Part shown: one piece after another, positions 1 through 64,000 of the stretch | Layout of the letters: every line of letters begins with the position of its first letter | How positions within the stretch are numbered: position 1 is the stretch's first letter | Source: Candidatus Latescibacterota bacterium | GTDB lineage: Bacteria; Latescibacterota; UBA2968 | Direction of reading: 5' to 3' | Assembly: GCA_965232265.1 (NCBI GenBank) | Contig: CBDDPH010000002.1 | Span: 434,257-498,256 of the forward strand | DNA length: 64,000 bases | The notes under the pieces: model-generated | Databases searched by the model: none | What the model saw: the letters and a program-made list of their open reading frames with translations, nothing else | What the model was told of the DNA's origin: nothing | Made by a program: the position numbers and the translations under genes

Positions 1-23
1 CGATTTATATCGATCTTAAAATT

Positions 24-86
24 TTGTCCACAATTTGGTTGACAAAAATTTTTCCAATATTATTTTGTCCACAGTTTTGTTGACGA
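24..86 (+). promoter_or_regulatory. Two tandem dyad-symmetric operator-like sites (TTGTCCAC-N6-GTTGACAA at ~27-48; TTGTCCAC-N6-GTTGACGA at ~65-86) with embedded TTGACA/TTGACG -35-like hexamers, upstream of the STAND NTPase gene
   Basis: Direct reading: 22-nt imperfect palindromes repeated 38 nt apart, 40-100 nt upstream of the ATG at 128. Confidence 0.4.
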
Positions 87-127
87 CGATTTTTTGAAAG
101 GAAGAATGAATCTCCGGGGGATGTGTA

Positions 128-2587
128 ATGAACAATTCTGATCGGCCTATCCGCAAGTTCAATCCGGGGACGTTTCAGTCCGACGAGGAGGTGATTGAGC
201 AGTTTACGGTGAGAAAACACGAACTCAATACGGTGCTTGGAGTACTGCGCGGGAATATCGGTTCACTGTCGTGTCAACACGTTCTGGTGGTCGCGCCTCG
301 GGGTCGGGGAAAGACGATGTTGCTCGCGCGCGTCTCGGCGGAGTTGAATGCTGATGAGGAACTCTCTATGTGTTTTTTATCAGTTCGATTTATGGAAGAA
401 AATCACGAGATATTTGATCTCGCGGATTTTTGGCTCGAGACTTTGTTTTATCTCGCGCGGGAGAGCGTCAGGCAGGATCCTAAGCTCGCACAGGAACTGC
501 GAGAGGCACACGCCGATCTGACTGCTCGCTGGGACGAGGATGCGCTCGCGGATCGCGCCCGTGACACTGTTTTGGATGCGGCGGAACGATTGGGTAAAAA
601 ACTCGTTCTTATGGTGGAAAATTTGCAGGCACTCTGCGGAGGTTTGGATGACGATTTTGGCTGGCAACTGCGCGGCGCGTTGGAGTCAGAGCCTCGGATC
701 GTGTTGCTCGCTACTGCGACGAGTCGCTTTGAGGGGTTGGAAAATGCGGCAGAGCCGTTCTTCGAGTTGTTCCGAATTGTCGATCTGGAATCGCTGAGTA
801 CTGAGGACTGCTGCCGTCTGTGGGAGGTGGTCAGCGGCGATGCGGTGACTGAGCACGAGATCAGGCCGCTCGAGATCCTGACAGGTGGCAACCCCCGCCT
901 TCTCATTATGGTCGCTGAGTTCGCGCAACACCGGTCATTGCGCCAGTTGATGGAGGAACTGGTGACACTGATTGACAAGCATACCGAGTATTTTCGCGGT
1001 TATCTGGAGGCTTTGCCCAAGAGCGAACGCCGCGTGTATCTCGCGTTGATTGATTTTTGGCGACCGTCGAGTACGAGCGAGATCGCGGCACGGGCGCGTA
1101 TGGGGGTTCGGACCGTATCAACGATGCTCGGTCGGCTTGTGAACCGGGGTGCAGTCGTCGTGGAGGGGTCCAGCAGGAAGCGATTGTACGCCGCAGGAGA
1201 ACCTCTTTATAGCATCTATTACAAGCTGCGACGCGAGCGCGACGAGGCGACAGTTATGAGAAGGCTGATCCATTTCATGATGGCGTTCTACGGGATAGGC
1301 GAGTTGTGCCAGATGTCCGGTCGGCCGAGTTTGGAGGCGGCAGAGTCAAAGGTTATTCGCGAGGGGATTGAGCGTGCGCTCGTCGAACCACCGGACGTTG
1401 AGGACAGTTTTTTGCGCGTGGCATGGTCGGCTGTCGAATATATATCGGATAAAGCGACGGCAAATGCGCCATTCACGGCGGAACTGCGTTTAAAAGAGGA
1501 GGTCCAATCGGCGCTCGATGAGAGAGAATTTGAAAGGGTTGTGGAGATTGGTGACCGTTTTATCGCTTCTGGAGGCGTGGATGCATCTCTCATGTCGGAG
1601 TCTCTCGTCGCCTACATATTGCATACAAGGGCGATTGCTTATGAAAAATTGGAGGATTTCCAAGGAGTGGTCGCGGTTTGCGATGAGATGGTTGAGCGTT
1701 TCGACGACGCATCCGACCATACTCTTCTGGCGCGGATGGCCCGCGTATTGATCCACGGGGCAAGAGCGCGATATGAACTTGGGGAGTTGGCGTTGACGGT
1801 GTCTGCGTATGATGAGGTGATTGAGCGTTTTGGGACCAGCGATGCGCCCGATTTCCAGTTCCCGGTCGCTCTGGCGCTGTTAAAAAAGGGAGATTTGCAA
1901 GTTCAACAGAGAGAGTTGGGGCTGGCGGTGTCTGCTTATGAAGAGGTGATTACTCGCTTTGGTACCAGTGATGCACCGGGGATTCAACTTTTGATCGCCT
2001 GGGCGTTGTCCCAAAAGGGAGATTTGCAAGTTCAACAGGGAGAGTTGGCACTGGCAGTATCTGCTTATGAAGAATTGATCGTGCGTTTTGGGGTCAGTGA
2101 TGTGCCAGCAATCCAGGTTCTGGCCGCCTGGGCGTTGTCCCAAAAGGGGGTGATACAAATCGAGGTAGGACGTGTGGAAGAAGCTCTGCTGATAAGTGAA
2201 GAGCTTGAAGGAAGACTCGGTGCTTTGACTCTCAATGAGAAGGTGATGTTTACATGGCGAGTGAGATATGTGCAGGCTTTGGCTCTACAGCTTAAGAAAA
2301 GGCAACAGTTTGCCATGGATATGTTTCGGTCGGCGTATGCTGTGTTCGTGCCAAACGACGAGACGATGATGTACGAGATGCTACAACTCGTGCCCGCTTT
2401 GATCGCAAACGGTGCCTCAGAGCACGATCTTGTCGATATCCTCCTGTCCAGGGAGAAATCCGATGCGCTGGAACCCCTTATTATTGCTTTGCGACAGCGT
2501 ACCGGCGAGGTGGTTCGCGCGCCTGTGCAGGTTCTTGAGGTGGCGCGGGATATCAATAAGCGCATTGAGATGGGAAGCGTGAAGTGA
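128..2587 (+). CDS. STAND-type P-loop NTPase (Arch_ATPase/AAA_16-like N-terminal domain, DUF234-like winged helix, C-terminal TPR-like repeats)
   Basis: Walker A VVAPRGRGKTMLL preceded by FTVRKHELNTVL (Arch_ATPase-like); Walker B-like LVLMVENL; wHTH-like segment ALIDFWRPSSTSEIAARARMGVRTVSTMLGRL; three 41-aa helical repeats at the C-terminal half. Confidence 0.6.
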   Translation: MNNSDRPIRKFNPGTFQSDEEVIEQFTVRKHELNTVLGVLRGNIGSLSCQHVLVVAPRGRGKTMLLARVSAELNADEELSMCFLSVRFMEENHEIFDLADFWLETLFYLARESVRQDPKLAQELREAHADLTARWDEDALADRARDTVLDAAERLGKKLVLMVENLQALCGGLDDDFGWQLRGALESEPRIVLLATATSRFEGLENAAEPFFELFRIVDLESLSTEDCCRLWEVVSGDAVTEHEIRPLEILTGGNPRLLIMVAEFAQHRSLRQLMEELVTLIDKHTEYFRGYLEALPKSERRVYLALIDFWRPSSTSEIAARARMGVRTVSTMLGRLVNRGAVVVEGSSRKRLYAAGEPLYSIYYKLRRERDEATVMRRLIHFMMAFYGIGELCQMSGRPSLEAAESKVIREGIERALVEPPDVEDSFLRVAWSAVEYISDKATANAPFTAELRLKEEVQSALDEREFERVVEIGDRFIASGGVDASLMSESLVAYILHTRAIAYEKLEDFQGVVAVCDEMVERFDDASDHTLLARMARVLIHGARARYELGELALTVSAYDEVIERFGTSDAPDFQFPVALALLKKGDLQVQQRELGLAVSAYEEVITRFGTSDAPGIQLLIAWALSQKGDLQVQQGELALAVSAYEELIVRFGVSDVPAIQVLAAWALSQKGVIQIEVGRVEEALLISEELEGRLGALTLNEKVMFTWRVRYVQALALQLKKRQQFAMDMFRSAYAVFVPNDETMMYEMLQLVPALIANGASEHDLVDILLSREKSDALEPLIIALRQRTGEVVRAPVQVLEVARDINKRIEMGSVK
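1790..2160 (+). repeat. Three tandem ~123-nt near-identical repeats inside the NTPase CDS (41-aa units GELALAVSAYEEVI.RFGTSDAP.IQ.L.AWALSQKGDLQVQQ)
   Basis: Visible in both DNA and translation; units >80% identical. Confidence 0.7.
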
Positions 2588-2650
2588 GAGGGTCTCACAC
2601 GAAGACACAAAGATACAAGACGTGAGGAACAGGTAACACGTTAAAGGCAA

Positions 2651-2695
2651 TCGCCATCGCGGCATGCTTAAAGCCGCGATCCCGAAGGTTTTGAT
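2651..2695 (+). repeat. REP-like intergenic element copy A (conserved module only: TCGCCATCGCGGC-ATGCTTAAA-GCCGCGATCCCGAAGG-TTTTG)
   Basis: 8-bp stem ATCGCGGC/GCCGCGAT with 9-nt loop; same core found at 8.99, 43.17, 46.67 kb. Confidence 0.5.
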
Positions 2696-2712
2696 CTGGC
2701 TACTGACCGCTT

Positions 2713-3513
2713 TTACCACACAATTTCGTGTGCGTTGACGACGGGTCCTTCGAGGCAGACGCAGCGATAGCGGCGGTCTTCGGTGGGATAGGTTTTGTAT
2801 TCGACCACGCATCCGACACAGGCACCGAAACCGCAGGCCATGTGGTTTTCGAGAGAGGCATAGCAGGGGGTGTCTAATTCGGCGGCGATGTGGGCGACGC
2901 GGGCCATCATGGGATGGGGACCGCAGGTGAGGATGGTGGTGTGGTTTGGAAGGGTGTGTTCGGCAATGAGTTCTGTGACAAATCCTCGGTGTCCCACGCT
3001 GCCGTCATCGGTGGCGATGTGGAGGGGTAGGCCGGCGGGTAAGAGCGCGGACATGTCGGGCAGGCGTGCGGCATTTGCTGCGCCCATGAGGTAGATCATA
3101 TCGGGACGGCGGTCGGAGTGTTCCCACGCTAAAAATGCGAGGGGAACGAGGCCGACGCCACCGGCGACGAGGAGGATGCGTTTGGTTTTTGGGGGGGCAA
3201 AAGGGTTGCCCAGTGGTCCGCTGACGTCAAATTGGTCGCCGCAGTGGGCAGCAGATAGACGCTCGGTGCCGGGGCCGATGACGTCGTAGATGAGGTTGAG
3301 CCAGCCGGCTTTGCGATCTGCGCGCAATACGCTGAAGGGGCGGCGGAGATATGGCGATAGACCAGGATCAGTCAGGATTTGCAGGAATTGCGCCGGGCGC
3401 GAGGCGGCTGCGAGCCTGGGCGCGTGCAGGCGCATGAGATATACGCCCTGTGCGATGGGATCATTTTTTTTGACGATGGCAGGTTCGGAGATGAAGTTTG
3501 GGATTTCGGGCAT
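2713..3513 (-). CDS. pyrK: Dihydroorotate dehydrogenase electron-transfer subunit PyrK (FAD/NAD-binding ferredoxin-reductase fold with C-terminal 2Fe-2S Cys cluster)
   Basis: RPFSV flavin motif, GGVGLVPL NAD-binding motif, C-terminal CGFGACVGC...C...C cluster; located after carB. Confidence 0.75.
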   Translation of the reverse strand: MPEIPNFISEPAIVKKNDPIAQGVYLMRLHAPRLAAASRPAQFLQILTDPGLSPYLRRPFSVLRADRKAGWLNLIYDVIGPGTERLSAAHCGDQFDVSGPLGNPFAPPKTKRILLVAGGVGLVPLAFLAWEHSDRRPDMIYLMGAANAARLPDMSALLPAGLPLHIATDDGSVGHRGFVTELIAEHTLPNHTTILTCGPHPMMARVAHIAAELDTPCYASLENHMACGFGACVGCVVEYKTYPTEDRRYRCVCLEGPVVNAHEIVW

Positions 3514-3519
3514 TGTTGC

Positions 3520-5640
3520 TTACTCTGGTGGTTCAAAGTAGATGGATATGTCTATCCACATGTCGCGCGGCGTGTCTTCGTGTATGCCGGGTTCAAAGGT
3601 GTATTGTTTTACGGCTTCTACTGCGGCACTGTGAAATAGTTCAGGTCCCGAGGTGACATCGACTTCGCCCACGTTGCCGTTTTTTAAGATCAGCACACGC
3701 AGGATGACTGTGGTGGGTTTGCCTTCGGCTCTGGCTTCTTCGGGGTATTCGGGTTCGATTTCTTCTATGACCTGAGGTTCTTCATCGGCATCTACGGCTT
3801 CCATAGTACCGCCTCCGATAATGACATCGGGTTTGAAGGCGGGTTTTGGGGAGGGTGTTTTTTGCGTTCTGAGCTTTGATATATCAGGCGGGGTAGCCGT
3901 TGTATCCGGGGGTGCATCTGCTGGATCAGACCGCGTTGTGTCGGACTGGGAGTCCGAAGGTTGCGTTTGGGTGGAATCTGCTGGCTCGGGCGGGGGTTCG
4001 AGAAATTTGCCCTCGAGTTTGTCGGTTGCAATTTTGCCGTATTGTGTGAGGGGGTATCGCGCCTGCACTTGTTCGTAAACGGTTTTTGCCTGCTCGCGTT
4101 GGTCCATGTCATTTTCGTAGGTCCAGGCGAGGGCAAAAAGTGCCTTTGGGGCAAAGAGGCTGTTGGGATATTCGTCGGCTATTTGTCGGTAGATGGGTAC
4201 GATGTCCCGTGCGGGCGTGCCTTCTGCGATGAGGTTTTCAGCTTGCAGAAATCGCGTTTCTGCCAGGGTATCATCGGCGTGTTTTTGATTGAGGCGCGTG
4301 CGGGCTTCAACGGCATAAGGCGTGTTGGGATGTTGGTCGAGGAGCAGTTGGAAGTGTTCGCGTGCTGCGGTTTCGTTTTTCAGGCTGTCGGCATAAATAA
4401 GTCCAATGGTATAACGCACTTTGGGTGCCAGGTCAGTCGTGTCGATCAGGCTCAATACGCGCTGATAAATACTCAGGGCCGAGTCGGGTTCGCCCAGATT
4501 AAAGAGGTATAGTTCGGCGAGATCAAAGAGCGGTCCCAATGCTTTTTGCGGGTCTTCGACTTTTTCGGCTTGTTTGGTATAGCGTTCGAGTGCTACGAGA
4601 TCTTTTTGCCGTTGTAAAGCCAGTTTGCCCTCGTCCGAGCTTCGGTCTTCGCGGACGGCTTTTTCGAATAGTTCTTTGGCTTTTTCCAGGTTTCTACGCG
4701 ATTTTTGTTCGATGAGGCCCAGACGATAAAAAGCTTCTGCGCTGTATTCGCCGCGGGGATATTTTTTTCCGACGTCGCTATAGATTTCTTCCGCAATTTC
4801 AGTCTGATCTTTTAGCTGGTATATACGCGCCTGTTTGAGTCGGATTTCGGCTTCGTATATGCGAAGCCGTTTGATTTTTAATATTTTTTGGTATGTGTCC
4901 AGTGCCCCGTCGTATTTTTGCTGGCGCTCGAGGGTTTCGCCAATTTTGACGCGGGTTTCAAAATTTGTCCTGGTATCGGGTTTTGATTTTAGCACGTTTT
5001 CGTAGGCTTCAAGTGCTTCGTCGTATCGGTTCAATTCGAGGAGGTTGTTGCCCACGCCTTGCCAGGCGCGTGCGCGCAATTTGTGCTTTTTGTCGAGTGT
5101 TTCGAGCAGTGTTTTATAGGATGTAATCGCGTCTTCTCTGTTGCCCTGTGAGGCTTCCATTTCCGCGAGTGCCAGATTTGCGAGGCCGTACAACTCGGGG
5201 TCGGTTTTTTTGTCGAAGAGAGAAAATGTGGTCCGCGCTTCATTGGAGCGCTTCATTGCCCAGAGCGTGCGGCCCTGATAGTAGCGCGTTTCGGGGATTA
5301 GTTCGCTTTCTGGGAAGAGTTTTTGCAGTTCTTGAAATTTGGTGAGTGCTTCGGTGTAATCTTCGCGCCAATAAGACGCTTTGCCGATGAGTAGCAAGCT
5401 GTCGTCGAACCATTTGCTGTCGGGAAAGTATTTGAGCACGATGGACGCTTTGAGTATGGCCCGCTGGTAGAGCGCGTTATAGGTCGCAGGTGTTATTCGG
5501 CTGCCGGGAGCTTCGGATTCGACGCGTTTTTGCTCGGCAATATTGTACTGTTGTTTGGCGTTGTAAAAGGTGTTGTAATACACGCTTTTGCAAGCCAGAC
5601 AGAGGATGCAGAGGGATGTGATGTATATTAGACGAGACAT
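3520..5640 (-). CDS. Secreted/lipoprotein-like TPR-repeat protein with Pro/Thr-rich linker and C-terminal TonB-C (energy transducer TonB C-terminal) domain
   Basis: N-terminal hydrophobic signal with Cys (ILCLAC); ~10 TPR-like units; EPPPEPADSTQTQP... linker; C-terminal EPEYPEEARAEGKPTTVILRVLILKNGNVGEVDV...AAVEAVKQYTFEPG typical of TonB-C. Confidence 0.6.
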   Translation of the reverse strand: MSRLIYITSLCILCLACKSVYYNTFYNAKQQYNIAEQKRVESEAPGSRITPATYNALYQRAILKASIVLKYFPDSKWFDDSLLLIGKASYWREDYTEALTKFQELQKLFPESELIPETRYYQGRTLWAMKRSNEARTTFSLFDKKTDPELYGLANLALAEMEASQGNREDAITSYKTLLETLDKKHKLRARAWQGVGNNLLELNRYDEALEAYENVLKSKPDTRTNFETRVKIGETLERQQKYDGALDTYQKILKIKRLRIYEAEIRLKQARIYQLKDQTEIAEEIYSDVGKKYPRGEYSAEAFYRLGLIEQKSRRNLEKAKELFEKAVREDRSSDEGKLALQRQKDLVALERYTKQAEKVEDPQKALGPLFDLAELYLFNLGEPDSALSIYQRVLSLIDTTDLAPKVRYTIGLIYADSLKNETAAREHFQLLLDQHPNTPYAVEARTRLNQKHADDTLAETRFLQAENLIAEGTPARDIVPIYRQIADEYPNSLFAPKALFALAWTYENDMDQREQAKTVYEQVQARYPLTQYGKIATDKLEGKFLEPPPEPADSTQTQPSDSQSDTTRSDPADAPPDTTATPPDISKLRTQKTPSPKPAFKPDVIIGGGTMEAVDADEEPQVIEEIEPEYPEEARAEGKPTTVILRVLILKNGNVGEVDVTSGPELFHSAAVEAVKQYTFEPGIHEDTPRDMWIDISIYFEPPE

Positions 5641-5645
5641 GGGAT

Positions 5646-7457
5646 TTAAGAAGTGTGAAAGTCCTGGAGTGAGCGAATGCGAATTGTGCTGTTGTTTTTG
5701 AGCGATTGGATGCCGGCAACAGCGGCGGCGGCTCCCGATAAGGTGGTTGTGTAGGGCAGGCCGTATTGTATGGCTGCTTTGCGAATTTCGGGGTCGGCGG
5801 CCTGGGATTGCTCTCCTGCAGGGGTGTTGATCATGAGAGAGATTTCGCCGTTTTTGATGGCGTCGAGGATGTTTGGGCGTCCTTCCTGGATTTTGAAGAT
5901 CCGATTACAGGCTATGTTGTGGCTTTTGAGAAAGGCGCAGGTTCCCCCTGTGGCAATGAGGCGAAAGTTCATGTCGGATAGTTGTTGGGCAATGGGTACA
6001 AGTCCTTCTTTGTCGCGGTCGTTGACGCTTAAAAATACGGTTCCCTCCTGGGGCAAGCGCACGCCTGCGCCGAGTTGCGCTTTTTGGAAGCTGAGGCCAA
6101 AGTCGGTGTCTATGCCCATGACTTCGCCGGTGGATTTCATTTCGGGACCGAGGACGGTGTCAACGCCGGGAAATTTGTTGAAGGGCAAGACGGCTTCTTT
6201 GACGGCAATGTGGCTGATGGGTACTTCCCGGGTAAAGCCCTGTTCTGCAAGTGTGCGCCCGACCATTGCGCGGGCAGCGACTTTGGCCAGGGGCACGCCA
6301 ATGGCTTTGCTGACAAAGGGTACGGTGCGCGATGCTCTGGGGTTGACTTCGATAATAAATACGTCTTCGCCTTGAATGGCAAACTGAATGTTCATGAGGC
6401 CCACCACGTTGAGTGCTCTGGCCAGGGCGCGCGTGTGGCTTCGCAGTTCATTGAGGTTGGTGTCGGAGATTTTATAAGGGGGTAAGACGCAGGCGCTGTC
6501 GCCAGAGTGTACGCCCGCGCTTTCGATGTGTTGCATGATGCCGCCGATGACGACTGCTGTTGGATCTGCTACGGCATCGACGTCAAATTCGTGTGCGTCT
6601 TCTAAAAATCGGTCGATGAGGATGGGGCGTTCAGGAGAGGCTTCTATGGCATTGTGCATATAGGCGATGAGGGCTTCGCGGTCATATACGATTGCCATTG
6701 CGCGGCCCCCGAGTACATAAGAGGGGCGCACGAGAACTGGATATCCGATTTGTTCGGCTATGGCGATTGCTTCGTCGGTGCTTATTGCGGTGCCGTTTTC
6801 GGGTTGTCGTATGCCCAGTTCTTTGATGAGTGCGCCAAAGCGCTTGCGGTCTTCGGCCAGGTCAATGGCGTCGGGCGATGTGCCGGCGATGTTGAGGCCC
6901 CCGCGTTCGAGGTCGCGCGCGAGGTTGAGCGGTGTTTGTCCGCCGAATTGAACAATGACGCCGTCGGGTTGTTCAACATCGGCGATGCTGAGTACGTCTT
7001 CGGCAGTGAGCGGTTCAAAGTAGAGTTTGTCGGATGTGTCGTAGTCGGTGGAGACGGTTTCGGGGTTGGAGTTGACCATGATGGTCTCAAATCCGTCTTC
7101 TTTGAGGGCATAGGAGGCGTGGCAACAACAATAGTCGAATTCGATGCCCTGTCCAATGCGATTGGGTCCGCCGCCCAGGATCATGATTTTTTGGCGATCG
7201 GATCGGATGGCTTCGTTATCTGTTTCATAGGTCGAATAGTGATACGGCGTATAGGCTTCAAATTCGGCGGCGCAGGTATCTACGGTTTTGAATACGGGCG
7301 CGATGCCGAGTTCTTTTCGCAAGGCGCGAACAGCCCATTCGTCACTTTGCCACAGGTGTGCCAGTTGGCGGTCGGAGAAGCCATGTTGTTTGGCTTTGAG
7401 CAGGTCTGCGCGCGTGATGCGCGATTTTAAGTCGTTGAGTGTGTGCTGTTTTGTCAT
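5646..7457 (-). CDS. carB: Carbamoyl-phosphate synthase large subunit, C-terminal half (second ATP-grasp domain plus MGS-like domain), encoded as a separate CDS
   Basis: Starts inside the oligomerisation domain (VFKTVDTCAAEFEAYTPYHYSTYE); second ATP-grasp and MGS-like domain motifs; ATG 2 nt after the stop of the N-half CDS. Confidence 0.85.
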   Translation of the reverse strand: MTKQHTLNDLKSRITRADLLKAKQHGFSDRQLAHLWQSDEWAVRALRKELGIAPVFKTVDTCAAEFEAYTPYHYSTYETDNEAIRSDRQKIMILGGGPNRIGQGIEFDYCCCHASYALKEDGFETIMVNSNPETVSTDYDTSDKLYFEPLTAEDVLSIADVEQPDGVIVQFGGQTPLNLARDLERGGLNIAGTSPDAIDLAEDRKRFGALIKELGIRQPENGTAISTDEAIAIAEQIGYPVLVRPSYVLGGRAMAIVYDREALIAYMHNAIEASPERPILIDRFLEDAHEFDVDAVADPTAVVIGGIMQHIESAGVHSGDSACVLPPYKISDTNLNELRSHTRALARALNVVGLMNIQFAIQGEDVFIIEVNPRASRTVPFVSKAIGVPLAKVAARAMVGRTLAEQGFTREVPISHIAVKEAVLPFNKFPGVDTVLGPEMKSTGEVMGIDTDFGLSFQKAQLGAGVRLPQEGTVFLSVNDRDKEGLVPIAQQLSDMNFRLIATGGTCAFLKSHNIACNRIFKIQEGRPNILDAIKNGEISLMINTPAGEQSQAADPEIRKAAIQYGLPYTTTLSGAAAAVAGIQSLKNNSTIRIRSLQDFHTS

Positions 7458-7459
7458 GG

Positions 7460-8908
7460 TTAGTCCATCAGGGCGGCGAGTTCTTTTTCTACTTCGACGA
7501 GTTGTCGCATGTTGTCGAGAAACCAGGGGTCAATTTTGGTGGCGTCAAAAATTTCCTGTACGGATAGTCCCGCGTCATAAGCCGTTTTGAGATAGGCCAA
7601 TCGCTGCGAGTTGGGTTCGCGCAGGCCGCGTTCGAGGGCTTCTCGCGAGAGGGTGTTGGGATGGATGTCTTTGCCGTCGGCACCAAATCCCGCACGCCCG
7701 ATTTCGAGCGAGCGCAAGCCTTTTTGCAGTGCTTCTTTAAACGTGCGACCTATGGCCATGGTTTCACCTACAGATTTCATTTGTGTGCCCAACAGATCAG
7801 CGGTTTGGGGAAATTTCTCAAATGTCCAGCGCGGGATTTTGATGACGCAATAGTCGATGGTGGGTTCAAATGAGGCGGGTGTTTCGCGCGTGATGTCGTT
7901 TTGTATTTCGTCCAGGGTGTATCCAATGGCGAGTTTGGCGGCTATTTTGGCGATAGGAAAGCCCGTGGCTTTTGAGGCGAGTGCGGAACTGCGGGAGACG
8001 CGGGGGTTCATTTCTATGACGACGCGCCGGCCCGTGTTGGGGTCAACTGCAAACTGGATATTGGAGCCGCCGGTTTCCACGCCGATTTCGCGGATGCAGG
8101 CGATGGCGTCATCGCGCATTTCCTGATATTCTTTGTCTGTGAGCGTTTGCGCGGGTGCCACGGTGATGGAGTCACCCGTGTGTACGCCCATGGGGTCGAA
8201 GTTTTCTATGGAGCAGATGATGACGACATTGTCGTTTTGGTCACGCATGACTTCGAGCTCGAATTCTTTCCAGCCGATGATGGATTCTTCTACGAGGATC
8301 TCAGAGGTGGGCGATAGGCTGAGTCCGTGTGCAGCAGCTTGTCTAAATTCTTCGATATTGTACGCGGTGCCAGCGCCTGTGCCGCCCAGGGTGTAAGACG
8401 GGCGGATGATGGCGGGAAATCCGATTTCAACCGTGATGTCGCATGCTTCTTTGAGGGTGTAGGCAAATCGGCCTTTGGGGAAGTCGAGGCCGATTTTATT
8501 CATGGCTTTTTGGAAGGCTTCGCGGTTTTCGGCTTTTTCTATGGCGTGTGGTTTTGCACCGATCATTTCGACGTCAAATTTTTCGAGTGTGCCCTGTTCG
8601 TGCAGGGCCATGGCAGTGTTGAGGCCCGTTTGTCCGCCCAGGGTTGGGAGGATGGCATCTGGGCGTTCTTTTTCGATGATGGCTGCACACACTTCGGGGG
8701 TAACGGGTTCGACATAAGTCTGGTCAGCCATTTCGGGGTCGGTCATGATGGTGGCGGGGTTGCTGTTGACCAGCACGACTTCGTATCCCTCTTCTTTGAG
8801 GGCTTTGCAGGCTTGTGTGCCCGAGTAGTCAAATTCACAGGCTTGTCCGATGACGATGGGACCAGAGCCGATGAGCATTATTTTTTTGAGGTCGGTTTGC
8901 TTGGGCAT
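7460..8908 (-). CDS. carB: Carbamoyl-phosphate synthase large subunit, N-terminal half (first ATP-grasp domain plus start of oligomerisation domain)
   Basis: [57 protein letters not shown] is a canonical CarB N-terminus; ends ...[11 protein letters not shown] then TAA. Confidence 0.85.
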
Positions 8909-8950
8909 AAAGAGCTTTCAGGGGTTAGCGATCAAAGGTAATGTATCCGA

Positions 8951-9045
8951 CTGTAGGGGACGGTCCCCGTATAGAAGCACTACGGGGCAGGCTCCCGTCA
9001 TTGCGGCATGCTTAAAGCCGCAATCCAGTGGTTTTTGTCATTACT
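8951..9045 (+). repeat. REP-like mosaic element copy B (CTGTAGGGGACGGT-[CCCCGTA-loop-TACGGGG]-...GTCATTGCGGC-ATGCTTAAA-GCCGCAATCCAGTGG-TTTTTG); overlaps the 3' end of nnr
   Basis: Same architecture as copies at 43.14 and 46.6 kb; stem carries a compensatory T/A change (ATTGCGGC/GCCGCAAT). Confidence 0.5.
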
Positions 9046-10587
9046 GGCGTCGTTGCGTATTTGGTGAATGGCGGCGGCAAAGTTTTCGATGATGTCACTG
9101 GCGATGAGGCTTATTTGTCCTGTTTTTTTCGCTGCAATATCAGCGGCGAGGCCGTGGAGATAGACGGCTGTGCAGGCGGCGTCTGAGGGGTTGAGTCCCT
9201 GACCGATCAGGGCGGCGAGAAGGCCCGTAAGTACGTCTCCTGTGCCGCCGGTTGCCATGCCCGGGTTCCCGGTTGGGTTGATGTGCGCCCGGCCTTCTGG
9301 CGTTGCGACGATGGTCGGCGCGCCTTTCAGGACTGTGGTGGCTCCGACATCGGTGGCGAATTCTGTGGCACGTGCTATGGGGTCGCGCTGCATTTCGGAG
9401 ATGCTGTACCCGGTCAGGCGCGCAAATTCCCCGATGTGCGGGGTGAGTACCAGGGGTGTTTTGCAGGCGCGGACCGCGGCGAGGTCGCCAGCGAGTGCGT
9501 TGAGGGCGTCGGCGTCGATGACTGCGGGAGATCTCAGGTCACGCACGAGGCGACGGATGAGTTCGACGGTTTCTCGATGGGTCCCCAAACCCGGACCTAT
9601 TGCGATACTGTCGGCTGTGCAACAGGCGCGTTGTATTTCGCACCGGGCGCGCAGGGACAGGCATCTGACTTTTTTTATTTCGGGTAGGGGTTGGGTCATG
9701 GCTTCGGTGACTTTGGTTTCGAGTATGTCGTTGAGGCTTTTGGGTACGCCGAGTGTGACGAGGCCCGCGCCTCCTTTGAGTGCCGCGTTTGCCGAGAGTG
9801 CTGCCGCGCCTGTAAGTCCCACGGACCCGGCGAGAATATACACTCTGCCGCAATCCCCTTTGTGGACGTCGGGTTCCCGGTGGGGAAGCAGACGAGCGCA
9901 ACGGCGGTTGTCGATGAGGGAGGTGCGAATGCGTTCGGCCTCAATTGCCGAGGGGGGAATCCCGATGTCTATGAGGTGCAAGTTGCCGCACCGGGCGCGA
10001 CCAGGGTAGAAGAAGTGTCCAATGCGCGGCCGTGCAAATGTGACGGTGCGTGTTGCGGTTGCACAGGCCCCTTCGATTTCGCCCGTGTCGGCGTTGAGTC
10101 CAGAGGGTATATCTACGGCGACTATGGGGCATCTGGCGCGGGTGAGAGCGTTTATGAGGTCGGCGTATATGCCGCGGGGAGGCCCCTGGATACCCGTGCC
10201 CAATAGCGCGTCAACGGCAATGTCGGCATTGGCGAGTGCATGTTGTACTGTTGTGATGTGGTCGACCGGCTGCACGATGTCTGGGGGCAGTCGGTCGAGG
10301 TTGGTTTTTGCATCGCCTGTTATTTCCCGGGCGGATGTGGCTGTGAATACCTGGACTTTTGCCCTGCTTTGGGCAGCTTGTCTGGCGATGACAAAGCCGT
10401 CGCCGCCGTTGTTGCCTTTGCCACAGAGGATGACGATGTGCCGGTTTTGGAAGTCGCCCAACAGGTTTTCTACGACCCGGGTTACGCCTTGCCCGGCGGC
10501 TTCCATGAGTTCAATGCTCGGCACACCACTGTCAACTGCCCGACGGTCAATGGATGCCATCTGGGAGCCGGTGATAAGCTCAATCAT
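8998..10587 (-). CDS. nnr: Bifunctional NAD(P)H-hydrate repair enzyme Nnr (YjeF-N epimerase plus YjeF-C ADP-dependent dehydratase)
   Basis: N-terminal ILCGKGNNGGDGFVIAR (YjeF-N) and C-terminal carbohydrate-kinase-like GGTGDVLTG motif. Confidence 0.8.
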   Translation of the reverse strand: MIELITGSQMASIDRRAVDSGVPSIELMEAAGQGVTRVVENLLGDFQNRHIVILCGKGNNGGDGFVIARQAAQSRAKVQVFTATSAREITGDAKTNLDRLPPDIVQPVDHITTVQHALANADIAVDALLGTGIQGPPRGIYADLINALTRARCPIVAVDIPSGLNADTGEIEGACATATRTVTFARPRIGHFFYPGRARCGNLHLIDIGIPPSAIEAERIRTSLIDNRRCARLLPHREPDVHKGDCGRVYILAGSVGLTGAAALSANAALKGGAGLVTLGVPKSLNDILETKVTEAMTQPLPEIKKVRCLSLRARCEIQRACCTADSIAIGPGLGTHRETVELIRRLVRDLRSPAVIDADALNALAGDLAAVRACKTPLVLTPHIGEFARLTGYSISEMQRDPIARATEFATDVGATTVLKGAPTIVATPEGRAHINPTGNPGMATGGTGDVLTGLLAALIGQGLNPSDAACTAVYLHGLAADIAAKKTGQISLIASDIIENFAAAIHQIRNDASNDKNHWIAALSMPQ

Positions 10588-10787
10588 CTGGTAGGGTGCG
10601 AGATCGTGTACGCGGTGTGAGATTTTCTAAGTCAGGTTGCAGTTTTGTGCCTAAAAATATAGGAAGGACACGGGCAACGCAAACCCTTTTTTTGCGGAAG
10701 GAAGCATTGGTGATTATTGAATATATAATTGCTAAATAAAAGAAAAACAAAGTTTAAGTGTGTTCAAGTTGAGTTGATACAAACCGC

Positions 10788-10816
10788 TTGACAGAGATGG
10801 GGTGCTTATCTATACT
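10788..10816 (+). promoter_or_regulatory. Consensus sigma70-type promoter (TTGACA-17 nt-TATACT) driving the tRNA-Ser pair
   Basis: Perfect -35, 17-nt spacer, near-consensus -10; ~14 nt before the tRNA 5' end. Confidence 0.5.
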
Positions 10817-10829
10817 TTTCGGATGACGT

Positions 10830-10917
10830 GGTGGGGTGCGAGAGCGGTCGAATCGGGCGGTCTTGAAAACCGTTGACCCTCGCGGGTCCGTGGGTTCGAA
10901 TCCCACCCCCACCGCCA
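10830..10917 (+). tRNA. tRNA-Ser (anticodon TGA), class II with long variable arm
   Basis: Acceptor GGTGGGG/CCCCACC, 3-bp D stem, anticodon loop CTTGAAA, variable arm GACCCTCGCGGGTC, TTCGAAT T-loop, encoded CCA. Confidence 0.8.
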
Positions 10918-11049
10918 TATTAAAGTGTAAAGTGTGAAGAAGCACCCGCCTTTGGGTGGTGTTGGGTGGCTTTCTTACTTCTTACTTCTCACTTCTAACT
11001 TGCCTTTACACACGTCCTTTGTTACTTTCTGCTGTTCGTTTTTGTTCGC

Positions 11050-11141
<92 letters not shown>

Positions 11142-11197
11142 AAAAATAAGCTATCAGCAGTCATCAAAACAAGCTGAAAGCTAATGGGTCTTTTTTA

Positions 11198-12619
11198 ATG
11201 TCCGACACGGTTTTGCGTTTTGCGCCGTCTCCCACAGGTGGGTTTCACGTGGGGAATGCGCGAACGGCGATTTTTAATCATCTTTACGCAAAGCACGACA
11301 AGGCAAAGTTGTTGTTGCGCGTGGAAGATACAGATCGAGAGCGTTTTACGGAGTCGTCTCTTCAGACGATTCTGGACGGTTTGAACTGGCTCGGTGTTGA
11401 TTTTGACGCCGAGCCAGTGTTTCAGTCGCGCAATGCCGAGGCGCATAAGCAAGCCGCCGAGCGTCTGGTGGAGACGGGACATGCGTATTACGGCTATGAG
11501 ACTGCCGAGGAACTTGATGCGATGCGCCGGCAGGCGCAGATCGAGAAGCGGCGCGTGCGCTACAATCGGGATTTGACGCCGGAACAGCAGGCGGCTTTTG
11601 AGGCCGAGGGCCGGCCACGAGTTGTGCGGTTTAAGGTGCCAGCGGGTGAGACGGTCTGGCACGATCGCATTCGGGGGGTGCAGCGGTGGGATAATACCGA
11701 GGTTGAGGATTTTGTTTTGTTGCGGCCCGATGGTTCGCCTGTTTACAATCTCGCGGTGGTGGTGGATGATCACGATATGGGTGTGAATATGGTGTTGCGG
11801 TCTGCGGACCATTTGTCGAATACGCCGAAGCAGATTATGCTGTTTGAGGCACTTTCTTGGATGGTGCCAGAGTATGGGCATTCCACGCTGATTTTGGGTC
11901 CCGATGGGAGCAAGTTGTCCAAACGCCATGGGGCGACGACAATTTCGGAGTATCGGGAGCGGGGTTTTTTGTCGGATGCGATGTTCAATTATCTCGCGCT
12001 GTTGGGATGGGCACCGGGGGATGAGCGCGAGGTGTTTGCGCGAGATGCGTTGACCGAGGCGTTTTCTGTTGAGGGATTGCTCAAGCGAGATGCAATTTTT
12101 GACGAGAAGAAGCTGGTGTGGCTCAATGGCGAGCATATCCGGCTTCGTCCGGTGGATGCGGTGTTGGACGATGCGATACCAATTTGGATTGCGGAGGGGT
12201 GGCTTACGGAGGCAGAGGCTTCTGAGCGGCGGGATGAGTTGATGAGGATTGCCGAGTTGTTGCAGCCGCGGTTGCATACGCTTCAGGATTTGAAGCATAC
12301 GGGTTATTTTTTTCTAGATCCGGATGTGTATGATGCAAAGACGGCTAAGAAGAACTGGAAGACGGATACGCCCGAGCGGGTTCAGTTGATGATTGACCGT
12401 CTGGAGGATTTGGATTCGTTTGACGAAGGCGATATTGAGGGTGTGACGCGGATGTTGGCTGGTGAATTGGGGATTTCGGCTTCGAGGCTGATTCATCCAA
12501 CGCGCCTCGCGCTTTGCGGCGTTGGGTTTGGACCGGGGTTGTTTGAACTGATGGCTGTGCTCGGGCGGGAGACGTGTATTCGCAGGCTGAAGAAGGCGCT
12601 GGAGGTTTTGGGGTCATAA
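11198..12619 (+). CDS. gltX: Glutamyl-tRNA synthetase
   Basis: HIGH-type motif PSPTGGFHVGNARTA and KMSKS-type KLSKRHG; typical GluRS N-terminus. Confidence 0.9.
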   Translation: MSDTVLRFAPSPTGGFHVGNARTAIFNHLYAKHDKAKLLLRVEDTDRERFTESSLQTILDGLNWLGVDFDAEPVFQSRNAEAHKQAAERLVETGHAYYGYETAEELDAMRRQAQIEKRRVRYNRDLTPEQQAAFEAEGRPRVVRFKVPAGETVWHDRIRGVQRWDNTEVEDFVLLRPDGSPVYNLAVVVDDHDMGVNMVLRSADHLSNTPKQIMLFEALSWMVPEYGHSTLILGPDGSKLSKRHGATTISEYRERGFLSDAMFNYLALLGWAPGDEREVFARDALTEAFSVEGLLKRDAIFDEKKLVWLNGEHIRLRPVDAVLDDAIPIWIAEGWLTEAEASERRDELMRIAELLQPRLHTLQDLKHTGYFFLDPDVYDAKTAKKNWKTDTPERVQLMIDRLEDLDSFDEGDIEGVTRMLAGELGISASRLIHPTRLALCGVGFGPGLFELMAVLGRETCIRRLKKALEVLGS

Positions 12620-12644
12620 TACCCTGAATCGCTGTATATATTTT

Positions 12645-12718
12645 TGCCCCCTCGTCTAATGGCAAGACATGCGGCTCTGGACCGTAGAATCGGGGTTCGA
12701 ATCCCTGGGGGGCAACCA
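12645..12718 (+). tRNA. tRNA-Gln (anticodon CTG) immediately downstream of gltX
   Basis: 74-nt cloverleaf: acceptor TGCCCCC/GGGGGCA, D stem GTCT/AGAC, anticodon stem TGCGG/CCGTA with loop CTCTGGA, TTCGAAT T-loop, discriminator A, CCA. Confidence 0.65.
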
Positions 12719-12730
12719 ATTTTTTTCAAA

Positions 12731-12780
12731 GGTCGTAAGTTTTTGTTGCAGATGAACAGCACTTACGGCCTTTTGTTTTT
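12731..12780 (+). terminator. Rho-independent terminator after tRNA-Gln (10-bp stem GGTCGTAAGT/ACTTACGGCC, then TTTTGTTTTT)
   Basis: Stem-loop followed by U-run, read directly. Confidence 0.55.
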
Positions 12781-12986
12781 CCTTTCCAAGGCTATTTTGT
12801 ATAAAAAATGAGGGGACGGCAGGGAGGGATACCATTTGCCACGCCGCCCCCGAAGACCGGGCATGGAGTGAAGGGATATCTCGACCCGGTCGTTGTGTTC
12901 ATGGGGATCTGTATTAAGCTGATCGAACACTTAGACGGGCAACAAGCGCCTTTGGTGTCAAATTCATCCTTTCCTGGAGATTTTCT

Positions 12987-13328
12987 ATGATTTACGACAT
13001 GCGAACCTACGACCTGAATCCCGGTGCTTTGCAAGCCTATATGGATGCGGTGCGCGAGGTGGCACTTCCCCTGCGCGAAGACTACGGCGTCAAGCTCGCC
13101 GGGTGGTATTATACCGATATTGGGAAGTTAAATCGCGTTGTTCACATTTGGGCGTATCGCGACTATACCCATTTTGATCAGGCGCGGCAAGCTGTCCGCA
13201 GCGACTCCCGATGGGTCAATGAATATTTGCCTCGCGTCAAAGGGCTGGTCGCGCGTCAGCAAGATCAAATTATGCTGGCGTCTGATTTCTTCGAGTCCCG
13301 GGTCCCGGCTCTTTCGGAAGATGCATGA
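12987..13328 (+). CDS. NIPSNAP-family protein
   Basis: MIYDMRTYDLNPG...VHIWAYRDYTHFDQARQA resembles the NIPSNAP fold signature (MIYELRTY...). Confidence 0.55.
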   Translation: MIYDMRTYDLNPGALQAYMDAVREVALPLREDYGVKLAGWYYTDIGKLNRVVHIWAYRDYTHFDQARQAVRSDSRWVNEYLPRVKGLVARQQDQIMLASDFFESRVPALSEDA

Positions 13329-13364
13329 GCGCGGGAATATCTGACAATTCTGGAGAGGAGATTT

Positions 13365-13925
13365 ATGATGAGCGATGGACAAATCATTTTTCAAGACACA
13401 TTTGACGGCGGGCTGGACAGCGGCTGGTCGTGGTTGCGGGAACATCCCGATGATTGGCGGATTGGGAATGGCGGTCTGGAGATTTGCGTGCGTCCCGGTG
13501 TAAAGGACACGGTGCAGAATGCTTTGCTCAGACCGGCACCAGATCGCGGTGAGGGCACTTATGCGGTTGAGGTTACGATCACAAATCACAGCCAGCCGAC
13601 GCAGCAATACGAACAGGCGGGTATTACATGGTATCACAATGGGGAACCGGTGTTCAAAGAGGTGAAGGAACTCATTGATGGCGATTTGTACATTATTCCC
13701 GGGAAGCAGCCGATGCCAACGCAGAGTGTTCGCCTGCGTCTTGTTGTTACTGCGAGTACATGGGAAGCGCAGTTTCGCGCCGAGGGCGAGTCCGCGTTCC
13801 AGACTGCGGCTTCGGGCGCGCTCCCGCCTCCGGGCGATGACCAGGTGAGTATTCAGTGCTATAATGGTCCGGAGGAAGGTGACCATTGGATACGGTTTTC
13901 GGATTTTTGTATTAAGAGGATTTAG
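13365..13925 (+). CDS. DUF1349-like concanavalin-A-like lectin/glucanase superfamily protein
   Basis: W-W-RE...W...L.I pattern and YEQAGI core typical of DUF1349; no signal peptide. Confidence 0.45.
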   Translation: MMSDGQIIFQDTFDGGLDSGWSWLREHPDDWRIGNGGLEICVRPGVKDTVQNALLRPAPDRGEGTYAVEVTITNHSQPTQQYEQAGITWYHNGEPVFKEVKELIDGDLYIIPGKQPMPTQSVRLRLVVTASTWEAQFRAEGESAFQTAASGALPPPGDDQVSIQCYNGPEEGDHWIRFSDFCIKRI

Positions 13926-14005
13926 GTAAAAATATTCTGGATCGCAGACGGCACGGGGGCCGTGCCCTACGATGATTTTGTAGGAGCGCTGTGGTCGCTC
14001 GCAAT

Positions 14006-14040
14006 AAAAAAGCACCACCTCTTATGAGATGGTGCTTTTT
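14006..14040. terminator. Bidirectional intrinsic terminator between convergent DUF1349 gene (+) and csp (-): A6-GCACCACCTC-TTAT-GAGATGGTGC-T5
   Basis: 10-bp stem (one G.U on the minus-strand RNA) flanked by A-run and T-run. Confidence 0.6.
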
Positions 14041-14065
14041 GGTTAATTCTGAATTTATTTTCAGA

Positions 14066-14266
14066 TTATTGCTTTACGACATTCGCTGCCTGGAGGCCCT
14101 TAGGTCCCTGAGTGATGTCAAATTCAACCAGGTCCCCTTCGGACAAAGACTTAAAGCCTTCGGCTTGGATCGCTGAGAAATGGACGAAAACATCTTCGCC
14201 CCCTTCTTGCTCGATAAAACCGAATCCCTTGGCGTCGTTAAACCATTTAACTCTTCCTTCTGCCAA
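14066..14266 (-). CDS. cspA: Cold-shock protein (CspA family), apparent TTG start with strong SD (AAAGGTGGTG)
   Basis: [34 protein letters not shown] carries RNP1/RNP2 motifs; no in-frame ATG so start codon is TTG. Confidence 0.85.
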
Positions 14267-14310
14267 CGTACTTCACCACCTTTCTACATCGAAAATTGCA
14301 CATCAGATCG

Positions 14311-14345
14311 AAAAAAGGCAAGAATCAGAAGTTTCGATTCTTGCC
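14311..14345 (-). promoter_or_regulatory. Terminator-like hairpin (perfect 10-bp stem GGCAAGAATC/GATTCTTGCC, loop 9 nt, followed by U6) inside the predicted ~140-nt 5'UTR of csp, about 45 nt upstream of the start codon
   Basis: A TATAAT -10 (plus coordinates 14417-14422) lies further upstream, placing this structure in the leader. Confidence 0.45.
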
Positions 14346-14484
14346 ATACCGTCTTTTCAGGCCGATTGTACAGGAAACAAAACAACACATTCTTAATACT
14401 TGGGCGCAAATACCCATTATACAAAGGCAAAGATACCCTTTATTATCTCAGAAGTCAACGTTTTTTCAGAAAAAAAGTTCCATT

Positions 14485-17400
14485 TCAAACTGTAGCACCA
14501 GCAAGCATCATCTGCCCCTTTTCCGTGTACTGCGCCTTATCTTCTATCGCTACGGTGCGCCAGATGAGGAATTGTTTGCGTAGCGCGTTCATAAAATTTT
14601 TGTTGACCCGTCGCCATGACGAGGCGTCGCCCGATAGCCGATCTATGGTCAATGTCATGGCAAAAATATTGTGCTCGCCTGTGGGTATCGCTTCAAAATG
14701 CACCTGCTGGCTCACGCCCAGATCATAAGGTGCCAACCAGATTGTCGTGTCAATTGTATGTCCCTGTCCGGTTGCGGTTTCAACTGAGCCGAGCCGTGCG
14801 CCATCGGTGTAAAATGTGCCCAGGCTCTCACCTGCATGTGCCTGAAAATAATCAACGAGGAATACGGATAGGCCAAATACGTCTTTGCCGCCCACGGTAA
14901 ATGGAAATTCAAAATGCCAGCGGTCGCCGTCTGGATCGGGGAATTTCCAGCGGCGCGTCACGTCGGGTACGGCCATCATGGATGCCTGACGCGCGGGATA
15001 GATTGACGAGAGCAGGACCACGAGCATGACCAGCATGGAGGAGGTCACGGTCGAGAGTGCTGAATAATTCACGGTCAGTCCTTGTAAGGCATCTTGCCAC
15101 AGTAAAATTTTGACCACGCTTTGTCCCAAAAGATACCCGCCAACGGTTCCCAAAACAGCGTAAACACAGGCCTCGGCGATAAATAAGAAGGCGATGTGTA
15201 CGGGTGCTAATCCCACGGAAGAATAAATGCCGATTTCCCGGAAGCGTTCGTACACCGATCCCATCATGGTATTGAGCACGATCAGCGCGGCGACCAGTAT
15301 GGGAATGAACAAATTGGCCATGCCCTGCAAAGACGTATCGCCGAGGGAACTGTAAACCGCGACGCGTATGCCGCCATCTGCGGTTGGAATGCCGGCGAAT
15401 AATACCACGGATAACCGGGATAAAAACGATTTGATCTCGGCTTCGACATCCACTTCTTCGTGAAATCGCACGGCCACGGATTGCAGTGGACTGCCCACAT
15501 CGCGCAGCAGTGCATAGGGTACGATTAAAGTGTCATCGGGGTCCAGGTGTTCGAAGGGTACGGTATCGACTTCGGGGCGCTCCAATCCCTGCCGTTCTCG
15601 GGTCTCGGTCTGCGACATGACGGTGATAAACTCGTCTTCGGTAACTTGAAAATCTGCTGGCGTTATCTGTTCTTCATCCAGATCGACAAACAGGCGCATT
15701 TTCTCAGAATTGATCAGTCCAATTACTGTGAGTTGTTTGCCAAAGAGGCGGATGTGCGCCTTGCCGACATCTCGCTCCGTTATCCCCAGGGTCTCCGCTA
15801 TTCGATCGGGCAAAATACAGGCAGACTCACCCGGTTGAAACCAGCGTCCGATTCGCAGCAAGGTATCGACCTGCGTCACCTGGGCTTCTTCTGTCGCCAG
15901 TCCCAGGATTCCCTGGACGCGGGAATTTTTCTCTTCATAACGCAATACGGCTTTTGATTTTTTGTCTTCTCTTGTCGCGATATACCAGCTTCGGGGCGTT
16001 ATGGTGCCTCTGTCTTTGAAATTTATGAGCGCGTAATCGTAAGCCGTGTCTTCCAGTGGCCCCCAGAATTTGCTTCTGATCAGGATGCCGGGATACGCGC
16101 CTTCTGTATCGCGTTGAAGCTGGTGAAATTCCAATGCGGATTTGATAGAAGTAAAGGAGAGCACGGTAAATGTCAGCAGTACCAGAGTTGCAAATGTCAA
16201 CCAAGTGCGTAGCTTGCGCTTTTTCATATTGGCAATGCCCAGTTGAAATGCCGCCACTGATGCGCTGATGCGCCCTACGTCGGTTTCGTGCAACAATACT
16301 TCGGCACTGCGGAGTCGCCGGATATTCTCGTTGAACCGGCCCGATAGAATCGAGATGACAAAGATCGCCAGTGCTAAGATGACAAAAGCCAGCAAAATCA
16401 CAAAGGGGTTGGAGAGGTCAAATGCGGGGTGTACCTGGGACAGAAATATCCAGATGATGACAAAGACCAAGCCGATCCCGCCGATTTGCATGCGAATATC
16501 GGCAAAGGTAAAGATCAACCGCTCGAGAAAGAACGCACAGGGGATGACCAAGAGCATGAAGAAAATCACGCCGCGGATCACATCGTTCTGCGTTGTTTTT
16601 ACGTCTGGATATGCCCGCGATTCAATGCCCATGCCCGCGCGCGTGTGTTTTACAAAAGCATCCCATTGCTTTTCCTGAAGTGCGGTTTCTGCATCATCCA
16701 GATGTTGTTTTGCCTGCGCGTGCAATACTTCCAACCGCTGGTTTTCAATTGAGTACTGGCGCAGTTTTCGCATGCGCGACTCGTTCAACATCCACATGTC
16801 TCGCGCCGCCTGATAGGGCGTGCGGATTAGTGAGCCTGATGAGAGGGTTTGAAATCCCTCGCCCCGGGCATCCCACTCGGTGTCTGCGCTTTTTGAGTTG
16901 AGTAACAAATAGCGCACGCCAATTGCGCCTGCTCGCATGGCTATTTTCACTTTTTCACCTGGGGATGTATAGACGACGCCGACGGGTTCATCTGGCCCAA
17001 ATCCGATGTCATAACCGTATTCTTGCGGTGCGGTATTGCCCACGCCATAGACGCTGATGTTGGATAAGGTGTTCAAATATCGGGGATCGACTGTGCCGTA
17101 GAAATCGGTTGCTACGCAGGGAAATAGGATGACGGTTTGTTTTGTGATCCACCAGTTCATATTGAAATGACCGCTGTAGATTTTACCCTGTCGTCCCTGG
17201 TTGGGTGCGTACGTGATTTCGCCGCTGTGCGGGTCGATATAGTACGCCCGCACGTGTACGCGACGCTCTGCCACACCCGGGATATAGTATTCGCCGTTTT
17301 CATCTGCGAGGTCGTAGTAAATGCGCCGCACGCCTTTGATGGATTTTTCCAAGCCCATCCGCATGGCGGCGATTGCACCTGGGCGCGATTTATCGGGGGT

Positions 17401-19011
17401 GATGCTGCGCCGGGGAAATGTGCGTACATATCCCTTGAGGCCGCGCATGCGGTCGGTGGGGTCCAGTTTGTAGTCGGGTAAAAATTCCCTGTCGTTGAAC
17501 GACAAATCCAGCATGCCCGCGAGTACGCGAATCTGTTTGGTCAAATTGGCGTAGTTTATATACTCGGCCTGGTCCAGAGGGGTATCTACGCGGAATCGCG
17601 CGTCGTTTATGGTTGTCAATGAGAGTGCGGGGGTGCCCGCATAGAGTACGACTTCGCTGTCGCTTTTGATATTTTCGCCGGGGATGTACATGTCCCAGGT
17701 CATGCCGCCTTTGGGATTGATGCCATCGACCATGACGTCTTTTGACGGTACGCCCATGCCTTCGGCAATGGCGGTTGCATAGCGTACAAAGGATTTGCTA
17801 AATGTGGCAAAAAATCGCGTGGAAAAATAATTGACCGCTGTGTTGACGCCAAATCCAGCGGTTTGGGTCGCTACGCCTATTTCATCTGTCTGGCTCGAGA
17901 GATCCAATCCGATAAACAGGTCGATGTCAATGGGTTCGGTCATGAGCGCGGCAAAGTGTTCTTCTTTGCGCGAGTGCCGGTTCAGGAAGTCGCAAATACC
18001 CCGGAATCCCAGATGGTGTGCGGATGAGGCGAGGAAGAGGACCGTGTATTTGGGACGATGGGCTTGAAAATATTCAGCGAGACGCAGGAGTGCGACAATG
18101 CCACACGCCATTTCAGCACCGGGTGCCTGTGCGGGTACGACAGACATGGCGTCGTAGTAGGCGTTGATGACGACGATTTTTTTCTTCATTACTGGATCCG
18201 ATCCCTCGATCCAGCCCAATACGTTGGCTGCGTCGTTTTTCTTCCAGGGCATCCGGGATTCGAGTTGTATTTCTATTTCGCCCTGGTCTGCCAACAGAGT
18301 GCGTAATTTCTCACCGTGTTTGCGGTCGATCCAGAATCGCTCGACAGTGTTGGGTACTTGCAAAAATTTTGTTTCGGCCTGTGTATAAGATGTGGTATCT
18401 GGCGCGATGAATATGATTTGTTGCGCGCCCAGAACAGCGGCGTTGAGCCATCTGTTCCAGGTGTTAAAGTTCAGGAGGACGACGGTGTTTTCCACGTCTT
18501 TGCCGTCATAAGCTTTAAATTCGCCGTCGCCGCCGTCGACCAGGCGCGTTCGTATGCCGCCCGGTGGCAAGGTGGAGGTTTTCACGAGGTTGGGCCATAG
18601 CCCGGAGAGCGGAAAGACTTCGCCGGATGAGATGACGGTCAACTGGCTGCCGTCATCTACGGGCGAGGTTACGCCATAAGTTTCTGTTTCTACGTTTTTT
18701 AGATCCAGTGCCCGGAAGCGTTGTTCGATAAATTTCGCGGCGGCATCGTGTCCCGGATAGCCGGGTACGCGAGATTTATATTGGGTGAAAGTCGCCATGA
18801 GTGCGCGCACTTCTGCTTCTGTGATCTCGCGTTTTACGCGATCCGCTACGACTTCGGCACCCGGTACTGGGGCTGGTTCTACGGGTTCGGGGGGGCGCAA
18901 GCCCAGCACATGGCGCAGCAATGGATCAATCGTATCGGGTCCTGAGATGACTGCGCCAAACCCGAATACGGCAACCCCGATCAATGCCAACCAACCGATG
19001 CGACGAGACAT
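14485..19011 (-). CDS. Giant membrane protein: N-terminal signal/anchor, PA/M28-like ectodomain with substituted zinc ligands, 3-4 TM segment, FtsX/MacB-type permease (TM-periplasmic domain-3 TM) and ~220-aa C-terminal domain
   Basis: M28-like block NVLGWIEG...VVINAYYDAMS...PGAEMACG...LFLASSAHHLG (H to Y, DD to EM, EE to SA/HH); FtsX core GIYSSVGLAPVHIAFLFIAEACVYAVLGTVGGYLLGQ; ORF track starts at TTG 19026, first ATG is 19011. Confidence 0.6.
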   Translation of the reverse strand: MSRRIGWLALIGVAVFGFGAVISGPDTIDPLLRHVLGLRPPEPVEPAPVPGAEVVADRVKREITEAEVRALMATFTQYKSRVPGYPGHDAAAKFIEQRFRALDLKNVETETYGVTSPVDDGSQLTVISSGEVFPLSGLWPNLVKTSTLPPGGIRTRLVDGGDGEFKAYDGKDVENTVVLLNFNTWNRWLNAAVLGAQQIIFIAPDTTSYTQAETKFLQVPNTVERFWIDRKHGEKLRTLLADQGEIEIQLESRMPWKKNDAANVLGWIEGSDPVMKKKIVVINAYYDAMSVVPAQAPGAEMACGIVALLRLAEYFQAHRPKYTVLFLASSAHHLGFRGICDFLNRHSRKEEHFAALMTEPIDIDLFIGLDLSSQTDEIGVATQTAGFGVNTAVNYFSTRFFATFSKSFVRYATAIAEGMGVPSKDVMVDGINPKGGMTWDMYIPGENIKSDSEVVLYAGTPALSLTTINDARFRVDTPLDQAEYINYANLTKQIRVLAGMLDLSFNDREFLPDYKLDPTDRMRGLKGYVRTFPRRSITPDKSRPGAIAAMRMGLEKSIKGVRRIYYDLADENGEYYIPGVAERRVHVRAYYIDPHSGEITYAPNQGRQGKIYSGHFNMNWWITKQTVILFPCVATDFYGTVDPRYLNTLSNISVYGVGNTAPQEYGYDIGFGPDEPVGVVYTSPGEKVKIAMRAGAIGVRYLLLNSKSADTEWDARGEGFQTLSSGSLIRTPYQAARDMWMLNESRMRKLRQYSIENQRLEVLHAQAKQHLDDAETALQEKQWDAFVKHTRAGMGIESRAYPDVKTTQNDVIRGVIFFMLLVIPCAFFLERLIFTFADIRMQIGGIGLVFVIIWIFLSQVHPAFDLSNPFVILLAFVILALAIFVISILSGRFNENIRRLRSAEVLLHETDVGRISASVAAFQLGIANMKKRKLRTWLTFATLVLLTFTVLSFTSIKSALEFHQLQRDTEGAYPGILIRSKFWGPLEDTAYDYALINFKDRGTITPRSWYIATREDKKSKAVLRYEEKNSRVQGILGLATEEAQVTQVDTLLRIGRWFQPGESACILPDRIAETLGITERDVGKAHIRLFGKQLTVIGLINSEKMRLFVDLDEEQITPADFQVTEDEFITVMSQTETRERQGLERPEVDTVPFEHLDPDDTLIVPYALLRDVGSPLQSVAVRFHEEVDVEAEIKSFLSRLSVVLFAGIPTADGGIRVAVYSSLGDTSLQGMANLFIPILVAALIVLNTMMGSVYERFREIGIYSSVGLAPVHIAFLFIAEACVYAVLGTVGGYLLGQSVVKILLWQDALQGLTVNYSALSTVTSSMLVMLVVLLSSIYPARQASMMAVPDVTRRWKFPDPDGDRWHFEFPFTVGGKDVFGLSVFLVDYFQAHAGESLGTFYTDGARLGSVETATGQGHTIDTTIWLAPYDLGVSQQVHFEAIPTGEHNIFAMTLTIDRLSGDASSWRRVNKNFMNALRKQFLIWRTVAIEDKAQYTEKGQMMLAGATV

Positions 19012-19084
19012 GGAAGGACCTTTCAAGAAATCGGATAATTCAAAATTCAGACGCTATGAAGTGTACCAAAATAAGTGAGTTAAA

Positions 19085-21070
19085 TCAATACCATTTGTGA
19101 ACGGTGTGTCCCTGGGGCATGAACCAGATCGCATCTACGATGAGACCCAGAGCGGTTGATAGCACGTAAGCCACAAGCATGCCGACGAAAAACGGTTTTG
19201 AGCGGCGGTAAAAGGGTGCTCCGCCGATACGCAATAATGTGAATTTGATCAGCCAGGCGACAAAGATGGTGAAACTGGTGAGGCGGGCGAGCATGGTGCC
19301 CGATAGGGCGAGTCCGATGGGGTGCAGGGGCCACGATGTGAATTGGTAGCGCAAGAATAGCAGGGCATACATGGCAAATGCGCCGATCAGGAAAAAATAG
19401 TAGTCGATGACTTCCATGGGTTGCGGCGATACGATCGCGTTGACAGAATTTTGATAGCCGCCTACGCCAGCGCGAATGATGAGCCAGTTTGGCGAGAAAT
19501 TGTACCCGCCAATGCGATAGCCCAGCCAGATTGTAAAGAGGGTGGATGAGACGATGCCGACCACAAACGCCACGCAAAGGCCGCCAAAGAGGGGGCGTTT
19601 ATTGCCGGGGATGAAGTCGGACAGGCGGTTGAGATGCGTGCCCACGGAAAAGGTAAATCCGCGGAAGTGGTTGATGGCGACAGATGCGGGATAGAGCATG
19701 GCGTGTGTTGCCGCTGGAATGGCGCGGGCACCGCCCATGAGCGCGGTTGTCAGGGTCCAGGCTGAGGCCGGCGCATTTACGTAAATGAGGCCCGAGTCGG
19801 CGAGAATTTTCGATATGGCACCATAAGTCAAGAACATGGTTGGCAACAGGATGGCGATGACTTTCCACGCGATACCGGATGCGGATAGCCAGACCAGGAC
19901 ATAGGCGATTGAGACGGCGAGACAGCAGAAGGCTATGCGATAGGATATGAGTTCTCGGCTGTCGTCTATATGCGCGCTTTTGGGATAAAGCGCTTTTTGA
20001 AATGCCTGTTTCAGATGCGCCCGCGCAATCCATACCCACCACAGAGACAGGGCGACAAATGCGCCGGTTGTTTGCCAGGAATAGCGTTTGGTGGCATAGT
20101 AGCGGTGAAAGGCCGGTATGCCGAGTTGATCCAGGATACCGGATTCTACGGTGAACAGGAGATCGAAGAGCCACAGGCTGAGCAATACTTCCAAGCTCGC
20201 GAAATACGAAAAGCATATTCCCACTGTGCTTACAAATACCCACTGCGGCGGAAAGTTTCGGCCAATGGGTACCCAAGTGCCGCCGGCGGTTGGAAATTTT
20301 GGCAGCGCGGGATGAAACCACGCAATGATGTTCCAGACAAATATTACGCCCACCACGCCAAATCCGGTCCAAAACATCCGACCCTGCATAAATTCGGGCA
20401 AGTAGGTCCGCCCGGTGCCGGGCTGTGTGGTCAGTTCAACGATGGGTTCCATCGCGGGATAGACCAGTTTTTCGTGCTCTGCCCATTGTTTACGCATGAT
20501 GACCGAAGCACAAAAGCAGGCGAGTGCGACGGCACATACAAAGGTGAACCACCAGAAGAGGGGACCGATCCAGACGGACCATGGCACGGGCGCACCGGCG
20601 GGCAAGCCGTCGTAGAACCAGTTCATTGCACCGTCGCGATTGGACGGGATGATCCATTCGGGCAGGTACGGGTGCAAAAACTCTGCCCATCGGTTTTCGG
20701 GTGTAGAAAAATAATAAGGGGTTACGATGACGCCGACGAGATAGCCGCTTACGCCATAGGTGGGGCCGAGGGAACTGATAAAGCCCATAGAAAAAATTAC
20801 GAGCCATTCGCCCGAGGAAAAGGCAAAGGGTTTGCCAAACCACCGCGCGAGCACACCACACACAATCAAACACAATAGTGTGAGCATCAAATTGCCCATG
20901 GGCATGTGGCTATAGGCCATGAAGGAGCTGTGCAAGATGTATCGCACGACTGTTGCCAGTGCGCTGATTGCGACGACCAGCACAAGCCCGAAGATCAGCG
21001 ATCGGACTGTGACCCCTTTGTTCGCATGATCTGGCGAATTTGCGATTGGATATGTTTGTTCTGCGCTCAA
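19085..21070 (-). CDS. Uncharacterised polytopic membrane protein (~14 TM), paralog of 46847..48835
   Basis: Shares blocks TPENRW...PYLP...PSN; GLP.G...PW.VWIGP.FWW; ILRKQW.E.E.L.YP and C-terminal FMPQGHTVHKWY versus FPGGGHGVHGWA with the second copy. Confidence 0.5.
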   Translation of the reverse strand: MSAEQTYPIANSPDHANKGVTVRSLIFGLVLVVAISALATVVRYILHSSFMAYSHMPMGNLMLTLLCLIVCGVLARWFGKPFAFSSGEWLVIFSMGFISSLGPTYGVSGYLVGVIVTPYYFSTPENRWAEFLHPYLPEWIIPSNRDGAMNWFYDGLPAGAPVPWSVWIGPLFWWFTFVCAVALACFCASVIMRKQWAEHEKLVYPAMEPIVELTTQPGTGRTYLPEFMQGRMFWTGFGVVGVIFVWNIIAWFHPALPKFPTAGGTWVPIGRNFPPQWVFVSTVGICFSYFASLEVLLSLWLFDLLFTVESGILDQLGIPAFHRYYATKRYSWQTTGAFVALSLWWVWIARAHLKQAFQKALYPKSAHIDDSRELISYRIAFCCLAVSIAYVLVWLSASGIAWKVIAILLPTMFLTYGAISKILADSGLIYVNAPASAWTLTTALMGGARAIPAATHAMLYPASVAINHFRGFTFSVGTHLNRLSDFIPGNKRPLFGGLCVAFVVGIVSSTLFTIWLGYRIGGYNFSPNWLIIRAGVGGYQNSVNAIVSPQPMEVIDYYFFLIGAFAMYALLFLRYQFTSWPLHPIGLALSGTMLARLTSFTIFVAWLIKFTLLRIGGAPFYRRSKPFFVGMLVAYVLSTALGLIVDAIWFMPQGHTVHKWY

Positions 21071-21073
21071 TTC

Positions 21074-23440
21074 TTATCTCTTACCGATTCTGAATATCCC
21101 TTCCCGAACAGCGGTCTGGGTACTGTTGAGGTCTTTTACTGTCATGAGCAAGCGATACCGCCCGGGCTCAACGCGGCCGATATCGAGCGCGACGTAGTCG
21201 GCAGTCCAGAGGTCGCGGCCCGTTTGTTCGTATTGTACGGTGATGAGTTCCCCATCTCTTCGCCGTATTCTGGGTTGCGAGGCGAGTTCGCGTCCTTTTT
21301 CCGGGGCGACAGCAAAGGCGACCTGGTAGTGCGTTTGCCCAAAGGTGTCTCGCGTCAGGTTGTAAATTTCAAAATAGACGAAAATGGGCGTGCCCAGGAA
21401 AAAGGTGCGAGATGGCGATGTTGTGATGCGCCACCTGTCGCGCGCGGGCAGGGTATTGCTCTGCTCCTGAGGTGCGGAAGCAGGTTCTTCAATATGCTGT
21501 GCGATCTGTAGATCACTGAGCATTAAACTGTCACCTGAAAAATCGTGCAGGCGCACTTTTTCCCGATAATTGCCCAGTCGATTGGTGTTGACCCGCCACA
21601 TTTGTACGGCGAGGTCGTATTCTCCGGGGGATAGGGAAATGTCGATGCGGTCTCTGGCGATCAGGCTTTTTCCGCGGAGTCCGGGGGGAAGGGGTATGGC
21701 GACGTCTTCCCGCAGGCGTTTTGCGTCGCGGTTCTGATCATCTACGAGGGCGATGCGGCGTTCGACTACGACTGTGGTATCCGGGTCGCTGGACATTGCG
21801 ACTTCGTCTATTGGGAGGCCGATGTTGATCTGGAGGTCTGTTTTGTCGTTTTGTCCGCGGAAGGACAGGGCCTCGTAATAGAAGTTGAGGGGGTCGAGGT
21901 CGGATGTGTCGTAGCGTTCGGGTTTTTTCGCCGCCGCCGCTGCGACTTGTGATGCGGGTGAGAAGTCGTTCATCATTCGGAGGAATCTGAGCGGCGACCC
22001 GCGAGAAGCCACGTCATAAACGTCTTCTCTGTCGATGGTTGGGACGGGTGCATAGTTGTAGATATTCGTGTGCATTTCGTCGGTGAATACGACTTCTATG
22101 CCGTGGTTGATGTCGGGATATATCCACACTTCCCAGGGGACGCTGGAGAAATCGTTCCCGGCTGTGACGGGTTTCCAGCCGCGCAAGCCAAGGGTGCCGT
22201 CGTCTTCTTCGAGGGGGAGGTTGCTTTCGACATTTCGAAGCGCGATGCGGACGGGGAATACGGGTCCGGTGTAGGTGACGGTTGTGCCGGGACGGCCGTA
22301 GAGTTGAAATGCCAGTTTTTCCTGTATGCGTTGCACGGGGATCGGGACGCTGGCATTGGGTTCTCGCCAGGTGGAGCGGTAGTCCGGTTCCCCGTATCGG
22401 ATATAGACTTCGCCCCGCTGGTCAAAGGGGTATTTGTAACGCCCAAAGAAGGTCCGCGCATGCCAGACGCGACGATAGTGTTCCGCGCGTCTCTGGCTTC
22501 CTCCGGTTGTGCCAAAGGTATCTTTGCGGATCCAGAAGGCGTTCAGAAAAGCGTCCACACCTTCGTCTGAGGTCACGCGATACGATGCAATTTCTTCTGG
22601 CGTGGCGATCAGGGAGATGTCTTCATAGATTGCTCTTTCCCGCGCCGATAGGGTTTCCAGATATTTTTGAAATACGGATAGGGCGTCTTCGTAACGCCGC
22701 GAGGCCAATAGCACTTGCGCCAATAGCGGAAGTCTTCGCGCATCGGCCATGTGCGCGGCAATCTGGGTCACGATGTTGTAGCGTTTTTCGGCCAAAAATT
22801 CAAGGGCAAATTCAAGTGCGGGCGTTTCGTCCTGTGTGCCGTGTGACAGGTAGGTGTTATAGTGGGATAGTGCTTGAGGGGTATCGCCTTTTTTGCGATA
22901 AAGGCGCGCCAGTAGCAGGTGGGCGGCACCATAGCGGGGGTTGATTTGTAGTGCTTTGTTTGCCGCTTCTATTGCGTCTTTTTCTTTTCCGCGCGCCAGA
23001 AAGGTTCGGCCGAGGACTTCATAGCTTTCAGCGCGGTTGGAGTCGGCCTGTATCGCTTTTTCAAGGTGGGAGGTCGCGCGTTTGAATTTGTTGCGATATT
23101 CCAGAAGGACCCGTCCCATTCCCAGATGGGCGTCTGCCTGGTACGGGTCGTTTTTCAGCGATCGCTCAAATGCGGCTTCGGCGCTGTCGGGCAGTTGGAG
23201 TCGGAGATAGAGGTGGCCGATACGGGCGAGTATCAGGGTGGAGTCCGCAGAACTCGGTACGGCTTCTTTTAATGTGTCGATGGCTTCTCTGATCAGGGTT
23301 TTTCGCCCGAGTGCCTGGGCTTTGAGATAAAGGGCGTCCAAGTCTGGGTCTTCGGCAGCGGCAGGTCCAAATGGGATCAGACATAAAACACCGATACAAC
23401 ACATCCGCCACAAGAAGCTATTTATCTGAATATTTATCAT
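21074..23440 (-). CDS. Secreted TPR-repeat protein with C-terminal GWxTD domain
   Basis: Signal peptide, N-terminal TPRs, FWIRKD and KYPFDQRGEVYIRYGEPDYRS motifs (GWxTD-family signature), shared C-terminal block IFVYFEIYNLTRDTFGQTHYQV. Confidence 0.65.
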   Translation of the reverse strand: MINIQINSFLWRMCCIGVLCLIPFGPAAAEDPDLDALYLKAQALGRKTLIREAIDTLKEAVPSSADSTLILARIGHLYLRLQLPDSAEAAFERSLKNDPYQADAHLGMGRVLLEYRNKFKRATSHLEKAIQADSNRAESYEVLGRTFLARGKEKDAIEAANKALQINPRYGAAHLLLARLYRKKGDTPQALSHYNTYLSHGTQDETPALEFALEFLAEKRYNIVTQIAAHMADARRLPLLAQVLLASRRYEDALSVFQKYLETLSARERAIYEDISLIATPEEIASYRVTSDEGVDAFLNAFWIRKDTFGTTGGSQRRAEHYRRVWHARTFFGRYKYPFDQRGEVYIRYGEPDYRSTWREPNASVPIPVQRIQEKLAFQLYGRPGTTVTYTGPVFPVRIALRNVESNLPLEEDDGTLGLRGWKPVTAGNDFSSVPWEVWIYPDINHGIEVVFTDEMHTNIYNYAPVPTIDREDVYDVASRGSPLRFLRMMNDFSPASQVAAAAAKKPERYDTSDLDPLNFYYEALSFRGQNDKTDLQINIGLPIDEVAMSSDPDTTVVVERRIALVDDQNRDAKRLREDVAIPLPPGLRGKSLIARDRIDISLSPGEYDLAVQMWRVNTNRLGNYREKVRLHDFSGDSLMLSDLQIAQHIEEPASAPQEQSNTLPARDRWRITTSPSRTFFLGTPIFVYFEIYNLTRDTFGQTHYQVAFAVAPEKGRELASQPRIRRRDGELITVQYEQTGRDLWTADYVALDIGRVEPGRYRLLMTVKDLNSTQTAVREGIFRIGKR

Positions 23441-23494
23441 GGTCTCAGGTCACAAGGTGTGAAATCACAGTAGAGGCGGGTTTCAAACCCGCCT

Positions 23495-26400
23495 CTACTG
23501 CACGACAAAAAGGGCATTTTTGGAGGCGGTTTGTTCGCCGTTCAAATCGATTATCACGACTTCCAGCGCGTAGCGTCCCGGTTCGCGGTCGCCCAATTCC
23601 AGTTCTGTATAGACGGTTTCCAGGTTCATTGTTCCGACCTGCTCATAGCCCAATAACACTTTTTCTCGTTTGCCGCCGAGCGTTCTCACCAGGCGAGATA
23701 CGGCGCCGCCCACGCCTTTGCCTTTTGGCGCAATTGTGTATTCTACCTGGTATTTGGTTTGACCAAATTCATCGCGTTTCAGATTGTAGATTTCGTAATA
23801 GACAAAGATGCTCTGTCCCTTGGGATAGGTGCGCGTGGGCATGGGGACGACGTGTAACTCGCCTTTGCGGAATTTGTCCTGGGGACCGCCTTCTGCAATG
23901 CGCCAGGCGAGTTCCAGGTCGCTCACTTTCATTGAGCGGATCGGATATTTTTCCAATTCGATTATCTGGCGATACCGCCCCTGCCGCCCAGACAGACGGT
24001 CCTGTAGCTGTACTTCCAGCTTGTAATATCCCGGCGGGGCGTCCAAGCGCACGACGTCGGGGACAAACGCACCCTGTATGCCGGTTTGATCGCCCGCGTT
24101 GCGAAATCGCACATCGCCTGTGCGCCGATACACGTCTCCGGTCTGTTCGTTTAAGAGGGATACGGTTCGCTCCACGACCAGTTCGGTGGTGTTGTTTTCG
24201 GCAAAATACCGTCCCAGCGTGCGCGGGATCCCGGTATAGACTTCCAGCGCGCTCGCGTCATTGCGGGGACTCTGAAAATCCGCGAGGTCATAATAAAATT
24301 CCAGGGGGCGGGTGTTTTCTGGCGTGGCGTAATAATCCGGTGTTACCCGAGCGGCAAATTCGGCTACCCTTCGGGGATTGTACCTGTTGAGCAGGGCCAG
24401 TGTGCGGATGGGGATATTGGGATCCAGAGGCGCGGGCGCGTAGTCGAAATTGCCATTCATTGCTTCGTCGGTGAAGGTTATTTCAATGCCGCCGTTCACA
24501 TCGGTATAGACCCAGGTCTCCCACCGCACCATAGAGGCGTCTTCTGGGACGGAGACCGCGTTGAAATCCGGCTGGAGATCGAAAAATTCACTGCCCATAT
24601 TTCCGGCATTGACGACTGTATTTGCCAGCCGTTCAAAAGTGCTGATGTCCTCTCCGGTCTGGTCATCGCCTGTTGCCTGTGCCGAACGCACGGTGCGCTG
24701 CTCTTCGTCTCCCGCCTCGAGCCCCTGCTGCTCCCGTTCCTGTGACTGTTCAATAGCCTGTTGCATGGATGCGTCCTCAAGTCGCGCCCTGAGCGGGGTT
24801 GCGTCACTTAGTCTGGTTTGAAGTCCTCGTACGGGATATACCGGGCCAAAATAGGTCTGTTGCGCGGCTTCACCACCAAATAGCGTTTGTGCCACGCGCT
24901 CTTTTACACGTTGCACAGCGAGACTCTGATCCAAATTCAGCATGTTTGAGCGCGATCTGTAATCCGGTTCTCCGAATCGGATATAGACCTCGCCGCGCCG
25001 GTCAAAGGGCTTTTTCTTTTCTGAGAAATTTGTCAGGGCATACCATACCCGTCTGTAATGCTCCAGTTTGCGTTCATTGATCGCGGTGATCAAATTTGGA
25101 TCTTTGAGTGCCCAGAACTGTCGCAAAAATGAGGCACGCGCCGCTTCTGTGCCGAGGCTGTTGTATTCTTCCAGTTCTTCGGCGGATGCGAGGAATTGGA
25201 TGTCTTCGTATAGTGCGCGGTGTTGCGGATTGAGATGCGCCACATAGCGGGAAAAATAGGTCTGCGCCCAGTTCGGGCGCTTCAGCTCGAGACACGCCTG
25301 CGCCAAGATGGGCAGGGATGTTATTTCTTCGGGGTACTGGCGGATGTGGTTTTCCAGTAATTTGACAATGCGGTCAAAGTTTTTGCTTCGCAAATAGGCT
25401 TTCGAAAGCAGTTCTCTGCCTTCCGGGTCTTCGGGCGCGAGTGTTATGTAGCGGGCATAGGCCATAGCCGCCTGTTCATGGTCTTCTTCCTGCTCTTCCC
25501 ACCATTTGCCCAGCAGTTTGTAGGTCGGCGCGTAGGTCGGATCCATTGCGATGACGTGGTCGAGGTCGCGTTTGGTGTCGTATTCTTTGAGCTTATATCG
25601 CGTCTGTCCCATGTTGAAACGGGCATCGCGGTGGATATTGTATAGCTGCGATAGCCGTTCATCTGGGGGCCATTGCAAGGCTCTTCTGAAATAGCGGATG
25701 GCATTGTACAGGCCTTTGGGGCGATTTTGAAAGACGAGTCCCAGTCCGTTGTACGCTTCGGATAGACGGTGGTTGAGGTCAATGGCGCGTTCAAAAGCGT
25801 TTCGCGCACGGTCGTAATCCTCTACTTCTAAATAGGCATAGCCGAGGAGGCAATGGCCCAGTTCCAGTTCGGGTGCCACATGGGTGAGTGCGGTTAGTAT
25901 GGGTACGGCGAGGGTGTCGTTTTGCGATAGGAGGGTTTTGCCCATTTTCAGGAGTGAATCTATCTGTGTTTGTCCAATGGGGCGGTCTTGCACGCGGTAG
26001 TTTTCGGCGTGTCGAATCAGTTCTACGAGGCGATTGGGGTAGAAATAGCTGATAACAATAGCCTCACCCACAGCCGCATCGGGTCTGTAGAAATAGCTGA
26101 TGGGCCGCGTGTTGTCCCGGTCTGCGGGGGCGCGAAACAGGCGGGCGATGGCCCTGGGATCGGCTCGGGATTCCGCAACAGCCCATTTTTGAAGCGCGGA
26201 CAGTTGGTCGGGCATTTCCCCGCGGTGGTCGCGGCGATATGCGGTCAATAGTCTGGCGATTGCGGTGAGGTGGTCGCGGCAGACCCAGCGCGATCCGTTT
26301 TTTCGGATTTCTTGTGCGGCACTTTGAAATGTCTGCACATAGTCCTGCATGGGGGATTCGGACAGGCCGTTTTTCGCGGATTGCCTGGCCAGTATTTCAA

Positions 26401-26986
26401 AATGACGCGCTGCCTGTTTGTAATAATCAGCGGCTTGTTTGAACTCCCAGCGCGAGAGACTCAGTTGCGCCAGACGCACGGCGTTGAAGCCCGATATGAG
26501 ATCGGGCAAGGCGTTTTCTCCCAGGGCTGGCGCATCCGGTTTTAATCCTTTTATCGCTTTCTCGGTGGTCCAGATAATAGATTCCATATCCGGATCATCT
26601 ATCATGAGGATATCGCGTCCCGGCGATGTCAGTTCCCAGTATCGGGATGGGGCGAGGGAGATGGTGTGTCCCCTGTGCAAGATGTCGCCAGGTGCGGGCA
26701 ATACCAGGGGGATGGATTGGAAAACGATGGTTCCGGTTTCTGTTCTGCCCAGTTGACCGGGTCGCCCGGGGAAAATACCGAGACACTGTTCCCGTTCCGC
26801 ACCGTCGGTCCACACCTCTGTCAGTGCGATACCGCTCACCTCTCGAGAGTAGGTCCACACCTGACCGGTCGCGCCAGTGCGGAGGATTAAATCCTCCTGA
26901 GCGTCTGCAGTACTCCAGAGCGCGATAGCTATGAGCAATGCGTATCTGACTGTTGGTGAAGTGAACACGGTATTCTCCTGATGCAT
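23495..26986 (-). CDS. Secreted TPR-repeat protein with GWxTD domain (longer paralog of 21074..23440)
   Basis: FWALKDP plus KKKPFDRRGEVYIRFGEPDYRS; C-terminal IFVYYEIYNLKRDEFGQTKYQV; extra ~400-aa N-terminal region. Confidence 0.65.
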   Translation of the reverse strand: MHQENTVFTSPTVRYALLIAIALWSTADAQEDLILRTGATGQVWTYSREVSGIALTEVWTDGAEREQCLGIFPGRPGQLGRTETGTIVFQSIPLVLPAPGDILHRGHTISLAPSRYWELTSPGRDILMIDDPDMESIIWTTEKAIKGLKPDAPALGENALPDLISGFNAVRLAQLSLSRWEFKQAADYYKQAARHFEILARQSAKNGLSESPMQDYVQTFQSAAQEIRKNGSRWVCRDHLTAIARLLTAYRRDHRGEMPDQLSALQKWAVAESRADPRAIARLFRAPADRDNTRPISYFYRPDAAVGEAIVISYFYPNRLVELIRHAENYRVQDRPIGQTQIDSLLKMGKTLLSQNDTLAVPILTALTHVAPELELGHCLLGYAYLEVEDYDRARNAFERAIDLNHRLSEAYNGLGLVFQNRPKGLYNAIRYFRRALQWPPDERLSQLYNIHRDARFNMGQTRYKLKEYDTKRDLDHVIAMDPTYAPTYKLLGKWWEEQEEDHEQAAMAYARYITLAPEDPEGRELLSKAYLRSKNFDRIVKLLENHIRQYPEEITSLPILAQACLELKRPNWAQTYFSRYVAHLNPQHRALYEDIQFLASAEELEEYNSLGTEAARASFLRQFWALKDPNLITAINERKLEHYRRVWYALTNFSEKKKPFDRRGEVYIRFGEPDYRSRSNMLNLDQSLAVQRVKERVAQTLFGGEAAQQTYFGPVYPVRGLQTRLSDATPLRARLEDASMQQAIEQSQEREQQGLEAGDEEQRTVRSAQATGDDQTGEDISTFERLANTVVNAGNMGSEFFDLQPDFNAVSVPEDASMVRWETWVYTDVNGGIEITFTDEAMNGNFDYAPAPLDPNIPIRTLALLNRYNPRRVAEFAARVTPDYYATPENTRPLEFYYDLADFQSPRNDASALEVYTGIPRTLGRYFAENNTTELVVERTVSLLNEQTGDVYRRTGDVRFRNAGDQTGIQGAFVPDVVRLDAPPGYYKLEVQLQDRLSGRQGRYRQIIELEKYPIRSMKVSDLELAWRIAEGGPQDKFRKGELHVVPMPTRTYPKGQSIFVYYEIYNLKRDEFGQTKYQVEYTIAPKGKGVGGAVSRLVRTLGGKREKVLLGYEQVGTMNLETVYTELELGDREPGRYALEVVIIDLNGEQTASKNALFVVQ

Positions 26987-27144
26987 CGTGACCCCTCCCC
27001 CGGCCCCTCCCAGATGCGGGGAGGGGAGACCTGGTTGCCCCCTTCCTCATAGGCACAGGCGAAGCCTACAACGAAGCGGTAGGTGTACAACTGGCCGCCA
27101 GGCCAGTTCACCGAGTAACGGAGTTAGGGGGGTAGGTCCCGTTT

Positions 27145-28563
27145 TCAATGCAGTTTGCGAAACGCAGTCCAGCATACGCGCAATAGCAAAAAGCCGTGCC
27201 GAAAGCGGTGGATCTGTGTGCTTCCGTACACCCGATCCCGATAGCGCACGGGAACTTCTACGATTTTGCGAACGAGTTTGGACGCGCCGAGGAGGAGGTC
27301 GAAGTCGCCAAAGGGATCGAAATCGCATACATCGCCACGCGCTCGGGCCAATTTTTTGTAGTCCGAGGCAAACAGGACTTTGGTACCGCACAGGGTATCT
27401 ACAATGCGTTGCCCCAACAGGCAGCTCAATACCCAGCCGAAAAACCGATTGCCCAGAAGGTTCAGGAATCGCATGGCCTGTTGTTCCATGGGATACACGA
27501 GGCGAGACCCAACGGCGAGGTCGGCGCGGCCTGATATCAGGGCGTCGAAGAATTTGGGCAAGTCCTCTGGCGCCACGGTCAGATCGCCGTCCAAGATCAT
27601 CAATATGTCGCCTCTGGCTGCGGCGAATCCCTGCCGTACAGCGTCTCCTTTGCCCGTTCCGGTTTGCCGAATTAGACGGATGTCTGTTCCGCTATACACG
27701 TCCAGGCATCGCTCGACTTCTTTGGCGGTGCCATCCGTCGAGTTTCCCACCACAAAGATCAATTCTGTATGTGCGCCCATCACAGGTGTGCGTGCTATTG
27801 CCGCTTCTACTGTGCCGCGCTCGTTTTTGCAGGGGATAATGACCGAGCAAGTGACTGCGGATGCTTCCCGTGCGGGAAAGACGGGACGCGCGACAAGTGT
27901 TTGTATGAGACACAGGCGTCTCAGTCCTGGCACTCTCGCCAAGAAGCGATTTGCAAACGATGCGAGAAGGGGTACACGACGGGGCAAAAACAGGCGGCTT
28001 TCTCGTCGTATTTCTTCAAAGTTTGATAGATAAAGTAAATTCTGAATATCCCGGTGTGTCAACCAGTTTTGCACGGGTTCGGGCATTTTTAAGCGAAATA
28101 TTTCCGCGGTTTTTAGCAGGGGTTTCCACAGGGGATTGTAGTGTGTAATCAGGACGCGGGAGCCGGGGAGTACGACTTTCCACAGTTCGCTGAATACGCG
28201 CTGGATGTCCGGCAAAAAACCCAGCAGGTCCGATAAGATGATCCACTCGAATCGCTCCCCTTCGGGTAAATTCTCCGCGCGTCCCACGCGAAATCTTAGG
28301 TCGGGATATTTTTTGCGCGCGCGTTTTATCATTGCTTCGCTGAAGTCAATGCCGAGTCCCCGCCCCGGTTTCAGGCCCGCGAGCAGGTCGCCGGTGCCGC
28401 ATCCTATGACCAGGACGGACGATCCTTCGGGTATCGCGCAACGGCAAAATCGCAAGACTTCTTCGTGATAGGTGCGGTTGCGCCTGCGCCAACGGTCCCG
28501 GTTTTCGGCGGCTTCGTCAAAAAATTTCCGAATGACTCGGCTATCTGGAAGGGGCGTTTTCAT
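27145..28563 (-). CDS. Bifunctional class I SAM-dependent methyltransferase / family-2 glycosyltransferase (dolichyl-phosphate-sugar synthase-like)
   Basis: N-terminal VLVIGCGTGDL (MT motif I); C-terminal CSVIIPCKNE...DGD...(GT-A/GT2). Confidence 0.7.
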   Translation of the reverse strand: MKTPLPDSRVIRKFFDEAAENRDRWRRRNRTYHEEVLRFCRCAIPEGSSVLVIGCGTGDLLAGLKPGRGLGIDFSEAMIKRARKKYPDLRFRVGRAENLPEGERFEWIILSDLLGFLPDIQRVFSELWKVVLPGSRVLITHYNPLWKPLLKTAEIFRLKMPEPVQNWLTHRDIQNLLYLSNFEEIRRESRLFLPRRVPLLASFANRFLARVPGLRRLCLIQTLVARPVFPAREASAVTCSVIIPCKNERGTVEAAIARTPVMGAHTELIFVVGNSTDGTAKEVERCLDVYSGTDIRLIRQTGTGKGDAVRQGFAAARGDILMILDGDLTVAPEDLPKFFDALISGRADLAVGSRLVYPMEQQAMRFLNLLGNRFFGWVLSCLLGQRIVDTLCGTKVLFASDYKKLARARGDVCDFDPFGDFDLLLGASKLVRKIVEVPVRYRDRVYGSTQIHRFRHGFLLLRVCWTAFRKLH

Positions 28564-28578
28564 GTTAGTGGATAGTGG

Positions 28579-30435
28579 TTAGTGGTTAGTGGTTGATGGT
28601 TGCTTTTTCCTGAGTTTTTCCAATTCACGCTGCGCCAGTTGCGCCGCCTGTGGGTCTCCTCGCCAGAGTTCTATAAAGCGCGTGTACGCCTGTATGGCTG
28701 CGGTTTTTTCGCCGTTGTCCCGATGGGCTTTTCCCAGGTTAAAATACGCTTCAGCCCAATTTGGGCGCAGTGCTATGGCGCGGGTATAAGCTGTCGTTGC
28801 TTGGCCGGGACGGCCCAATTTTTCGCGGATTACGCCCAGGTTGTAGAAGATTTCTGCGTTGGTTGGGTCGAGAATAGCCGCTCGTTCAAAGGCAGAATGC
28901 GCGTCGGTTATTTGTCCGGCCTGCATTGCCGCCAGTCCTTTGTTCATGTAGGCTTCGATGTAATCCGGTTCTATTTCTACTGCTTTTTGATATGCGTCTG
29001 TGGCGTGCTTAAAACGGGCTGTTGCGGCGTAGAGATTTCCCAAGTTGTTATAGGTGAGGGCACTTTCTCGCACTGATAGGGCATTTTTATAAGCTGTTTC
29101 GGCATCGGATATCCTGCCGCGTTCAGATAGGGCGTCGCCCAGGGCGTGTTGCATTTTCGCGCTTTCGGGATACGCTGTTACGGCACTTTGGTAGAGTGTT
29201 AAGTCGTCTCGCCAGTCCGCATTTCGGATCATGGTTCGGGTGCTATAGGCCAGGATGATGAGGATGGCAAGGGCGGTTGCGACCGTTTTGCGGTGTTTTT
29301 CAAGGTGTTCAAATCCCAGGCCACACAGCGTGAATACACCGAGAACCGGGATGTATAAAAATCGCTCCTGAAAAATGGCGTTGATCAGGACGAGTGTTTG
29401 CGATACGGCTGAATAGGGTATAAAGAATAATGACAGAGCAAAAAATACGCAGGCCCAGCGCTTGTAAAAAGCACCTGCCCATAACAAGAGACTCGCGATG
29501 CCGAGGATTATGCCCGCGATTGCTTCGGGCGTGAGTATAGAGGTGATGACGGGTATGGCGTTATAGGAGTAATCTACGGATAATTTGATCGAAAACAAAA
29601 TGAGAACGCAATATTTCCAAAAGAGTCCGGCGGCAGTCAAGAGTCTGTGGTCGAGGGGTTGGTCTATAAGTGGGTTGTTGAGCGCGAGTATATTTTCGGC
29701 TGAGAATCCCAGGTTCGCAGCGACTTTTCGCATGATTAGATAGAGGACAAAAACCCCGATGAAGCCAGCCCAGCGCACACTGCGTTGCCACAGGAAATTG
29801 CGTGTCCCATCGCGGGACATAGCAAAGGTCAGATCGACGGCGATGATCAGTCCCAGTACGGTTATCGCGCTTTCTTTGGAGAGCAAGGCGAAAAAGAATC
29901 CCGCGAGGGCCAACCCGTAATATTTTTCTCCGCTTCGGTTGTGCCACCTGATGTACAAAAGCAGGGCTGATAGGGAAAACAAGCCTGCCAATAGATCTGC
30001 ACGCCCAAATGTGATGCCGGCCACGACTTCGGCATGGATGGGGTGTACGGCAAATAGCAATGCGGCCAGGATCGCGCCCCGGTTCAGACCCAACTTCAGG
30101 CAGAGCAGATAGGCGAGGAGGCTGTTGACCACGTGCAGGATCACGTTGGTCAGGTGAAATCGGAACGGCCAAATCCCGCCCAGGCCATCCAGCATAAAAG
30201 ACAGGATTGTGAGGGGGCGGTATTGCCCATTGACGTTAGCTTCTCCCTCGTATCCGGCCCAGTAATGCGTGGTGAAAATACCCCACACATCGGCTTCGCG
30301 AAGCAATCGGTTGCGTTCGATCAGAAAGTGATCGTCATAGACCAATCCGTTGCCCAGGCTGTTTGCGAATACCAGAAAGGCCGCCAATCCCACCGCGACG
30401 AGAGGATAGGTTTTCCCGCGTTGATTTACAGGCAT
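28579..30435 (-). CDS. TMTC-like protein: N-terminal polytopic GT-C/PMT-like membrane domain plus C-terminal TPR repeats (putative protein O-glycosyltransferase)
   Basis: LVYDDHFLI and HPIHAEVVAGITFGRADLL blocks typical of TMTC/DUF1736-type proteins; ~11 TM; 5-6 TPR units at the C-terminus. Confidence 0.55.
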   Translation of the reverse strand: MPVNQRGKTYPLVAVGLAAFLVFANSLGNGLVYDDHFLIERNRLLREADVWGIFTTHYWAGYEGEANVNGQYRPLTILSFMLDGLGGIWPFRFHLTNVILHVVNSLLAYLLCLKLGLNRGAILAALLFAVHPIHAEVVAGITFGRADLLAGLFSLSALLLYIRWHNRSGEKYYGLALAGFFFALLSKESAITVLGLIIAVDLTFAMSRDGTRNFLWQRSVRWAGFIGVFVLYLIMRKVAANLGFSAENILALNNPLIDQPLDHRLLTAAGLFWKYCVLILFSIKLSVDYSYNAIPVITSILTPEAIAGIILGIASLLLWAGAFYKRWACVFFALSLFFIPYSAVSQTLVLINAIFQERFLYIPVLGVFTLCGLGFEHLEKHRKTVATALAILIILAYSTRTMIRNADWRDDLTLYQSAVTAYPESAKMQHALGDALSERGRISDAETAYKNALSVRESALTYNNLGNLYAATARFKHATDAYQKAVEIEPDYIEAYMNKGLAAMQAGQITDAHSAFERAAILDPTNAEIFYNLGVIREKLGRPGQATTAYTRAIALRPNWAEAYFNLGKAHRDNGEKTAAIQAYTRFIELWRGDPQAAQLAQRELEKLRKKQPSTTNH

Positions 30436-30527
30436 TTTTTATCCAGGAAGGACACGAAGGACAAAAAAATAGAAATGCTACGACATACATAGACGCGCCA
30501 GTGCTTTTTGTCATTTACTTTGGTACA

Positions 30528-30572
30528 GAATACAAAGGGCGATTGCCAGGGTGCAACCCCGGCAGTCGCCCA
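30528..30572 (-). terminator. Candidate intrinsic terminator after the PorV-like gene (15-bp imperfect stem GGGCGACTGCCGGGG/CCCTGGCAATCGCCC then U-rich)
   Basis: Read from sequence; two mismatches in the stem. Confidence 0.4.
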
Positions 30573-30619
30573 AAAAATGTACAAACTATGGTCATCGCAG
30601 AAACTGCGATAGCCGTTCC

Positions 30620-31615
30620 TTAGAACGTGCCACCTATCGATATGCGTAGCGGCGAGTCGAACAGTGCCACGCCGTCGATATCCTTCAGCAGTGAGTAGGA
30701 TATATCTATGGCGAAGGTACGCCCACCCAATGCCTGCTTGACGCCAGCGCCAAAGGCAAAGGACTCGAGGTCGTAATTCCACTTATAGCCCGCGCGCACA
30801 GCGACCATGTTTTGGACCCAGAGTTCGGCTCCAAAGTGATAGCGTTGCTCGAAGTCAACGGGGAATACGCTCTCGGCTGCCAGCGTCAAATAGGTCGGAT
30901 CGCCTTTTTCGCCATAAACCTCGGCTGCCACGCCCATGTTGTAGGTCAGGGGCATGAGATACGAGAATGCCTCTTCCCTGGCTTTCTGATCTGGCCCGAA
31001 GTTCCTGAATGACATGGCTACGCGCAGGCTTCTAAACCCGGTGTAGAAATGACTGCCCAGGTCTATCGTAAATGAGCTGGTTCTTTGCGTGTAGAGCTTT
31101 TCCTGCACATAGTTGGCTTTGGCACTGAAAGAAAACTTATCCGTGAATTTTATGGCGTAGAGCAGGCCCACCGCCATGTAGTTCACATCGACAAACTGAC
31201 CCGTTCCACTCGGCTGGAAGATGGTGGTTTCTTCGATGGGTTCAACCTGCTGTGTAATCAGGCTGATACCCAGCACTTCGCCCCGAGACGAGTGGGTATT
31301 GAAGACAGCTGCCGCCGAATACAGTTCTGTACCTGCCAGCCACTTGGTGTAATTGGCCTGATAGGCGAACCTTTCCACGTGGGTTAGCCCCGCGCCGTTC
31401 CAGAAGATGGCGTTGATATCATCGGCAATTGCCGTGTATGAATCACCCATCCCCACGGCACGCGCACCCTGTCCGATTTTCAAAAACTGCATGCCTGCGA
31501 TGTTGACTTTCTTGACCCCTTTGATCGCGGTTACGCCTTCATATTCAAGCCCCAGAGCGGGACTGGCGATCAGCAGGCTCAGGAACGCTGTAAGTATGAG
31601 ATTTTTTCGTTTCAC
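30620..31615 (-). CDS. PorV/PorQ-family outer-membrane beta-barrel protein
   Basis: Signal peptide; GARAVGMGDSYTAIADDINAIFWNGAGL motif typical of PorV/PorQ-like barrels; C-terminal F. Confidence 0.5.
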   Translation of the reverse strand: MKRKNLILTAFLSLLIASPALGLEYEGVTAIKGVKKVNIAGMQFLKIGQGARAVGMGDSYTAIADDINAIFWNGAGLTHVERFAYQANYTKWLAGTELYSAAAVFNTHSSRGEVLGISLITQQVEPIEETTIFQPSGTGQFVDVNYMAVGLLYAIKFTDKFSFSAKANYVQEKLYTQRTSSFTIDLGSHFYTGFRSLRVAMSFRNFGPDQKAREEAFSYLMPLTYNMGVAAEVYGEKGDPTYLTLAAESVFPVDFEQRYHFGAELWVQNMVAVRAGYKWNYDLESFAFGAGVKQALGGRTFAIDISYSLLKDIDGVALFDSPLRISIGGTF

Positions 31616-31633
31616 AATGAATACCTCCTTCGG

Positions 31634-34066
31634 CTACTTAATCACCACAAAAGTACCGCGCTGGATCTTGTTTTCGCTGCCCGGGGTTTCGGATACGACG
31701 ACGAAGTAGTACAGTCCGGTCTGGATTTCACCAGCTAGATTGTACGTCACCTGCCGAAACGAGGCTTCGCCCCGGTCTGGATTATCGTGCGTGAGGGTAT
31801 AGACCCTGTCGCCAGATGCCGAAAAGATGTGGATTTTGCACTGTTGGGGAATCCCCACAAAGCGCAGGTTTCGGCTTCTGGGATAGTTATGCTTGTCATC
31901 TACGAAATAGGGATTGGGCACCACCGTTACTTTTCGGTCGAGCTGATCGGTCTCGGAGGTGGTCGGCTGGAAGGGCCGTCTGTCATCGGCGTCGTAGGTG
32001 CGTGCAGTGGCAGGTCCCCATCCGCTCTCGTATCCACCCGTGGCATTGGCGCGTGCTCTGCCCGTGGGCAGATCTCCTATCGCCATTCCGCCGCCCATCC
32101 AGTCGCTATATCCGCTGTTGTAGGGCCGCACCGAGTAGTGATATGCAAACCCAGCGGCCGTATCCAGATCTTCATACGTGTACTTCCCACCAGCGAGCGA
32201 CCACTGGCCGTTGAGGCTGGAACCGCTTTGGCCCTTCAACACGGTGTCGTGCAATTTCCATGGACCCCATCCGAACCAAGTGGAGCGATAGACGCGGTAG
32301 CCCGCGATGTCCTGTTGCCCGGTGTAGGGATTGACTGCGCGGTCGGCATCGTCAATCCACGAAATCTGTTGGCGGGCAAATCCGCTGGAAGTCAGGTCAT
32401 CGGCGGCGATAAACGCATTCGTAGGTGCTGGTGGATGGTGAAAATTGGAATCGTAAATAAAGTGCGCGAGTTGCAGATTCTCATAAGCCGCTTGCTCGCC
32501 CAGGGTTTTGAATTCTTGGATCTTTGTTTCTACCGGCACATCCGAACGATCCCAGGTCAGTATATCCTGATTCTTTATCTGAGCCGGGTGACCGGCGACA
32601 TAAGCCATCACGATCTTGGCGCTTTCGCCTGCCTGAAGCGTGTACGGACCATAGACTTGCGAGAAAATATAAAATTTTCGGTCATCTACGTTGCTCTCGT
32701 TCGGGTTGTCTTTGGTTCCCCCTTTTAGCATGTCACCATACATCTGGGACTCGGTGTCTTTTTCCGTATAGGGGTCGTCAAAGTCGTCTTTGGACCGCGC
32801 CTGCCACCACTGCGCCGAGAAGGGCTGGTCGCCCTGCGGCTGGACGTATTTGCCCATGTCCCGGCTGTTAAAGGCGTGTAGCCCCGGGGCATCGGTAAAC
32901 GCGATGGGTGCCATCACGATGTGTTGCGGTGCTCGAAGCTGGCCTTCGGCTGCATCAACCGCATCCGAATCGGTATGGCCCAGTCGTTGGAAATACGGGT
33001 CGCCCGTATCGTCGTATGGCGACAATGGGTTGTCGGAATCGCGGAAGATGCTGGCTTTATACCCGGGGGCAAACGCACCCGCGTAGTTGCTCGCATCGGA
33101 ATAAAAGTAAATATCATCCACTCCGCGACCTCCCGACGTCACATAACCATCCCAGCCAAAGGCTTGCATAACGCCCATTGCTGCGGACACCCAAGAGTTT
33201 ACAAACGAAAAATAGACATCGTGCTGCGTAGGTGTGCCGCCGGGATTGTCTTCTTGCCCATCCCCGTCAAAATCACCCGTATTGGTGAATGTCAAATCTA
33301 CGAGATAAAAATCGTCAAAGTCCGGGTGGCTCCAATTATAGATCCGCCGCGTCACCTGAATGCCCTGCTTGATATGCACCCATTGTGCAATAATGGTCTC
33401 TTCGGGAATTGACAGATCGGCGATATAGCCACTCAGATTGTAGTTTGCAATGACCACAGGACCGGTTTTGGAGGGATCTAACTCGTTTCCGTAATAACTT
33501 CCAAAATCTGCCTGTGTCACACCGGGCCAGTAATTGGACAGGGTCGGTTCTGATCCACCACCGCTCCAGCCGCCCGAAGTGGCAAGCACGTTTGAGGCAT
33601 CTCCGAGTGTCCGCAGTGGGTTGGGCACGCCCCAGTGTTCTTCTTCGTTGCCTCTGGGATCATAAGGCAATGGACGGATAAAGTCCCTGATCCACGGCGA
33701 GGGCCGTGGCCCGGTCAAACTGATTTGTCCGTCGGATGTCAAAATCCACAAACCATCGCCCATCGAGGTTTTGTAGTCGTTATAGACCTGGGATTTTGGT
33801 CCGCTCGTGAATTGCGACAGAACTTGTCCGAAAGAACCCGGTCCCACGCCATTGTGGGGATAGGCATTTCGGTCGCCGCCGCGGTTGATTTCGGGATTGC
33901 CGCCCTGGATACCCATGTTGTTCCAGGAATTGGAGATCAATGCCCTGGTATTTTCCCTGAAAGGGATTATGTTCGGGTCGAATTGCGCTGTGGCATCGGT
34001 AGCTATAAGAGCACCCACCGCAGCGCATATTGCGACCCATCCTGTAAAAATTTTAAATCGCGTCAT
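31634..34066 (-). CDS. Large secreted protein with C-terminal T9SS-type/FlgD-Ig-like sorting domain (likely start at MTRFKIF..., 34066)
   Basis: Signal peptide at the second Met; last ~90 aa VTVVPNPYF...IHIFSASGDRVYTL...GLYYFVVVS...KIQRGTFVVIK resemble a CTD/FlgD-like beta-sandwich. Confidence 0.45.
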   Translation of the reverse strand: MTRFKIFTGWVAICAAVGALIATDATAQFDPNIIPFRENTRALISNSWNNMGIQGGNPEINRGGDRNAYPHNGVGPGSFGQVLSQFTSGPKSQVYNDYKTSMGDGLWILTSDGQISLTGPRPSPWIRDFIRPLPYDPRGNEEEHWGVPNPLRTLGDASNVLATSGGWSGGGSEPTLSNYWPGVTQADFGSYYGNELDPSKTGPVVIANYNLSGYIADLSIPEETIIAQWVHIKQGIQVTRRIYNWSHPDFDDFYLVDLTFTNTGDFDGDGQEDNPGGTPTQHDVYFSFVNSWVSAAMGVMQAFGWDGYVTSGGRGVDDIYFYSDASNYAGAFAPGYKASIFRDSDNPLSPYDDTGDPYFQRLGHTDSDAVDAAEGQLRAPQHIVMAPIAFTDAPGLHAFNSRDMGKYVQPQGDQPFSAQWWQARSKDDFDDPYTEKDTESQMYGDMLKGGTKDNPNESNVDDRKFYIFSQVYGPYTLQAGESAKIVMAYVAGHPAQIKNQDILTWDRSDVPVETKIQEFKTLGEQAAYENLQLAHFIYDSNFHHPPAPTNAFIAADDLTSSGFARQQISWIDDADRAVNPYTGQQDIAGYRVYRSTWFGWGPWKLHDTVLKGQSGSSLNGQWSLAGGKYTYEDLDTAAGFAYHYSVRPYNSGYSDWMGGGMAIGDLPTGRARANATGGYESGWGPATARTYDADDRRPFQPTTSETDQLDRKVTVVPNPYFVDDKHNYPRSRNLRFVGIPQQCKIHIFSASGDRVYTLTHDNPDRGEASFRQVTYNLAGEIQTGLYYFVVVSETPGSENKIQRGTFVVIK

Positions 34067-34140
34067 AGTATTCCTCGCCCTCCATGTCGGGTTTCGGAAA
34101 GGGTATGCGAGTGGGCTACAAGACCCACTCGCACAACCCG

Positions 34141-37100
34141 CTACCAATTAAATCGCACGCCTACCTGGGTCAATCTGGGTGTGTGCGCGTAAGTGCGATC
34201 GCGCACGTCGCCGTATTGCAGGTAGGTGCTGTCGGTCGGTCGGGGTCCGTCAACCCCGTAGTAGGTGTAGTCATTCCTATTGGTTGGACTCGTTCGGTCT
34301 TTCTGATTAAACAGATTGCGTATATCCAGGAAGACCGAGGTCTGAACCCGGGACGTCATGGCAAAGGTCCTTTCCAATGCCAAGTCTGTGCGAGAGTCCA
34401 TAGCCAGTTCGCGGTAGGGCCGCACGCCACCTTCTGGCGGGGCATAGCGGAACAAGCCACCCGTTTCAACCCGCGTGACCAAGTTGATGCGCGTATTGCG
34501 CAACACTTTGCTGACGATGGCACCGCCCCGTTCGTAATCGGCCGGGAAGGATGCCAGCATTGAGGCGGTTCCAAACTGCCTTCGATCTCCTCCGCGAGGT
34601 TTCAGGAATAGCTGCGTATAACCACCCGTGAGCAGGTAAACGCCCTTATCTTTGGTCGGTCCCTCGAGGGGGCGCATGCCATCCCATTCGCCCGTACCCA
34701 GGGTAGCACCATAAGCCAAGCGCTCGCCGTGTGACTCGTATCGGCTATTGGCACGATCAGCAATCAGGTCGATGTCTTCCTGCGACATCATTCTGGGCAC
34801 TTCGCTGCCCGAGGAGTGGGGCTCCCATTCTACCCACAAATCGGGAACCGGCACGCCAAATTCGGGATGCGTATAGGCAATGTTGACAGCAGCTCTTCTA
34901 ACGCCTTCCTCATCCATGTAGATGTTGCGTATCACGTTGCCGCGCTTGCCCGTGGTAAATGACGCCCACTGGTAGTTATAGGACAGATTGAATGAGAAAT
35001 TGTGGCTGAACCGCTTGCGCAATGCGAGTTCCACGCCCCGCGTATCCCCATAAGCACCGTTGTCCAGGGTGCGAGAATAGCGAATGGAACTGATGCGCGG
35101 TCCCTGCCAAGTTTCGTTGGGATAATGGGTGAATTGCTCGACCTCAGAGCGATAATAAGCCGTTAGTGCTATGGTATAGTCCGAAACAAAGTTCCAGTCT
35201 GCCCCCACTTCAAATGCGGTGGTTTTGGCGGGGCGCAACAGGTGCGTGCCATTTCGACCGCTATACGTGGTTTCCAGGTTGTTGTAGCGCTCTGTGTCGT
35301 CGATGCGGCCGTTGCCGTTGACATCTCTGTCTTCGGCTTTGCCCGCTACCCAGAAGTCTTCGCCAAAGTAGAACCACAGGTCAGCCCATTGCAGATAAAC
35401 ACCCGATGAGAACCGGAATTGCGCCCGTTCGGTGATGGGATGCGAAATTCCGATGCGGGGGCTAAAGACCACATGCCAGGGTGCCTGTGTTGACCAGATC
35501 GATCCCTCATTATAGGCGTAATCTCGCGCCAGGGTAGGTCTGCGGAACATTTCGGAACCGCGGGCACTACCGAACGTTATTCTGCGGGCATTGGGATTGA
35601 AAGCATCCATACGCAGGCCCAGGTTCACGATCATGCCCTCAAATTCCATCTTGTCTTGCACGTAAGCATTGATGGAATACGGCTTGACGCCTTCCTCTCC
35701 GAACCGACCTTCATCTGCCACAAACATCAGATGCCGATCCGCAGGGGTGGCATTGGCGATGATCATCATCATGATGTCTCGGCGCATAAATTCAATACCG
35801 CCCTTGAGCAGGTGGCCCTTTGTCACCTGAGAAGTCAAATCGACCTTCAAGCCCAGACGGTTGCGGTCGGCCACTTTCCAGCGGGCGGCTGTTCGCCCGG
35901 TGTTAAACCAGTTGGCGTCGCCCCTGTGGTTGACCGATGTTGCGTGATATACGCCGCTGGTATCTGTTAATGAGCGGCTGCGCGACACGCGCACTTCGTA
36001 AAATGTTTTGGGCGAGAGCGTGTGGGTGACAACCAGATATTGCATTTCTTCGCTTTCCATGCGCTTTCCAGCCCCCGACCAATCTGGGGGTAAAAACAGA
36101 TCCCGACCGCCGTTGCCCAAACCCCGATGCACGCCCGGAAGCGAATCTGCCGTGCGGATATAGGGATCGGCCACGCCGTCTGACCAGTATTCGTATCCCT
36201 GGTAAAGCCCGCCCAGCTTGAGCTTCAGATTTGGGCTTGGCCTAAAGGTGAAGCTCCCGGAAAGCGTCAGGTTATCTGGACCCGTGGGAATAAATCTGTT
36301 GGTATCGTTGTAAAATCCCGTCTGCTTGGATCCCGGATAGCGATTGGCTAAACGGCCGTGTTTGGCGGTGGCGACAAAGGAGACATTGGTGCCAATGGGC
36401 CCCGAGAGATTTGCCTCTGCATCCCAACCGCTGACTTCTGTGTAGTCCTCTCGAATATGCAGGGGTTCGCCAGCCAATTCTGTCAGGGTCTGGTTATCCA
36501 AACCCAGATCGGGGCGCCGTTCCGTCAGCCAGTTGGGATTGTCCCACTGCATTTTGTCTTGGTGTTGTGGGGCGTCATAGACATTCATACCCCAGTGCTT
36601 TTTCCCGGCAGGATCATAGCGAAATTCGCCCCAGCCATTGTACTGATTGCCGCCGTCTTTGGTCACGATTTGTACCACGCCGGCCTGTGCATTGCCAAAC
36701 TCGGCGGGTGTTACACCGGTGAGCACTGACAATTCTTGAATTGCGCCGCGGTTCACGGTTCGGAACTGCCCGCCAGCACCCCGGCCATCGTTGTAGTTTA
36801 TCCGTATGCCATCAACCATATAGGCCACGTCGCTACCCCATACAACATCGCTGTAACCGGATCCGGGGCCGCCAACCCGACTGCCACGCAAGCGGTTGGT
36901 ACCATCTACGGATACGCCGGGTTGCAGTTGTAAAAGCTCGGATGTGTTTCGCACGATGCTCAAAAGACGTTCGGTTTCTTCGACTGTTACGGTGTATTTA
37001 CTCGTGGTTTTGTCCGGTTCCACGAGTGGACGATCGGCAACCACGACCAGTTCGCCGAGTTCTACAGCGGCTTCCTTGAGCGTGAAATCCACGGTGACGG

Positions 37101-37395
37101 TCTGATCGACGATGACCAGCACGTCCTGCACCTGGACGGTTTCATAACCGACGAGGGAACCGGTGAGGGTGACGCGCCCAGGGTCTGCCTGGATAATTGC
37201 GTAGTACCCATCGGCATCGGTGACAGCACCGCGCTGAGTGCCTTTGATCACGACGTTGGCACCCGGCAACGGCTGTCCGTTATTGTCTCGCACAACGCCG
37301 TTGACCTTACCCGTGCTGCCCGCCCACAGATCGCCGGTTCCTGCAAATAGGAAACCGATGGTCAGGAAACTAAAAAACAACAGTCTGTGCTTCAT
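34141..37395 (-). CDS. TonB-dependent outer-membrane receptor with N-terminal carboxypeptidase-regulatory-like domain
   Basis: Signal peptide, CarbopepD_reg-like GVVRDNNGQPLPGANVVIKGTQRGAVTDADGYY, plug domain, 22-strand barrel ending in ...VGVRFNW. Confidence 0.75.
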   Translation of the reverse strand: MKHRLLFFSFLTIGFLFAGTGDLWAGSTGKVNGVVRDNNGQPLPGANVVIKGTQRGAVTDADGYYAIIQADPGRVTLTGSLVGYETVQVQDVLVIVDQTVTVDFTLKEAAVELGELVVVADRPLVEPDKTTSKYTVTVEETERLLSIVRNTSELLQLQPGVSVDGTNRLRGSRVGGPGSGYSDVVWGSDVAYMVDGIRINYNDGRGAGGQFRTVNRGAIQELSVLTGVTPAEFGNAQAGVVQIVTKDGGNQYNGWGEFRYDPAGKKHWGMNVYDAPQHQDKMQWDNPNWLTERRPDLGLDNQTLTELAGEPLHIREDYTEVSGWDAEANLSGPIGTNVSFVATAKHGRLANRYPGSKQTGFYNDTNRFIPTGPDNLTLSGSFTFRPSPNLKLKLGGLYQGYEYWSDGVADPYIRTADSLPGVHRGLGNGGRDLFLPPDWSGAGKRMESEEMQYLVVTHTLSPKTFYEVRVSRSRSLTDTSGVYHATSVNHRGDANWFNTGRTAARWKVADRNRLGLKVDLTSQVTKGHLLKGGIEFMRRDIMMMIIANATPADRHLMFVADEGRFGEEGVKPYSINAYVQDKMEFEGMIVNLGLRMDAFNPNARRITFGSARGSEMFRRPTLARDYAYNEGSIWSTQAPWHVVFSPRIGISHPITERAQFRFSSGVYLQWADLWFYFGEDFWVAGKAEDRDVNGNGRIDDTERYNNLETTYSGRNGTHLLRPAKTTAFEVGADWNFVSDYTIALTAYYRSEVEQFTHYPNETWQGPRISSIRYSRTLDNGAYGDTRGVELALRKRFSHNFSFNLSYNYQWASFTTGKRGNVIRNIYMDEEGVRRAAVNIAYTHPEFGVPVPDLWVEWEPHSSGSEVPRMMSQEDIDLIADRANSRYESHGERLAYGATLGTGEWDGMRPLEGPTKDKGVYLLTGGYTQLFLKPRGGDRRQFGTASMLASFPADYERGGAIVSKVLRNTRINLVTRVETGGLFRYAPPEGGVRPYRELAMDSRTDLALERTFAMTSRVQTSVFLDIRNLFNQKDRTSPTNRNDYTYYGVDGPRPTDSTYLQYGDVRDRTYAHTPRLTQVGVRFNW

Positions 37396-37423
37396 AGCAC
37401 GACCTCCTTAAAGAGTGAATGGA

Positions 37424-38137
37424 TTAACGCCAGAAATAAAACTTAACTCCGGCTCCTATATCGAAGAACATTAGCGGGCGAGCGCGTTCCAAATCGTAAA
37501 AGAGCATGGGTCTCAATTCGCCCACGACAAAGTTTAAGCGCCCGCGCACATCCAGACTGATATTATCGGTGACAAATGCCTCCATACCCGCACCTGTGGT
37601 GATTGCTATGGTGGTGCGTTTGTCGATTTGCGGATCCATTACGGCGTTTAAGTCGATGGGATCGCTGGTTTGAGCCGGCCACACCAGATTGCTGTTTTCG
37701 GCGTTATAACGAAAGAAACCACCGCCGAGGGCGATATAATGGCGATAGTCTTTTGCCCGAAATCCGTGTTGCCGATTCTCCTCACCCACAAAGACGAGCG
37801 CGTTTACGGCTACGCTGTTGAAGGTCATTGTCGATGAAGCGTTGGGGCTGGTGTATTCGAGACCGTCAATCGGATATACAAACGGTTTGGACGCGAGTTT
37901 CCCGTTGTCGAATTTGGAATAGTGGTATTCCACTTCAACGGTTACGAGGTCGCTGGCCACGTAGTTCACGTTTATGCCGTATTTCCCCGCCTGGTCGTAG
38001 CGGTCCCGCAAATTGGATAGGGGGACGTGATAATTGGCAAATCCACCGAGACCCCATTTGCTTTGCTGGGCAAATAGATCACCCGATACAAGTACTAGTA
38101 ATACGCTCACTAGGAAAGAAGCTAAGGTGCGTGTCAT
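37424..38137 (-). CDS. Small outer-membrane beta-barrel protein (OmpA-like porin family)
   Basis: Signal peptide ...LFAQQ, alternating amphipathic strands, C-terminal FYFWR. Confidence 0.5.
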   Translation of the reverse strand: MTRTLASFLVSVLLVLVSGDLFAQQSKWGLGGFANYHVPLSNLRDRYDQAGKYGINVNYVASDLVTVEVEYHYSKFDNGKLASKPFVYPIDGLEYTSPNASSTMTFNSVAVNALVFVGEENRQHGFRAKDYRHYIALGGGFFRYNAENSNLVWPAQTSDPIDLNAVMDPQIDKRTTIAITTGAGMEAFVTDNISLDVRGRLNFVVGELRPMLFYDLERARPLMFFDIGAGVKFYFWR

Positions 38138-38414
38138 AAACTCTCCTTTCTACAGCTTAAAACTGCGGTGATGCAATTCTTCTGTTATACGTTTGACGAG
38201 ATACTAATATGTGAACCCGGACTATTCAGTGCATTGGCCTCACCTCATTTCTTTTGTTTAGAAATTTTAATAATAAATAAAAATAAAACTTAACAAGACT
38301 TAAAAAAAACAATGATTTATACACCATGATAGCTCTATTGATATGAATATGTCAAGCCTTTTTTAATTTCGTTATAAACTTTTCAAAAAAAATTTCAAAT
38401 CCTGTTGTACGCAA
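38138..38414. other. AT-rich (~25-30% GC) intergenic island with poly-A/T tracts in an otherwise GC-rich locus
   Basis: Composition by eye; lies between the SSF transporter stop and the OM barrel start. Confidence 0.5.
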
Positions 38415-39908
38415 TCAGGACGTCAATTTGTCGAATAGGTTTTTTACCTCTTTTTCTTTTTCCGGGGTGCGCGTTCCAATCCATCCTTCGCCGAAGTACA
38501 GACACAGGCCAACGAGAATTTCGCCGCCGGTATAAATGGCGAAGTTGTCCGTTATTTGTACGAGGATGGCATAGGTCAGCAACCCGCCTGCGAGAGCCAA
38601 TATCGCGCCCCGCGCTGTGGGTTTTCGAAAGAGCATGCCGAACATCAACGGTATTGCTATGGGGGATAGAAGTGCCCCAAATATCTGGACGGTTGCGGTG
38701 AATACTTTTTCTGCGCCTTTGCTTTCGGCGATGATAACGCCTGTGATAATGATGGCGATGCCAAAGATCAATGTGACGATTTTGCCGACGCGGAAGAGTG
38801 CTTGCTGTGTCCATGCGCGCTTGATGTTGCGCTGATAAATATCTTTTGTGAATACGGCTGCGAGCGCGTTGAGGTCGCTGTCGATCATGGACATGGTGGC
38901 GGCGAACATGGAACAGATCAAGAGGCCGATTAATCCGGGCATGAGTCCTGAGAGTACGCGCTGGGCCATTAATACATAAGTTTGCTGGAGGTCAAAGCCG
39001 GGCAGGGGCGCGAGCGTTACGGGGTCGAAGTATTCGGTGAGTATTAACGGCGCGGCCCAGGCGGGCAGGAAGATGACGATGGGGTATAGCAGGTAGAGGA
39101 ATCCCGAGAGGAGTGCGGCTTTTTGGGTGTCTCGCGGGTCGGATACGGAGATGAATCGCTGCGCCAATCCCCAGGTGGCACCGTTGTAACTGAAGATGAC
39201 GACGATGAGATAGACAAACCAGAAGTCTATCCCAATGCCCGCTGCTGCGTTGAAGAATGCGCCGCGTTCAGCGGGTAACTGTTCCCACAGGGGGTTCCAT
39301 CCGCCGATGTTGTCGAGTACGAGATAGAGGACGATTAAGCTGATGACGAGCTGGACGACAAATTGGATCAGGTCGGTTAATACCGCGGCCCACAGTCCGC
39401 CTATGAGTACATATACCACGGTGATTATACCTGCGACCAGTACGACGGGTAATACGGCCCAGCCCGTGACTGTTTGTACGATTATGGAAATCGCGTAGAG
39501 TTTGATGCCGAGGTCTATGAATTTGACGCCGATGCCGGAGACCGCGACCAGGAAACGCACGGAGTTGCCGTATCGCGCTTCGAGATATTCCACGGGTGTG
39601 AGCACTTTGAGGCGAGACCAGCGCGGCGCCCAGACGACGCAGCCGATCATCAGGGCGATAAAACACGATAGGGAGAATAGCGTCCACATGCTGAATCCGG
39701 CGGTCGCTGCCCGTCCCGCAAAGCCCACGAAGACGACTGCGCTGTATCCAGAGACGTGGTGGGATATGGCGGCCATCCACCAGGGTAGGTTGTGTCCGGC
39801 GGCGAAATACGCATCTATGTCCTGCGATTTTCGTTTGGCAACGCCGCCCACCCAGGCCATGAGCAGGGCGTAGAGGAGGATGACGATGAAGTCTGTGGGT
39901 GATAGCAT
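38415..39908 (-). CDS. Sodium:solute symporter family (SSF) transporter
   Basis: 13-14 TM; N-terminal YFAAGHNLPWW and overall SSF architecture. Confidence 0.8.
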   Translation of the reverse strand: MLSPTDFIVILLYALLMAWVGGVAKRKSQDIDAYFAAGHNLPWWMAAISHHVSGYSAVVFVGFAGRAATAGFSMWTLFSLSCFIALMIGCVVWAPRWSRLKVLTPVEYLEARYGNSVRFLVAVSGIGVKFIDLGIKLYAISIIVQTVTGWAVLPVVLVAGIITVVYVLIGGLWAAVLTDLIQFVVQLVISLIVLYLVLDNIGGWNPLWEQLPAERGAFFNAAAGIGIDFWFVYLIVVIFSYNGATWGLAQRFISVSDPRDTQKAALLSGFLYLLYPIVIFLPAWAAPLILTEYFDPVTLAPLPGFDLQQTYVLMAQRVLSGLMPGLIGLLICSMFAATMSMIDSDLNALAAVFTKDIYQRNIKRAWTQQALFRVGKIVTLIFGIAIIITGVIIAESKGAEKVFTATVQIFGALLSPIAIPLMFGMLFRKPTARGAILALAGGLLTYAILVQITDNFAIYTGGEILVGLCLYFGEGWIGTRTPEKEKEVKNLFDKLTS

Positions 39909-39911
39909 GAT

Positions 39912-40685
39912 TTACCCCGGCAGTCCCGCGATGAGTTCTTCCGATGTCAAAGAGTAGTGTCCGAACATTTCCAGGAAGAGTACGGCGCCTCGGGTTTGGC
40001 CGAGGCTTTCGTGTGTTTCAAAGGATTCCATTCCCGTGGTGCAGTCCCGCAGGAGGATGATTTCATATCCGCGGCGGCCCATTGCGAGGGTTCCGTAGTC
40101 TCTCATCAAGATGCAGGCGTTGGTGTTGAAGCCGAGATAGAAGAGGAAGAGTATGCCCTGTTTTTTGCACCAGCGGTGGAGTTCTTCGCCTGTGGAGATG
40201 ACGGCTTCCTGCCCTTCGACCTGTACGAGAGGATGCATTGCGAGTCTGGCGCGGGTTTCGGTGAGTTCTTCTTCGCGCGGTTCTATGGGCCGCGCATAGT
40301 GTTCATAGATTCCCGTTTTGCTGCGAAATTCAGCCGGGGGCCAGTTGTTTTTGGCGTTGGTGGATACTTCTCCCTTTTCGATCAGGTTCACCCAGGATGG
40401 ATGCGATTCAGCCAGGCGAGGTGCCGGGGCGTGAACGATGGGCATTTCCACTTTTCGACAGGCGTGTAGGAGGGGGACGATGTTGTTGTGTACGATTTCC
40501 TCGGATCGAGCTTTCGTGTCTTTCAGGTAGTGATGCGACCACACATCGACCAGCACAAGTGCGGTTTGCGCGAGTGGGATTTTCCAGTTGAGGTGGGCAT
40601 AGCTCGTGTTCTTTTCGATCCAGACGACGCCTTTGTCAACGTGCCAGCGATAGTAGCGAGGGGCGATGGTTATTTTGTTTTTCAT
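39912..40685 (-). CDS. Isochorismatase-family cysteine hydrolase (start probably MKNKITIA at 40685)
   Basis: TALVLVDVWSHHY and LFLFYLGFNTNACI blocks match isochorismatase-like hydrolases. Confidence 0.6.
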   Translation of the reverse strand: MKNKITIAPRYYRWHVDKGVVWIEKNTSYAHLNWKIPLAQTALVLVDVWSHHYLKDTKARSEEIVHNNIVPLLHACRKVEMPIVHAPAPRLAESHPSWVNLIEKGEVSTNAKNNWPPAEFRSKTGIYEHYARPIEPREEELTETRARLAMHPLVQVEGQEAVISTGEELHRWCKKQGILFLFYLGFNTNACILMRDYGTLAMGRRGYEIILLRDCTTGMESFETHESLGQTRGAVLFLEMFGHYSLTSEELIAGLPG

Positions 40686-40695
40686 ACGTCCTCCT

Positions 40696-43095
40696 TTAAG
40701 CAATGCGTCTAATTTCTCCACGACCAATGGTATGCGCGCCGTCTTCTCCTGCGATTTTTACTTCTGCATGTTCGGAACTGGAGACGTAAAGTGCGCCGTC
40801 GGCGATGGCGTCTATCCGCACGTCGCCTTCTATGTTCAGTATTTGGGCAGCGCGGAGCAGACAGGCAGATTCCCCGCCGATGGGGATATGATATAGTATG
40901 CGGTTTCCCTGTGTTTCGAGGATGGCACCGGGAAAGACAGGGAGTTGTTCGGTTCTGTTTGCGGTAAAAGTACATATCTGATGCGCGGTGCCAAAGTTTG
41001 CGGCAGCGAGATATCCTTCGGCTATAAGGCCAACGCTGTTTTCCAATGCGGTCAGTATCTCGAAGGGGGTATCGGGTGTGTCGGCGGCGGTTTGTTCGGG
41101 AATTAACAGGGCTGTTAAGCGGCCCGCTTCTTCGCCCGCACGAAGGGGTTTTTCGCCCGATAGTCGAGATAGTGTGAGGTCGTCGGCTATGGCGCGGTAG
41201 GGGTTGAAATAGTGCCGGTTGTGATAGATTGTGTCGCCAGTTCCGGTAAAGTGTATGCCCAGGCGGTTGTCTATGTTGAGATAGGGGAGATGCCCCAGGT
41301 TGTCGATTATGTCATCGGATTCTGATTCGCCGTGCCAGCCCGCGTACCGGGTTTTGCCGTCGGGGCGATATAGCACGCGCTCGCCGCGGCAGTTGGGCGC
41401 CAGGTGTGAGAAGTGTTCGTTGGTGATGCGCAAGAATCCCTGGTTCAGTTCTTCCAGTACGAGGTCTTCCCGGGCAGTGAATTTTTCAAATGATAGGACG
41501 CGGCCGTCTGGCAGGCTGGCAAAGAGTACGTGCTGACGCAGGGATTCCTGGCAGCGGTCTATGACGAGGGCGGCGGCAAATCTGTCGTCGTATTCGGCAA
41601 CGCGTATGGTTTTGAGGCGGTGGCTGTCGGGGCGGTTTTGTACGACGGGTGTGCCGAGCCATGTGTCTGAACAGGGGGCGACGGTGTAGATGCCTTCCCG
41701 CGTGAGGGGCAGGGCCATGATCGAGTTGCGCCAGGCAAATGAATTTTGTCCGTGCGGGTGTCTGTGGTGTACAAATCCCGCGTGGGGAAAGTGACGCACG
41801 CCCGAGAGACGAGATTCCATTTCTGCGGTGGGGGAAGGCGATGGACCTGGTCCAAAGAGGCGATGGAGGAGATACAGACCGGCGGCACCCGAGATCGAGA
41901 CTTCACGCATGATCATGGGGTCTTGCTGGTCGTGTGCTTTCTGGGCGAGGTCGGGGTCGTACATCCGGCCCCCATTTCCGAGCTGGCGGCGTTCGGCGTG
42001 TTCCAGGCCCAGACGTTCCATGGCCGCGGCGTCCGGGTCGTCGAAATATACGGCGGCAATGGCGTGTGCGGCTATGGTTGCGAATATATTTAGATAATGC
42101 CAGTCCATGCCCTGAACAGCCTGGGCATAGCCGCCCCCATCGGTTAAGGCTTTGAGGTTTTCGTACACGCGCCGTTTGTTCCAGAAGAGTTCTGGGGGTA
42201 GTTCGCGTCCCCAGAGCTGGTACAGGCAGCCCACACTCATGAGGGGAGAGAGGCCCGAGGCCGTGTAGCTGGGGTGGACCATGCCGTGGTTTTCCGCGAG
42301 GTAGTCGGGCAGGACTGTGAATATTTTTGCGGTTAGTGTACGTGCGGTTTCGCTACCTACGAGGCCGAGGTCTTTGGCGTCTTGTGGCGCGGCGCATGTG
42401 GAGAACATCCATCTGCGGGCGGTTGCTTCCCAGGCTGCGGCGTCCGCGTGTTCGGATAAGAAGAGGAAGCACGAGGTGAGTCCGTGAGAGGTCCAGGCGT
42501 TTTCTTCCATTTGGGTGTCTGTATAGACGCCGCTTTTGGGTGCCATGTCTCCGAATCGCGCGGCGTAGTCTGCGTGTACGCGGGCGACCATCATATAGGT
42601 TTCTCGATCGATCCATTCTCGCAATAGCAGACATACACGCGCGAGGCCAGCGACGGTGCTGCCGCACTGGCTTTCGCGGAAGAAGCCTTTGCCCCGTTCG
42701 CCCCATTTGGTGCCGCAGTTTTCCGAGCGGCCCAGTCCCTCTGAGGGACGCACACAGTCTTTGGGTCCGGAGTCGTGGGTGTAACACAGGTATCGCACGC
42801 CTTTGATCGCCATTTCCCGCAGGGTGTCACGGGATACGCCCGTGGATGTCTCGTCGTATTCTGGAGACGTACTGGCGTAGGCAAAGGTTTCAGCACAACT
42901 GATGGTTTCGATTCCATACCAGTGACATCCGCCAAAGAAATGCCCGCAGTTGGGGCGGTCGGGCCAGTCGGCAAAGTACGCGATGCCCGTTGGTATCCAC
43001 TGTTCGATCATCCGCAGATAACGGCGACTCATTTCGTTTTCCGTGTTGGGAAGGTGTGGATGCTGCAGGTCTGTGATGTCGGTCATGCGTACCAT
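40696..43095 (-). CDS. Heparinase II/III-like (alpha/alpha-toroid) polysaccharide-modifying enzyme, no signal peptide
   Basis: Size and composition similar to the neighbouring 1003-aa heparinase II/III-like protein; call is tentative. Confidence 0.4.
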   Translation of the reverse strand: MVRMTDITDLQHPHLPNTENEMSRRYLRMIEQWIPTGIAYFADWPDRPNCGHFFGGCHWYGIETISCAETFAYASTSPEYDETSTGVSRDTLREMAIKGVRYLCYTHDSGPKDCVRPSEGLGRSENCGTKWGERGKGFFRESQCGSTVAGLARVCLLLREWIDRETYMMVARVHADYAARFGDMAPKSGVYTDTQMEENAWTSHGLTSCFLFLSEHADAAAWEATARRWMFSTCAAPQDAKDLGLVGSETARTLTAKIFTVLPDYLAENHGMVHPSYTASGLSPLMSVGCLYQLWGRELPPELFWNKRRVYENLKALTDGGGYAQAVQGMDWHYLNIFATIAAHAIAAVYFDDPDAAAMERLGLEHAERRQLGNGGRMYDPDLAQKAHDQQDPMIMREVSISGAAGLYLLHRLFGPGPSPSPTAEMESRLSGVRHFPHAGFVHHRHPHGQNSFAWRNSIMALPLTREGIYTVAPCSDTWLGTPVVQNRPDSHRLKTIRVAEYDDRFAAALVIDRCQESLRQHVLFASLPDGRVLSFEKFTAREDLVLEELNQGFLRITNEHFSHLAPNCRGERVLYRPDGKTRYAGWHGESESDDIIDNLGHLPYLNIDNRLGIHFTGTGDTIYHNRHYFNPYRAIADDLTLSRLSGEKPLRAGEEAGRLTALLIPEQTAADTPDTPFEILTALENSVGLIAEGYLAAANFGTAHQICTFTANRTEQLPVFPGAILETQGNRILYHIPIGGESACLLRAAQILNIEGDVRIDAIADGALYVSSSEHAEVKIAGEDGAHTIGRGEIRRIA

Positions 43096-43136
43096 TTTGT
43101 TCTCCTTTCAAGGAAGCGATCAGCAGTCAGCGATTA

Positions 43137-43224
43137 GCTGTAGGGGACGGTCCCTGTGCCGTCCCGCCAGTCATCGCGGCATGATGTTGAGCCGCGATCC
43201 AGAAGGGTTTTTTAATTACTGACG
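43137..43224 (+). repeat. REP-like mosaic element copy C (CTGTAGGGGACGG-TCCCTGTG-CCGTCCC-GCCAGTCATCGCGGC-ATGATGTTGA-GCCGCGATCCAGAAGGG-TTTTTTAATTACTGACG)
   Basis: Most complete copy; lies between the two heparinase-like genes. Confidence 0.5.
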
Positions 43225-43230
43225 TTGTGC

Positions 43231-46200
43231 CTATGTGCTGGTCGCTGTATTCCATTCATAATCAACAGTTGCGCGCACGGTTTCGATCTCGCCATTGGCA
43301 ATGCGAAGGTGTACGGCGTTTTGTATTTCGCACGGGTCGCCTGTGGAAATATCATAAACAAAGCCTTTTGCGTAATCCTCGCGGGATACAAGGCCGCGGA
43401 TGAAGGAGGTGTCACCCACTTCTACGCGGACTTTATTTTTTTCTGAAGATACGATGTCGGAGATGGTGTAACAGGCGTCCCGAATGCCGTCGTTTAAGAC
43501 CCGGATCTGTGTGCCGATGAGGCGTTTGTCCGGGGGCAGGTCGCCTTCTATTTCAATCCAGGCAGGGCCGGTTTCTTCGCGGTGAAAGTCCGTTACGGTG
43601 CCGCGGTGAATTGGGGCGTTGATCCGCAGGGTTCCAGAGGTGGTGTTTACCCGGGTCCCGCCCAACAGAAAGATGGATGTTTGTCCGTTGCCCCGGGATA
43701 TGATTGCAAATCGCCCCGCGGCTGTGATACCTTCTCCCAGGTCAAATACGCGGTTCGGGTCGTCAGATGACAGGATGTGATCTGTCCGACCTGTATGGGT
43801 TGTTATTTTTACAGCCACTGCTGTTAAGTCGCGTTCGTCCAGTCCGAGATCAATACGGGTGGCGTCTGCTATATGAGGCTGGTTCTCGCGGTAAGGTTCT
43901 ATGACGGAGGCGAAGAGGCTTTGCTCTGAGCCGGTGTTGTGCAAGAGTACATAGCGGATGCGCCGGGGGTTGCCGGGTTTGTTTTGCGGGGGATCGCCCC
44001 ATGCCAGAGCCGCGTTTTCTGCGTTGGATAATACGCGGTAGCGCAGGTGCAGGGGGGTGTCACCGTGCTGGGTTTTCCAGGTATCTGCGAGTTTCCAGTC
44101 TGCCCACCATCCAGCCGCGGGTTTCTCTGCGCGGTGAACGCCGTAGAGGTAGGCAAAGCCACTGCCAAGGTAGCGTCCATCAGGTGGTCCGTCGTAGTGC
44201 GTGCCAAAGGGGATGGTTTCGCCCGCATAAGTTCCTTTTTTCTGTGGGGTGAGGTCGATGCCCTGCGTGGTCACGTCGCCATCTCCGGCGTGGAAGCTCA
44301 TGATGTGGTCGTTTCCGCCATCCACGCGGAAGAAGTCGATGAGGTAAGATTCGGTGGGCGATACGTCGATCATTGCGAGGGTGCGCCGATAGTCGCGTGT
44401 GTTGGAATAGATTTCGGGGGATGCGATTTCGACGACGCCTATGCCCCGCGAGGTGGCAAAATATTGGCAGTGCCCGATCCAGTTCACTTCTTGCTGCTGC
44501 TGATTTACCATGACGGTGTTGTGCGAGATGGTGTTTGTGGTCCAGCCCGCTCGCTTGGGCCATTTGCTGTCGGCGTATTCGGGGTATCCCAGGTCGGGCA
44601 ATACGTCCATTCCGCGGTAGTACATTCCAAAGTTCAACCGATCTTTGTGACCGTGTCCACCGTTGCGCCCGTAATACAGCCAGGCCGCCCGCTGGTCGGT
44701 TCCTTCTCCGTGTCGGAATACGGTGAGTCCATAGCCGTTCAGGTTTTCGCTTTTGAGTTCTAATTCGCCGTGTTGCTTTGCGATGTCGAGGACGGTTTTC
44801 TGGATTGCTTCGGGGTCGGCGTCGAAGATGGAGGTGTGCAGGCCGTCGGTGCTGTTTCCGTTGAGTTTGTACGCGAGGCGCGCGAGGTCGGGGTCGCCGA
44901 GCCGGACATAAGCGCTGATGATTGTTTGGAGTTCTACGCTTACCATGCCTTCGCCTCCGGTGTTGCCAGTGTCGCCGATGTGGAGGGTGTAGCGGTCCAG
45001 TGTGGTGAGGCGATAGGGTGCGCTGTACATGCGCTTGAGGCGGGGATAGTCGCGGTATAGATCAAAGTCCCGGTATTTGCGACACCGGTCCAGTACCCAG
45101 GCACAGCGGGCAAATGCGTTCATCCAGCCAAAACAATAGCCGGGCGCTGCTTCGTTGCCAATGCCGTCTCGATCTACTTCTCCGATCAGGGTCGCGGGGA
45201 TGTGTCCCCCACCAGTGCCTCGGGATTCTCCGGGTTCAAAGAGCCAGTCGAGTGCTTCGGGCGTTTCTCGTGGGTTGTCCAGTACTGCCGCCGCAGTGGC
45301 CATGGCAGTTTGGGTCATGCCTTCGTTGCCGCGGATGCGCCGGTCTCGACAGGAGCGTATAAATTCTCGGAGGAGTCCGCGTTCGATGTTTTCGCGGATG
45401 TGGGCGATGCTCGATTTGGGCTGTTTGATCTGCCATTTTTCCGCTTGTGCGGATAGGAATCGGACGAGTTCATTGTCGTCTTCTATGCCTTCGGAGATCA
45501 TGTCGCAGGATAGGGATAGGGTTTCTGCCATGCCGTTTTCCCATATACAGCCTTTGATGCGGCCCATGCCCGTGCCGCCGTGGGAGTTGTAGAGGCCCAG
45601 ATCCGAGTAGGGGGTTAAGTCCATGTCGGGATAGACGTCTGCGATGCGGTCGAGGATGACGGCGCCTTTGTGGGCATAAGTGGTGTCGCCCGTATAGAGA
45701 TACGCTTTGCCCAGGGCGAGTGCCGCTGCTGGCAAGTCGGTCCATGTGCAATAATGGCTGTAGTAGGCGATGAACCACCAGCGATTTCCCGATTCGTCGA
45801 TCCAGCCCATGCCGTCATCTACTGCATAGTGTGGGGCATTGGCGTTTTCGGCGTTGTATAGCAGGGTTTCATCGGCGAGGCTGCGTTCGAAGATTCCACC
45901 GGATCCCAGGCCGCTTTTGTAAAATGCCTCAAAGTCGTTTTTGGGCCAGATTTCTCCGCACGACGGACATTCGAGTTTATAGGGGCGTTCCAGCGATACT
46001 TTCCATGGGTAGTTGCCGAATGCATAGACGTCTCGACCGCATTCGGGACAGCCGAGGTCGGGGTTGACGTGGATGCCGCGGGGAATGGATTGTCCGGTGA
46101 TCATATCCCAGATTTCTCCATCACTTCGCGCGACCCAAGGCGCGCATGTTTCGATTGCGGCATCTCGCTCGGCTTTTGCCCATGCATAGCGTTGGATGTT

Positions 46201-46242
46201 TCGCCGGGCATTGCTTATTTCTTTAGGTGTGTACAGTCCCAT
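43231..46242 (-). CDS. Heparinase II/III-family protein with N-terminal CxxC...CxxC zinc-ribbon insert, no signal peptide
   Basis: CPECG...CPSCG near N-terminus; WLYYGRNGGHGHKDRLNFGMYYRGMDVLPDLGYPEY resembles the Hepar_II_III C-terminal domain. Confidence 0.55.
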   Translation of the reverse strand: MGLYTPKEISNARRNIQRYAWAKAERDAAIETCAPWVARSDGEIWDMITGQSIPRGIHVNPDLGCPECGRDVYAFGNYPWKVSLERPYKLECPSCGEIWPKNDFEAFYKSGLGSGGIFERSLADETLLYNAENANAPHYAVDDGMGWIDESGNRWWFIAYYSHYCTWTDLPAAALALGKAYLYTGDTTYAHKGAVILDRIADVYPDMDLTPYSDLGLYNSHGGTGMGRIKGCIWENGMAETLSLSCDMISEGIEDDNELVRFLSAQAEKWQIKQPKSSIAHIRENIERGLLREFIRSCRDRRIRGNEGMTQTAMATAAAVLDNPRETPEALDWLFEPGESRGTGGGHIPATLIGEVDRDGIGNEAAPGYCFGWMNAFARCAWVLDRCRKYRDFDLYRDYPRLKRMYSAPYRLTTLDRYTLHIGDTGNTGGEGMVSVELQTIISAYVRLGDPDLARLAYKLNGNSTDGLHTSIFDADPEAIQKTVLDIAKQHGELELKSENLNGYGLTVFRHGEGTDQRAAWLYYGRNGGHGHKDRLNFGMYYRGMDVLPDLGYPEYADSKWPKRAGWTTNTISHNTVMVNQQQQEVNWIGHCQYFATSRGIGVVEIASPEIYSNTRDYRRTLAMIDVSPTESYLIDFFRVDGGNDHIMSFHAGDGDVTTQGIDLTPQKKGTYAGETIPFGTHYDGPPDGRYLGSGFAYLYGVHRAEKPAAGWWADWKLADTWKTQHGDTPLHLRYRVLSNAENAALAWGDPPQNKPGNPRRIRYVLLHNTGSEQSLFASVIEPYRENQPHIADATRIDLGLDERDLTAVAVKITTHTGRTDHILSSDDPNRVFDLGEGITAAGRFAIISRGNGQTSIFLLGGTRVNTTSGTLRINAPIHRGTVTDFHREETGPAWIEIEGDLPPDKRLIGTQIRVLNDGIRDACYTISDIVSSEKNKVRVEVGDTSFIRGLVSREDYAKGFVYDISTGDPCEIQNAVHLRIANGEIETVRATVDYEWNTATST

Positions 46243-46253
46243 CGCGATGCTCC

Positions 46254-46595
46254 TTATGAGGTTTCAAAGGCTTGTGCGAAGATCAAGAAGTCGCCAAATC
46301 CCACTTTTCCGTCCAGGTCCAGGTCAAAGGGGGCGAATACGGTCGCGTATTCACCTACTGTTTTTCCGTAGGCGTTGGCGAATAGGAGAAAGTCTTCAAA
46401 TTCTATTTTTCCATTGCTGTCAAAGTCTGCGCTGCGGGAGGTGCTGGCTTTGGGATAGGCGGCGACTACGCCGTCGATTGCGTTCCCATAGTTTGCGACA
46501 AATGCCCGGTCCATTTCGGGGTAATACATCAGGGGCCAAAATTCCATTTGTGAGCCATATAGAGATGTCTGAATTATATCAACAGCACCTTCCAA
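46254..46595 (-). CDS. Small ORF carrying two dockerin-type (EF-hand-like) calcium-binding repeats
   Basis: DFDSNGKIEFEDFLLFANAYG and DLDLDGKVGFGDFLIFAQAF match the dockerin repeat pattern D.D.(N/D)G.I...DF..F; no signal peptide. Confidence 0.45.
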   Translation of the reverse strand: MEGAVDIIQTSLYGSQMEFWPLMYYPEMDRAFVANYGNAIDGVVAAYPKASTSRSADFDSNGKIEFEDFLLFANAYGKTVGEYATVFAPFDLDLDGKVGFGDFLIFAQAFETS

Positions 46596-46602
46596 ACTGG
46601 AC

Positions 46603-46720
46603 GCCTGCTTAAAGCATGCAGAGCCTGCCCCTGCACGTCTTAAGCAGGGGCGTGACGACAGGAAGAGCCGCCGTCATCGCGGCGTGGTTTTAGCCGCGAT
46701 CCAGAAGGTTTGTTTGTCAT
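46603..46720 (+). repeat. REP-like mosaic element copy D (inverted GCTTAAAGCATGC fragment, GCCCCTGC/GCAGGGGC hairpin, GTCATCGCGGC-GTGGTTTTA-GCCGCGATCCAGAAGG-TTTGTTTGTCATCGC)
   Basis: Conserved 3' module plus different GC-rich 5' hairpin; in divergent promoter region. Confidence 0.45.
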
Positions 46721-46846
46721 CGCAGCTAAATTTTTATGGCTTATCGCCGCTATATGTGACTATATTAACGTCGCAAAATTACATGACATATTTCCGAAAA
46801 CAAGAAAAATTGGGCTTGCCTCAAAAGTCCATTCCACAAAAACACC

Positions 46847-48835
46847 ATGGCCCTTCCCGAATCCCTGTCTCCCACATCTGAAGATGCCCAACGAAAAGCG
46901 GCGCGTATTACGCCTCGCAGTGTCGCGCTGGGGCTTTTGATTTCTTGTCTGGCGAGTGCATGGGTGACGTATTCCCGCACGGCTGCAAATACTTCCGCGG
47001 TCAATATTACCCATCTTCCGGTTTCTATTTTTGCGATTTTTCTGTGCGTTTTTATTGCCAATACGCTTTTGAAGATTCGGTTCGATAGACAAGGTCTGGC
47101 TTCCCGTGAACTGGCTGTTATTTTCGCGATGGGCCTGATTGGGGCGATTATTCCCGCACGCGGGTTGACCGGTGTCTGGCTGGGGCTGATGGCCGCGCCT
47201 TATTATCTGGCAACGCCGGAGAACGGGTGGATTGACAATGTTCAGCCCTATCTTCCGCCGTATCTTTTTCCGTCTAATGATCACCAGCAAACGACGTTTT
47301 TGTACGAGGGCTTGCCATCTGGGGTGTCCATTCCGTGGGAGGTGTGGATCGGTCCGATTTTCTGGTGGGTTACGCTGATTTTGGCCGGGTTTGTGGTGTG
47401 TTTTTGTCTGGTGGTTATTCTTCGCAAGCAATGGGTTGAGAGCGAGCGTCTGGATTATCCCTTGCTCGCACCTGTTCTCGAGATGGTTGCAGAGACGCGC
47501 GATTCTTCGGGTCGAAGCGGTTGGCCGATCCTTTTTCGGGGGTATCTCTTTTGGATTGGTTTTGGGCTGGCGTTTGGGATTATCGGATGGAATATTATTA
47601 CTTATTTTTATACGACGGTTCCCCGCATTAGCATGAGTCCAAATGGCGGGCTTTTTTATTTTGCGCGTCTTTTCCCGCCTTTGTTGACACATCTTAATAC
47701 TTATACGATTGGCTTTGGATATTTTGTCAATCTGGAAATTCTTTTTTCGATCTGGTTCTTTCACTTTGTGCTGATGGGCGAGATCGCGCTTATTCGGAAG
47801 ACGGGTTTTCAGTTTGGGCGGATGCACCAGAAGGGCGGTGGATGGGGCGATCCCCTGGTGCAGTGGCAGTGTATGGGCGCGCTTTTTGTGTTTGTGGGCT
47901 GGGGGCTGTGGACTGCGCGGCGGCATTTGAAGGCGGTTTTCAGGAAGGCTTGGAATGACGATCCCGATGTGGATGATACGAATGAGCTTCTCTCATACCG
48001 CACGGCTGTGATTGGCCTGATTGTCGGCGTTGCCTATATCATAGCCTATCTTTTGAAGGCGGGGGTTGCGCCGGGTCTTTTGATGGTTACGATACCGGCG
48101 GCGATCGTTATTTATATCGCGCTTGCCCGTTTTGTGTGCGAGTCGGGCACGCTGTATCTGGGTATTCCCACGACGCCTCTGAATATGGGTTTTCAACTGA
48201 TCGGTACGGTTACGATTGATCCGAGGACGATTGCCGTGGGCTCTACGGCTCACGCGCTGCGCTGGATGCTGTTTATGCCAGCTCTGTCGCAGAATGCCAA
48301 AGTTTTTGACCGCGTGCCGGGCAATAAGCGCGCGCTTTTCTGGGTGCTGCTTTTGGGGTTGGTCGGCGCGCTTGTGGTCAATATTTCGATGGTGCTCTAT
48401 CTGGGCTATACACACGGGGCGTACAATTTTACGGAGTATCCGTTTACCCGGTACGCGCCCCGGCTGTACGATGCGATTGTTACGAAGATCAAATCGCCCG
48501 AGCCGGCTTCATGGGAGCGGGTGGTGCTGTTCGGCTTTGGGGGCCTCATTTTTGCGATTCTCACGGCACTTCGGTATCGCCTGCCCTGGTGGCCCATTCA
48601 TCCCGTGGGTTTTATTATCACGACGACGAGTATTCTGCACGAGATTACGTCGCTTATTATTGTCTGGCTGTTCAAAGCTATTGTGATCCGGGTGGGTGGT
48701 GTGTCCCTTTACGAAAAATATCGCCCGCTCTTTTTTGGGATTATTGCGGGGAGGGCGACGGGGGTGCTCGTTTCGTTTGTTGTCGATTTGATCTGGTTTC
48801 CCGGGGGTGGACACGGGGTGCATGGTTGGGCGTGA
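46847..48835 (+). CDS. Uncharacterised polytopic membrane protein, paralog of 19085..21070
   Basis: Collinear similarity with the first copy throughout (see that entry). Confidence 0.5.
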   Translation: MALPESLSPTSEDAQRKAARITPRSVALGLLISCLASAWVTYSRTAANTSAVNITHLPVSIFAIFLCVFIANTLLKIRFDRQGLASRELAVIFAMGLIGAIIPARGLTGVWLGLMAAPYYLATPENGWIDNVQPYLPPYLFPSNDHQQTTFLYEGLPSGVSIPWEVWIGPIFWWVTLILAGFVVCFCLVVILRKQWVESERLDYPLLAPVLEMVAETRDSSGRSGWPILFRGYLFWIGFGLAFGIIGWNIITYFYTTVPRISMSPNGGLFYFARLFPPLLTHLNTYTIGFGYFVNLEILFSIWFFHFVLMGEIALIRKTGFQFGRMHQKGGGWGDPLVQWQCMGALFVFVGWGLWTARRHLKAVFRKAWNDDPDVDDTNELLSYRTAVIGLIVGVAYIIAYLLKAGVAPGLLMVTIPAAIVIYIALARFVCESGTLYLGIPTTPLNMGFQLIGTVTIDPRTIAVGSTAHALRWMLFMPALSQNAKVFDRVPGNKRALFWVLLLGLVGALVVNISMVLYLGYTHGAYNFTEYPFTRYAPRLYDAIVTKIKSPEPASWERVVLFGFGGLIFAILTALRYRLPWWPIHPVGFIITTTSILHEITSLIIVWLFKAIVIRVGGVSLYEKYRPLFFGIIAGRATGVLVSFVVDLIWFPGGGHGVHGWA

Positions 48836-48850
48836 GGGGAAGTGTGAAGT

Positions 48851-48893
48851 AAAAAACAAAAGCCCCGTTTGACCTTTGTCAGACGGGGCTTTC
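48851..48893. terminator. Bidirectional intrinsic terminator between convergent membrane-protein gene (+) and KA-rich gene (-)
   Basis: A-run, 12-bp stem GCCCCGTTTGAC/GTCAGACGGGGC, T-run. Confidence 0.5.
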
Positions 48894-48918
48894 GATATTG
48901 GCGGCTATATCTGCGGTG

Positions 48919-50184
48919 TCAAGCGTTCTTCAAGGCATTTACCGCTTCGATCAATCGCCGGTCGGCTTTGTAGCGCAATTCTAAGATCGCGTCTATGTCC
49001 GATAGTGCGTTGGACTCGGCCTGCAGACGGCACACATCAATGCGGTCTGACAGGGCATTCATGACCACGTCGAGCAACATCAAATCTGTGACATCGTCAG
49101 CAACCATACACTCATCGGCCAGAACCTTGCGGATCATTTCCAGGGGTTTTTTGAGTGCCTCGGCGTCTGGGATGGATTCTCTATTTCCATTGTTGACCAG
49201 TTCGGGCGACAAGCTGCCGAGAAAGCCTTCGCTGATAAATTGCCGGGTTTTGTTTTCGGTCCACGATTGCGCCAATATTTGTGTCAATCTGCTCGACGGT
49301 TGATCGGGTTTCTTCTCTCGACTGCGATCGCTGCTGCGCTTTGAAGGCCGCTGCTTGTTCTGATTGCTTTGTTCGTTGCGCTGGCGTCCTTTTGGTGGGC
49401 GAGACACATTGCGCGTATTTTCTTTTTTCGGTTCTTCTGTTTTGGGCTTATCCTGCGTGCTCTGAACAGGTGTTTCGGTTCGCGCTTGCGGTTGTGCTTC
49501 TGGCTCCGCAGATGTTTGAACGGTTTTTTCCTCTGTGTTCGCGTCCTGCCGTCGCGTGGGTTGAGCAGGTGCGCTTACACCGGCGTGATCTTCCCAGCCA
49601 ATTGGAGCTGATCGCTTTGTCCGACGTCCCCATTGCATTTCTTCTGGTTGCACATCCTGGGGCGTTTGTGTTTGCGCGGTTTCTGCCTCTTTTCGATTCT
49701 GTTCGGCGGAAGCCTTTGCTTCGACCTTTTCCCTTTCCCTGCGCTGTCTGGATGGTGGCGAGGAGATCACCGTGCGCTCTTCCTGTGTGGCAGGCATTTC
49801 AGCCTTTTTTGCAGGCTTCTTGGCTTGCTGCGCTGGTTCCTTGGCCTGTTTTACAGCCTTTTTTGCAGGCTTCTTGGACGATTGCTTTTTCGATACACGC
49901 GGTGTAGAAGACCTGGTGTTCGTTTTCTTGGCCGGCTTCTTGGCCGGCTTCTTGGCCGTTTTTTTCGTCGCCTGCTTTTTGGCCGGCTTCTTAGCTGATC
50001 GTTTTTTTGTGGCACGCGGTGTAGAAGATCTGGTGTTCGTTTTCTTAGCTGGCTTTTTGGCTGTTTTTTTCGTCGCCTGCTTTTTTGACGGACGTTTTGC
50101 TTTTTTTGCTGTGGATGTCGCGCCTTGTGTTTCCCGAGGTTCTTCAGCCTGTGTTTTCACTTTTGCCATAATTTCCTTTCGCAA
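48919..50184 (-). CDS. Lys/Ala-rich histone-H1-like (AKKPAKK repeat) basic protein with acidic middle region and conserved helical C-terminal domain
   Basis: N-terminal 150 aa almost entirely K/A/T/P (KKTAKKPAKK repeats) including a duplicated 39-aa unit; C-terminal ~120 aa non-repetitive. Confidence 0.5.
   Translation of the reverse strand: MRKEIMAKVKTQAEEPRETQGATSTAKKAKRPSKKQATKKTAKKPAKKTNTRSSTPRATKKRSAKKPAKKQATKKTAKKPAKKPAKKTNTRSSTPRVSKKQSSKKPAKKAVKQAKEPAQQAKKPAKKAEMPATQEERTVISSPPSRQRREREKVEAKASAEQNRKEAETAQTQTPQDVQPEEMQWGRRTKRSAPIGWEDHAGVSAPAQPTRRQDANTEEKTVQTSAEPEAQPQARTETPVQSTQDKPKTEEPKKENTRNVSRPPKGRQRNEQSNQNKQRPSKRSSDRSREKKPDQPSSRLTQILAQSWTENKTRQFISEGFLGSLSPELVNNGNRESIPDAEALKKPLEMIRKVLADECMVADDVTDLMLLDVVMNALSDRIDVCRLQAESNALSDIDAILELRYKADRRLIEAVNALKNA
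49890..50125 (-). repeat. Two tandem 117-nt repeats (~90% identical) encoding TNTRSSTPR.(S/T)KK...AKKPAKK units
   Basis: Direct DNA repeat acgcggtgtagaaga(c/t)ctggtgttcgttttctt(g/a)gc... Confidence 0.6.
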
Positions 50185-50253
50185 ATGGTTAGCTCAAATT
50201 TGGTTTAAGTCTTTGCATAATATAGACAAAATTGCCCACAATTTCAACCAGAC

Positions 50254-50281
50254 ACAAAAAAAGGGCTGACCAACGGCCAGC
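50254..50281 (-). terminator. Rho-independent terminator of groES-groEL (GGGCTGGCC-GTT-GGTCAGCCC followed by U7)
   Basis: Read on minus strand immediately after the groEL stop. Confidence 0.6.
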
Positions 50282-50317
50282 CCTTTGTGGAGATTGTGCA
50301 TATTTTGACAGTCCGAT

Positions 50318-51937
50318 TTAGTGCATGTGCCCGTGATCATCCATGTGTGCAGCACCCTGGTTTTCTTCTGGCATATCTGTTACCAGGGCTTCGGTTGTCA
50401 ATAACAATCCCGCGATGGACGCAGCATTTTCGATTGCGGTACGCACCACTTTTGTGGGGTCAATCACACCGGAATCTACTAGGTCTTCATATTGCTCAGT
50501 GCGGGCATTAAACCCGTAAGCACCTTCGCCTTCGTTCACTTTTTGCACGACGAGGCTGCCTTCTACGCCAGCATTATCGGCTATCTGACGCAGCGGTGCT
50601 TGCAGTGCGCGACGCACGATATCCACGCCTGTGCTCTGGTCGCCATGCACATTTGTTTCGTCTAATGCGCCAAGGCTGCGCAGGAGGGCGACTCCGCCAC
50701 CGGGTACGATGCCTTCTTCGACAGCAGCACGCACGGAGTGGAGCGCGTCTTCGACGCGGGCTTTCTTTTCTTTCATTTCTGTTTCGGTTGCCGCACCAAC
50801 GTTGATGACGGCCACACCTCCGGCCAATTTTGCCAATCGCTCTTCGAGTTTTTCGCGGTCGTAGTCAGAGGTGGTGTCTTCAATCTGCCGACGAATCTGG
50901 CTCGTTCGACCCTGAATATCGGCTATAGATCCCGCGCCTTCTACGATTGTGCTGTTGTCTTTGTCGATGACTACGCGCTTGGCCTGCCCGAGGTCGCTAA
51001 TTTCGACGTTTTCGAGCCTAATGCCGAGGTCTTCCGTTATCACGCGCCCACCTGTCAGGACGGCGATGTCATCCAACATTTCTTTGCGGCGGTCGCCATA
51101 TCCCGGTGCTTTTACCGCACAGGCGGCGAGTGTGCCGCGCACTTTGTTGACGACAAAAGTGGCGAGGGCTTCACCTTCGACGTCTTCGGCAATGACCAGA
51201 AGCGGCTTGCCAGCACCGGCGACTTTTTCGAGGAGAGGCAACAAGTCGTTCATGTTTGACAACTTTGCCTCGTGAATGAGGATCAGCGCGTCTTCCAGTA
51301 TGGCTTCCATGTTTTCCTGATCGGTCACAAAATAGGGCGACAGATAACCGCGGTCAAACTGCATTCCTTCGACCACATCCAGCGTTGTCTCGATGCTTTT
51401 GGCCTCTTCGACTGTGATTGTGCCGTCTTTGCCGACTTTGTCCATTGCATCGGCTATAATTTCGCCAATGCTGCTGTCGCTGTTGGCGGATATTGTCCCT
51501 ACTTGTGCAATTGAGTTGCGATCTTTTACCGGCTGGCTCTGGTCTCCCAGTGCTCTGACTACGGATGCAACAGCCGCGTCGATGCCGCGCTTGAGGTCCA
51601 TCGGGTTGGCTCCGGCGGTCACATTTCGCAAGCCTTCGCGGAAAATCGCTTCGGCGAGTACTGTCGCTGTGGTTGTGCCGTCGCCCGCAATGTCAGAAGT
51701 CTTGGAGGCGACTTCTTTGACCATTTGCACACCCATGTTTTCGTAAGCGTCTTCGAGTTCGATTTCTTTTGCTACAGTCACGCCGTCTTTTGTTACGGTG
51801 GGGGATCCCCAGGATTTGGCGACAACCACATTTCGTCCAGCAGGTCCCAACGTGGCTTTCACGGCTTTGCTCAAGAGCGTTACGCCATCGAGAATACGCT
51901 CGCGAGCGTCTATTCCATAGGCAATCTGTTTTGCCAT
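50318..51937 (-). CDS. groEL: Chaperonin GroEL, with His-rich C-terminal tail (…[11 protein letters not shown]) instead of a GGM repeat
   Basis: Full-length canonical GroEL sequence. Confidence 0.95.
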
Positions 51938-51952
51938 AACACCAATCTCCTT

Positions 51953-52240
51953 CTACTGAATAATGCCCAATACGTCGTCTTCGTTTACGATTACGTACTC
52001 ATCGCCGTCAACTTCTATTTCTGTGCCGGCGTATTTGCCTATCAAAATTTTTTCCCCAGATTTTACCGCTGGCGCAATTACATCGCCATTCTTATTGCGT
52101 TTGCCCGGTCCAACGGCAATGACTTCTGCTTCCTGAGGCGTTTCCTTCGCGGTATCGGGGATGATAATGCCTCCCTTCACCTGCTCCTCAGCATCCACCC
52201 GTCGCACCAGAATGCGATCGGAAAGCGGACGGATATTCAT
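51953..52240 (-). CDS. groES: Co-chaperonin GroES
   Basis: MNIRPLSDRILVRRVDAEE... Confidence 0.9.
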   Translation of the reverse strand: MNIRPLSDRILVRRVDAEEQVKGGIIIPDTAKETPQEAEVIAVGPGKRNKNGDVIAPAVKSGEKILIGKYAGTEIEVDGDEYVIVNEDDVLGIIQ

Positions 52241-52300
52241 GGGAACCCTCCTTGAACGACAGTTGGTTAAATGTAATAAATTTAATTCTTTAGTATGTTG

Positions 52301-52327
52301 TTAGCCACTCATATTTTTGAGTGCTAA
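52301..52327 (-). promoter_or_regulatory. CIRCE-like HrcA operator upstream of groES (gene strand: TTAGCACTC-N9-AGTGGCTAA; right arm shifted by one base relative to consensus)
   Basis: Matches TTAGCACTC-N9-GAGTGCTAA consensus except for a one-base register change. Confidence 0.6.
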
Positions 52328-52426
52328 GGGGGGAAAATATATAGAAGCACCAATATTTGTGCAAGTGGAAAAGTGAGATCTGCAGATGGACGCAGATGAA
52401 GAAGAAGGGCTGGGACGTGTAAACGA

Positions 52427-52460
52427 CTGTAGGGGCGAGGCATGCCTCGCCCGTCATTGC
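52427..52460 (+). repeat. Partial REP-like element copy E (CTGTAG-GGGCGAGGCATGCCTCGCCC-GTCATTGC), lacking the second hairpin
   Basis: Shares the CTGTAGGGG leader and GTCATTGC joint; perfect 10-bp palindrome. Confidence 0.35.
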
Positions 52461-52930
52461 TACATTTCAGCCAGTTTTGTTTTTTTCTGGGCCAATACTT
52501 TTTCCAGATGATCAATTTGTTCTTTGAGCAGTTCGGGGGTTTCTGGCGCGCCCGTTTCTTCCGGTGGCGGTGGGATTTCAGCTGGCAAATGCGCGTCTTC
52601 CCAATCCCCGTATCCGCCGTCCATTGAGATTACGTTTTCGTATCCCAGGGCTTTCAGGGTTTCGCCAGCGAGGAGGGATCGCACGCCGCCTGCACAGATT
52701 ACAATGACTTCACGCGATTTGTCGGGCAGTGCCGATTCTGCTTTGTATTCCAATTCTCCGCGCGGTATGTGTACTGATCCTTTTAAGTATCCGCGCTCCC
52801 ATTCATCCAGTCCGCGCACGTCGAGTAATACGGAATCATTGCCCTCGTTCAAATGCTCATGTACTTCCTGCACGGTCATTTCCGGGATATTTTGACGCGC
52901 ATCATCCAGCAAGTTTTCACGCGACTTCAT
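52460..52930 (-). CDS. Rhodanese-domain sulfurtransferase (single domain, active-site Cys in VICAGGVRS)
   Basis: Rhodanese fold motifs DVRGLDEWERGYLKGSVHIP and CAGGVRS. Confidence 0.7.
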   Translation of the reverse strand: MKSRENLLDDARQNIPEMTVQEVHEHLNEGNDSVLLDVRGLDEWERGYLKGSVHIPRGELEYKAESALPDKSREVIVICAGGVRSLLAGETLKALGYENVISMDGGYGDWEDAHLPAEIPPPPEETGAPETPELLKEQIDHLEKVLAQKKTKLAEM

Positions 52931-52951
52931 AAACGTATCTCCTCATTGCTT

Positions 52952-55900
52952 TTAAACTCTTCCATGGCAGTGTTTGTACTTTTTTCCACTGCCACACGGA
53001 CACGGCGCATTTCGTCCCACCTTTTTTTCAACGCGCACGGGCTGTTTTTTGGGCGCATCGCCTTCTGTTGAATTGGCGGTCAATTCATCAGTGCCGGGTT
53101 CGGGCATGCCGGCAAAGCCCATTCCCGTGGCATCGCGGTGTTCCAATGACAGGCGTGCGGGCTGCTGAGTGCGCGGTTGTGCGGGTGTTTCTTCAACGGA
53201 AATGCGGAATAACAGTCGCAGGGTTTCGCGGTTGATGTCTTCGAGCAATGCGACAAACATTTCATACCCTTCGCGCTTGTACTCGATCAACGGATTTTTT
53301 TGTCCATAACCGCGAAGGCCAATGCCCTCTTTCAGGTCGTCCATCTCGCGGAGGTGTTCTTTCCATTTTTCATCAAAGATGCTCAGGTAGATCATGCGTT
53401 CTATCTGGCGCATGCGGTCTTCCCCAAGGACCCTTTCGCGACGGTCATAAGCCTCGCGAATCCCGCGCAACACGCGATCTCGCAAACCCGATTCGCGCAG
53501 TTGGGGCAGGTCTTCATCGGGTATGACGGGTGACTGCAAAAACACATGGCGCAAGTCGTTCATCAAGCCATCAAAATGCCAGTCTTCGGGATGTGCGTCG
53601 GGCGGTATGTGAATATCGAGTAGTGCATCCACGGTTTCGTCGATCATTTCGCTGATCATCGCCGATATATCTTCTTCTTCCAGCGCGTGTCTGCGTCTGT
53701 CGTAAATCACTTCGCGCTGTTGATTCATGACGTCGTCGTAATCCAGCACCTGTTTTCGAAATTCAAAATTGCGCGCTTCAACCCGTTTTTGCGCGGTTTC
53801 AATGGATTTTGTCACCCAACTGTGTTCGATCACTTCGCCTTCTTCGGCGCCCAAGCGGTCCATGACGCGGGCGATGCGCTCGGATCCAAATAGACGCATC
53901 AAATCGTCTTCCAGTGAGATGAAAAACCGCGAGCTTCCCGGGTCTCCTTGCCGTCCAGCGCGACCGCGAAGCTGCCGGTCGATGCGCCGGGATTCGTGTC
54001 GTTCAGTGCCGATAATATTCAATCCACACGGGACTTCATCCCGACATCCGTATTTGTCTATGTAGGGACACAGGGGCCGGGTGTTATCGGGATCTGCAAT
54101 CAATGCACACTGGTGTTCTTCGGGTGCTTTTATGACGCCGGGTCCCAGTTTGATATCTGTGCCGCGCCCGGCCATATTGGTTGCAATTGTCACGGCACCG
54201 GGTTGCCCCGCCTGCGCGATGATCTGCGCTTCTTGTACATTTTGACGGGCATTGAGTACCTGGTGTTTGATTTTTTTGCGCGCGAGCATCCGCGAAATCA
54301 ATTCGGAGGTTTCAACGGAGATTGTGCCGACCAGGACTGGCAATTTTTGTTCGTGCAAATGCACGATTTCATCGAGCAGGGCATTGTATTTTTCGCGTTT
54401 TGTGCGGTAGATCCAATCGTTAGAATCGATGCGGCGCACCGGCTCATGCGTTGGAATTGCCACCACATCGAGCTTGTAGATTTGATGAAATTCTTCGGAT
54501 TCTGTTTCGGCAGTACCCGTCATTCCCGCCAGTCGGTCGTAGAGGCGGAAGTAATTTTGCAACGTAATGGTTGCCACTGTTTGCGTGTCGCGTTCGACTT
54601 TTACCTTTTCTTTTGCCTCCAATGCCTGGTGCAAACCGTCCGCAAAACGGCGTCCGGGCTGTGGCCGTCCCGTAAATTCATCCACGATGACGACCTTGCC
54701 GTCGTCGATCATATATTGCACGTCTTTTTCGTACAGAGAATAGGCTTGCAATAATTTTCGCACGCTGTGGATGGACTCGTTCTTTTCTCCGTAGTCCTGA
54801 TAAGCGGCTTCTTTTGCGTGGTCTTTGTCTGAGTCGGATAGCGATTTATTTTCTTCGATATCCCGAAGTACTTCATCGAGGTCTGGCAATACGAAATCGT
54901 CTGGATTGCGGCTGATTTCGTCGCGTCCATTTTCTGTGAGGTCGATGATGTGGCTTTTTTCATCGATGCTAAAATAGAGGTCATCGTCCAGTTCCCCGGT
55001 GCGTTTGTCGCGGATATAATCGGCTTCGACCCGCTGCACGAGGCGTTTGATGCCCTCTTCTTGAAGTCGCTTCATGAAGCGGCTGTTTTTGGGCATTCCG
55101 CGCTGAACCTGCAATAACAAGATGCCGGCCTCGTATTCGTCGCCAGATTCGAGTTCTTCTTCTGCATCTTTTAAAATATTGTTTACGACTCGGGTTTGGG
55201 CGCGTACCAATTTTTCGACCAGCGGACGCATTTCTTCATACCGATGCGACGAGGATTCCGACACGGGTCCAGAAATGATCAGCGGCGTGCGCGCCTCGTC
55301 GATCAGGATGCTATCTACTTCGTCGATAATTGCAAAATAGTGCTCGCGCTGTATCAGGTCTTCGGGGCGAATCGCCATGTTATCGTAGAGGTAATCAAAA
55401 CCAAATTGGTCTTTGGTGCCGTACACGATATCCATGAGACAGGCGTCTTTGTGGTCGCATGGGCGCATGCGATACCCGTCTTTCCCCTCTTCTTCCATTA
55501 TAAAACCTTCCACGCCCAATGCGCGGTCCTGAATGACGCCTACGGTGAGGCCCAGGAACAAATACACAGGTCCCAGCCACATGGCGTCGCGCTTGGCGAG
55601 GTAGGAGTTTACGGTGACGAGATGCACGCCGCGCCCGAGCAAGCCGTTTAAGTACAGGGCCAGACCCGCGGCCAATGTCTTGCCTTCGCCCGTGGCCATT
55701 TCGGCGATTTTGCCCTGATGCAATACGGTGGCGCCGATCAATTGCACGTCGTAAGGTATTTCGTGCCATACAATTTGATCGCCAGCCCGGTCCCAGGACT
55801 TCTCCCGCTCTTTGAAGCGGCGACACGTTTCCTTAAAGACGGCATAAGCCTCTGGATGGATTTCATCGAGTACGTCGCGCTCAATATCCTTGATTTCGGC

Positions 55901-56170
55901 TTCGATTTCGGCAATGGCTTCCAATTGTTCGGTGCGGTCTTCGTCTCGCTGCAATGCGGCCAATTCTTCTCTGAGCTGATTGAGATGTTTTTGAGCCTCA
56001 TCAGTCGCTTCGGCTATGCGTGCGCGAAATTCGACTGTTTTGCCTTTTAATGCCTCGTCGGACAAAGAGGCATATTCTTCGTAGAGTTGATTAATTTTAT
56101 CCACGATCGGTTGCATTTTCTTTACGTCCCGATCGTGTTTGCTGCCGAAAATTTTTGTTAGAAAATTCAT
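52952..56170 (-). CDS. secA: Preprotein translocase ATPase SecA, with C-terminal CPCGSGKKYKHCHG zinc finger
   Basis: Canonical SecA N-terminus and DEAD-motor motifs. Confidence 0.95.
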   Translation of the reverse strand: MNFLTKIFGSKHDRDVKKMQPIVDKINQLYEEYASLSDEALKGKTVEFRARIAEATDEAQKHLNQLREELAALQRDEDRTEQLEAIAEIEAEIKDIERDVLDEIHPEAYAVFKETCRRFKEREKSWDRAGDQIVWHEIPYDVQLIGATVLHQGKIAEMATGEGKTLAAGLALYLNGLLGRGVHLVTVNSYLAKRDAMWLGPVYLFLGLTVGVIQDRALGVEGFIMEEEGKDGYRMRPCDHKDACLMDIVYGTKDQFGFDYLYDNMAIRPEDLIQREHYFAIIDEVDSILIDEARTPLIISGPVSESSSHRYEEMRPLVEKLVRAQTRVVNNILKDAEEELESGDEYEAGILLLQVQRGMPKNSRFMKRLQEEGIKRLVQRVEADYIRDKRTGELDDDLYFSIDEKSHIIDLTENGRDEISRNPDDFVLPDLDEVLRDIEENKSLSDSDKDHAKEAAYQDYGEKNESIHSVRKLLQAYSLYEKDVQYMIDDGKVVIVDEFTGRPQPGRRFADGLHQALEAKEKVKVERDTQTVATITLQNYFRLYDRLAGMTGTAETESEEFHQIYKLDVVAIPTHEPVRRIDSNDWIYRTKREKYNALLDEIVHLHEQKLPVLVGTISVETSELISRMLARKKIKHQVLNARQNVQEAQIIAQAGQPGAVTIATNMAGRGTDIKLGPGVIKAPEEHQCALIADPDNTRPLCPYIDKYGCRDEVPCGLNIIGTERHESRRIDRQLRGRAGRQGDPGSSRFFISLEDDLMRLFGSERIARVMDRLGAEEGEVIEHSWVTKSIETAQKRVEARNFEFRKQVLDYDDVMNQQREVIYDRRRHALEEEDISAMISEMIDETVDALLDIHIPPDAHPEDWHFDGLMNDLRHVFLQSPVIPDEDLPQLRESGLRDRVLRGIREAYDRRERVLGEDRMRQIERMIYLSIFDEKWKEHLREMDDLKEGIGLRGYGQKNPLIEYKREGYEMFVALLEDINRETLRLLFRISVEETPAQPRTQQPARLSLEHRDATGMGFAGMPEPGTDELTANSTEGDAPKKQPVRVEKKVGRNAPCPCGSGKKYKHCHGRV

Positions 56171-56197
56171 TGTGATTATCCTGTGGATAATGAGGTG

Positions 56198-56932
56198 TCA
56201 CATCCCCAGTTCGATGCGTTCGGCCAAAAAAGGTGGAAGCCCCGCAGATAGAATTTTGGCCTGTGCTGTCGCCACATCGTAAGACACGCGGCGCAATTGG
56301 AGGTTCCCATTTTCCCGATCCCAAACGACAAAAGCCGCCCGCGCATCGCCGTCGCGAGGTTGTCCTACACTGCCGACATTTACGAGATAGCGGTCATTGT
56401 CGGATAACTGCACTTCTCCTTCGCGCGTAAGTACTGTTTTTTGAGATGCCGAGCACACAAATGCGCGATGAGAATGCCCGACAAAACACATCTCGAAATG
56501 GGTTTGAGCGAGCATTGACCAGCCATCTTCGGGGTCGAATAAATAGTGCCACAACTCGGGTTCGATTGGCGAAGCGTGGGCATAACAATAAGCAGATTCA
56601 TTTTGAAAGGGTTGGTAAGAACGCAATAGCGAGGCGTTTTCATCACTTAGCACCTGAACAGTCCATTGAATTGCCGCCAGTGCCACGGGATTAAAAAACC
56701 CCGGATCTTCCAGGCCCACAGCCGCCCAATCGTGATTGCCCGCCAGCACGAGGTCCGATACTTCGCGCACGCGCTCTATACACTCATTGGGATCTGCGCC
56801 GTATCCGACCATGTCGCCCAAACATATAATCCGATCCACCTGCGCTTCTGCAATTTTTTCCAGCACGGTTTGCAAGGCTTCGAGGTTTCCGTGTACATCT
56901 GAGAAAATCGCAATGCGTCCAATATTATCCAT
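56198..56932 (-). CDS. Metallophosphoesterase (MJ0936/YfcE-like); likely start [16 protein letters not shown]
   Basis: DVHGN, GDMVGYG, GNHD, GHSH calcineurin-like motifs. Confidence 0.6.
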   Translation of the reverse strand: MDNIGRIAIFSDVHGNLEALQTVLEKIAEAQVDRIICLGDMVGYGADPNECIERVREVSDLVLAGNHDWAAVGLEDPGFFNPVALAAIQWTVQVLSDENASLLRSYQPFQNESAYCYAHASPIEPELWHYLFDPEDGWSMLAQTHFEMCFVGHSHRAFVCSASQKTVLTREGEVQLSDNDRYLVNVGSVGQPRDGDARAAFVVWDRENGNLQLRRVSYDVATAQAKILSAGLPPFLAERIELGM

Positions 56933-57344
56933 TGCGTTGTTCCGCATCTTTGGACAGGGTATCGAGAATACCATTGATAAAATTAGAAGCCTTGGCTTCG
57001 CTAAATTGCTTGGCCAGTTCTATGGCTTCGTCAATAGAGACTTTGTAGGGAATATCTTTGAAATAGCGCATTTCCGCAAGGGCTATCCAGAGCACGATTC
57101 GGTCAATGCGCGAAACCCGTTCCAATGACCAATTTTCCAGCACGGGTTCAATAGATGCGTCCAGTTCTTCGCGGTGTTCCCAGGCTGTTTGGGCCAGATT
57201 GATCGCAAAATCCGAGCTCGATGCCGAAAGACGCGTGCGGATGCACATGGTCTGCGCTGTCTGTTGTACTGGATCGCCCACGCTCGCGGTCCAATAAAGT
57301 GCTTGCAGCGCAGCCTGACGCGCTTTGCGTCTCGATTTTATCAT
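56925..57344 (-). CDS. nusB: Transcription antitermination factor NusB
   Basis: [15 protein letters not shown]-terminus and conserved C-terminal helices. Confidence 0.8.
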
Positions 57345-57817
57345 TTTTCCGACTCCCAGGCGGCGATAACGCCGATCATTTCAATTGCGGCCAGGGCGGC
57401 TTCCCAACCTTTATTGCCAGCTTTTGTCCCCGCCCGTTCTATGGCTTGTTCAATGGTATCGGTTGTCAAAATGCCAAATATGGTGGGCACACCTGTTTCT
57501 CGGCCAACAGATGCCACACCTTTTGCGGCTTCATTGCATACGTAGTCAAAATGCGGCGTGCTGCCTCTGATTATTGCGCCCAGACAGATCAGCGCGTCAT
57601 ACCGACCGCTTTGCGTCATTTTTTCCGCCATGGTGGGAATTTCAAAACTTCCCGGTACCCATACTATGTCTATGGCGTCTGTATCGCCACCGTGTCGCGC
57701 AATACAGTCGAGCGCACCGCCGAGCAGTTCTTTGCTGATAAACGCATTGAATCGCCCCACCACAATGCCAAATCGCATGCCTTCTGCCGATAACTGACCT
57801 TCATAAACTCTGGGCAT
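57341..57817 (-). CDS. ribH: 6,7-dimethyl-8-ribityllumazine synthase
   Basis: [22 protein letters not shown]..., full-length. Confidence 0.9.
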
Positions 57818-59051
57818 CGCGATCTCCTTCTTCGCCTAATTGCAATTCGTCTTCTTGAAATAAATGTCCCATTTTTTCCTGCTTGGTTCGCATATATGAC
57901 AGGTTCCATTTGTTGACCTGAATGGCGACCCGGATGCTGTCTATAATTTCTATGCCATAAGCTTCCAGGCCCACGCGCTTTGATGGATTATTGGTGATGA
58001 GTACGACTTTTCTGATTCCCAAATCCGACAGGATTTGTGCGCCAATGCCATAGTCTCGTTCGTCCATCTTAAATCCGAGTTTCAGGTTGGCTTCTACGGT
58101 ATCATATCCCTCTTCTTGCAGTTTGTACGCGTGCAATTTTGCCCGCAGGCCAATACCCCGCCCTTCCTGCCGCATATACACCAGTGCGCCGCGTCCCTCT
58201 TTTTCGATCATTTCGAGTGCAGAGTGTAAGTTTTTTTCGCAATCACATCGCAGTGAGCCGAGTGAGTCGCCCGTTAGGCATTCGGAGTGCATCCGCACCA
58301 TTACGGGTGCATCGCCGGACAGATCGCCTTTTACCAGTGCGACGTGTTCGCGTTCATCCACGTCGCTTTCATACAGGTGCAATTGAAACGCGCCAAATCG
58401 CGTGGGCATATCCACTTGCTCGACACAGCGCACCAGTTTTTCGGAGCGACGGCGATAGGCAATCAAATCGTGAATTGTCGTTACTTTCAAGCCAAATTGA
58501 TCGGCAAGTTCCAAAAGTTGCGGTAGGCGTGCCATGGTGCCGTCTTCATTCAGGATTTCACACAGTACACCGGCGGGATACAGGCCAGCCAAACGCGCCA
58601 GATCTACCGCTGCTTCTGTGTGTCCCGCTCGTCGCAAGACCCCGCCGGGCATTGCGCGGAGTGGAAAAATGTGACCTGGACGACCAAAATTTTCAGGCCG
58701 CGATTTGGGATCTACAAATTGTCGAATTGTTTCGGCGCGATCCTGTGCGGAGATACCGGTTGTCACACCGTAGAGCGCGTCGATGCTTACCGTGAATGGC
58801 GTGCCGTGAAGCGCTGTGTTGGTGTTGACCATCATGTCCAGGTCGAGTTCTTTGAGGCGGTCGGGCGTTGCGGGCAAACAGACCAGTCCGCGGCCATGGC
58901 GCGCCATAAAATTAATGGCTTCAGATGTCACTTTTTCCGCGGCCATAATGAAGTCGCCTTCATTTTCCCGGTCTTCGTCATCGACGACAATGACGATTTT
59001 TCCCGCTCGAATATCTTCGAGGGTGTCTTCAATCGTTGCGATTTTTTTCAT
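57801..59051 (-). CDS. ribBA: Bifunctional 3,4-dihydroxy-2-butanone-4-phosphate synthase / GTP cyclohydrolase II
   Basis: [12 protein letters not shown] (DHBP synthase) and C-terminal GTP cyclohydrolase II Cys/HG motifs. Confidence 0.9.
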
Positions 59052-59068
59052 ATTTATTTTTCTGTAAA

Positions 59069-59713
59069 TTAGCGGTCGCTCATCATCGCCCGAATGCGAT
59101 CTTCCGTGAGCATATTTTTTTCATTCATAGGTTGCACCAATCGCTCCAGATAACGCGCGATTATATCCACTTCGATATTTACCCGGTCACCCGGATATTT
59201 TTCCGACAATGTCGTCACTTTTAGCGTGTGCGGAATTGCCGCGACCGAAAAGGTGCGGTCGGTTACTGAAACCACTGTCAGGCTGATTCCATTGACAGTA
59301 ACAGATCCTTTCTCGGCAATATAAGGGGCCAACTCAGGCGGTACCTCAAATTCAAATACAATTTGATCCGAAGATTCCGTGCGGCCTTTCACGCGGCCCA
59401 CGCCATCGACGTGTGCGGCAACGAGATGACCATCGAGGCGGTCGCCGAGTTTTAATGATCGCTCCAGATTGACGCGGCTGCCCACGCGGCAATCACCCAA
59501 TGTGGTTCTTTGCAGTGTTTCTGCTATGGATTCGATCACAAATGTGTCGGTATCAAAATGTACGACGGTATGGCACGCACCTTCAATGGCAATGCTGTCG
59601 CCTATTTTTACGCCATTGAGCACCTGCTTCGCTGCTATGGTCGTGCGCTGATAACCCGCGCGCGATTCAATGTGCCGAATCGTTCCCACTTCCTCTACAA
59701 TGCCAGTAAACAT
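59069..59713 (-). CDS. ribE: Riboflavin synthase alpha chain
   Basis: [10 protein letters not shown] start, duplicated lumazine-binding halves. Confidence 0.85.
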
Positions 59714-59717
59714 GTCG

Positions 59718-60482
59718 CTAATTTTTGGACGTTTTTTTCACGCGAGCAGTGAACAGAAAATCATTGCCGATGGATTCGACTGTTGCTTTTTCAAGTTCAA
59801 CTGCATCGGTTATTGAAGTGATGTTTAAGGATCCGATTGCGGGTATTCCAACTCCCAGTATTTTTGGAGCGACAAATGCGGCTATCCGATCCACCAGATT
59901 CAGGCGCAATGCCGATGCAGCCACGCGGCTACCGCCTTCGATCAGGATGTGTCGCAATCCCGATAGAGCGGCTTTTTGCAAGACTGCCTTCAGGTCTATT
60001 TGACCATTCAGTATTGGCAACTGCCAGACCTGTGCTCCTTTTTTTTTTCGCTCTTTTATCCGTTTTTTGCACACTTCGTTAGACGTTGCTATAATCAGAG
60101 GTGCCCCGCTAAAAATTTTGGCGTTTAGTCCAATTCTTAGCTGAGAGTCCAGTACGATCTTTGTCGGGCTGCATCCATCGACATATCGCACGGATAATTC
60201 CGGGTCGTCGGCCATCACTGTGCCGCGCCCGACCAGAATCGCGTCAGCCTCTGCGCGAAGTTGATGCCCGCGCACCCGCGATGCTTTTGATGTGATCCAC
60301 TTCGAGTCGCCCGTGCAAGTGGCGATGTTGCCGTCCAGCGTTTGCGCCAGTTTTAAGGTGACAAAAGGCAGTCCAGTTGACCGATATTTGGTTTCGATTG
60401 CGTTCATTACGTAGGGGTGAGACGTAAGCGGTGAGATGACCGCCCAATCAGTCCCAATCTCTCGCCTTTTATCTGCGTCCAT
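59718..60482 (-). CDS. ribD: 5-amino-6-(5-phosphoribosylamino)uracil reductase, the RibD C-terminal domain only (no deaminase domain)
   Basis: PFVTLKLAQTLDGNIA...; only ~40 residues precede the reductase domain. Confidence 0.75.
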   Translation of the reverse strand: MDADKRREIGTDWAVISPLTSHPYVMNAIETKYRSTGLPFVTLKLAQTLDGNIATCTGDSKWITSKASRVRGHQLRAEADAILVGRGTVMADDPELSVRYVDGCSPTKIVLDSQLRIGLNAKIFSGAPLIIATSNEVCKKRIKERKKKGAQVWQLPILNGQIDLKAVLQKAALSGLRHILIEGGSRVAASALRLNLVDRIAAFVAPKILGVGIPAIGSLNITSITDAVELEKATVESIGNDFLFTARVKKTSKN

Positions 60483-60501
60483 CTGCGTCCATCTGCGGAT
60501 C

Positions 60502-62499
60502 CTATTTTACTTCAAAAACGGTTTTTCCAACACCCACGTTGCCCAGTGCATCTTCCGCTTTCACGACGAGTGTATAAGAGCCGGTTTTCAAATTTTGAAT
60601 AGAAAAATTCAGTGTCTCTGTCGGCGAATCAAATATCTGGTCAGTGGGAAAGACGACCTTCCAATCGTCGGAATTGAGTGAATACGCTGCTTTGTGAATC
60701 GCAGTGGCAGCGTCTTGAATTGAACCGGTTACGCTTATCTTTTTGTCGATTTGTCTTATGTCGTGCAACTGCACTGTTGGTGCCGAATTATCAATTTCAA
60801 AGGGCGCACTGACCGCCTCGGCTGTTAATGCGATGGGGTTGTCCAATCGGTCTGATGCCACGACCTTAACTTCGACCGTGCCATCGGGAACGGCTTCGGT
60901 GTGCCAAAAATAATGCGAGGTCTTCAAGTCGTCTGTTAATAGCCGCCAGTGCGGTTCGCCAACACTTCTAAAATACAGGGTGTAAATCAAGGTGTCGTCG
61001 TTGGCATCACCGGCAGTCCAATCAATTTTCCACACGCCTTTTTCCATAAATTCCGGATTTTCACTTTCGTTACCAGACAGGTCGGCCTCGGCTTTAATCC
61101 GTAATATTCTGGGATGAACATTGTCTTGCAAGCCCGATAGTTTGATAGAACGCACCAGAGGCGTCGCGTTTTCAGATCGCGTCTTCAAAACCAGCCGATA
61201 TTGCAAAAAACGCCCTGGGCGACTGGTAATGGGTTTTCCCGATGAGGCGATTGGCTCTGACCACGCGCTCCACGTATCATCGGGTTCTTCGCTGTTGCCG
61301 GACCGCGTTTGAACAGCGACCGATGTTTCCGGAGGTGTTTCGCTTTGCCATGATACGCGCCCCCAATGCGATACCCGATCGAAGTCCTGTGGTTCAGATG
61401 TGAGTTGGCCTTCCACAGCAAATTCTTTTTCTATGCGATAAATCTCACCGGATCCACTGCATCCAATCCACAGTGCGTTTTTGTGTGCGGCAATCATAAC
61501 CCAGGGATTTACATCTTTTAGTTCTGCGAGCAAAGTGGCGTTGCCATCGGGCCATACGCGATGTATGCGCCCGTGTTTTCCCGTGACCACTTTTACGGTT
61601 CCATCGGCATCTATGACGGAGTCCAACAACATCGGGTCATCGGTGGTCCACAGTCGCATTGCCAATCCCGAAGGGCGAATCGCATATAGTGTTGCGCCGG
61701 ATTGATCTGACCTTTTTTGCTCTCTTCCATTGCCTTCTGTTCGACCGCTTTGCGCCATCGCCGTTGCGTAAATTGTGCCATTGGGTGCGACACTCAGCGC
61801 GTGAATCTCTTTTTCACGGGCGTCGTAAAGTACATCTGCACCACCTTGCTCGCGCACCCGATAAATCAGGCCGCTATGGTCTGTGCCCGCATAAATCTCG
61901 CCCTGGGCACCTGTGGCGAGGGATACCACATTGGGGTCTTTGCTCGCGTAGAGCGCGGTGACTTTGCCTTGTTTGTCAATTTTCAAAACGCGCCCCTGAT
62001 CACCACCTGTACCCGCGTATAAGCTGCCGTTTGGGCGTGCAATGAGTGCAAATACATGGCGATCACCTGTCTGACAAAATTCTATGGGTTCTCGTCCCGG
62101 TGCAATGCGATAAATCAGCCCGCCCGGCGATGTGCCCGCATAGAGCGCGCCATCTATACCAATGGCGAGGCTGAAAATGTGAACGGTTGCGGAGTCGGGG
62201 GCATCGAATAACAGTTCTGCCCGGTCACTGTCGGGTTTGAGCATGTAAATTCGACCTTTATTGCCGGTTCCGATGTACAGGGTTTTGTCCTTATCTACAG
62301 ACAGTGCCCAAACAAAGTCTTCACCTGTATCTGCGACCCGTTTATAAGATGGTGCCAAGGTCACTGTGCCTTCCCGCGTGAGCGACACGCCATCGGGTTC
62401 TCCTTTGAGGAAGGCCGTCTGTGAATCTTCTCGCCAAATTTTGGGCGACACGGCGTTTGCGCTCGTTCCAAGTAGGATAAAAAGCAGTACATGTGTCAT
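60502..62499 (-). CDS. Secreted beta-propeller repeat protein with C-terminal Ig/Fn3-like domains (likely start MTHVLLF..., 62499)
   Basis: Signal peptide; repeated LY(A/I)GT..G.IYR blades; beta-rich C-terminus. Confidence 0.45.
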   Translation of the reverse strand: MTHVLLFILLGTSANAVSPKIWREDSQTAFLKGEPDGVSLTREGTVTLAPSYKRVADTGEDFVWALSVDKDKTLYIGTGNKGRIYMLKPDSDRAELLFDAPDSATVHIFSLAIGIDGALYAGTSPGGLIYRIAPGREPIEFCQTGDRHVFALIARPNGSLYAGTGGDQGRVLKIDKQGKVTALYASKDPNVVSLATGAQGEIYAGTDHSGLIYRVREQGGADVLYDAREKEIHALSVAPNGTIYATAMAQSGRTEGNGREQKRSDQSGATLYAIRPSGLAMRLWTTDDPMLLDSVIDADGTVKVVTGKHGRIHRVWPDGNATLLAELKDVNPWVMIAAHKNALWIGCSGSGEIYRIEKEFAVEGQLTSEPQDFDRVSHWGRVSWQSETPPETSVAVQTRSGNSEEPDDTWSAWSEPIASSGKPITSRPGRFLQYRLVLKTRSENATPLVRSIKLSGLQDNVHPRILRIKAEADLSGNESENPEFMEKGVWKIDWTAGDANDDTLIYTLYFRSVGEPHWRLLTDDLKTSHYFWHTEAVPDGTVEVKVVASDRLDNPIALTAEAVSAPFEIDNSAPTVQLHDIRQIDKKISVTGSIQDAATAIHKAAYSLNSDDWKVVFPTDQIFDSPTETLNFSIQNLKTGSYTLVVKAEDALGNVGVGKTVFEVK

Positions 62500-62515
62500 C
62501 CCCGCTCTCAATATT

Positions 62516-63997
62516 CTATCTTTTTTCTTCACCCGAACCTCTCCTGCCTGAAAAAGTTGCACTGCCGTCTTTGCCCACCACCAGAAGGGCCATTTGACTG
62601 CCGGTCAATACGTAGCGGGTCATGACGTGTTTTTGGCTATATATCGACTGCTGTGATTGTTGCACGACATCTGATCCACGCGCCAGTGATAGTGCTGACA
62701 GAACCGAAGTGGGCAATCCCGAGATCTCACGTCCGCCCATTGTTACGCTGGGGCGAGAAGCTATGAATCTCGCAACGAGTACATCATTGCGCCCCGATTT
62801 CTCGATCTGCCCAATCAGTTCTTCCAGTGTTTTGGGTTGATGAGCGGTGCGTTTCATATCTTGTAATCGCTGTTCGCGTTCATTCACAATCTGCAATATC
62901 AAACGTCCTGGCGCCATAAATCCGGGAATTGGCAGGGCGACATTTACGGTCTCGCGCTTGCCCAGCAACGGAGCTATCGCAATAGAGACGTGTACTGTAT
63001 CGCCCGGTTCGTAGCGCGAACGATCCAGTCGCAGCCCTTCAATACGGGCACTTTGGGTGCGTTCTTCAACGGATAATTGAAATATAGCCGAGTCAATACG
63101 GGCTTCGACAAAAGGATTCTGGATCACTTGTGCAAGGGGTTGTGTCAAGCCCAGTACCGCCAGCCCAAGCCCCTGAGTACCTGCGTATTTATTTTTTATT
63201 ATTACGGGTTCGCGTTTGGGTAGGTGCAACGTCAATTGTCCCGCGACAGTGGTTTCACCTGTCAATTTTTCAGCGGAGATAACCGAGGTCGCTACGGCCA
63301 TCCGCACCAGCAACGGACCTAATTCTCTGTGGCGAAATACTTCCATATTAAACGCGGCGGCGTGGTTGGGAGATACGACAGAGATACGCACGGGCATCAT
63401 TTCTGCTTCAGATCCTATGACGCCAGCAATGCCCGGTGCGCGATCTTGTAAGATCACACCGATATGTTGCGATGCTGTGCCCACCTTAAACGAAAGCATC
63501 TGGCTGGAAATCACTTCGTGAATAAATGCTGCGGTCATAGACATCGCCGTGCGACCGCCAAATAACAGGGGATGCCCAAAGCCCACGACCTTATCACCCA
63601 CGCGATGTGTCAGCGTGCCAATGCCCGTGACACTGAGGTCGCCCCGGACCAGTTGCACGCCCAGAGGCGCGCCCGGTTCAAATGGACCGACAGATAGAGA
63701 TGGGTCTGTTCCGCCACCGCCCTGCATGGGCAACAGGCCGTATTTTGACAATTCACCGCGATATTCCGCGACCACTTGCTGAGCAAATCCCGAGAGCATC
63801 AAAGGTACAGCCACGGGTTTTAGTACCCCGCCGTGTACGCCAGCTATTTGTCCCTCCCAGGGCGCAGATCCATAAGTCGCGCTCGACATGGTATCCCGCG
63901 ATGCACGCTGGAGTACCGTCATCATCTCGCCAATTGGCGTGATCCCCGCAATTGGCTCTTCGGCGAATGCACCAATGCTGTAGCCGACTGCGCCCAC
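62516..63997 (-). CDS. Peptidase S55 (SpoIVB-like) domain protein, N-terminus probably truncated by the window edge
   Basis: GIGTLTHRVGDKVVGFGHPLL resembles the SpoIVB/S55 GIGTLTF...GALGH block; ORF open to position 64000. Confidence 0.4.
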   Translation of the reverse strand: MGAVGYSIGAFAEEPIAGITPIGEMMTVLQRASRDTMSSATYGSAPWEGQIAGVHGGVLKPVAVPLMLSGFAQQVVAEYRGELSKYGLLPMQGGGGTDPSLSVGPFEPGAPLGVQLVRGDLSVTGIGTLTHRVGDKVVGFGHPLLFGGRTAMSMTAAFIHEVISSQMLSFKVGTASQHIGVILQDRAPGIAGVIGSEAEMMPVRISVVSPNHAAAFNMEVFRHRELGPLLVRMAVATSVISAEKLTGETTVAGQLTLHLPKREPVIIKNKYAGTQGLGLAVLGLTQPLAQVIQNPFVEARIDSAIFQLSVEERTQSARIEGLRLDRSRYEPGDTVHVSIAIAPLLGKRETVNVALPIPGFMAPGRLILQIVNEREQRLQDMKRTAHQPKTLEELIGQIEKSGRNDVLVARFIASRPSVTMGGREISGLPTSVLSALSLARGSDVVQQSQQSIYSQKHVMTRYVLTGSQMALLVVGKDGSATFSGRRGSGEEKR

Positions 63998-64000
63998 GAG

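Follow-up and report, generated by a model that had tools for sequence, protein, structure and literature searches.

STAND proteins and the domain plan of c0

In the innate immunity of bacteria, plants and animals, STAND/NLR proteins serve as the main pattern-recognition receptors and, to our knowledge, nearly all characterised bacterial members carry a fused effector. In Avs proteins the effector (e.g. nuclease, SIR2 or protease) is fused into the same single polypeptide, MalT/LAL-type STAND regulators carry a C-terminal LuxR-type HTH, and the fungal and bacterial NLRs whose internal repeats are highly conserved are built from near-identical units in variable number. ORC/Cdc6 initiators are proteins of approximately 400 amino acids that lack repeats and have a DNA-binding wHTH at one terminus.

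In the 64-kb window (the whole stretch of DNA that was analysed) a complete gene was identified which encodes a STAND-type NTPase with a TPR-like sensor (Table 1); genes of this STAND-NTPase/TPR type are designated c0 here, and the window gene, with three repeat units, is a short representative. The archaeal Arch_ATPase-type NTPases PABY2304 (PDB 2qen) and SSO1545 (PDB 2fna), of Pfam family PF01637, are approximately 350 amino acids long and have no sensor, whereas the window protein adds an arm, a TPR sensor and a tail. Its plan of NOD, three-hairpin arm and TPR sensor is that of PH0952 (Pyrococcus horikoshii, 6mfv) and MalT; PH0952, in which the arm is laid out as in c0, is doubly autoinhibited and its opening is driven by inducer (PMC6468293). 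The window protein does not match the MalT/LAL regulators, which are defined by a C-terminal LuxR-type HTH together with a MalT-type TPR region. Unlike Avs, c0 has no effector and its partner is a second, NOD-only ATPase (designated c1). In the RADAR defence module, RdrA ('Archaeal ATPase', PDB 8fnt) is likewise an Arch_ATPase-like NTPase with a separately encoded partner (RdrB).

Table 1. Features of the window gene and its upstream region (all on the + strand; nucleotide positions are those of the window).
Feature	Nucleotides	Residues	Basis and details
Putative palindromic operator, two copies 41 bp apart	24-45, 65-86 (24..86)		TTGTCCAC-N6-GTTGAC
Sigma-70-like promoter	39-44 (TTGACA), 61-66 (TATTTT)		Promoter scan; 16-nt spacer; overlapped by the operator copies
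c0 ORF, complete	128..2587	819 aa	Stop included; STAND-type NTPase with TPR-like sensor
Nucleotide-binding domain	185..793	20-222	AAA_16, invariant residues, model strand order and helices
Walker A, APRGRGKT	293-316	56-63	Motif alignments
Atypical Walker B, LVLMVEN	602-622	159-165	Motif alignments
Sensor-1-like motif, LLATATSR		193-200	
Helical domain	800..1012	225-295	Model helices
GxP motif, TGGNPRLL	881-904	252-259	T252, G254, P256, R257 invariant or nearly so
Winged-helix domain, MarR/TrmB/ArsR type	1019..1198	298-357	Pfam TrmB, E 8.9e-5
Arm	1205..1522	360-465	Three helical hairpins linking winged helix and sensor
TPR-like sensor solenoid	1526..2299	467-724	Six 43-aa units
Three well-conserved repeat units	1784-1912, 1913-2041, 2042-2170		TRF, repeat search
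C-terminal helical tail	2300..2584	725-819	Family-wide motif LxPLxVALRxxxGExVRAPxEVxEVAxDI

A first-pass annotation, made from the sequence alone, had proposed a P-loop NTPase followed by a winged helix and a TPR-like sensor, and this order was confirmed by profile searches, with Pfam matches to AAA_16 (residues 25-181, E 1.8e-7), a winged helix of TrmB/MarR type and TPR (residues 498-765). The AAA_16 (PF13191) score of the window protein was 32.2 bits against a gathering threshold of 32.6, while the adjacent paralogue in a relative scored 37.9 and c1 39.5, and PF13191 was pre-annotated on most relatives among the matches listed. Of the Arch_ATPase/DUF234 affinity which the annotation had suggested checking, only a weak match to ATPase_2/Arch_ATPase (PF01637, 21.4 bits against a cut-off of 33.2) was recovered, with no Pfam match to the DUF234 C-terminus; the resemblance to Arch_ATPase is structural only. 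In the Walker A motif G59, G61 and K62 were invariant and T63 was invariant in two of the three alignments. Walker B reads hhhhE164-N165 instead of the usual DD/DE, with the glutamate invariant and the asparagine at least 90% conserved, and these two residues aligned with D150/E151 of the partner c1 (hhalign). The TrmB match clears the Pfam cut-off in some relatives, and the winged helix also matched the MarR structure 2fa5 in a profile search (E 1e-4).

An AlphaFold model of the NOD only, built with 72 diverse representatives, had a pLDDT of 90 and a pTM of 0.87. It comprises the nucleotide-binding domain, the GxP helical domain and the winged helix (three helices and a beta hairpin at 343-356), and its resemblance to STAND structures exceeds that to other AAA+ clades. 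A full-length model built with 36 close relatives was unusable in its NOD part (pLDDT 30-50), while its sensor region (pLDDT 85-95) consisted of helical hairpins throughout. The arm was modelled as helices 360-369, 373-387, 390-406, 408-419, 427-446 and 451-459, such that the hairpins at 360-459 and the solenoid at 467-724 provide the arm and C-terminal repeat sensor typical of STANDs. Foldseek returned the STAND-TPR protein PH0952 (6mfv) as the top PDB match of the full-length model (E 2.8e-5), the remaining matches being almost all TPR or other helical-repeat proteins. The tail had no Pfam match, and was retained at 29-80% identity in all loci irrespective of repeat number (tblastn).

No domain besides the NTPase, wHTH and TPR was detected in the window protein with Pfam, NCBIfam or PADLOC, which bears out the proposal that it has no recognisable effector; an effector at one end, as found in most but not all STANDs, was thus not observed. 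The NTPase module begins at approximately residue 20, leaving no space for an N-terminal effector, and among the best 150 of 4112 representatives the NOD begins at residue 1-15 almost without exception. The rare N-terminally extended relatives carried no fused effector, their extensions being without a Pfam domain. There was no significant defence match to c0 or c1 in PADLOC or NCBIfam, the best being mad8 (E 5e-6, P-loop only); the top PADLOC match of c0 was Csa3 in the wHTH region (E 7e-4). PADLOC Avs models did not match c0 and gave only a negligible Avs4 match to c1 (E 0.097, 7.8 bits). Neither the curated model match nor the fused effector of known anti-phage STANDs was therefore found for c0. 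As neither c0 nor c1 has an effector domain, the mechanism of killing or signalling cannot be named.

The first-pass annotation had also described three almost identical C-terminal repeats of 41 amino acids. Three tandem copies are present, well beyond chance (TRF score 374); the unit, however, is 129 nt or 43 amino acids by both TRF and repeat search, a spacing seen in every family member, and the copies are not almost identical, sharing 76%, 67% and 71% of their DNA and 70%, 53% and 70% of their protein sequence. Approximately three more degenerate 43-aa units (12-21% identity) flank them at residues 467-552 and 682-724. Exactly three units were present in all 37 relatives of 808-822 amino acids among the matches listed, indicating that copy number is stable in the orthologous group, and the closest match of each unit was the unit at the same position in orthologues. 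Recent duplication or ongoing recombination, as had been suggested, does not therefore fit the window gene, although substitutions that are lineage-specific and common to all three units point to some gene conversion. It does fit the long paralogues. Across the family unit number ranges from 3 to 15; the long paralogues have 7-15 near-identical units with a mean identity of about 0.8, some pairs being 100% identical, and variation within a protein is concentrated on one helix face, with peaks at unit positions 23, 26, 27, 30, 33, 34, 37, 38, 40 and 41. Tandem units that are at least 85% identical and vary in number between close relatives characterise the internal-repeat NLRs; the long paralogues share this feature, and the window gene, in which three units of 53-70% protein identity are fixed in number among orthologues, does not.

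Partner gene, promoter region and genomic context

A conserved NOD-only NTPase of approximately 414 amino acids (c1), of Arch_ATPase type and with a canonical Walker B (hhhhDE), was found immediately upstream of c0 at loci L007, L009, L011-L015 and L018-L021. These pairs come from five phylum- or class-level lineages, and the c1 stop and c0 start either share bases (ATGA/GTGA) or are no more than about 30 bp apart. In the canonical c0 the NOD and arm are followed by 43-aa TPR-like units in variable number and by the conserved tail, and Walker B reads hhhhEN. c1 is 61-81% identical across phyla, with at least 2155 relatives of 406-424 amino acids, while 4112 clusters at 50% identity match the c0 NOD; the two genes were found many times on contigs of equal size, and even c1-like genes with as little as 30-39% identity have a c0-like gene following them. 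That c1 might be a recent truncated copy of c0 was considered and rejected, since homology between the two NODs is weak (hhalign local, probability 51%). No description of a two-ATPase STAND module was found in the literature, nor were the family accessions found in the accessible part of a 2026 STAND survey.

Neither c1 nor a second c0 was found within the 64-kb window, in which the upstream side of the gene is not included. The suggestion that partners of the gene lay upstream was right in substance. In relatives, as at L001, L004 and L005, c1 and a longer paralogue are located upstream of the orthologue, at 0.2-1.2 kb (paralogue stop to orthologue start), and in the closest genomes the orthologue is thus an additional sensor copy which has a promoter of its own and immediately follows a c1-c0 pair. 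No c1 was present within 10 kb of the orthologue in L002, L003 or L006.

The palindrome overlapping the promoter (Table 1) is a candidate operator. Within the window only these two sites and one weak site were detected (chance mean 0.89), and the sites were preserved upstream of all 7 Latescibacterota orthologues. In other phyla CAAC-N6-GTTGAC also precedes the gene of the partner ATPase, such that the palindrome is found ahead of both the c1-c0 pair and orphan c0, in two to four copies approximately 41-44 bp apart within an AT-rich stretch. Among 52 matches in 436 kb, 45 were located in the 0.8% of sequence upstream of c0 or partner ATPase genes.

The same 33-bp palindrome serves ArsR-family genes elsewhere. 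The similarity of the ArsR proteins concerned to the winged helix of c0 is no more than that generic to wHTH domains.

The downstream neighbours of the window gene are the housekeeping genes pyrK and carB. Regulation of these by c0 was rejected, since the operator is missing from their promoters and unrelated insertions of 2-8 kb separate c0 and pyrK in relatives.

The neighbours of c0 vary from locus to locus and are frequently defence genes. One c1-c0 pair (L015) lies inside a type I R-M operon, with HsdM on one side and HsdS/HsdR on the other, and an N6 methylase lies within 5 kb at L007 and L008. PDC-M03A/B (E 1e-85, 5e-76), AbiLi/PDC-M38, SIR2, HipA_C, HicB and type I R-M were found at L018, with L020 representing the same hotspot with other cargo, while HmaC (E 1e-98) and PtuA (E 2e-118) were found at L021. 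In L002 and L003 the orthologue is immediately preceded by MazE/MazF, and L010 has a MazE-like ORF of the same cluster. At L014 c0 is disrupted by an ISL3 insertion, and one pair (L019) is in a non-defence neighbourhood. Defence association was observed at about 6 of 13 independent loci, a count of loci rather than a genome-wide statistic.

Interpretation of the c1-c0 module

We read the window gene as encoding the sensor subunit of an NLR-like conflict module that is uncharacterised and horizontally mobile, most likely directed against phage or other mobile elements, and assign this reading a probability of roughly 0.55. In its favour we count the STAND-TPR fold, the adjoining c1, the defence genes near the pairs, the diversified sensor repeats of the family, purifying selection and the conserved palindrome; against it stand the missing effector domain, the lack of significant PADLOC or NCBIfam defence matches, the housekeeping genes downstream of the window copy, the absence of c1 from the window and from within 10 kb of the L002, L003 and L006 orthologues, and the non-defence setting of L019. 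PH0952, with its double autoinhibition and inducer-driven opening, provides the template for how such a module might work. Resting c0 would be an autoinhibited, ADP-bound monomer; a trigger would be bound by the TPR surface, upon which the NOD would open, take up ATP and multimerise, probably along with the hydrolysis-competent c1. Output would not be through a fused enzyme domain. It may instead consist of binding or release of the palindromic operator by the MarR/TrmB-type winged helix, i.e. self-regulation, or of some other activity of a c0-c1 assembly or of the conserved tail.

The principal alternative is that c0 is a STAND transcription factor resembling MalT, PH0952 or AfsR with no role in defence, in which the TPR region binds a small-molecule or protein inducer and the winged helix of the ATP-bound multimer binds the palindromic sites and so controls the promoter of c0 itself, and perhaps further genes. 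Transcription factors of STAND-TPR type are well established (PMC6468293; PMC13581612), the winged helix scores as MarR/TrmB type, and every c1-c0 operon, like orphan c0, has a palindrome of operator type overlapping its promoter, an identical 33-bp palindrome being present at ArsR-family genes elsewhere. However, c0 has no dedicated LuxR, SARP or ArsR DNA-binding effector, its winged helix being the integral WHD of the NOD, and no target regulon is visible, since the operator occurs in the window only at the gene's own promoter and the neighbours differ between loci. The patchy distribution across phyla, the location in defence islands, the variable near-identical repeats and the IS disruption would also be unusual for a metabolic regulator, and we regard this alternative as unlikely.

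Far less probable is that c0 and c1 serve a mobile element as a pair of ATPases for ORC/Cdc6-like initiation or DNA loading, with the AT-rich palindromes as iterons or origin. The spacing of the palindromes would suit this, as would a profile match to the ORC4 P-loop (E 9e-4) and one relative at the Pfam ORC-CDC6-like cut-off over 60 residues, but Arch_ATPase and NLR structures scored much higher and aligned over approximately 310 residues as against approximately 260. In addition, the pair is not accompanied by an integrase, transposase, relaxase or replication gene at the examined loci, which are chromosomal and at differing positions, and an initiator would have no use for a TPR sensor whose repeats diversify. 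The ORC/Cdc6 protein with a non-repetitive C-terminus that the first-pass annotation had allowed for was accordingly not what was found. That the window copy is a functionless, decaying duplicate of an upstream pair is equally improbable: its repeats are the fewest and most degenerate in the family and no neighbouring c1 is visible in the window or in L002, L003 and L006, but the gene is under purifying selection (dN/dS 0.21-0.26 overall, 0.13-0.20 in the NOD), its ORF is intact in 7 orthologues of 79-88% identity (815-819 amino acids, uninterrupted in 8 genomes in all), every nucleotide-binding motif is retained, and its own promoter and operator sites are conserved.

Returning to the conflict module, a more specific form of it is offered tentatively. 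c1-c0 may be an unrecognised two-STAND immune module without an enzymatic effector, in which a hydrolysis-impaired sensor (EN) with a diversifying TPR surface is paired with a NOD-only helper (DE), paralogues such as the window gene share the helper and an operator-controlled regulon, and the output is winged-helix DNA binding or release at an ArsR-type operator. The proposed pairing of a c0 sensor with a c1 helper would be analogous to the sensor/helper NLR pairs of plants.

For the window itself, the annotation that follows is an orphan sensor paralogue of the c1-c0 module, rather than a regulator acting alone on the neighbouring pyrimidine genes. For the family, what is described is a very large group of effector-less proteins whose NOD-only partner looks obligate, whose sensor has a degenerate catalytic site and whose putative operator is specific to the module. 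If the proposed reading is true, the module would show how a switch of NLR type passes on its signal when no effector is fused to it and would be a bacterial counterpart of sensor/helper NLR pairs, and its TPR units would be a natural scaffold in which to study the origin of recognition specificities.

Domain architecture and fold of the window protein

The window gene, a STAND-type NTPase gene here called c0, was searched against Pfam, NCBIfam and PADLOC. Pfam recovered the order of P-loop NTPase, winged helix and TPR-like sensor which had been proposed in the first-pass annotation, with ATPase_2/Arch_ATPase at 21.4 bits, and nothing significant was added by NCBIfam or PADLOC.

Features of the window gene and its upstream region (nucleotide positions in the window; aa, residues of the encoded protein)
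Feature	Position	Strand	Source and remarks
Palindrome TTGTCCAC-N6-GTTGAC, two copies 41 bp apart	24-45 and 65-86		
c0 ORF	128-2587	+	single ORF, 819 aa
P-loop NTPase	aa 25-181		Pfam AAA_16, E 1.8e-7, 32.2 bits, just below the cut-off of 32.6
Winged helix, TrmB/MarR-type	aa 298-357		Pfam
Two degenerate units before the well-conserved units	aa 467-552		
TPR-class matches	between aa 498 and 765		Pfam
Well-conserved units	1784-1912, 1913-2041, 2042-2170	+	Tandem Repeats Finder and repeat search
One degenerate unit after the well-conserved units	aa 682-724		

A first AlphaFold model, of the full-length protein, was confident only from residue 450 onwards, where it formed an all-helical solenoid; a Foldseek search of the PDB with this model ranked the STAND-TPR protein PH0952 (6mfv) first, followed almost entirely by TPR and other helical-repeat proteins. 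A second model, covering residues 1-460 and built with 72 diverse family representatives (pLDDT 90, pTM 0.87), contained a P-loop domain with five strands, a helical domain with a conserved GxP motif (TGGNPRLL), a winged helix of three helices and a hairpin at 343-356, and an arm of three helical hairpins. The order of nucleotide-binding, helical and winged-helix domains (together the NOD), arm and repeat sensor is that described for PH0952 and MalT (PMC6468293).

In structure comparison the NOD model scored 23.4 (314 residues aligned) and 22.2 against the archaeal Arch_ATPase-type NTPases 2qen and 2fna, 19.1 and 18.8 against plant NLRs, 18.7 against CED-4, at most 16.2 against Orc1/Cdc6 and ORC subunits, 15.0 against Avs5, 13.4 against MalT and 11.6 against RdrA. 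The models thus support a STAND/Arch_ATPase-type NOD and, as 2qen and 2fna rank above the NLRs and these above ORC, the ORC/Cdc6 placement which had been named as the outcome that would overturn the annotation was not found; that the gene belongs to an ORC-like DNA-loading pair of a mobile element is very improbable. The Walker B motif of c0 is atypical (hhhhE164-N165, not DD or DE); across 72 members with identities as low as 39%, E164 never varies and N165 is kept in at least 90%.

The lack of a recognisable effector, also noted in the first-pass annotation, was borne out: no domain other than NTPase, winged helix and TPR was found in the window protein with Pfam, NCBIfam or PADLOC. Residues 1-460 served as query in an exhaustive HMMER search, which matched representatives of 4112 clusters formed at 50% identity, 1013 of them with an E-value no higher than 1e-30. 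The NOD started at residue 1-15 in all but a few of the best 150 of these 4112 representatives; the N-terminal extensions of three matches held no Pfam domain. The last 95 residues of c0 form a conserved helical tail (motif LxPLxVALRxxxGExVRAPxEVxEVAxDI) with no database match, which is present in all relatives whatever their repeat number.

Repeat units of the sensor region

Three tandem repeats do exist in the C-terminal region, but they had been described as almost identical units of 41 aa; as the period is 129 nt, or 43 aa (both repeat searches agreed), and pairwise identities are 76%, 67% and 71% for DNA (70%, 53% and 70% for protein), the units are neither. Unit number in the family ranges from 3 to 15, with protein length increasing by 43 aa per unit, and comparison of unit number among relatives revealed no variation at the length of the window protein, with three units in all 37 listed proteins of 808-822 aa.

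Each window unit was closest to the same-position unit of orthologues, while lineage-specific substitutions common to all three point to some gene conversion among them. Units in long paralogues were much more uniform (mean identity ~0.8, some pairs 100% identical), and variability within 35 long paralogues peaked at unit positions 23, 26, 27, 30, 33, 34, 37, 38, 40 and 41, an i, i+3/4 pattern in the second helix, as would be expected for a diversifying binding surface. The ongoing recombination suggested for the sensing region thus holds for the family, and only weakly for this gene. Relative to orthologues, the window gene as a whole has a dN/dS of 0.21-0.26; for the NOD the value is 0.13-0.20, and for the three units 0.22-0.31. 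A paralogue in decay is an explanation to which we give very little credence.

Partner gene, locus layout and putative operator

The c0 family comprises at least 2989 word-indexed matches, which carry only the public names 'hypothetical', 'AAA family ATPase', 'ATP-binding' and 'TPR protein'. Orthologues (79-88% identity) were found in seven Latescibacterota MAG loci, and homologues at 44-57% identity in Alphaproteobacteria, Rhodobacterales, Vicinamibacterales, 'Ca. Multivorans' and 'Ca. Palauibacter'. In all distant loci, and in four more fetched by protein identity, a gene of ~414 aa (c1) lies directly upstream of c0, its stop overlapping the c0 start (ATGA or GTGA) or lying within ~30 bp of it. 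The c1 product belongs to the AAA_16/ATPase_2 NTPases. Its Walker A is GQRRMGKTS and its Walker B (LLVIDELP) is canonical; it also has a GxP-like GVGIPHH and a wHTH-like C-terminus, without sensor or effector. Its profile matched 2qen and 2fna, and its relation to the c0 NOD is remote (hhalign probability 51%). Identity across phyla is 61-81%, with at least 2155 relatives of 406-424 aa. In 'Ca. Multivorans' an ISL3-family transposase (L014, 8729-9985) was seen inside the 5' part of c0, resulting in ORFs of 93 aa and 783 aa.

In three of the orthologue loci (L001, L004, L005) c1 is followed by a long c0 of 816-909 aa and, 0.2-1.2 kb further on, by the window-gene orthologue. A MazE/MazF pair lies directly upstream of the orthologue in L002 and L003, and in L010 the upstream side holds a c0 truncated to 599 aa and a MazE-like ORF that falls in the same cluster, with no recognisable c1. 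No c1 was present within 10 kb in L002, L003 and L006, nor within the 64-kb window. These layouts, read from sequence, identify the window gene as a short, separately transcribed sensor paralogue of the two-gene c1-c0 module.

Downstream, pyrK, TPR-TonB and split-carB are the same in six of the seven orthologue loci, the L004 contig ending before them. The carbamoyl-phosphate synthase large subunit is split into two adjacent genes (482 aa and 603 aa; 5646-8908, minus strand), as in Latescibacterota relatives. DNA identity to orthologues was 87-89% for the STAND gene compared to 91-93% for the adjacent housekeeping block (2713-8908) of the same genomes, so the former evolves somewhat faster. 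The gap to pyrK is 125 bp in the window (2588-2712), whereas every relative (L001-L010, 12460-20870) has variable insertions of 2-8 kb, including sigma-54 response regulator genes, which marks the c0-pyrK junction as a variable spot. Over window positions 1-14000, a stretch with mostly minus-strand genes, the GC skew is positive and unusually strong (0.17-0.23); beyond, it drops to approximately zero.

Both window palindromes overlap a predicted sigma-70-like promoter, and two to three copies lie upstream of every orthologue. In other phyla, nearly every c1-c0 locus has a related array (CAAC-N6-GTTG-A-CAAC-N6-GTTG) at 10-100 bp upstream of c1; the regions upstream of c1 or the orphan c0 make up 0.8% of the 436 kb of fetched loci and hold 45 of the 52 CAAC-N6-GTTGAC matches. 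Two extra copies lie away from c1 and c0, one flanked by a HicB-like antitoxin gene and a 64-aa ORF (L018, 16582-16618), the other in a ~480-bp segment duplicated upstream of c1 (L007, 1242-1278).

An unbiased exact scan of metagenome contigs with a 33-bp form, TTCAACC-N5-GTTGACAAC-N5-GGTTGAA (21 specified bases in common with the module's putative operator), gave 36 contigs. A c1-like gene adjoins the motif in 14, some at only 30-39% identity and followed by c0-like genes; in the other 22, unrelated and high-GC, the palindrome lies 3-15 bp upstream of ArsR/SmtB-family genes and may represent an undescribed ArsR-type operator class. The ArsR proteins bear only a generic resemblance to the c0 winged helix. 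We infer that a winged-helix protein reads the palindrome, the candidates being the c0 winged helix, the c1 C-terminus and a host ArsR-like repressor, in which case the module and the orphan sensor would constitute one small regulon. An autoregulated transcription factor resembling MalT or PH0952, which share the domain order of c0, is a possible but unlikely identity for the window protein.

Defence context and proposed mechanism

In the type I R-M system of L015 a c1-c0 pair separates HsdM from HsdS/HsdR, and an N6 methylase is encoded <5 kb away in L007 and L008. Neighbours in L018 are PDC-M03A/B (E 1e-85 and 5e-76), AbiLi/PDC-M38A+B, a type I R-M system, a defence-type SIR2, HipA_C and HicB. 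The chromosomal hotspot, flanked by Fe-ADH and MurB, is the same in L020, but the cargo differs. HmaC (E 1e-98) and PtuA (E 2e-118) were found in L021, while the neighbourhood of one locus, L019, was not defence-like. Directly 3' of the pair in the L020 defence island is a 1271-aa protein (12738-16553) with no Pfam or PADLOC match.

The fold and general logic of c0 are those of known STAND/NLR proteins and, as 589 STAND clades of prokaryotes, 198 with a defence association, were counted in a 2026 survey (PMC13581612), one more uncharacterised clade is not in itself surprising. Neither the literature searched nor PADLOC 2023 describes the pairing of a STAND sensor with a NOD-only ATPase, the family-wide lack of an effector, the degenerate Walker B in the sensor or the module-specific putative operator.

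We favour, at a probability of roughly 0.55, the window protein being the sensor of an NLR-like conflict module; part of the probability is given neither to this reading nor to any of the named alternatives. By analogy with the established STAND mechanism, an ADP-bound NOD would be clamped at rest by the arm and TPR units; a trigger would bind at the variable helix face of the units, and the NOD would then open, take ATP and multimerise. Because the Walker B of c0 is deviant (EN) and that of c1 canonical (DE), it is proposed that c0 would act as a slow or non-hydrolysing switch and c1 as the active ATPase of a mixed assembly.

Follow-up and report, generated by a model that had tools for sequence, protein, structure and literature searches.

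A six-gene envelope string in a Latescibacterota genome as a possible juxtaposition of two separately conserved modules

Results

Gene content and junctions of the locus

In the window, that is, the whole stretch of 64,000 nucleotides that was analysed, six minus-strand open reading frames follow one another from position 30435 to 14485 (~16 kb). The initial annotation had described them as co-directional genes with gaps of 3-160 nt, and they are indeed separated, in 5′ to 3′ direction, by 15, 158, 54, 3 and 58 nt, respectively; as the last gene starts at MSRRIGW in the relatives, the gap upstream of it would amount to ~73 nt. Moreover, the natural unit reaches upstream of this string to ~38137, and comprises the following features.

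37424..38137, minus strand: small outer-membrane beta-barrel protein (OMP), 237 aa, with signal peptide (Pfam OMP_b-brl E 7e-4, sub-threshold)
34141..37395, minus strand: SusC-like TonB-dependent-type protein, 1084 aa, with CarboxypepD_reg N-terminal domain, Plug and divergent barrel
31634..34147, minus strand: secreted protein of unknown fold, 837-aa ORF; C-terminus resembling a T9SS-type sorting domain in homologues
30620..31615, minus strand: PorV/PorQ-family outer-membrane barrel, 331 aa (NF033709 161.5 bits, cutoff 90)
30436..30619, minus strand: spacer of 184 nt with a strong hairpin (z -3.7), then short U-rich and AT-rich stretches
28579..30435, minus strand: TMTC-like GT-C glycosyltransferase, 618 aa, with ~10 predicted TM segments and C-terminal TPRs
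27145..28563, minus strand: methyltransferase and GT2 fusion (MT/GT2), 472 aa, both domains above Pfam cutoff
26987..27144, no strand assigned: unconserved spacer of 158 nt made up of short palindromic REP-like motifs
23495..26986, minus strand: secreted GWxTD-1163, 1163 aa (TIGR04514 52.9 bits, cutoff 28)
23441..23494, minus strand: spacer of 54 nt carrying a perfect palindrome with 16-bp stem and no U-tract
21074..23440, minus strand: secreted GWxTD-788, 788 aa, TPR and GWxTD (TIGR04514 45.7 bits, cutoff 28)
19085..21070, minus strand: DUF6785/DUF6784 inner-membrane protein, 661 aa (Pfam 317 and 68 bits)
14485..19026, minus strand: orphan duplicated FtsX-type permease with M28-like domain (M28/FtsX), 1513 aa (Peptidase_M28 35.3 bits, FtsX 53.5 bits)
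14317..14345, minus strand: intrinsic terminator after the last gene, 11-bp stem and U-run

The annotation had also noted no internal terminator apart from one palindrome, which agrees with our analysis: a canonical terminator is found only 3′ of the last gene, and intragenic terminator-like matches are weak. The palindrome at 23474-23494 extends to the 16-bp stem (dG -33 kcal/mol, z -6.5) and is present in none of the 14 close relatives compared; in several of these the GWxTD-1163/GWxTD-788 junction measures 8 nt, as read directly in three. Likewise, most close relatives (locus L002, for example) have only a few nucleotides between MT/GT2 and GWxTD-1163, and the PorV-like/TMTC-like junction appears much shorter in several relatives, both according to mechanical ORF calls. 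13-mers of the spacer at 26987..27144 were found again between genes at other Latescibacterota loci, and the hairpin spacer at 30436..30619 possibly represents a terminator or promoter boundary in the window genome. Taken together, several junctions shrink to a few nucleotides in relatives, the hairpins of the window are unconserved and lineage-specific, and the six-gene string is probably co-transcribed in the lineage of the window.

Conservation across related loci

For comparison with related uncultured Latescibacterota genomes, 73 DUF6785-centred genome loci were grouped by DUF6785 identity. The window itself belongs to Latescibacterota, with 97% identity to OX638317.1. The complete six-gene order was observed only in the immediate clade (9/14 loci at >=90% DUF6785 identity). 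The MT/GT2 gene was detected only in the same clade (9/14 close loci), and in L079 it is absent between the TMTC-like and GWxTD-1163 genes, which directly adjoin. MT/GT2 is thus regarded as a clade-specific accessory.

At 56-59% DUF6785 identity, 13 of 14 loci show the arrangement [short TPR]-DUF6785-M28/FtsX with the latter two adjacent, and these 13 lack GWxTD, TMTC and GT2; the 64-73% group (19 loci) contains none of the partner genes. In three paralogue groups, DUF6785 adjoins or overlaps M28/FtsX. The junction of the two is variable among relatives, where it accommodates 0.7-8.4 kb of additional GWxTD genes and toxin-antitoxin-like pairs.

The remaining genes recur in loci L077-L082 as a syntenic block in the order GWxTD788-like/OMP/SusC-like/837/PorV-like/TMTC/GWxTD1163, with 43-62% identity. 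The small OMP gene heads the outer-membrane genes, with orthologues in the same place in L077-L079, L081 and L097, and GWxTD-788 homologues are located upstream of them in L077-L079 and L097. In L077 and L079-L082, the TMTC-like gene comes after the PorV-like gene, and in L079-L082 it is followed by the GWxTD-1163 gene. Beyond the immediate clade, the TMTC/GWxTD block is always accompanied by the upstream four-gene outer-membrane operon. No DUF6785-M28/FtsX pair follows this block in L079, and in the MAG RHO3_bin_7 the two sets of genes reside on separate contigs (L077 vs L046). In addition, a Handelsmanbacteria contig carries a GWxTD gene near OMP/SusC-like/830-aa/PorV-like genes, and thus part of the block.

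From these sequence comparisons we distinguish module A, extending from the small OMP to GWxTD-1163 (38137 to 23495) and including the GWxTD-788 gene, from module B, consisting of DUF6785 and the M28/FtsX protein. The proposed conserved linkage hence holds in so far as GWxTD, TMTC-like and DUF6785 genes are linked again in distant genomes; the six genes do not form one conserved unit. The idea of a single dedicated six-gene pathway found no support, as the string splits beyond the immediate clade, MT/GT2 is confined to this clade, and the upstream four-gene operon had been omitted.

Proteins encoded by module A

The SusC-like protein matches the Pfam models CarbopepD_reg_2 with 73.8 bits and Plug with 35.5 bits, and scores 91.5 bits with the SusC/RagA model TIGR04056, which is under its cutoff. 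Its plug domain matches TonB-dependent receptors, and the family profile retrieves the plugs of FepA, Cir and YncD as well as a SusC N-terminal domain in the PDB; for the barrel region no sequence relative of known structure was detected. The adjacent 837-aa ORF, for which a start at 34066 is probable (810 aa), has no match in Pfam, NCBIfam or PDB sequences, and shares 34% full-length identity with its L098 counterpart. The C-termini of five out of seven homologues match TIGR04183 or the PorZ/PorU C-termini at sub-threshold level, a match that is absent from the window copy. The PorV-like barrel matches Flavobacterium PorV (6h3i_F, E 5e-5) and stays far under the cutoffs of the PorV and PorQ equivalog models.

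The 618-aa glycosyltransferase scores just under the Pfam cutoffs for PMT_2 (25.0, cutoff 26.1) and TMTC_DUF1736 (26.2, cutoff 27), hence the label TMTC-like. It contains a YDD motif in the first loop (Y33-D34-D35), which is invariant down to 51% identity, and for its TPR domain a periplasmic location is predicted. The MT/GT2 protein is cytoplasmic and resembles polyprenyl-phosphate-sugar synthases (AglJ-like model 101.9 bits, below cutoff).

Both GWxTD proteins carry signal peptides. GWxTD-1163 comprises an unknown N-terminal domain, TPRs, the GWxTD core and a C-terminal beta-rich region, and the GWxTD-788 model (pLDDT 84.5) consists of TPRs (34-262), an alpha/beta core (266-505) and two beta-sandwiches (521-786). 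In agreement with the earlier statement that GWxTD proteins lack a described function, we found no publication on GWxTD, nor on DUF6785.

Proteins encoded by module B

The 'unknown membrane protein' of the initial annotation turned out to be a DUF6785/DUF6784 protein with ~12 or more TM helices. A Foldseek search with its AF2 model (pLDDT 87.1) yielded 7wst and 7wsr as top matches (E 6e-9, TM 0.62-0.68), with barley Yellow Stripe 1 (YS1) as the sole significant structural match in the PDB; the sequence itself has no Pfam OPT match and no PDB-chain match. Based on this model, DUF6785 is predicted to be an OPT/Yellow-Stripe-fold importer. Many paralogues belong to catabolic loci, where they frequently follow SusC-like/837/PorV-like(/GWxTD) genes, with Gfo/Idh/MocA, xylose-isomerase-like, heparinase-like, M14, DegT, sulfatase and FGGY/AraA genes as neighbours. 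In L098, the order is SusC-like/791/PorV-like/GWxTD/FGE-sulfatase/DUF6785/arylsulfotransferase.../sulfatase, all co-directional.

The reported M28-FtsX fusion stands with respect to both domains, and needs correction in that the M28 part is degenerate and the FtsX part consists of a duplicated permease. TM1, a periplasmic PA/M28-like domain (~790 aa) and four TM segments are followed by a MacB_PCD-like domain (sub-threshold in Pfam), the FtsX TM bundle and a conserved C-terminal tail of ~170 aa. Since the canonical zinc-binding and catalytic residues are replaced invariantly across the family (HxD by YYD, the bridging D by E, EE by HH), we read the M28-like domain as non-catalytic; it also matches nicalin, itself non-catalytic. 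The C-terminal bundle matches MacB, LolC and YtrF, the ADOP model TIGR03434 reaches 20 bits only, and no ABC ATPase is present in the window or the M28/FtsX loci, save for one distant gene in L092.

Discussion

We give an about even chance to the reading that the string joins, in this clade only, two modules that are each conserved on their own and serve PUL-like trans-envelope uptake with a periplasmic glycosylation accessory. Both modules are uncharacterised, and nutrient uptake across both membranes is most plausibly their role, rather than glycosylation and display of GWxTD proteins. Gene content, conservation and the assignment of domains and folds are observations, whereas transport direction, substrate, physical interactions and glycosylation targets are what we infer here. 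The substrate, an oligomer (e.g. a peptide, glycopeptide or oligosaccharide), would be captured at the surface and cross the SusC-like barrel, while the PorV/PorQ-family barrel would hold the 810-837-aa protein with its T9SS-CTD-like tail at the surface. TPR/GWxTD proteins and the M28-like domain could then handle the substrate in the periplasm, the latter as binding or regulatory pseudo-peptidase of an ATPase-less FtsX-type permease, and DUF6785 would import it as an OPT-fold secondary transporter. GT2 may make a lipid-linked sugar, which the TMTC-like enzyme would use for O-glycosylation of a module component in the periplasm or at the surface. Against uptake speaks that MacB-like permeases usually expel or extract, rather than import. 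The SusC-like barrel and the 837-aa protein lack sequence relatives of known structure, DUF6785 lacks a sequence-level OPT match, and the CTD assignment, sub-threshold throughout, is missing in the window copy; these observations likewise run counter to uptake.

Since catabolic enzymes are missing from the window-type module A, and its synteny is strict across families, a housekeeping envelope machine would fit as well. Unlikely in our estimation is an envelope or surface-assembly machine related to the T9SS, in which a TMTC-glycosylated 837-aa CTD-like protein is a surface component anchored by its cognate PorV/PorQ-like barrel, in analogy to PorZ-PorQ or PorU-PorV, GWxTD/TPR proteins act as periplasmic scaffolds, and M28/FtsX serves as extractor or regulator, in analogy to FtsEX or LolCDE. 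The PorV/PorQ family membership, the CTD-like tails of homologues, the uninterrupted synteny and the nicalin-like M28 domain argue for it; yet the plugged SusC-like barrel is of importer type, the equivalog scores are far too low, and paralogous SusC-like/837/PorV-like triads occur in catabolic loci together with DUF6785.

The proposal of the initial annotation, glycosylation of secreted TPR/GWxTD proteins and their presentation or trafficking by the membrane components, here taken as O-glycosylation by the GT2 and TMTC-like pair with DUF6785 and M28/FtsX as membrane components, appears improbable. The adjacency of TMTC-like and GWxTD-1163 genes in five independent lineages is consistent with it, as are the signal peptides of the GWxTD proteins, the predicted periplasmic TPRs of the enzyme, and the presence near M28/FtsX of GT-C enzymes of three families, namely TMTC-like (window), GT87 (L001, by direct Pfam match; L012 and L013, by the same ORF cluster) and MptA_B (L094). 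However, MT/GT2 is missing outside the immediate clade, GWxTD genes also occur in loci without glycosyltransferase, and in the 56-59% group DUF6785 and M28/FtsX come with neither GWxTD nor glycosyltransferase genes in 13 out of 14 loci. Moreover, the membrane components resemble an importer (DUF6785, by its fold and its catabolic neighbours) and an orphan MacB-like permease (M28/FtsX, with a non-catalytic M28-like domain). That there is no functional unit at all, and that unrelated envelope genes merely lie next to each other by conserved synteny and chance where genes are dense, is improbable as well. The two halves are separable, the junction between DUF6785 and M28/FtsX varies, and the intergenic hairpins are lineage-specific; but the same families come together again in differing orders and in more than one candidate phylum (L075, L077, L097 and L098), and DUF6785 adjoins or overlaps M28/FtsX in three paralogue groups.

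With respect to known systems, Bacteroidota polysaccharide-utilisation loci (PULs, SusC/SusD-type) share the SusC-like protein with N-terminal CarboxypepD_reg domain and plug, many paralogous copies per genome, and the co-location of catabolic enzymes and an inner-membrane importer. In contrast to PULs, there is no SusD, the next gene encoding an 800-aa non-lipoprotein with CTD-like tail, followed by the PorV/PorQ-family barrel; the importer is DUF6785 instead of MFS or SSS, and the block includes GWxTD proteins, to which the window-type copy adds a GT-C glycosyltransferase. The barrel gene directly after a large secreted protein, whose C-terminus resembles a T9SS sorting domain (sub-threshold), is reminiscent of T9SS attachment (PorV, PorQ, PorZ, PorU) and of cargo with cognate PorP/SprF-like barrels, whereas the equivalog models stay below cutoff, the genes lie together with that of a TonB-dependent-type barrel, and the lineage lies outside Bacteroidota.

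The TMTC-like enzyme shares a multi-TM GT-C-like N-terminal domain, an acidic first-loop motif and non-cytoplasmic TPRs with the TMTC1-4/PMT O-mannosyltransferases, but scores just below their Pfam cutoffs. As in Gtr-type glycosylation (GtrB GT2 and GT-C), a neighbouring DPM1/GtrB/AglJ-like GT2 could supply the lipid-linked sugar, although this GT2 carries a fused methyltransferase and no TM segment, and no flippase gene was seen. DUF6785 resembles OPT/Yellow-Stripe-like transporters by a whole-chain fold match to barley YS1, with 14% identity in the structural alignment and without sequence-level similarity. Finally, the FtsX TM bundle and MacB_PCD-like periplasmic domain place the 1513-aa protein close to the type VII ABC transporters MacB, LolCDE and FtsEX, and the internal duplication without adjacent ABC ATPase is also described for the Acidobacterial duplicated orphan permeases (ADOP, TIGR03434). 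In contrast to MacB and ADOP, its first periplasmic domain is the ~790-aa PA/M28-like module with replaced metal ligands, and it has a constant partner in DUF6785.

Organization of the six-gene string

The initial annotation described six co-directional genes separated by gaps of 3-160 nt. All six ORFs indeed lie on the minus strand where it had placed them, with computed spacings of 15, 158, 54, 3, and 58 nt, and the observation is both real and non-trivial. The following features are relevant here:

30435 to 14485, minus strand: TMTC-like, MT/GT2, GWxTD-1163 (1163 aa), GWxTD-788 (788 aa), DUF6785 (661 aa), and M28/FtsX (1513 aa) genes, in this order
26987-27144: spacer of 158 nt
23474-23494: perfect palindrome at one junction
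14345-14317: canonical terminator 3′ of the last gene

The domain content was likewise as described, with the refinement that the "unknown membrane protein" comprises DUF6785 and DUF6784, and that the first gene is TMTC-like only just below threshold. Co-transcription of the string is likely. The palindrome, with a 16-bp perfect stem and a z-score of -6.5, lacks a U-tract, and the terminator downstream of the last gene is the sole canonical one; two spacers contain non-canonical hairpins. A role of the palindrome as a conserved regulatory element was ruled out, since it is missing from 14 of 14 close relatives; in three of these, read directly, the junction comprises 8 nt. According to mechanical ORF calls, the MT/GT2-GWxTD1163 junction measures a few nucleotides in most close relatives. 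The 158-nt spacer of the window is made up of REP-like motifs, which are also intergenic in other Latescibacterota. The spacer hairpins of the string are lineage-specific. Upstream of the TMTC gene, a terminator-like hairpin is located in the 184-nt spacer, and therefore the upstream operon may be transcribed separately in the window genome.

Short GC-rich palindromic motifs located just after stop codons recur in distant Latescibacterota genomes and resemble REP-type intergenic repeats, examples being CCCCTCCCC...GGGGAGGGG and GGGACCTACCCCCC. Besides the window spacer 26987-27144, such motifs are located at these sites in related loci:

L060:11957-12000
L073:4989-5040
L081:6229-6275
L001:9828-9880
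L012:6890-6910

Related loci separate two modules

Homologues of the DUF6785 protein assign the window to Latescibacterota, the nearest being encoded on the MAG chromosome OX638317.1 (97% identity). Three sets of loci were compared: 73 genome loci built around DUF6785 and extending 10 kb to either side; loci around the TMTC-like gene, for which a metagenome scan with a TMTC alignment yielded 13 loci, four of them informative; and loci around GWxTD, M28/FtsX, and distantly related DUF6785 proteins. The ORFs of all related loci were searched with the ten proteins of the window, the comparison covering the 64-kb window and 22-kb loci.

Table. Partner genes of DUF6785 by identity to the window protein
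At least 90%; 14 loci; M28/FtsX downstream in 14/14; PorV-like/TMTC/MT-GT2/GWxTD1163/GWxTD788 upstream in only 9/14, the rest with different upstream genes
64-73%; 19 loci; no partner genes
56-59%; 14 loci; 13 with [short TPR]-DUF6785-M28/FtsX; GWxTD, TMTC, and GT2 absent
Below 56%; 26 loci; M28/FtsX in 0; 837-aa and PorV-like genes in 7, GWxTD in 5 of those 7

The anticipated co-occurrence of GWxTD, TMTC-like, membrane-protein, and FtsX genes was borne out in part: the linkage is partly kept, but the full order occurs only in the nine loci of the closest clade. In the loci L001 and L013, for example, GWxTD788 is retained and a GT87 GT-C enzyme is encoded instead. Strict synteny, with identities of 43-62%, unites the TMTC- and GWxTD-centred loci L077-L082, whose shared block has the order GWxTD788-like, small OMP, SusC-like, 837-aa protein, PorV-like, TMTC-like, and GWxTD1163-like (module A). 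In one of them, L079, GWxTD1163 directly follows TMTC without MT/GT2, and no DUF6785-M28/FtsX pair (module B) comes after. In one MAG, module A (L077) and the pair (L046) reside on separate contigs, and on a Handelsmanbacteria contig a GWxTD gene adjoins the OMP/SusC-like/830-aa/PorV-like genes. Because module A synteny and the DUF6785-M28/FtsX pair occur separately, the boundaries originally drawn around the six genes run through the middle of a conserved block and attach part of it to another, independent module.

The DUF6785-M28/FtsX junction (window 19027-19084) represents a variable slot, which spans 24 nt to 8.4 kb in the relatives L002-L015 and contains 0-3 extra GWxTD paralogues and a small toxin/XRE-type HTH antitoxin-like pair, as judged by N-terminal sequence. 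In the window it measures 58 nt and is empty. Moreover, in one lineage a multihaem cytochrome c gene is located between the TMTC-like and GWxTD-1163-like genes (L081:12132-14099 and L082:6790-8757).

Outer-membrane genes and glycosyltransferases

The 331-aa PorV-like protein scores 161.5 bits against the PorV/PorQ family model NF033709 (cutoff 90) and matches PorV (6h3i, E 5e-5), but stays below both equivalog cutoffs (PorV 62 vs 250, PorQ 63 vs 220). The 1084-aa SusC-like protein contains the SusC-type N-terminal domain and the TonB-dependent-receptor plug, at a score below the family cutoff (TIGR04056, 91.5 vs 368). No SusD gene lies next to it, the neighbouring gene being without any family match. 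For the 837-aa protein no relatives of known family or structure were found, and a PDB sequence search returned nothing. In five of seven homologues the tail yields sub-threshold matches to TIGR04183 (13.7-17.3 bits vs 23) or to PorZ/PorU, and the window copy shows no T9SS sorting-domain match at its C-terminus. Judged on these tails, the C-terminus of the 837-aa protein may resemble a T9SS-type C-terminal sorting domain (CTD). A 706-aa protein encoded in the window (3520-5640, minus strand) contains numerous TPRs and ends in a TonB_C domain, which makes it a possible energy transducer for the SusC-like barrels.

The TMTC-like protein falls just under the cutoffs for PMT_2 (25.0 vs 26.1) and TMTC_DUF1736 (26.2 vs 27), scores 105 bits with TPR_1, and has about 10 hydrophobic/TM segments. 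A YDD motif in the first loop is invariant down to 51% identity. The inferred topology would place the TPRs on the non-cytoplasmic side; the TM domain has no PDB sequence match. MT/GT2 is a fusion of a methyltransferase and a GT2 domain, the latter above the Glycos_transf_2 cutoff (85.9 bits), and remains below the equivalog cutoffs for AglJ (101.9 vs 325) and dolichyl-phosphate hexose transferase (51.6 vs 375). Some lineages devoid of the TMTC-like gene carry other GT-C families beside DUF6785-M28/FtsX:

L001:8502-9830: GT87, identified directly (L012 and L013 by ORF cluster)
L094:18043-19323: MptA_B GT-C enzyme

An M28/FtsX protein with altered catalytic sites

In the M28/FtsX protein, TM1 is followed by some 790 periplasmic residues, four TM segments, a MacB_PCD-like domain, and the FtsX bundle; a conserved tail of roughly 170 aa completes the chain. 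It matches the Peptidase_M28 HMM (35.3 bits vs 21.3), and a family profile of the periplasmic region aligns with the PA+M28 aminopeptidases 2ek8 and 6hc6, and also with nicalin, an inactive M28 homologue. The metal and catalytic sites are replaced: HxD reads YYD (SHHDS = AYYDAMS), the bridging Asp is Glu (GA(N/D)D = GAE), and the catalytic/ligand Glu-Glu is His-His (AEE = AHH). These replacements are invariant in 9/9 family members, the last two ligands lying outside the alignment. Judging by the aligned positions, the protein appears to lack the M28 di-zinc ligands and the catalytic Glu. The FtsX TM domain scores 53.5 bits, with profile matches to MacB, YtrF, and LolC, and a second TM bundle at residues 816-961 indicates a duplication. 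Searches of the window and of the available flanks of M28/FtsX loci revealed no ORF with Walker A and LSGGQ motifs that could serve as ABC ATPase partner, except for one unrelated gene about 7 kb from M28/FtsX in L092.

The M28/FtsX genes of other paralogue groups are directly followed by a gene for a highly conserved protein of 810-883 aa; the window copy has no such partner:

L092:14552-16996: follower gene (814 aa; no Pfam match)
L093:14766-17198: follower gene
L094:14933-17584: follower gene

The idea that these followers are GWxTD homologues was rejected.

DUF6785, a putative OPT-fold importer

The structure model of DUF6785 (pLDDT 87.1) has barley Yellow Stripe 1 of the OPT family as its only significant Foldseek match (7wst and 7wsr, E 6e-9 and 2e-8, TM scores 0.62-0.68), the next match being at E 0.03. 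In terms of this model, DUF6785 shares the OPT/YSL fold over its whole chain. At the sequence level, Pfam reports only DUF6785 and DUF6784 rather than OPT, and the PDB search gave 0 matches at E<=10. The family is highly paralogous, as nine fetched loci stem from one chromosome. Neighbours of the paralogues encode Gfo/Idh/MocA oxidoreductases, xylose-isomerase-like, heparinase II/III-like, M14, DegT, and sulfatase proteins as well as sugar kinases and isomerases. In seven catabolic-type loci and in L098, a fully co-directional locus that encodes enzymes of the sulfatase type along with a short GWxTD protein, DUF6785 lies downstream of paralogous 837-aa/PorV-like genes; L098 and five of the seven also contain a SusC-like gene. 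Given these catabolic neighbours and upstream genes, DUF6785 may act as the inner-membrane importer in PUL-like loci, and its gene context reads as a nutrient-uptake (PUL-like) signature.

A second DUF6785/DUF6784 paralogue (354 bits) is located in the window, 16 kb off:

46847-48835, plus strand: second DUF6785/DUF6784 gene
43231-46242, minus strand: heparinase II/III-like protein
40696-43095, minus strand: 799-aa protein without assignment
39912-40727, minus strand: isochorismatase-like protein
38415-39908, minus strand: SSF symporter

With these neighbours, the second copy appears to place this transporter family in a setting of catabolic type.

GWxTD proteins

Both GWxTD-1163 and GWxTD-788 exceed the TIGR04514 cutoff (52.9 and 45.7 bits vs 28), while GWxTD-788 falls under that of Pfam PF20094 (16.6 vs 26.9). 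The literal GWxTD(RG) motif is missing from the 788-aa protein (...YPFDQRGEVYIRYGEPD vs ...GSNTDRGRVYIKYGPPD in L098), and the core around the altered motif is conserved. In its model (pLDDT 84.5), TPRs are joined to an alpha/beta core, for which searches yielded no fold assignment, and to a pair of beta-sandwiches. A PDB sequence search with the GWxTD C-terminus returned only TPR matches. The 483-aa GWxTD protein of L098 (5543-6991) lacks the long TPR-bearing N-terminal region and has a reversed domain order, with the beta-sandwich region first and the GWxTD core last, which suggests domain shuffling within the family.

A possible trans-envelope uptake route and its rivals

Latescibacterota, a widespread group without cultured members, break down algal and detrital polymers. 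We infer an uptake route in which the 837-aa protein, anchored by the PorV-like barrel, would capture the substrate at the surface. The substrate would then traverse the SusC-like barrel, be handled in the periplasm by the TPR/GWxTD proteins and the M28-like domain, and be imported across the inner membrane by DUF6785, with the GT2 and TMTC-like pair possibly serving as a periplasmic glycosylation accessory. On the boldest reading, which we consider rather improbable, DUF6785 and the M28-like/duplicated FtsX protein would jointly act as a MacB-type mechanotransmission machine that needs no ATPase and is driven or gated through a proton-coupled transporter of OPT fold. With the SusC-like/CTD-protein/PorV-like/GWxTD/TMTC block added, this machine would make up a previously undescribed trans-envelope system that belongs to the core equipment of Latescibacterota and adjacent candidate phyla, with GWxTD as its signature periplasmic component.

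A serious rival to the uptake route is a housekeeping, T9SS-linked role of module A in surface assembly, because the window-type block is strictly conserved and contains no catabolic gene. The initial annotation had instead taken the six genes to suggest a dedicated pathway, in which the secreted TPR/GWxTD proteins would be glycosylated and presented or trafficked by the membrane components. While TMTC adjoins GWxTD1163 in five lineages, and GT-C enzymes of three different families occur near M28/FtsX, this model leaves unexplained the many DUF6785-M28/FtsX loci devoid of both GWxTD and glycosyltransferase genes, as well as the importer-like nature of DUF6785. The linkage it recognized is partly right; its boundaries and mechanism are probably wrong.

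A published genome analysis described Latescibacteria as organisms that degrade glycoproteins and polysaccharides of algae, and assumed outer-membrane passage via non-specific porins (PMC4454575). Our literature search on GWxTD, DUF6785, and Latescibacteria with T9SS retrieved nothing relevant; the system is undescribed in the literature searched, yet assembled from known superfamilies. If the uptake route holds true, the SusD-less SusC-like/CTD-protein/PorV-like/GWxTD module with an OPT-fold importer would provide a concrete, testable uptake architecture for Latescibacterota and their neighbours, and a first functional context for GWxTD and DUF6785, two families without literature. PorV/PorQ-type barrels would likewise gain a role beyond classical type IX secretion, and the constant pairing of a transporter with an ATPase-less FtsX protein that carries a pseudo-peptidase is relevant to the question of how orphan MacB-like permeases obtain their energy.

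Flanking genes

In the window, an Rfam search revealed three tRNAs and no other structured RNA, with no match in the region 13128-14266. There, a cold-shock protein gene comes after the operon terminator (pair 14066-14266 / 13128-14018, both minus strand). The 296-aa ORF beyond it has no family match, and its N-terminus resembles that of an ORF which nine close relatives carry downstream of M28/FtsX. Furthermore, the carbamoyl-phosphate synthase large subunit is apparently split into two adjoining genes:

5646-7457, minus strand: one part of the large subunit
7460-8908, minus strand: the other part

Follow-up and report, generated by a model that had tools for sequence, protein, structure and literature searches.

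DUF6785/DUF6784 membrane proteins of Latescibacterota: a remote branch of the OPT/Yellow-Stripe superfamily, in one subclass paired with an ATPase-less MacB-like protein

The polysaccharide and peptide utilisation loci of Bacteroidota combine a SusC-like receptor with accessory proteins and an inner-membrane transporter. Modules of the MacB/LolCDE type, which belong to the type VII ABC transporters, normally push periplasmic or outer-leaflet cargo outward, and FtsX-family permeases commonly have their ATPase encoded elsewhere. In the OPT/Yellow-Stripe superfamily, of which barley HvYS1 is the only solved member, residues D490 and D494 of the QDxK motif of HvYS1 have been proposed as proton-site residues (PMC9691689), and all characterised OPT members are importers (PMC9691689, PMC9131082). 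The window analysed here, a 64-kb stretch of DNA from a Candidatus Latescibacterota bacterium, encodes two paralogous membrane proteins related to this superfamily, one of which lies in an operon with a MacB-like protein.

Two DUF6785/DUF6784 proteins in the window

Paralog A (19085..21070, minus strand, 661 aa, TTG start), a polytopic protein with the OPT/YSL transporter fold, and the stand-alone paralog B (46847..48835, plus strand, 662 aa, ATG start) both consist of a DUF6785 and a DUF6784 region. They align collinearly over their full length with 32% identity (BLASTP, E=5e-120), in agreement with a sequence-only reading of the same DNA which had described two collinear paralogs of about 660 residues. 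The shared blocks quoted there are all present in the BLASTP alignment, namely TPENRW in A and TPENGW in B, GLPAGAPVPWSVWIGPLFWW and GLPSGVSIPWEVWIGPIFWW, IMRKQWAEHEKLVYP and ILRKQWVESERLDYP, as well as the GHxVHxW C-terminus, which reads GHTVHKWY in A and GHGVHGWA in B.

The same reading had regarded the family as unrecognised. It is indeed uncharacterised, but it is already catalogued by Pfam. In A, DUF6785 (PF20581) is matched with 317 bits (E=2e-94, cut-off 25) over model positions 1-498 of 498 and is followed by DUF6784 (PF20580) with 67.6 bits (E~1e-18); in B the whole DUF6785 model is matched with 353.6 bits (E=2e-105) and DUF6784 with 68 bits (E=9e-19). Both proteins hence lie above the gathering threshold, cover the full model and show the domain order of the family, while no NCBIfam model matches A or B. 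Both domains, or fragments of both, are found in all 97 of the 97 homolog clusters. An exhaustive profile search at E<=1e-3 retrieves 8,513 clusters (50% identity), of which 3,349 reach E<=1e-30, the named members being Latescibacterota, MAGs labelled Gemmatimonadota, Handelsmanbacteria and Planctomycetota/Brocadiia. Neither DUF6785 nor DUF6784 is mentioned in the literature searched.

DUF6785 paralogs are heavily expanded in Latescibacterota, the phylum of the source genome, and the genes often occur in tandem doublets and triplets. Two A-type peptide patterns detect at least 548 encoding loci in GTDB representative genomes, and a single 5.36-Mb Latescibacterota chromosome supplies eight of the best 80 among these at least 548 loci. 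Since the 73 genome loci were gathered with the closer alignment A2, A-like paralogs are over-represented among them.

Paralog A is embedded in a GWxTD/FtsX operon, as had been noted before: on the minus strand, 3 nt separate it from the TPR+GWxTD gene before it (21074..23440) and 58 nt from the FtsX-domain gene after it (14485..19026). Orthologs with 97% identity are present in OX638317.1 and others. Paralog B is, also in line with the earlier description, a single gene next to a repeat copy; it is flanked on both sides by minus-strand genes, and the REP-like palindromic repeat (46665..46713, no strand assigned, repeat families D4/D11) is located 134 nt upstream. This repeat of about 49 nt has four copies in the window (2645-2693, 8989-9037, 43187-43213 and 46665-46713). 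An exact-sequence look-up of B gave no match, and the sole close relative found is its ortholog P0224 (97% identity), which adjoins a restriction-modification system. The heparinase II/III-like neighbour of B also occurs beside a few other paralogs (L020, L054, L055) and is absent beside P0224. As the ortholog resides in a different neighbourhood, no conserved context is assigned to B.

Relationship to the OPT/Yellow-Stripe superfamily

The OPT family model PF03169 does not match A or B even at E<=1, the same is true for TIGR00728 and TIGR00733, and a search of the family profile against PDB sequences yields nothing at E<=10. In the fold search, the DUF6785 protein displays the core and scaffold architecture of HvYS1. 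Profile-profile alignment with hhalign of the family (A1) and OPT (A4) results in a probability of 92.8% and E=4e-7 over 435 columns, and with a relaxed threshold 567 collinear columns are aligned (query 7-655 to template 2-641). The reversed OPT profile employed as a control gives E=0.22, and eight block-shuffled OPT profiles give E=0.009-0.043 with short alignments. A narrow profile comprising plant YSLs only is non-significant (probability 7.9%, P=0.004); only the broad profile is informative. The latter contains 16 proteins, 16 of 16 being verified PF03169 members. Twelve of them are prokaryotic OPTs taken from plasmid records, and the plant YSLs of the set were fetched with a bait sequence used for retrieval alone, all database proteins obtained in this way being annotated with PF03169. 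A motif search detected no canonical OPT gene in the genome loci of the DUF6785 family.

Common to both profiles are an N-terminal T.R motif and a conserved Glu (E88 of DUF6785, E68 of OPT). In the profile alignment the segment R-x7-L-x-Y-P-x6-E of DUF6785 is equivalent to LRR..V...LPYPEG.A.AE of OPT, and R482 is aligned with the Lys of the OPT motif QDLKTGY, leading to a conserved basic residue at this position. The two OPT signatures tested, L-P-(Y/F)-P-(S/E)-G-T-A...A-E and Q-D-(L/F)-K-T-G-Y, are otherwise largely missing, and only L.YP, the downstream Glu and the basic R482 have been kept. The (S/E)GTA segment behind YP is absent from the DUF6785 family, and the positions of the Asp pair of QD.K are non-acidic in the profile alignment, the fine details of which are uncertain at about 14% identity. 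Since the Asp pair is aligned with non-acidic residues, the coupling ion and mechanism of the DUF6785 family are uncertain.

We conclude that DUF6785/DUF6784 is a remote homolog of OPT and does not lie within the OPT family as currently defined. The YS1/OPT fold and the collinearity with OPT profiles are shown, and in our reading the family constitutes a branch of the OPT/Yellow-Stripe superfamily that has diverged deeply and is specific to prokaryotes. The sequence-only reading had assigned the paralogs to no named family and had looked to a clear profile match with conserved catalytic residues as the finding that would overturn this; the superfamily link is now clear, but few of the OPT signature residues have been retained.

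Paralog A and its partner protein

The FtsX-domain gene adjoining A (14485..19026, minus strand) encodes a membrane protein of 1513 aa, which is a conserved partner of A. Its N-terminal side is composed of a signal anchor, a periplasmic PA/M28-fold domain whose metal site is non-canonical, a beta-rich domain and a coiled coil, its C-terminal side of three TM helices, a MacB-like module arranged as TM1-periplasmic domain-TM2-4 (FtsX) and a cytoplasmic tail of about 160 residues. This MacB/LolC/FtsX-type module forms the C-terminal third of the protein. Both the type VII transmembrane domain and the periplasmic core are recognised by Pfam (FtsX, E=3e-14; MacB_PCD, E=2e-4), phmmer matches the MacB structure 5lil with E=4.6e-9, and there are direct sequence matches to the structures of MacB, LolC, YtrF and FtsX. 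The partner does not possess a nucleotide-binding domain, ABC_tran is found in none of the scanned proteins of the window, and among the neighbours of the pair in loci L004, L005, L046 and L092 no ABC ATPase is encoded; a distant gene is possible.

The N-terminal domain of the partner belongs to the M28 type by both fold and HMM match, but it is devoid of the catalytic Glu-Glu pair typical of M28 and of one His ligand. In AAP the canonical co-catalytic zinc ligands and general base are H97, D117, E151, E152, D179 and H256. In the HMM alignment E151-E152 of AAP are aligned with His-His of the partner, and D117 falls on a gap of one residue in the partner, with a Glu beside it. The motifs HxD, GADD, AEE and NLD are replaced by YYD, GAE, SAHH and LDL, and these variant residues are invariant within the partner family. 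With the canonical M28 catalytic residues replaced, any processing by the partner may be binding only, and a model in which an active aminopeptidase feeds a peptide transporter was downgraded for the same reason.

As detected by tblastn, 29 of 78 loci, which fall into two clades, carry the partner gene downstream of the A-type gene, in most cases directly behind it. In some close relatives one to three TPR/GWxTD-like genes as well as small DUF2283/HTH genes are located between the two genes, and distant DUF6785-partner pairs are preceded by a short TPR gene in otherwise unrelated surroundings. Two loci, L042 and L060, contain a tandem duplication of the pair as one unit. Furthermore, a natural fusion of 2,120 aa (P0283) is found in one Latescibacterota lineage. 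Its residues 28-1455 share 41% identity with the partner encoded in the window and represent a full-length ortholog thereof, followed by an acidic linker, DUF6785 and DUF6784. The contig DNA shows no break in the open reading frame of P0283, and at least four other members of the cluster, taken from different assemblies, have the same junction. By the fusion the cytoplasmic tail of the partner is joined to the N-terminus of the transporter, which is topologically consistent.

In a rough neighbour-joining tree, of which the well-supported clades alone were used since a spurious basal group had arisen from wrong-strand ORF calls, the partnered paralogs are not monophyletic. Residues E88, W167, W196, E200, P205, S298, R350, H352, R378, R482, H583 and K609 are invariant, and the invariant residues of the family are identical in partnered and unpartnered paralogs. 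Pairing, duplication as a unit and fusion taken together constitute strong evidence for functional coupling of A to its MacB-like/M28-like partner, and they are suggestive of a physical complex of the two proteins.

Gene neighbourhoods, possible roles and comparison with known systems

Upstream of A, the minus strand of the window carries a series of further genes. The TPR+GWxTD-domain protein adjacent to A (21074..23440, 788 aa) is matched by Pfam TPR families and NCBIfam TIGR04514 (GWxTD_dom, E=8e-12), and the gene shares a 62-nt DNA repeat (D5) with that of a second TPR+GWxTD-domain protein (23495..26986, minus strand, 1163 aa, TIGR04514 E=4e-14), which identifies the two genes as paralogous; a literature search for GWxTD gave no result. 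There follow two lineage-specific operon members assigned by Pfam, a methyltransferase fused to a GT2 glycosyltransferase (27145..28563, minus strand) and a TMTC-like GT-C (PMT_2/DUF1736) protein with TPRs (28579..30435, minus strand). A PorV/FadL-like outer-membrane beta-barrel (30620..31615, minus strand; Pfam PorV, weak, E=1.7e-5) has counterparts beside other DUF6785 paralogs. It is preceded by an 837-aa protein of unassigned family (31634..34147, minus strand), for which neither Pfam nor NCBIfam contains a match, and by a TonB-dependent-receptor-like outer-membrane protein (34141..37395, minus strand; Pfam CarboxypepD_reg and Plug), homologs of which adjoin other DUF6785 paralogs as well. 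The first gene of the cluster encodes a small outer-membrane beta-barrel protein (37424..38137, minus strand; Pfam OMP_b-brl, weak) with a homolog in L052.

This arrangement recurs. Cassettes with the order TonB-dependent receptor, protein of about 750-840 aa, PorV/FadL-like barrel, often TPR/GWxTD, and DUF6785 are present in L052, L065, L071, L073, L075, L077, L095 and L097, the last of these being a compact four-gene unit whose cluster has a Handelsmanbacteria MAG as its one named member. Homologs of the 837-aa protein occur in the first six of these cassettes and are always placed after the receptor. The minus-strand cluster of the window (38137..14485) can be described as an extended form of this cassette. 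Co-occurrence with GWxTD and TMTC-like genes, proposed earlier as a check, is seen in close relatives, but the conserved partner is the M28-like/FtsX protein instead: the methyltransferase-GT2 and TMTC-like genes accompany the A-type gene only in close relatives, and GWxTD genes are found in these and also where other paralogs lie in receptor cassettes. Unpartnered paralogs are flanked by 111 genes, and the most frequent Pfam families among these are GFO/IDH/MocA oxidoreductases (13), homocysteine S-methyltransferases (nine), xylose-isomerase-like TIM barrels (five), Zn-dependent dehydrogenases (four) and FG-GAP proteins (four), a neighbourhood typical of small-molecule catabolism. The paralogs linked to S-methyltransferases point to methyl donors resembling S-methylmethionine as candidate substrates. 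The catabolic neighbours and the TonB-receptor cassettes both point to an importer of the inner membrane.

The explanation we favour, and regard as rather probable, is that A and B, as members of the DUF6785/DUF6784 family, work as secondary transporters in the inner membrane, A acting with a partner module and B being free-standing. By analogy with OPT proteins, they would probably employ an elevator-type mechanism driven by an ion gradient and would probably import small organic solutes from the periplasm. The radiation in Latescibacterota would have produced many paralogs that most likely differ in their substrates, and many of them may form the inner-membrane leg of TonB-dependent uptake cassettes. 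The subclass of A would be a fixed two-gene module with the M28-like, ATPase-less MacB/FtsX-like protein of about 1,500 aa, most likely as a physical complex, as suggested by synteny and fusion. In such a complex the large periplasmic part of the partner may bind or process substrate delivered by the outer-membrane and TPR/GWxTD components, and the OPT-like subunit A would carry the product across the inner membrane; B would be a free-standing transporter of the same kind. Confidence in what we infer decreases from ion-coupled secondary transport to solute import in TonB cassettes and further to the complex of A with its partner. Transport direction and substrate are read from the gene neighbourhood alone, and the GT-C-like and GT2 genes in the operon of A would suit envelope biogenesis or export.

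Along these lines, A might be an exporter or flippase in envelope or glycoconjugate biogenesis, supplying the TMTC-like GT-C, the GT2/methyltransferase and the TPR/GWxTD proteins with a precursor that it carries outward in lipid-linked or soluble form; the MacB-like partner would then extrude or assemble the product. Such a role, which we deem unlikely, would agree with the presence of TMTC-like GT-C+TPR and methyltransferase-GT2 genes in the operon of A, both in the window and in its closest relatives, and with the MacB matches of the partner, given the outward action usual for such modules. However, the glycosyltransferase genes are confined to the closest relatives, and the pair is kept without them in L004, L041-L051, L060 and L076; other paralogs reside beside catabolic enzymes and TonB-dependent receptors, and the characterised OPT members are importers. 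That the ~660-aa polytopic proteins themselves are GT-C glycosyltransferases, O-antigen polymerases or ligases, or other membrane enzymes has a practically negligible probability. Besides their size, the conserved motifs in periplasmic loops and the glycosyltransferase genes nearby, which amount to a general resemblance, neither A nor B shows a GT-C or Wzy/WaaL fold or a match to a corresponding family HMM, and an identity as GT-C or O-antigen polymerase is effectively refuted by the fold and HMM evidence.

A different role for the pair would be that of energy coupling, in which the OPT-like protein, rather than chiefly carrying a nutrient, would turn an ion gradient into conformational work and drive the ATPase-less MacB-like mechanotransmission module in place of the missing ABC ATPase. 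The lack of an ABC ATPase gene in the window and beside the pair in the loci examined fits this proposal, and the strict pairing, the duplication as a unit and the in-frame fusion of tail and N-terminus indicate a tight complex. On the other hand, the invariant residues common to partnered and unpartnered paralogs and the non-monophyly of the former in the rough tree suggest an ordinary transporter that has gained a partner, and the ATPase gene may lie at another locus, a frequent situation among permeases of the FtsX family. We know of no precedent for an OPT-like protein powering a MacB-like module and consider this role quite unlikely; an equally low probability is given to A and its partner forming one machine, either with an OPT-fold elevator transporter, driven by an ion gradient, as the motor in place of the ABC ATPase or with a MacB-like apparatus that feeds the transporter directly. 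Either form of such a machine, if real, would represent a new class of envelope-spanning uptake/processing device linked to TonB-dependent receptors and GWxTD/TPR proteins.

The favoured assignment as secondary transporters of the OPT/YSL type gives a structural and mechanistic frame to a large orphan family, which comprises at least 8,500 clusters at 50% identity. For Latescibacterota and related uncultured phyla it suggests a route by which substrates cross the inner membrane once TonB-dependent uptake has taken place, and metabolic reconstructions of these organisms, which are abundant in marine and sediment settings, would benefit from it. That a DUF proves to have the OPT fold is of little surprise to a specialist; what is surprising, and amenable to testing, is the fusion with a MacB-like protein that lacks an ATPase. 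Together with the pairing and the duplication as a unit this fusion constitutes an unexpected architecture, which is relevant to the question of how modules of the FtsX/MacB type can function when they have no dedicated ATPase, and it offers a single-chain target for cryo-EM (candidate NCBI MEE2729158.1, 2,083 aa). New here is a divergent OPT branch that is missed by the OPT models, does not carry the signature residues and has in one subclass an unprecedented partner.

Compared to OPT/YSL proteins (PF03169, TC 2.A.67; barley HvYS1, PDB 7wsr/7wst), the DUF6785 family has the same fold and collinear profiles, but it is invisible to the OPT family HMMs and its identity is about 14%. Specific features are an extracytoplasmic insertion of about 55 residues (TPENRW...GLP.G..PW.VW..P.FWW), the conserved C-terminal GH.VH.W motif and the many paralogs per genome. 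Some members are paired or fused with a MacB-like protein, whereas no such pairing or fusion was noticed in an unsystematic survey of the OPT genes examined here.

The partner has TM1, the periplasmic core and TM2-4 with the FtsX domain in common with the MacB/LolCDE/FtsX type VII permeases. Unlike these, it has neither a fused nor a neighbouring ATPase, it is extended by a periplasmic M28-fold/beta/coiled-coil region of about 800 residues, three TM helices and the tail of about 160 aa, and its gene is locked to that of an OPT-like transporter. Among proteins of the M28 fold, Nicalin, GAA1, the transferrin receptor and glutaminyl cyclase are non-catalytic or single-metal, and in comparison to these the partner has its own strictly conserved variant site.

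Finally, the receptor-DUF6785 cassette resembles the utilisation loci of Bacteroidota, a likeness at the level of the system which does not imply membership. Both combine a CarboxypepD_reg-Plug receptor with accessory outer-membrane or periplasmic proteins and an inner-membrane transporter. In contrast to the Bacteroidota loci, no SusD-family gene was detected in the cassette, in which an unrelated protein of about 800 aa and a PorV/FadL-like barrel are found instead, and the inner-membrane transporter is a DUF6785 protein rather than a member of MFS or SSS. Like the Bacteroidota loci, the cassette is repeated many times per genome.

Arrangement and neighbors of the paralogous loci

In the window, the gene of paralog A, one of two DUF6785/DUF6784 membrane proteins, is separated from its partner, the FtsX-fusion gene, by 58 nt only, whereas in close relatives (L006–L019) one to three additional TPR/GWxTD-like genes (~780–840 aa) as well as small DUF2283 and HTH (toxin-antitoxin-like) genes are inserted between the two. 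This gap appears to be a hotspot of paralog insertion. While the loci of A and the second paralog, B, lie 26 kb apart in the window, their orthologs in L007 (OZ244960.1) are adjacent and divergently oriented, thus the two loci have been rearranged between close strains.

Paralog B is neighbored by the gene of a 421-aa protein (48919..50184, minus strand) with a Lys/Ala/Pro-rich, histone-H1-like N-terminal tandem repeat (AKKPAKK...) encoded by DNA repeats at 49788–50091. This protein, which has no match in Pfam or NCBIfam, is conserved in L007 and L012, where it is encoded beside genes of the B or A type. Furthermore, two calcium-binding repeats of the EF-hand/dockerin-like type are encoded by an ORF of 113 aa (46254..46595, minus strand), located immediately upstream of a heparinase II/III-like gene (43231..46242).

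Intergenic repeats and other genes

REP-like palindromic elements of ~49 nt are found in intergenic positions at 2645–2693, 8989–9037, 43187–43213 and 46665–46713. The window copies share a core ATCGCGGC...GCCGCGAT, followed by CCAGAAGGTTT, and some of them look like terminator hairpins. The carbamoyl-phosphate synthase large chain is split into neighboring genes for the N- and C-terminal halves (5646..7457 and 7460..8908, minus strand), and a glutamyl/glutaminyl-tRNA synthetase gene is flanked by plus-strand tRNA-Ser(tga) (10830–10917), tRNA-Ser(gct) (11050–11141) and tRNA-Gln(ctg) (12645–12718).

Substrate hints and the cassette protein

Homocysteine S-methyltransferase-domain proteins account for 9 of the 111 genes flanking DUF6785 paralogs that lack an FtsX-fusion partner (L021–L040 and others), which makes a methyl donor, for example S-methylmethionine, a possible import substrate of some of these paralogs. 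At archaeal and clostridial plasmid loci (L079, L080, L081, L088 and L090), a small PqqD-family gene repeatedly follows the canonical prokaryotic OPT gene, which hints at a link of OPT transporters to RiPP or peptide-chaperone systems.

The ~750–840-aa cassette protein of unassigned family (31634..34147, minus strand) has homologs in seven loci (L052, L065, L071, L073, L075, L077 and L097). In the window and all seven, it is always preceded by a TonB-dependent receptor and followed by a PorV/FadL-like barrel; proteins of this type may represent a functional analogue of SusD in these phyla.

Follow-up and report, generated by a model that had tools for sequence, protein, structure and literature searches.

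The pairing of a lipid-phosphate-sugar synthase with a GT-C protein O-glycosyltransferase is known from the actinobacterial and fungal Ppm1(Dpm1)/PMT systems (GT2 and GT39 enzymes), and donor synthases are as a norm unlinked in eukaryotic and actinobacterial O-mannosylation. Mycobacterial Ppm1 is a synthase fused to another enzyme domain, and a precedent for the methylation of lipid-linked sugars is provided by AglP of Haloferax volcanii, a class I SAM methyltransferase that acts on a Dol-P-linked glycan. In the three-component systems of periplasmic glycosylation, namely GtrA/GtrB/GtrC, ArnC/ArnEF/ArnT, and PPPRS/MATE/GT136 (PMC11127046), a GT2-type polyprenyl-phosphate glycosyltransferase gene adjoins a GT-C gene, and auxiliary sugar-tailoring enzymes are known among them. 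The animal TMTC1-4 proteins (CAZy GT105), human members of which are linked to brain malformation, possess 11 transmembrane segments with the N-terminus inside and the TPRs outside (PMC7801869). Their motifs include M1 (DD), M3 (RxD), M4 (KE(T/Q)xxT), and M7 (ERxxY) (PMC7801869, Table 4), together with M2 (SHKSYRP), the S-H-K of which has been modelled as contacting mannose (PMC7801869). No biochemical characterisation of any bacterial member of the TMTC-like or methyltransferase/GT2 (MT/GT2) family, whether as a bacterial GT105 or as a methyltransferase-fused polyprenyl-phosphate GT2, was found in the literature searched, nor was any description of a methylated polyprenyl-phosphate sugar donor or of a characterised GWxTD protein.

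A locus carrying one gene of each family was analysed within a window of 64 kb, this being the whole stretch of Latescibacterota DNA under study. The original prediction of two genes 15 nt apart proved exact to the nucleotide, with the following features on the minus strand.

21074..23440, minus strand: paralogous TPR/GWxTD protein, 788 aa (Pfam/NCBIfam)
23495..26986, minus strand: 1163-aa exported TPR/GWxTD-domain protein (TIGR04514 GWxTD domain, 52.9 bits)
27145..28563, minus strand: MT/GT2 protein, 472 aa, bifunctional class I SAM methyltransferase / GT2
27148..27858, minus strand: GT2 (GT-A fold) domain, aa 236-472 (Pfam, PDB sequence match, Foldseek)
27874..28563, minus strand: methyltransferase domain, aa about 1-230 (Pfam, SAM motif, Foldseek)
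28564..28578, minus strand: intergenic spacer, 15 nt, where a CCACTAA-like heptamer repeat ends
28579..30435, minus strand: TMTC-like (GT105-like) GT-C glycosyltransferase, 618 aa, 11-helix membrane domain and C-terminal TPR domain
28609..29205, minus strand: TPR domain, aa 411-609, made up of twelve helices in six TPR-like pairs, periplasmic by prediction
29218..30435, minus strand: membrane (catalytic) domain, aa 1-406 (modelled secondary structure; colinearity with the membrane domain of animal TMTC)
30331..30336, minus strand: loop-1 acidic motif D34-D35 (TMTC motif M1), presumed catalytic base region, within the translation VYDDHF
30620..31615, minus strand: PorV/PorQ-family outer-membrane protein (NCBIfam NF033709, 161.5 bits, cut-off 90)
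31634..34147, minus strand: 837-aa exported protein, candidate acceptor, with orthologues at the same position
34141..37395, minus strand: TonB-dependent-receptor-like outer-membrane protein (CarboxypepD_reg and Plug), member of the conserved array

Since full-length homologues at E = 0 exist for each of the two ORFs, neither is a chance reading frame. The GT-C/TPR gene, which had been called the downstream gene, is so by plus-strand coordinates only; by transcription it comes first and the MT/GT2 gene second. No terminator-like site was found on the minus strand of the spacer, which also lacks an obvious Shine-Dalgarno sequence, and the search for a sigma-70-like promoter within 26800-30800 returned none, a result that says little for this phylum. 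By a logic likened to that of GtrB/GtrC, ArnC/ArnT, and Ppm1/Pmt, the two genes most plausibly supply the donor and carry out the transfer in a pathway of periplasmic glycosylation via a lipid-linked sugar, a reading that we consider evenly poised between right and wrong.

The 618-aa protein was expected to carry a GT-C multi-transmembrane domain followed by TPRs as in the TMTCs, and this architecture is borne out: it aligns colinearly, at 30% identity, to an animal TMTC1-like protein (BLASTP), with strong Pfam TPR matches at aa 425-600. Eleven helices make up its modelled membrane domain (10-26, 90-114, 119-139, 141-167, 170-186, 188-205, 211-240, 303-324, 328-344, 363-381, and 383-406), leaving long outward loops at aa 27-89 and 241-302. 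Searches of PDB chains with the membrane domain, as a single sequence or a profile, gave no match, and no solved TMTC-family structure was found in the PDB copy searched; fold comparison was thus needed, and the confident GT-C fold of the model came closest to yeast Pmt4, with Pmt2 also among the best or near-best matches. There is no Pfam match to the PF02366 PMT domain or to MIR; in contrast to the PMT enzymes, the protein is GT105-like rather than GT39 and has TPRs in place of MIR. The topology adopted here (11-TM, N-in, TPR-out) rests on homology with the TMTCs (PMC7801869). Charge counts for the loops between DSSP helices gave no guidance, as the helices overrun the membrane. Judged by its sequence, the 618-aa GT-C is genuinely homologous to the TMTCs (CAZy GT105). 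The label "eukaryote-like" is misleading, the membrane domain alone accounting for ~50,000 cluster representatives in the public protein collection.

The acidic motif proposed as a check on this assignment is present, D34-D35 lying directly after helix 10-26, with D34 present in all of 65 homologues, an animal TMTC among them, and D35 in no fewer than 90%. Across the same 65, Y72, R73, P74, E136, E188, and Y361 are likewise invariant, and D35, K187, D288, E357, and R358 nearly so; R73, K187, E188, D288, E357, R358, and Y361 count among the catalytic and ligand positions. M1, M3 (R145-A-D147), M4 (K187-E188-S-A-I-T192), and M7 (E357-R358-F-L-Y361) are all kept, such that DD, YRP, HPxHxE, RxD, KExxxT, and ERxxY are shared with animal TMTC1-4. 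The differences from the animal proteins lie in M2, which reads N-G-Q-Y-R-P and retains YRP alone, in M5, where DW becomes D288-Y289, and in M6 (PxxP), which reads P-Y-S-A and lacks the second proline; the TPR array is also shorter, with about six pairs. In M2 and M5 the bacterial homologues depart from the animal one in the same manner. The S-H-K position, here N-G-Q, is variable among them, and the "mannosylation" of the original prediction is not supported.

These losses, together with Pfam catalytic-domain matches that fall just under the curated cut-offs (TMTC_DUF1736, which covers the TM7-TM8 loop, 26.2 bits against 27; PMT_2, 25.0 bits against 26.1), are what could be said for the 618-aa protein being an inactive, membrane-anchored TPR scaffold. 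Against this, D34, R73, E136, E188, and Y361 are invariant and the five further residues nearly so, the model gives its 406-aa membrane domain a complete GT-C fold at high confidence, and its orthologues exceed the DUF1736 cut-off of 27 (31.1 bits in L003, 87% identical; 31.3 bits in L001, 73-74% identical). A dead scaffold is accordingly very improbable, and a predicted active TMTC-type glycosyltransferase is the assignment carried forward.

The second protein was described as a polyprenyl-phosphate-sugar synthase-type GT2 fused to a class I methyltransferase, and both halves answer to that description. Glycos_transf_2 matches aa 240-366 (Pfam, 85.9 bits), the DxD motif (D325-G-D327, 27583-27591) aligns with the DAD of DPMS, and the best PDB sequence match of the 472-aa protein is the DPMS of P. 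furiosus (5mlz, 1e-13). The structures nearest to the GT2 half are polyprenyl-phosphate glycosyltransferases only, the top Foldseek matches being DPMS 5mlz (3.4e-13), ArnC 9bhc (5.5e-13), and GtrB 9nyd (2.5e-10). Among NCBIfam models the best match is AglJ, the Dol-P hexosyltransferase of Haloferax volcanii (3.9e-29, 102 bits, far under the equivalog cut-off of 325), with the Dol-P hexose transferase (51.6 against 375) and ArnC (33 against 529) models also under their cut-offs. In the methyltransferase half, Methyltransf_25 (51.7 bits) and Methyltransf_11 (48.8 bits) match above cut-off at aa 50-140 (Pfam), SAM motif I reads VLVIGCGTGDL at aa 50-60 (28384-28416), and 15 homologues, drawn from many phyla, all share G54, G58, D73, and E97; Foldseek returned generic small-molecule class I methyltransferases. 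Unlike AglJ and AglP, the two activities are fused here, and an O-type GT-C takes the place of the AglB oligosaccharyltransferase as partner.

No transmembrane segment was found in the 472-aa protein (maximum Kyte-Doolittle 19-residue window 1.26, under 1.6), which sets it, together with its fused methyltransferase, apart from the synthases of the three-component systems. Anchor-less polyprenyl-phosphate GT2 enzymes do exist, as exemplified by human DPM1 and mycobacterial Ppm1 D2, and the missing anchor therefore does not rule out synthase activity. In the AF2 model (pLDDT 81.4), the long helices 362-383 and 453-471 of the GT2 domain are candidate membrane-interface helices.

From family membership, the GT2 half would transfer one sugar from a nucleotide sugar to polyprenyl (undecaprenyl) phosphate at the cytoplasmic face, the enzyme being presumably peripheral on the membrane. 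The fused SAM-dependent methyltransferase could then tailor the lipid-linked sugar, which is the weakest step of the scheme, before a flippase would carry it across the membrane. No candidate gene for the latter was identified: as a further difference from the three-component systems, no adjacent flippase of GtrA size, of MATE/Wzx-like, or of SMR type, nor any other obvious one, was found in the 64-kb window, which holds no small multi-TM ORF and no Polysacc_synt/MATE match, its other multi-TM proteins being DUF6785, an FtsX fusion, an SSF transporter, and a 662-aa ORF (the last one unscanned). Finally, as its conserved catalytic residues and fold suggest, the TMTC-type GT-C, with D34/D35 in the first periplasmic loop, would pass the sugar to an acceptor held by the TPRs.

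The most likely acceptor would be a Ser/Thr residue on some exported protein. The gene lies in a conserved outer-membrane array, whose 837-aa, PorV-like, and GWxTD/TPR proteins are the best candidates, a setting removed from that of the animal TMTCs, the hosts here being bacteria without cadherins. The PorV-like gene stands upstream of the TMTC-like gene, a position kept in L001, L083, L167, L165, and L085, and the 1163-aa GWxTD/TPR gene is the conserved neighbour beyond the MT/GT2 side of the pair. All array neighbours have signal-peptide-like N-termini, as read from their translations, and would thus be exposed to a periplasm-facing enzyme. Neither Pfam nor NCBIfam assigns the 837-aa protein to a family; a T9SS sorting domain was considered for its C-terminus, where the likeness to T9SS-type or Ig-like sorting domains is faint and under cut-off (CHU_C, E 0.006; FlgD_ig, E 0.007).

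The entire case for protein as the glycosylation target, as first proposed, is made by the TMTC homology and the TPR domain, and it falls short of proof because TPR domains also serve as periplasmic scaffolds in polysaccharide systems. The same donor and transferase logic could hence deliver the sugar to an envelope glycan or lipid (LPS, capsule, or exopolysaccharide), the TPRs serving as a periplasmic scaffold by which the transferase docks onto export or outer-membrane machinery. This we hold to be rather unlikely: the closest characterised relatives of the membrane domain are the TMTC protein O-mannosyltransferases, its top fold match is Pmt4, and the conserved neighbours of the TMTC-like gene encode exported proteins, not polysaccharide synthesis or export functions. 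A protein acceptor remains the favoured reading. The GT-C of this locus differs from those of the three-component systems in bearing TPRs and in that its nearest characterised relatives act on proteins.

Whether the two genes belong together is a separate matter. The arrangement is kept in five related loci (L001, L003-L006), where the spacing ranges from -22 to +58 nt and protein identity is as low as 73-81% (L001), and MT/GT2 loci that are 93% identical occur in Latescibacterota MAGs. In relatives at 42-49% identity (L083, L167, and, from Handelsmanbacteria, L165), the array of TonB-receptor-like, 837-aa, PorV-like, TMTC-like, and GWxTD genes is retained and MT/GT2 is absent from it, the GWxTD/TPR orthologue directly following the TMTC-like gene; in the Handelsmanbacteria genome, MT/GT2 sits on another contig, adjoining a Wza-like polysaccharide export gene. 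Among 80 other diverse TMTC-like loci, the fusion is adjacent in one (L116), and a DPMS-like GT2 is nearby in about six. Sequence comparison across these loci indicates that the pair is not an ancestral unit: MT/GT2 was inserted in this sublineage alone, the other neighbours of the TMTC-like gene being kept across candidate phyla, and it is a recent addition. The original observation is confirmed, and the interpretation placed on it in part.

Alternatively, the two could be mere neighbours, the TMTC-like enzyme using a donor made elsewhere and MT/GT2, serving some other GT-C pathway, having arrived by rearrangement. The absence of MT/GT2 from the otherwise intact array of L083, L167, and L165, the 79 of 80 loci without an adjacent fusion, and the unlinked synthases that are the norm in O-mannosylation all speak in its favour. 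The insertion nonetheless separates precisely the GT-C gene from the gene that follows it, in the same orientation, at 15 nt and without a terminator; the arrangement has persisted in the five related loci; and the MT/GT2 family strongly tends in general to adjoin GT-C genes. Taken together, these observations make a chance neighbourhood unlikely, and the dedicated pair is retained as the working interpretation.

The MT/GT2 family spans more than 15 phyla. In 49 of 82 MT/GT2 loci (~60%), a GT-C-like membrane protein is encoded no more than 3 kb away, a count derived in part from iterating a profile built on hydrophobic proteins and hence prone to drift. These neighbours include Alg9/GT22-like, PMT_2-like, and TMTC-related ones, in many phyla and differing gene orders, and the family probably serves many kinds of GT-C enzyme. 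Those of L007 and L073 are TMTC-related (E 2e-47 and 1.4e-44) and lack YRP, KE, and DY, and were counted just as related GT-Cs; those of L041, L042, and L082, first taken as TMTC-like from pairwise links, were dropped for want of alignment to the TMTC profile. A second methyltransferase is found among the immediate neighbours, on either side, in 33 of 76 loci, and an NAD-dependent sugar epimerase/dehydratase in 14 of the 76, which fits a sugar-tailoring module. A broader and doubtful proposal is that MT-GT2 makes a methylated polyprenyl-phosphate sugar used by different GT-Cs in more than 15 phyla of bacteria and archaea, and that in Latescibacterota it was recruited beside a TMTC orthologue that O-glycosylates components of the conserved, uncharacterised array (the TonB-receptor-like, 837-aa, PorV-like, and GWxTD/TPR proteins). 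If so, a functional GT105 system would for the first time be established in bacteria, which would suggest that TMTC-type protein O-glycosylation arose there, and the methylated lipid-linked donor would represent a new tailoring step in periplasmic glycosylation.

Both families are very large and already catalogued, and the prediction of a glycosylation pair is well founded, at the level of annotation, and no surprise. Should it hold, it would offer a tractable bacterial model for TMTC-type glycosyltransferases and a function for two very large bacterial families that go under generic names. The names in question are "tetratricopeptide repeat protein" and [quoted passage not shown].

The interval 27145-30435 comprises two minus-strand open reading frames (ORFs) separated by a 15-nt gap, in agreement with the original prediction of two adjoining genes, and homologues over the full length of both encoded proteins were returned with E = 0 by the homologue search:

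28579-30435, minus strand: TMTC-like (GT-C/TPR) ORF, 618 aa
27145-28563, minus strand: MT/GT2 ORF, 472 aa

The GT-C/TPR gene had been described as the downstream one, which is valid in plus-strand coordinates only, since the 618-aa gene is transcribed first, followed by MT/GT2, with no terminator-like site between the two on the minus strand. MAGs of Candidatus Latescibacterota yielded loci sharing 93% identity with the MT/GT2 gene, which places the window in that phylum. A CCACTAA-like heptamer repeat of about four copies (window 28564-28600, minus) runs from the final codons of the TMTC-like gene through its stop and the 15 nt that separate it from the start codon of MT/GT2.

The TPRs of the 618-aa protein gave strong Pfam matches (aa 425-600), and its membrane part scored just under the Pfam cut-offs for both TMTC_DUF1736 (26.2 bits, cut-off 27) and PMT_2 (25.0 bits, cut-off 26.1), the former cut-off being exceeded by orthologues. 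An animal TMTC1-like protein, the one returned by the homologue search, was aligned by BLASTP in a single colinear stretch of 600 columns (30% identity, E 1e-67) spanning the first helix to the TPRs. In the AlphaFold2 model built from a 65-sequence alignment (pLDDT 93.9, pTM 0.91), the residues up to 406 form eleven long helices, followed by the twelve helices of the TPRs; the predicted GT-C and TPR architecture of TMTC proteins is borne out by this model and the colinear alignment. The TMTC motifs, seven of which (M1-M7) were defined in PMC7801869, were checked in the 65-sequence alignment and in an 11-sequence alignment of the membrane domain:

D34-D35: M1 (DD), D34 invariant and D35 in at least 90%
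N-G-Q-Y72-R73-P74: M2 (SHKSYRP), YRP alone kept, invariant
H131, P132, E136: HPxHxE, kept
R145-A-D147: M3 (RxD), kept
K187-E188-S-A-I-T192: M4 (KE(T/Q)xxT), kept
D288-Y289: M5 (DW), D kept and W replaced by Y in the aligned bacterial homologues
P-Y-S-A: M6 (PxxP), without the second proline
E357-R358-F-L-Y361: M7 (ERxxY), kept

The loop-1 acidic motif of GT-C enzymes, which had been singled out as the feature to check, is thus supplied by D34-D35. Together, the motifs, the colinear alignment, and the model identify the 618-aa protein as a TMTC-type (GT105) member of the GT-C enzymes whose predicted catalytic residues are intact, and not as a bare TPR scaffold. The possibility that it is a dead scaffold is highly improbable, as the conserved catalytic motifs and the confident model speak against it. 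By homology with the TMTCs, its N-terminus would be cytoplasmic and its TPR domain periplasmic.

Two Pfam domains were assigned to the 472-aa protein, which contains no transmembrane segment:

aa 50-140: class I methyltransferase domain
aa 240-366: Glycos_transf_2

Its best NCBIfam match is AglJ (3.9e-29, far under the equivalog cut-off), and among PDB sequences it is closest to DPMS of Pyrococcus (1e-13), whose DxD aligns with its own. In the structural model (pLDDT 81.4), the GT2 half resembles the polyprenyl-phosphate glycosyltransferases DPMS, ArnC, and GtrB, and the methyltransferase half resembles generic small-molecule methyltransferases. The latter half is probably active, given that its SAM-binding residues are invariant among homologues from many phyla. 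These GT2 resemblances and SAM residues lend support to the lipid-linked, possibly methylated donor that had been proposed, the lipid acceptor, the role of the methyltransferase, the coupling of the two enzymes, and the protein acceptor being putative elements of that route. Mannosylation is not supported: the positions assigned to mannose contact in TMTC models have not been conserved here, nor does the GT2 half bear any indication of its nucleotide sugar.

The TMTC-like gene belongs to a conserved outer-membrane array in the order of small OMP, TonB-dependent-receptor-like protein, unknown protein of ~810-840 aa, PorV/PorQ-family protein, TMTC-like protein, and GWxTD/TPR protein (no mention of GWxTD was found in the literature searched). 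The array of the window (19085-38137, minus), with an unknown protein of 837 aa and one or two GWxTD/TPR proteins, is also present at L001, L083, L167, L165, and L085, and is kept around TMTC-like relatives at 73% (L001), 48% (L083/L167), and 42% (L165) identity. As L165 comes from a Handelsmanbacteria MAG, the array is shared from Latescibacterota to Handelsmanbacteria. MT/GT2, by comparison, occupies the position between the TMTC-like gene and the GWxTD gene in the window, L001, and L003-L006 alone; L083 holds no trace of it, and the Handelsmanbacteria MAG carries it on a different contig, adjoining a Wza-like export gene. This restriction, while the array is kept elsewhere, marks the adjacency as a lineage-specific insertion, on the same strand, 15 nt away and free of a terminator, that persists in relatives with as little as 73-81% protein identity. 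Such a tidy insertion is compatible with selection for co-expression, although the system is not defined by adjacency. The proposal that the pair forms a functional unit stands only in part: the co-oriented arrangement is kept in the loci just named, but the fusion adjoins a TMTC-like gene in only 1 of 80 metagenome loci centred on that gene and is absent from L083, L167, and L165. That the two genes are uncoupled neighbours, as this scarcity would allow, is considered unlikely.

Signal-peptide-like N-termini were observed on all array proteins, which are thus plausible candidate acceptors or partners of a periplasm-facing enzyme; the array hence supplies concrete candidate substrates. In the mechanism we consider most likely, the GT2 half would charge polyprenyl phosphate with a sugar at the inner membrane face, the fused methyltransferase may methylate the polyprenyl-linked sugar, and a flippase would carry the lipid-linked sugar across the membrane (no obvious flippase gene was found within the 64-kb window). 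The TMTC-type enzyme, via D34/D35, would then move the sugar onto a TPR-bound acceptor, probably Ser/Thr of an exported array protein. That the acceptor is instead a glycan or a lipid, and the TPRs a scaffold, is rather less probable. The logic of the pair is that of the known GT2 and GT-C routes GtrB/GtrC, ArnC/ArnT, and Ppm1/Pmt, and of the three-component systems of PMC11127046; it differs from all of these in that a methyltransferase is fused to an anchor-less synthase, the transferase is TPR-bearing and of the GT105 type, and the pair is without an adjacent flippase.

A GT-C-like membrane protein was located within 3 kb of MT/GT2 in 49 of 82 loci, a count obtained with an iterated profile in which some drift is possible. 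The Alg9/GT22 model was matched by a 17-member Bacteroidota cluster of these neighbours and PMT_2 by 13; in Latescibacterota loci the neighbours are TMTC-like proteins, and TMTC-related ones were found, in reversed gene order, in one deltaproteobacterial and one planctomycete MAG. Among the 76 non-redundant MT/GT2 loci, a second, stand-alone class I methyltransferase adjoins the gene in 33 (24 downstream, 9 upstream) and an NAD-dependent epimerase/dehydratase in 14 (11 upstream, 3 downstream). This is the pattern expected of a lipid-linked-sugar synthase and tailoring enzymes supplying periplasmic GT-C transferases, and the flanking genes suggest a widespread, uncharacterised sugar-tailoring module. 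Around the 80 metagenome TMTC-like genes, a DPMS-like GT2 occurs in about six loci and tandem TMTC-like paralogues in many, with up to four per contig in L101, L136, and L141.

Both families are very large and already catalogued. The TMTC-like membrane domain alone retrieved 49,982 cluster representatives at E <= 1e-3, 26,190 at E <= 1e-10, and 1,612 at E <= 1e-30, named 'tetratricopeptide repeat protein' in databases or, for some in JGI, 'protein O-mannosyl-transferase'. The MT/GT2 fusion family (at least 8,000 matches), named by NCBI as a generic bifunctional methyltransferase/glycosyltransferase, is ~55% identical across Nitrospirota, Bacteroidota, Omnitrophota, Planctomycetota, Elusimicrobiota, Acidobacteriota, deltaproteobacterial lineages, CPR bacteria, and some archaea (MAGs at L029 and L045). 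Bacterial members of GT105 are mentioned in reviews; no characterised one was found in the literature searched, nor was a characterised bacterial member of the MT/GT2 family.

Several minor observations concern the surrounding genes. The last 100 aa of the 837-aa protein (31634-34147, minus), whose gene adjoins that of the PorV-family protein, hold a beta-rich segment faintly resembling T9SS/FlgD-Ig-type C-terminal domains (CHU_C E 0.006, FlgD_ig E 0.007, both under cut-off). A gap of 3 nt separates the second GWxTD gene from the next one (19085-21070, minus), whose DUF6785/DUF6784 product has 11 hydrophobic segments and may be a candidate for the flippase; a homologue lies ~8 kb from MT/GT2 in the distant locus L002 (1-611). 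Genes for a sodium:solute symporter and a protein of the isochorismatase family (38415-40727, minus) stand ~8-10 kb away from the TMTC-like gene. In L084 (9870-15302) both families recur no more than 6 kb from a TMTC-like gene of 34% identity, a co-location that may be coincidental. Lastly, a 1513-aa ORF (14485-19026, minus) combines M28 peptidase, MacB-like periplasmic, and FtsX permease domains in an unusual fusion.
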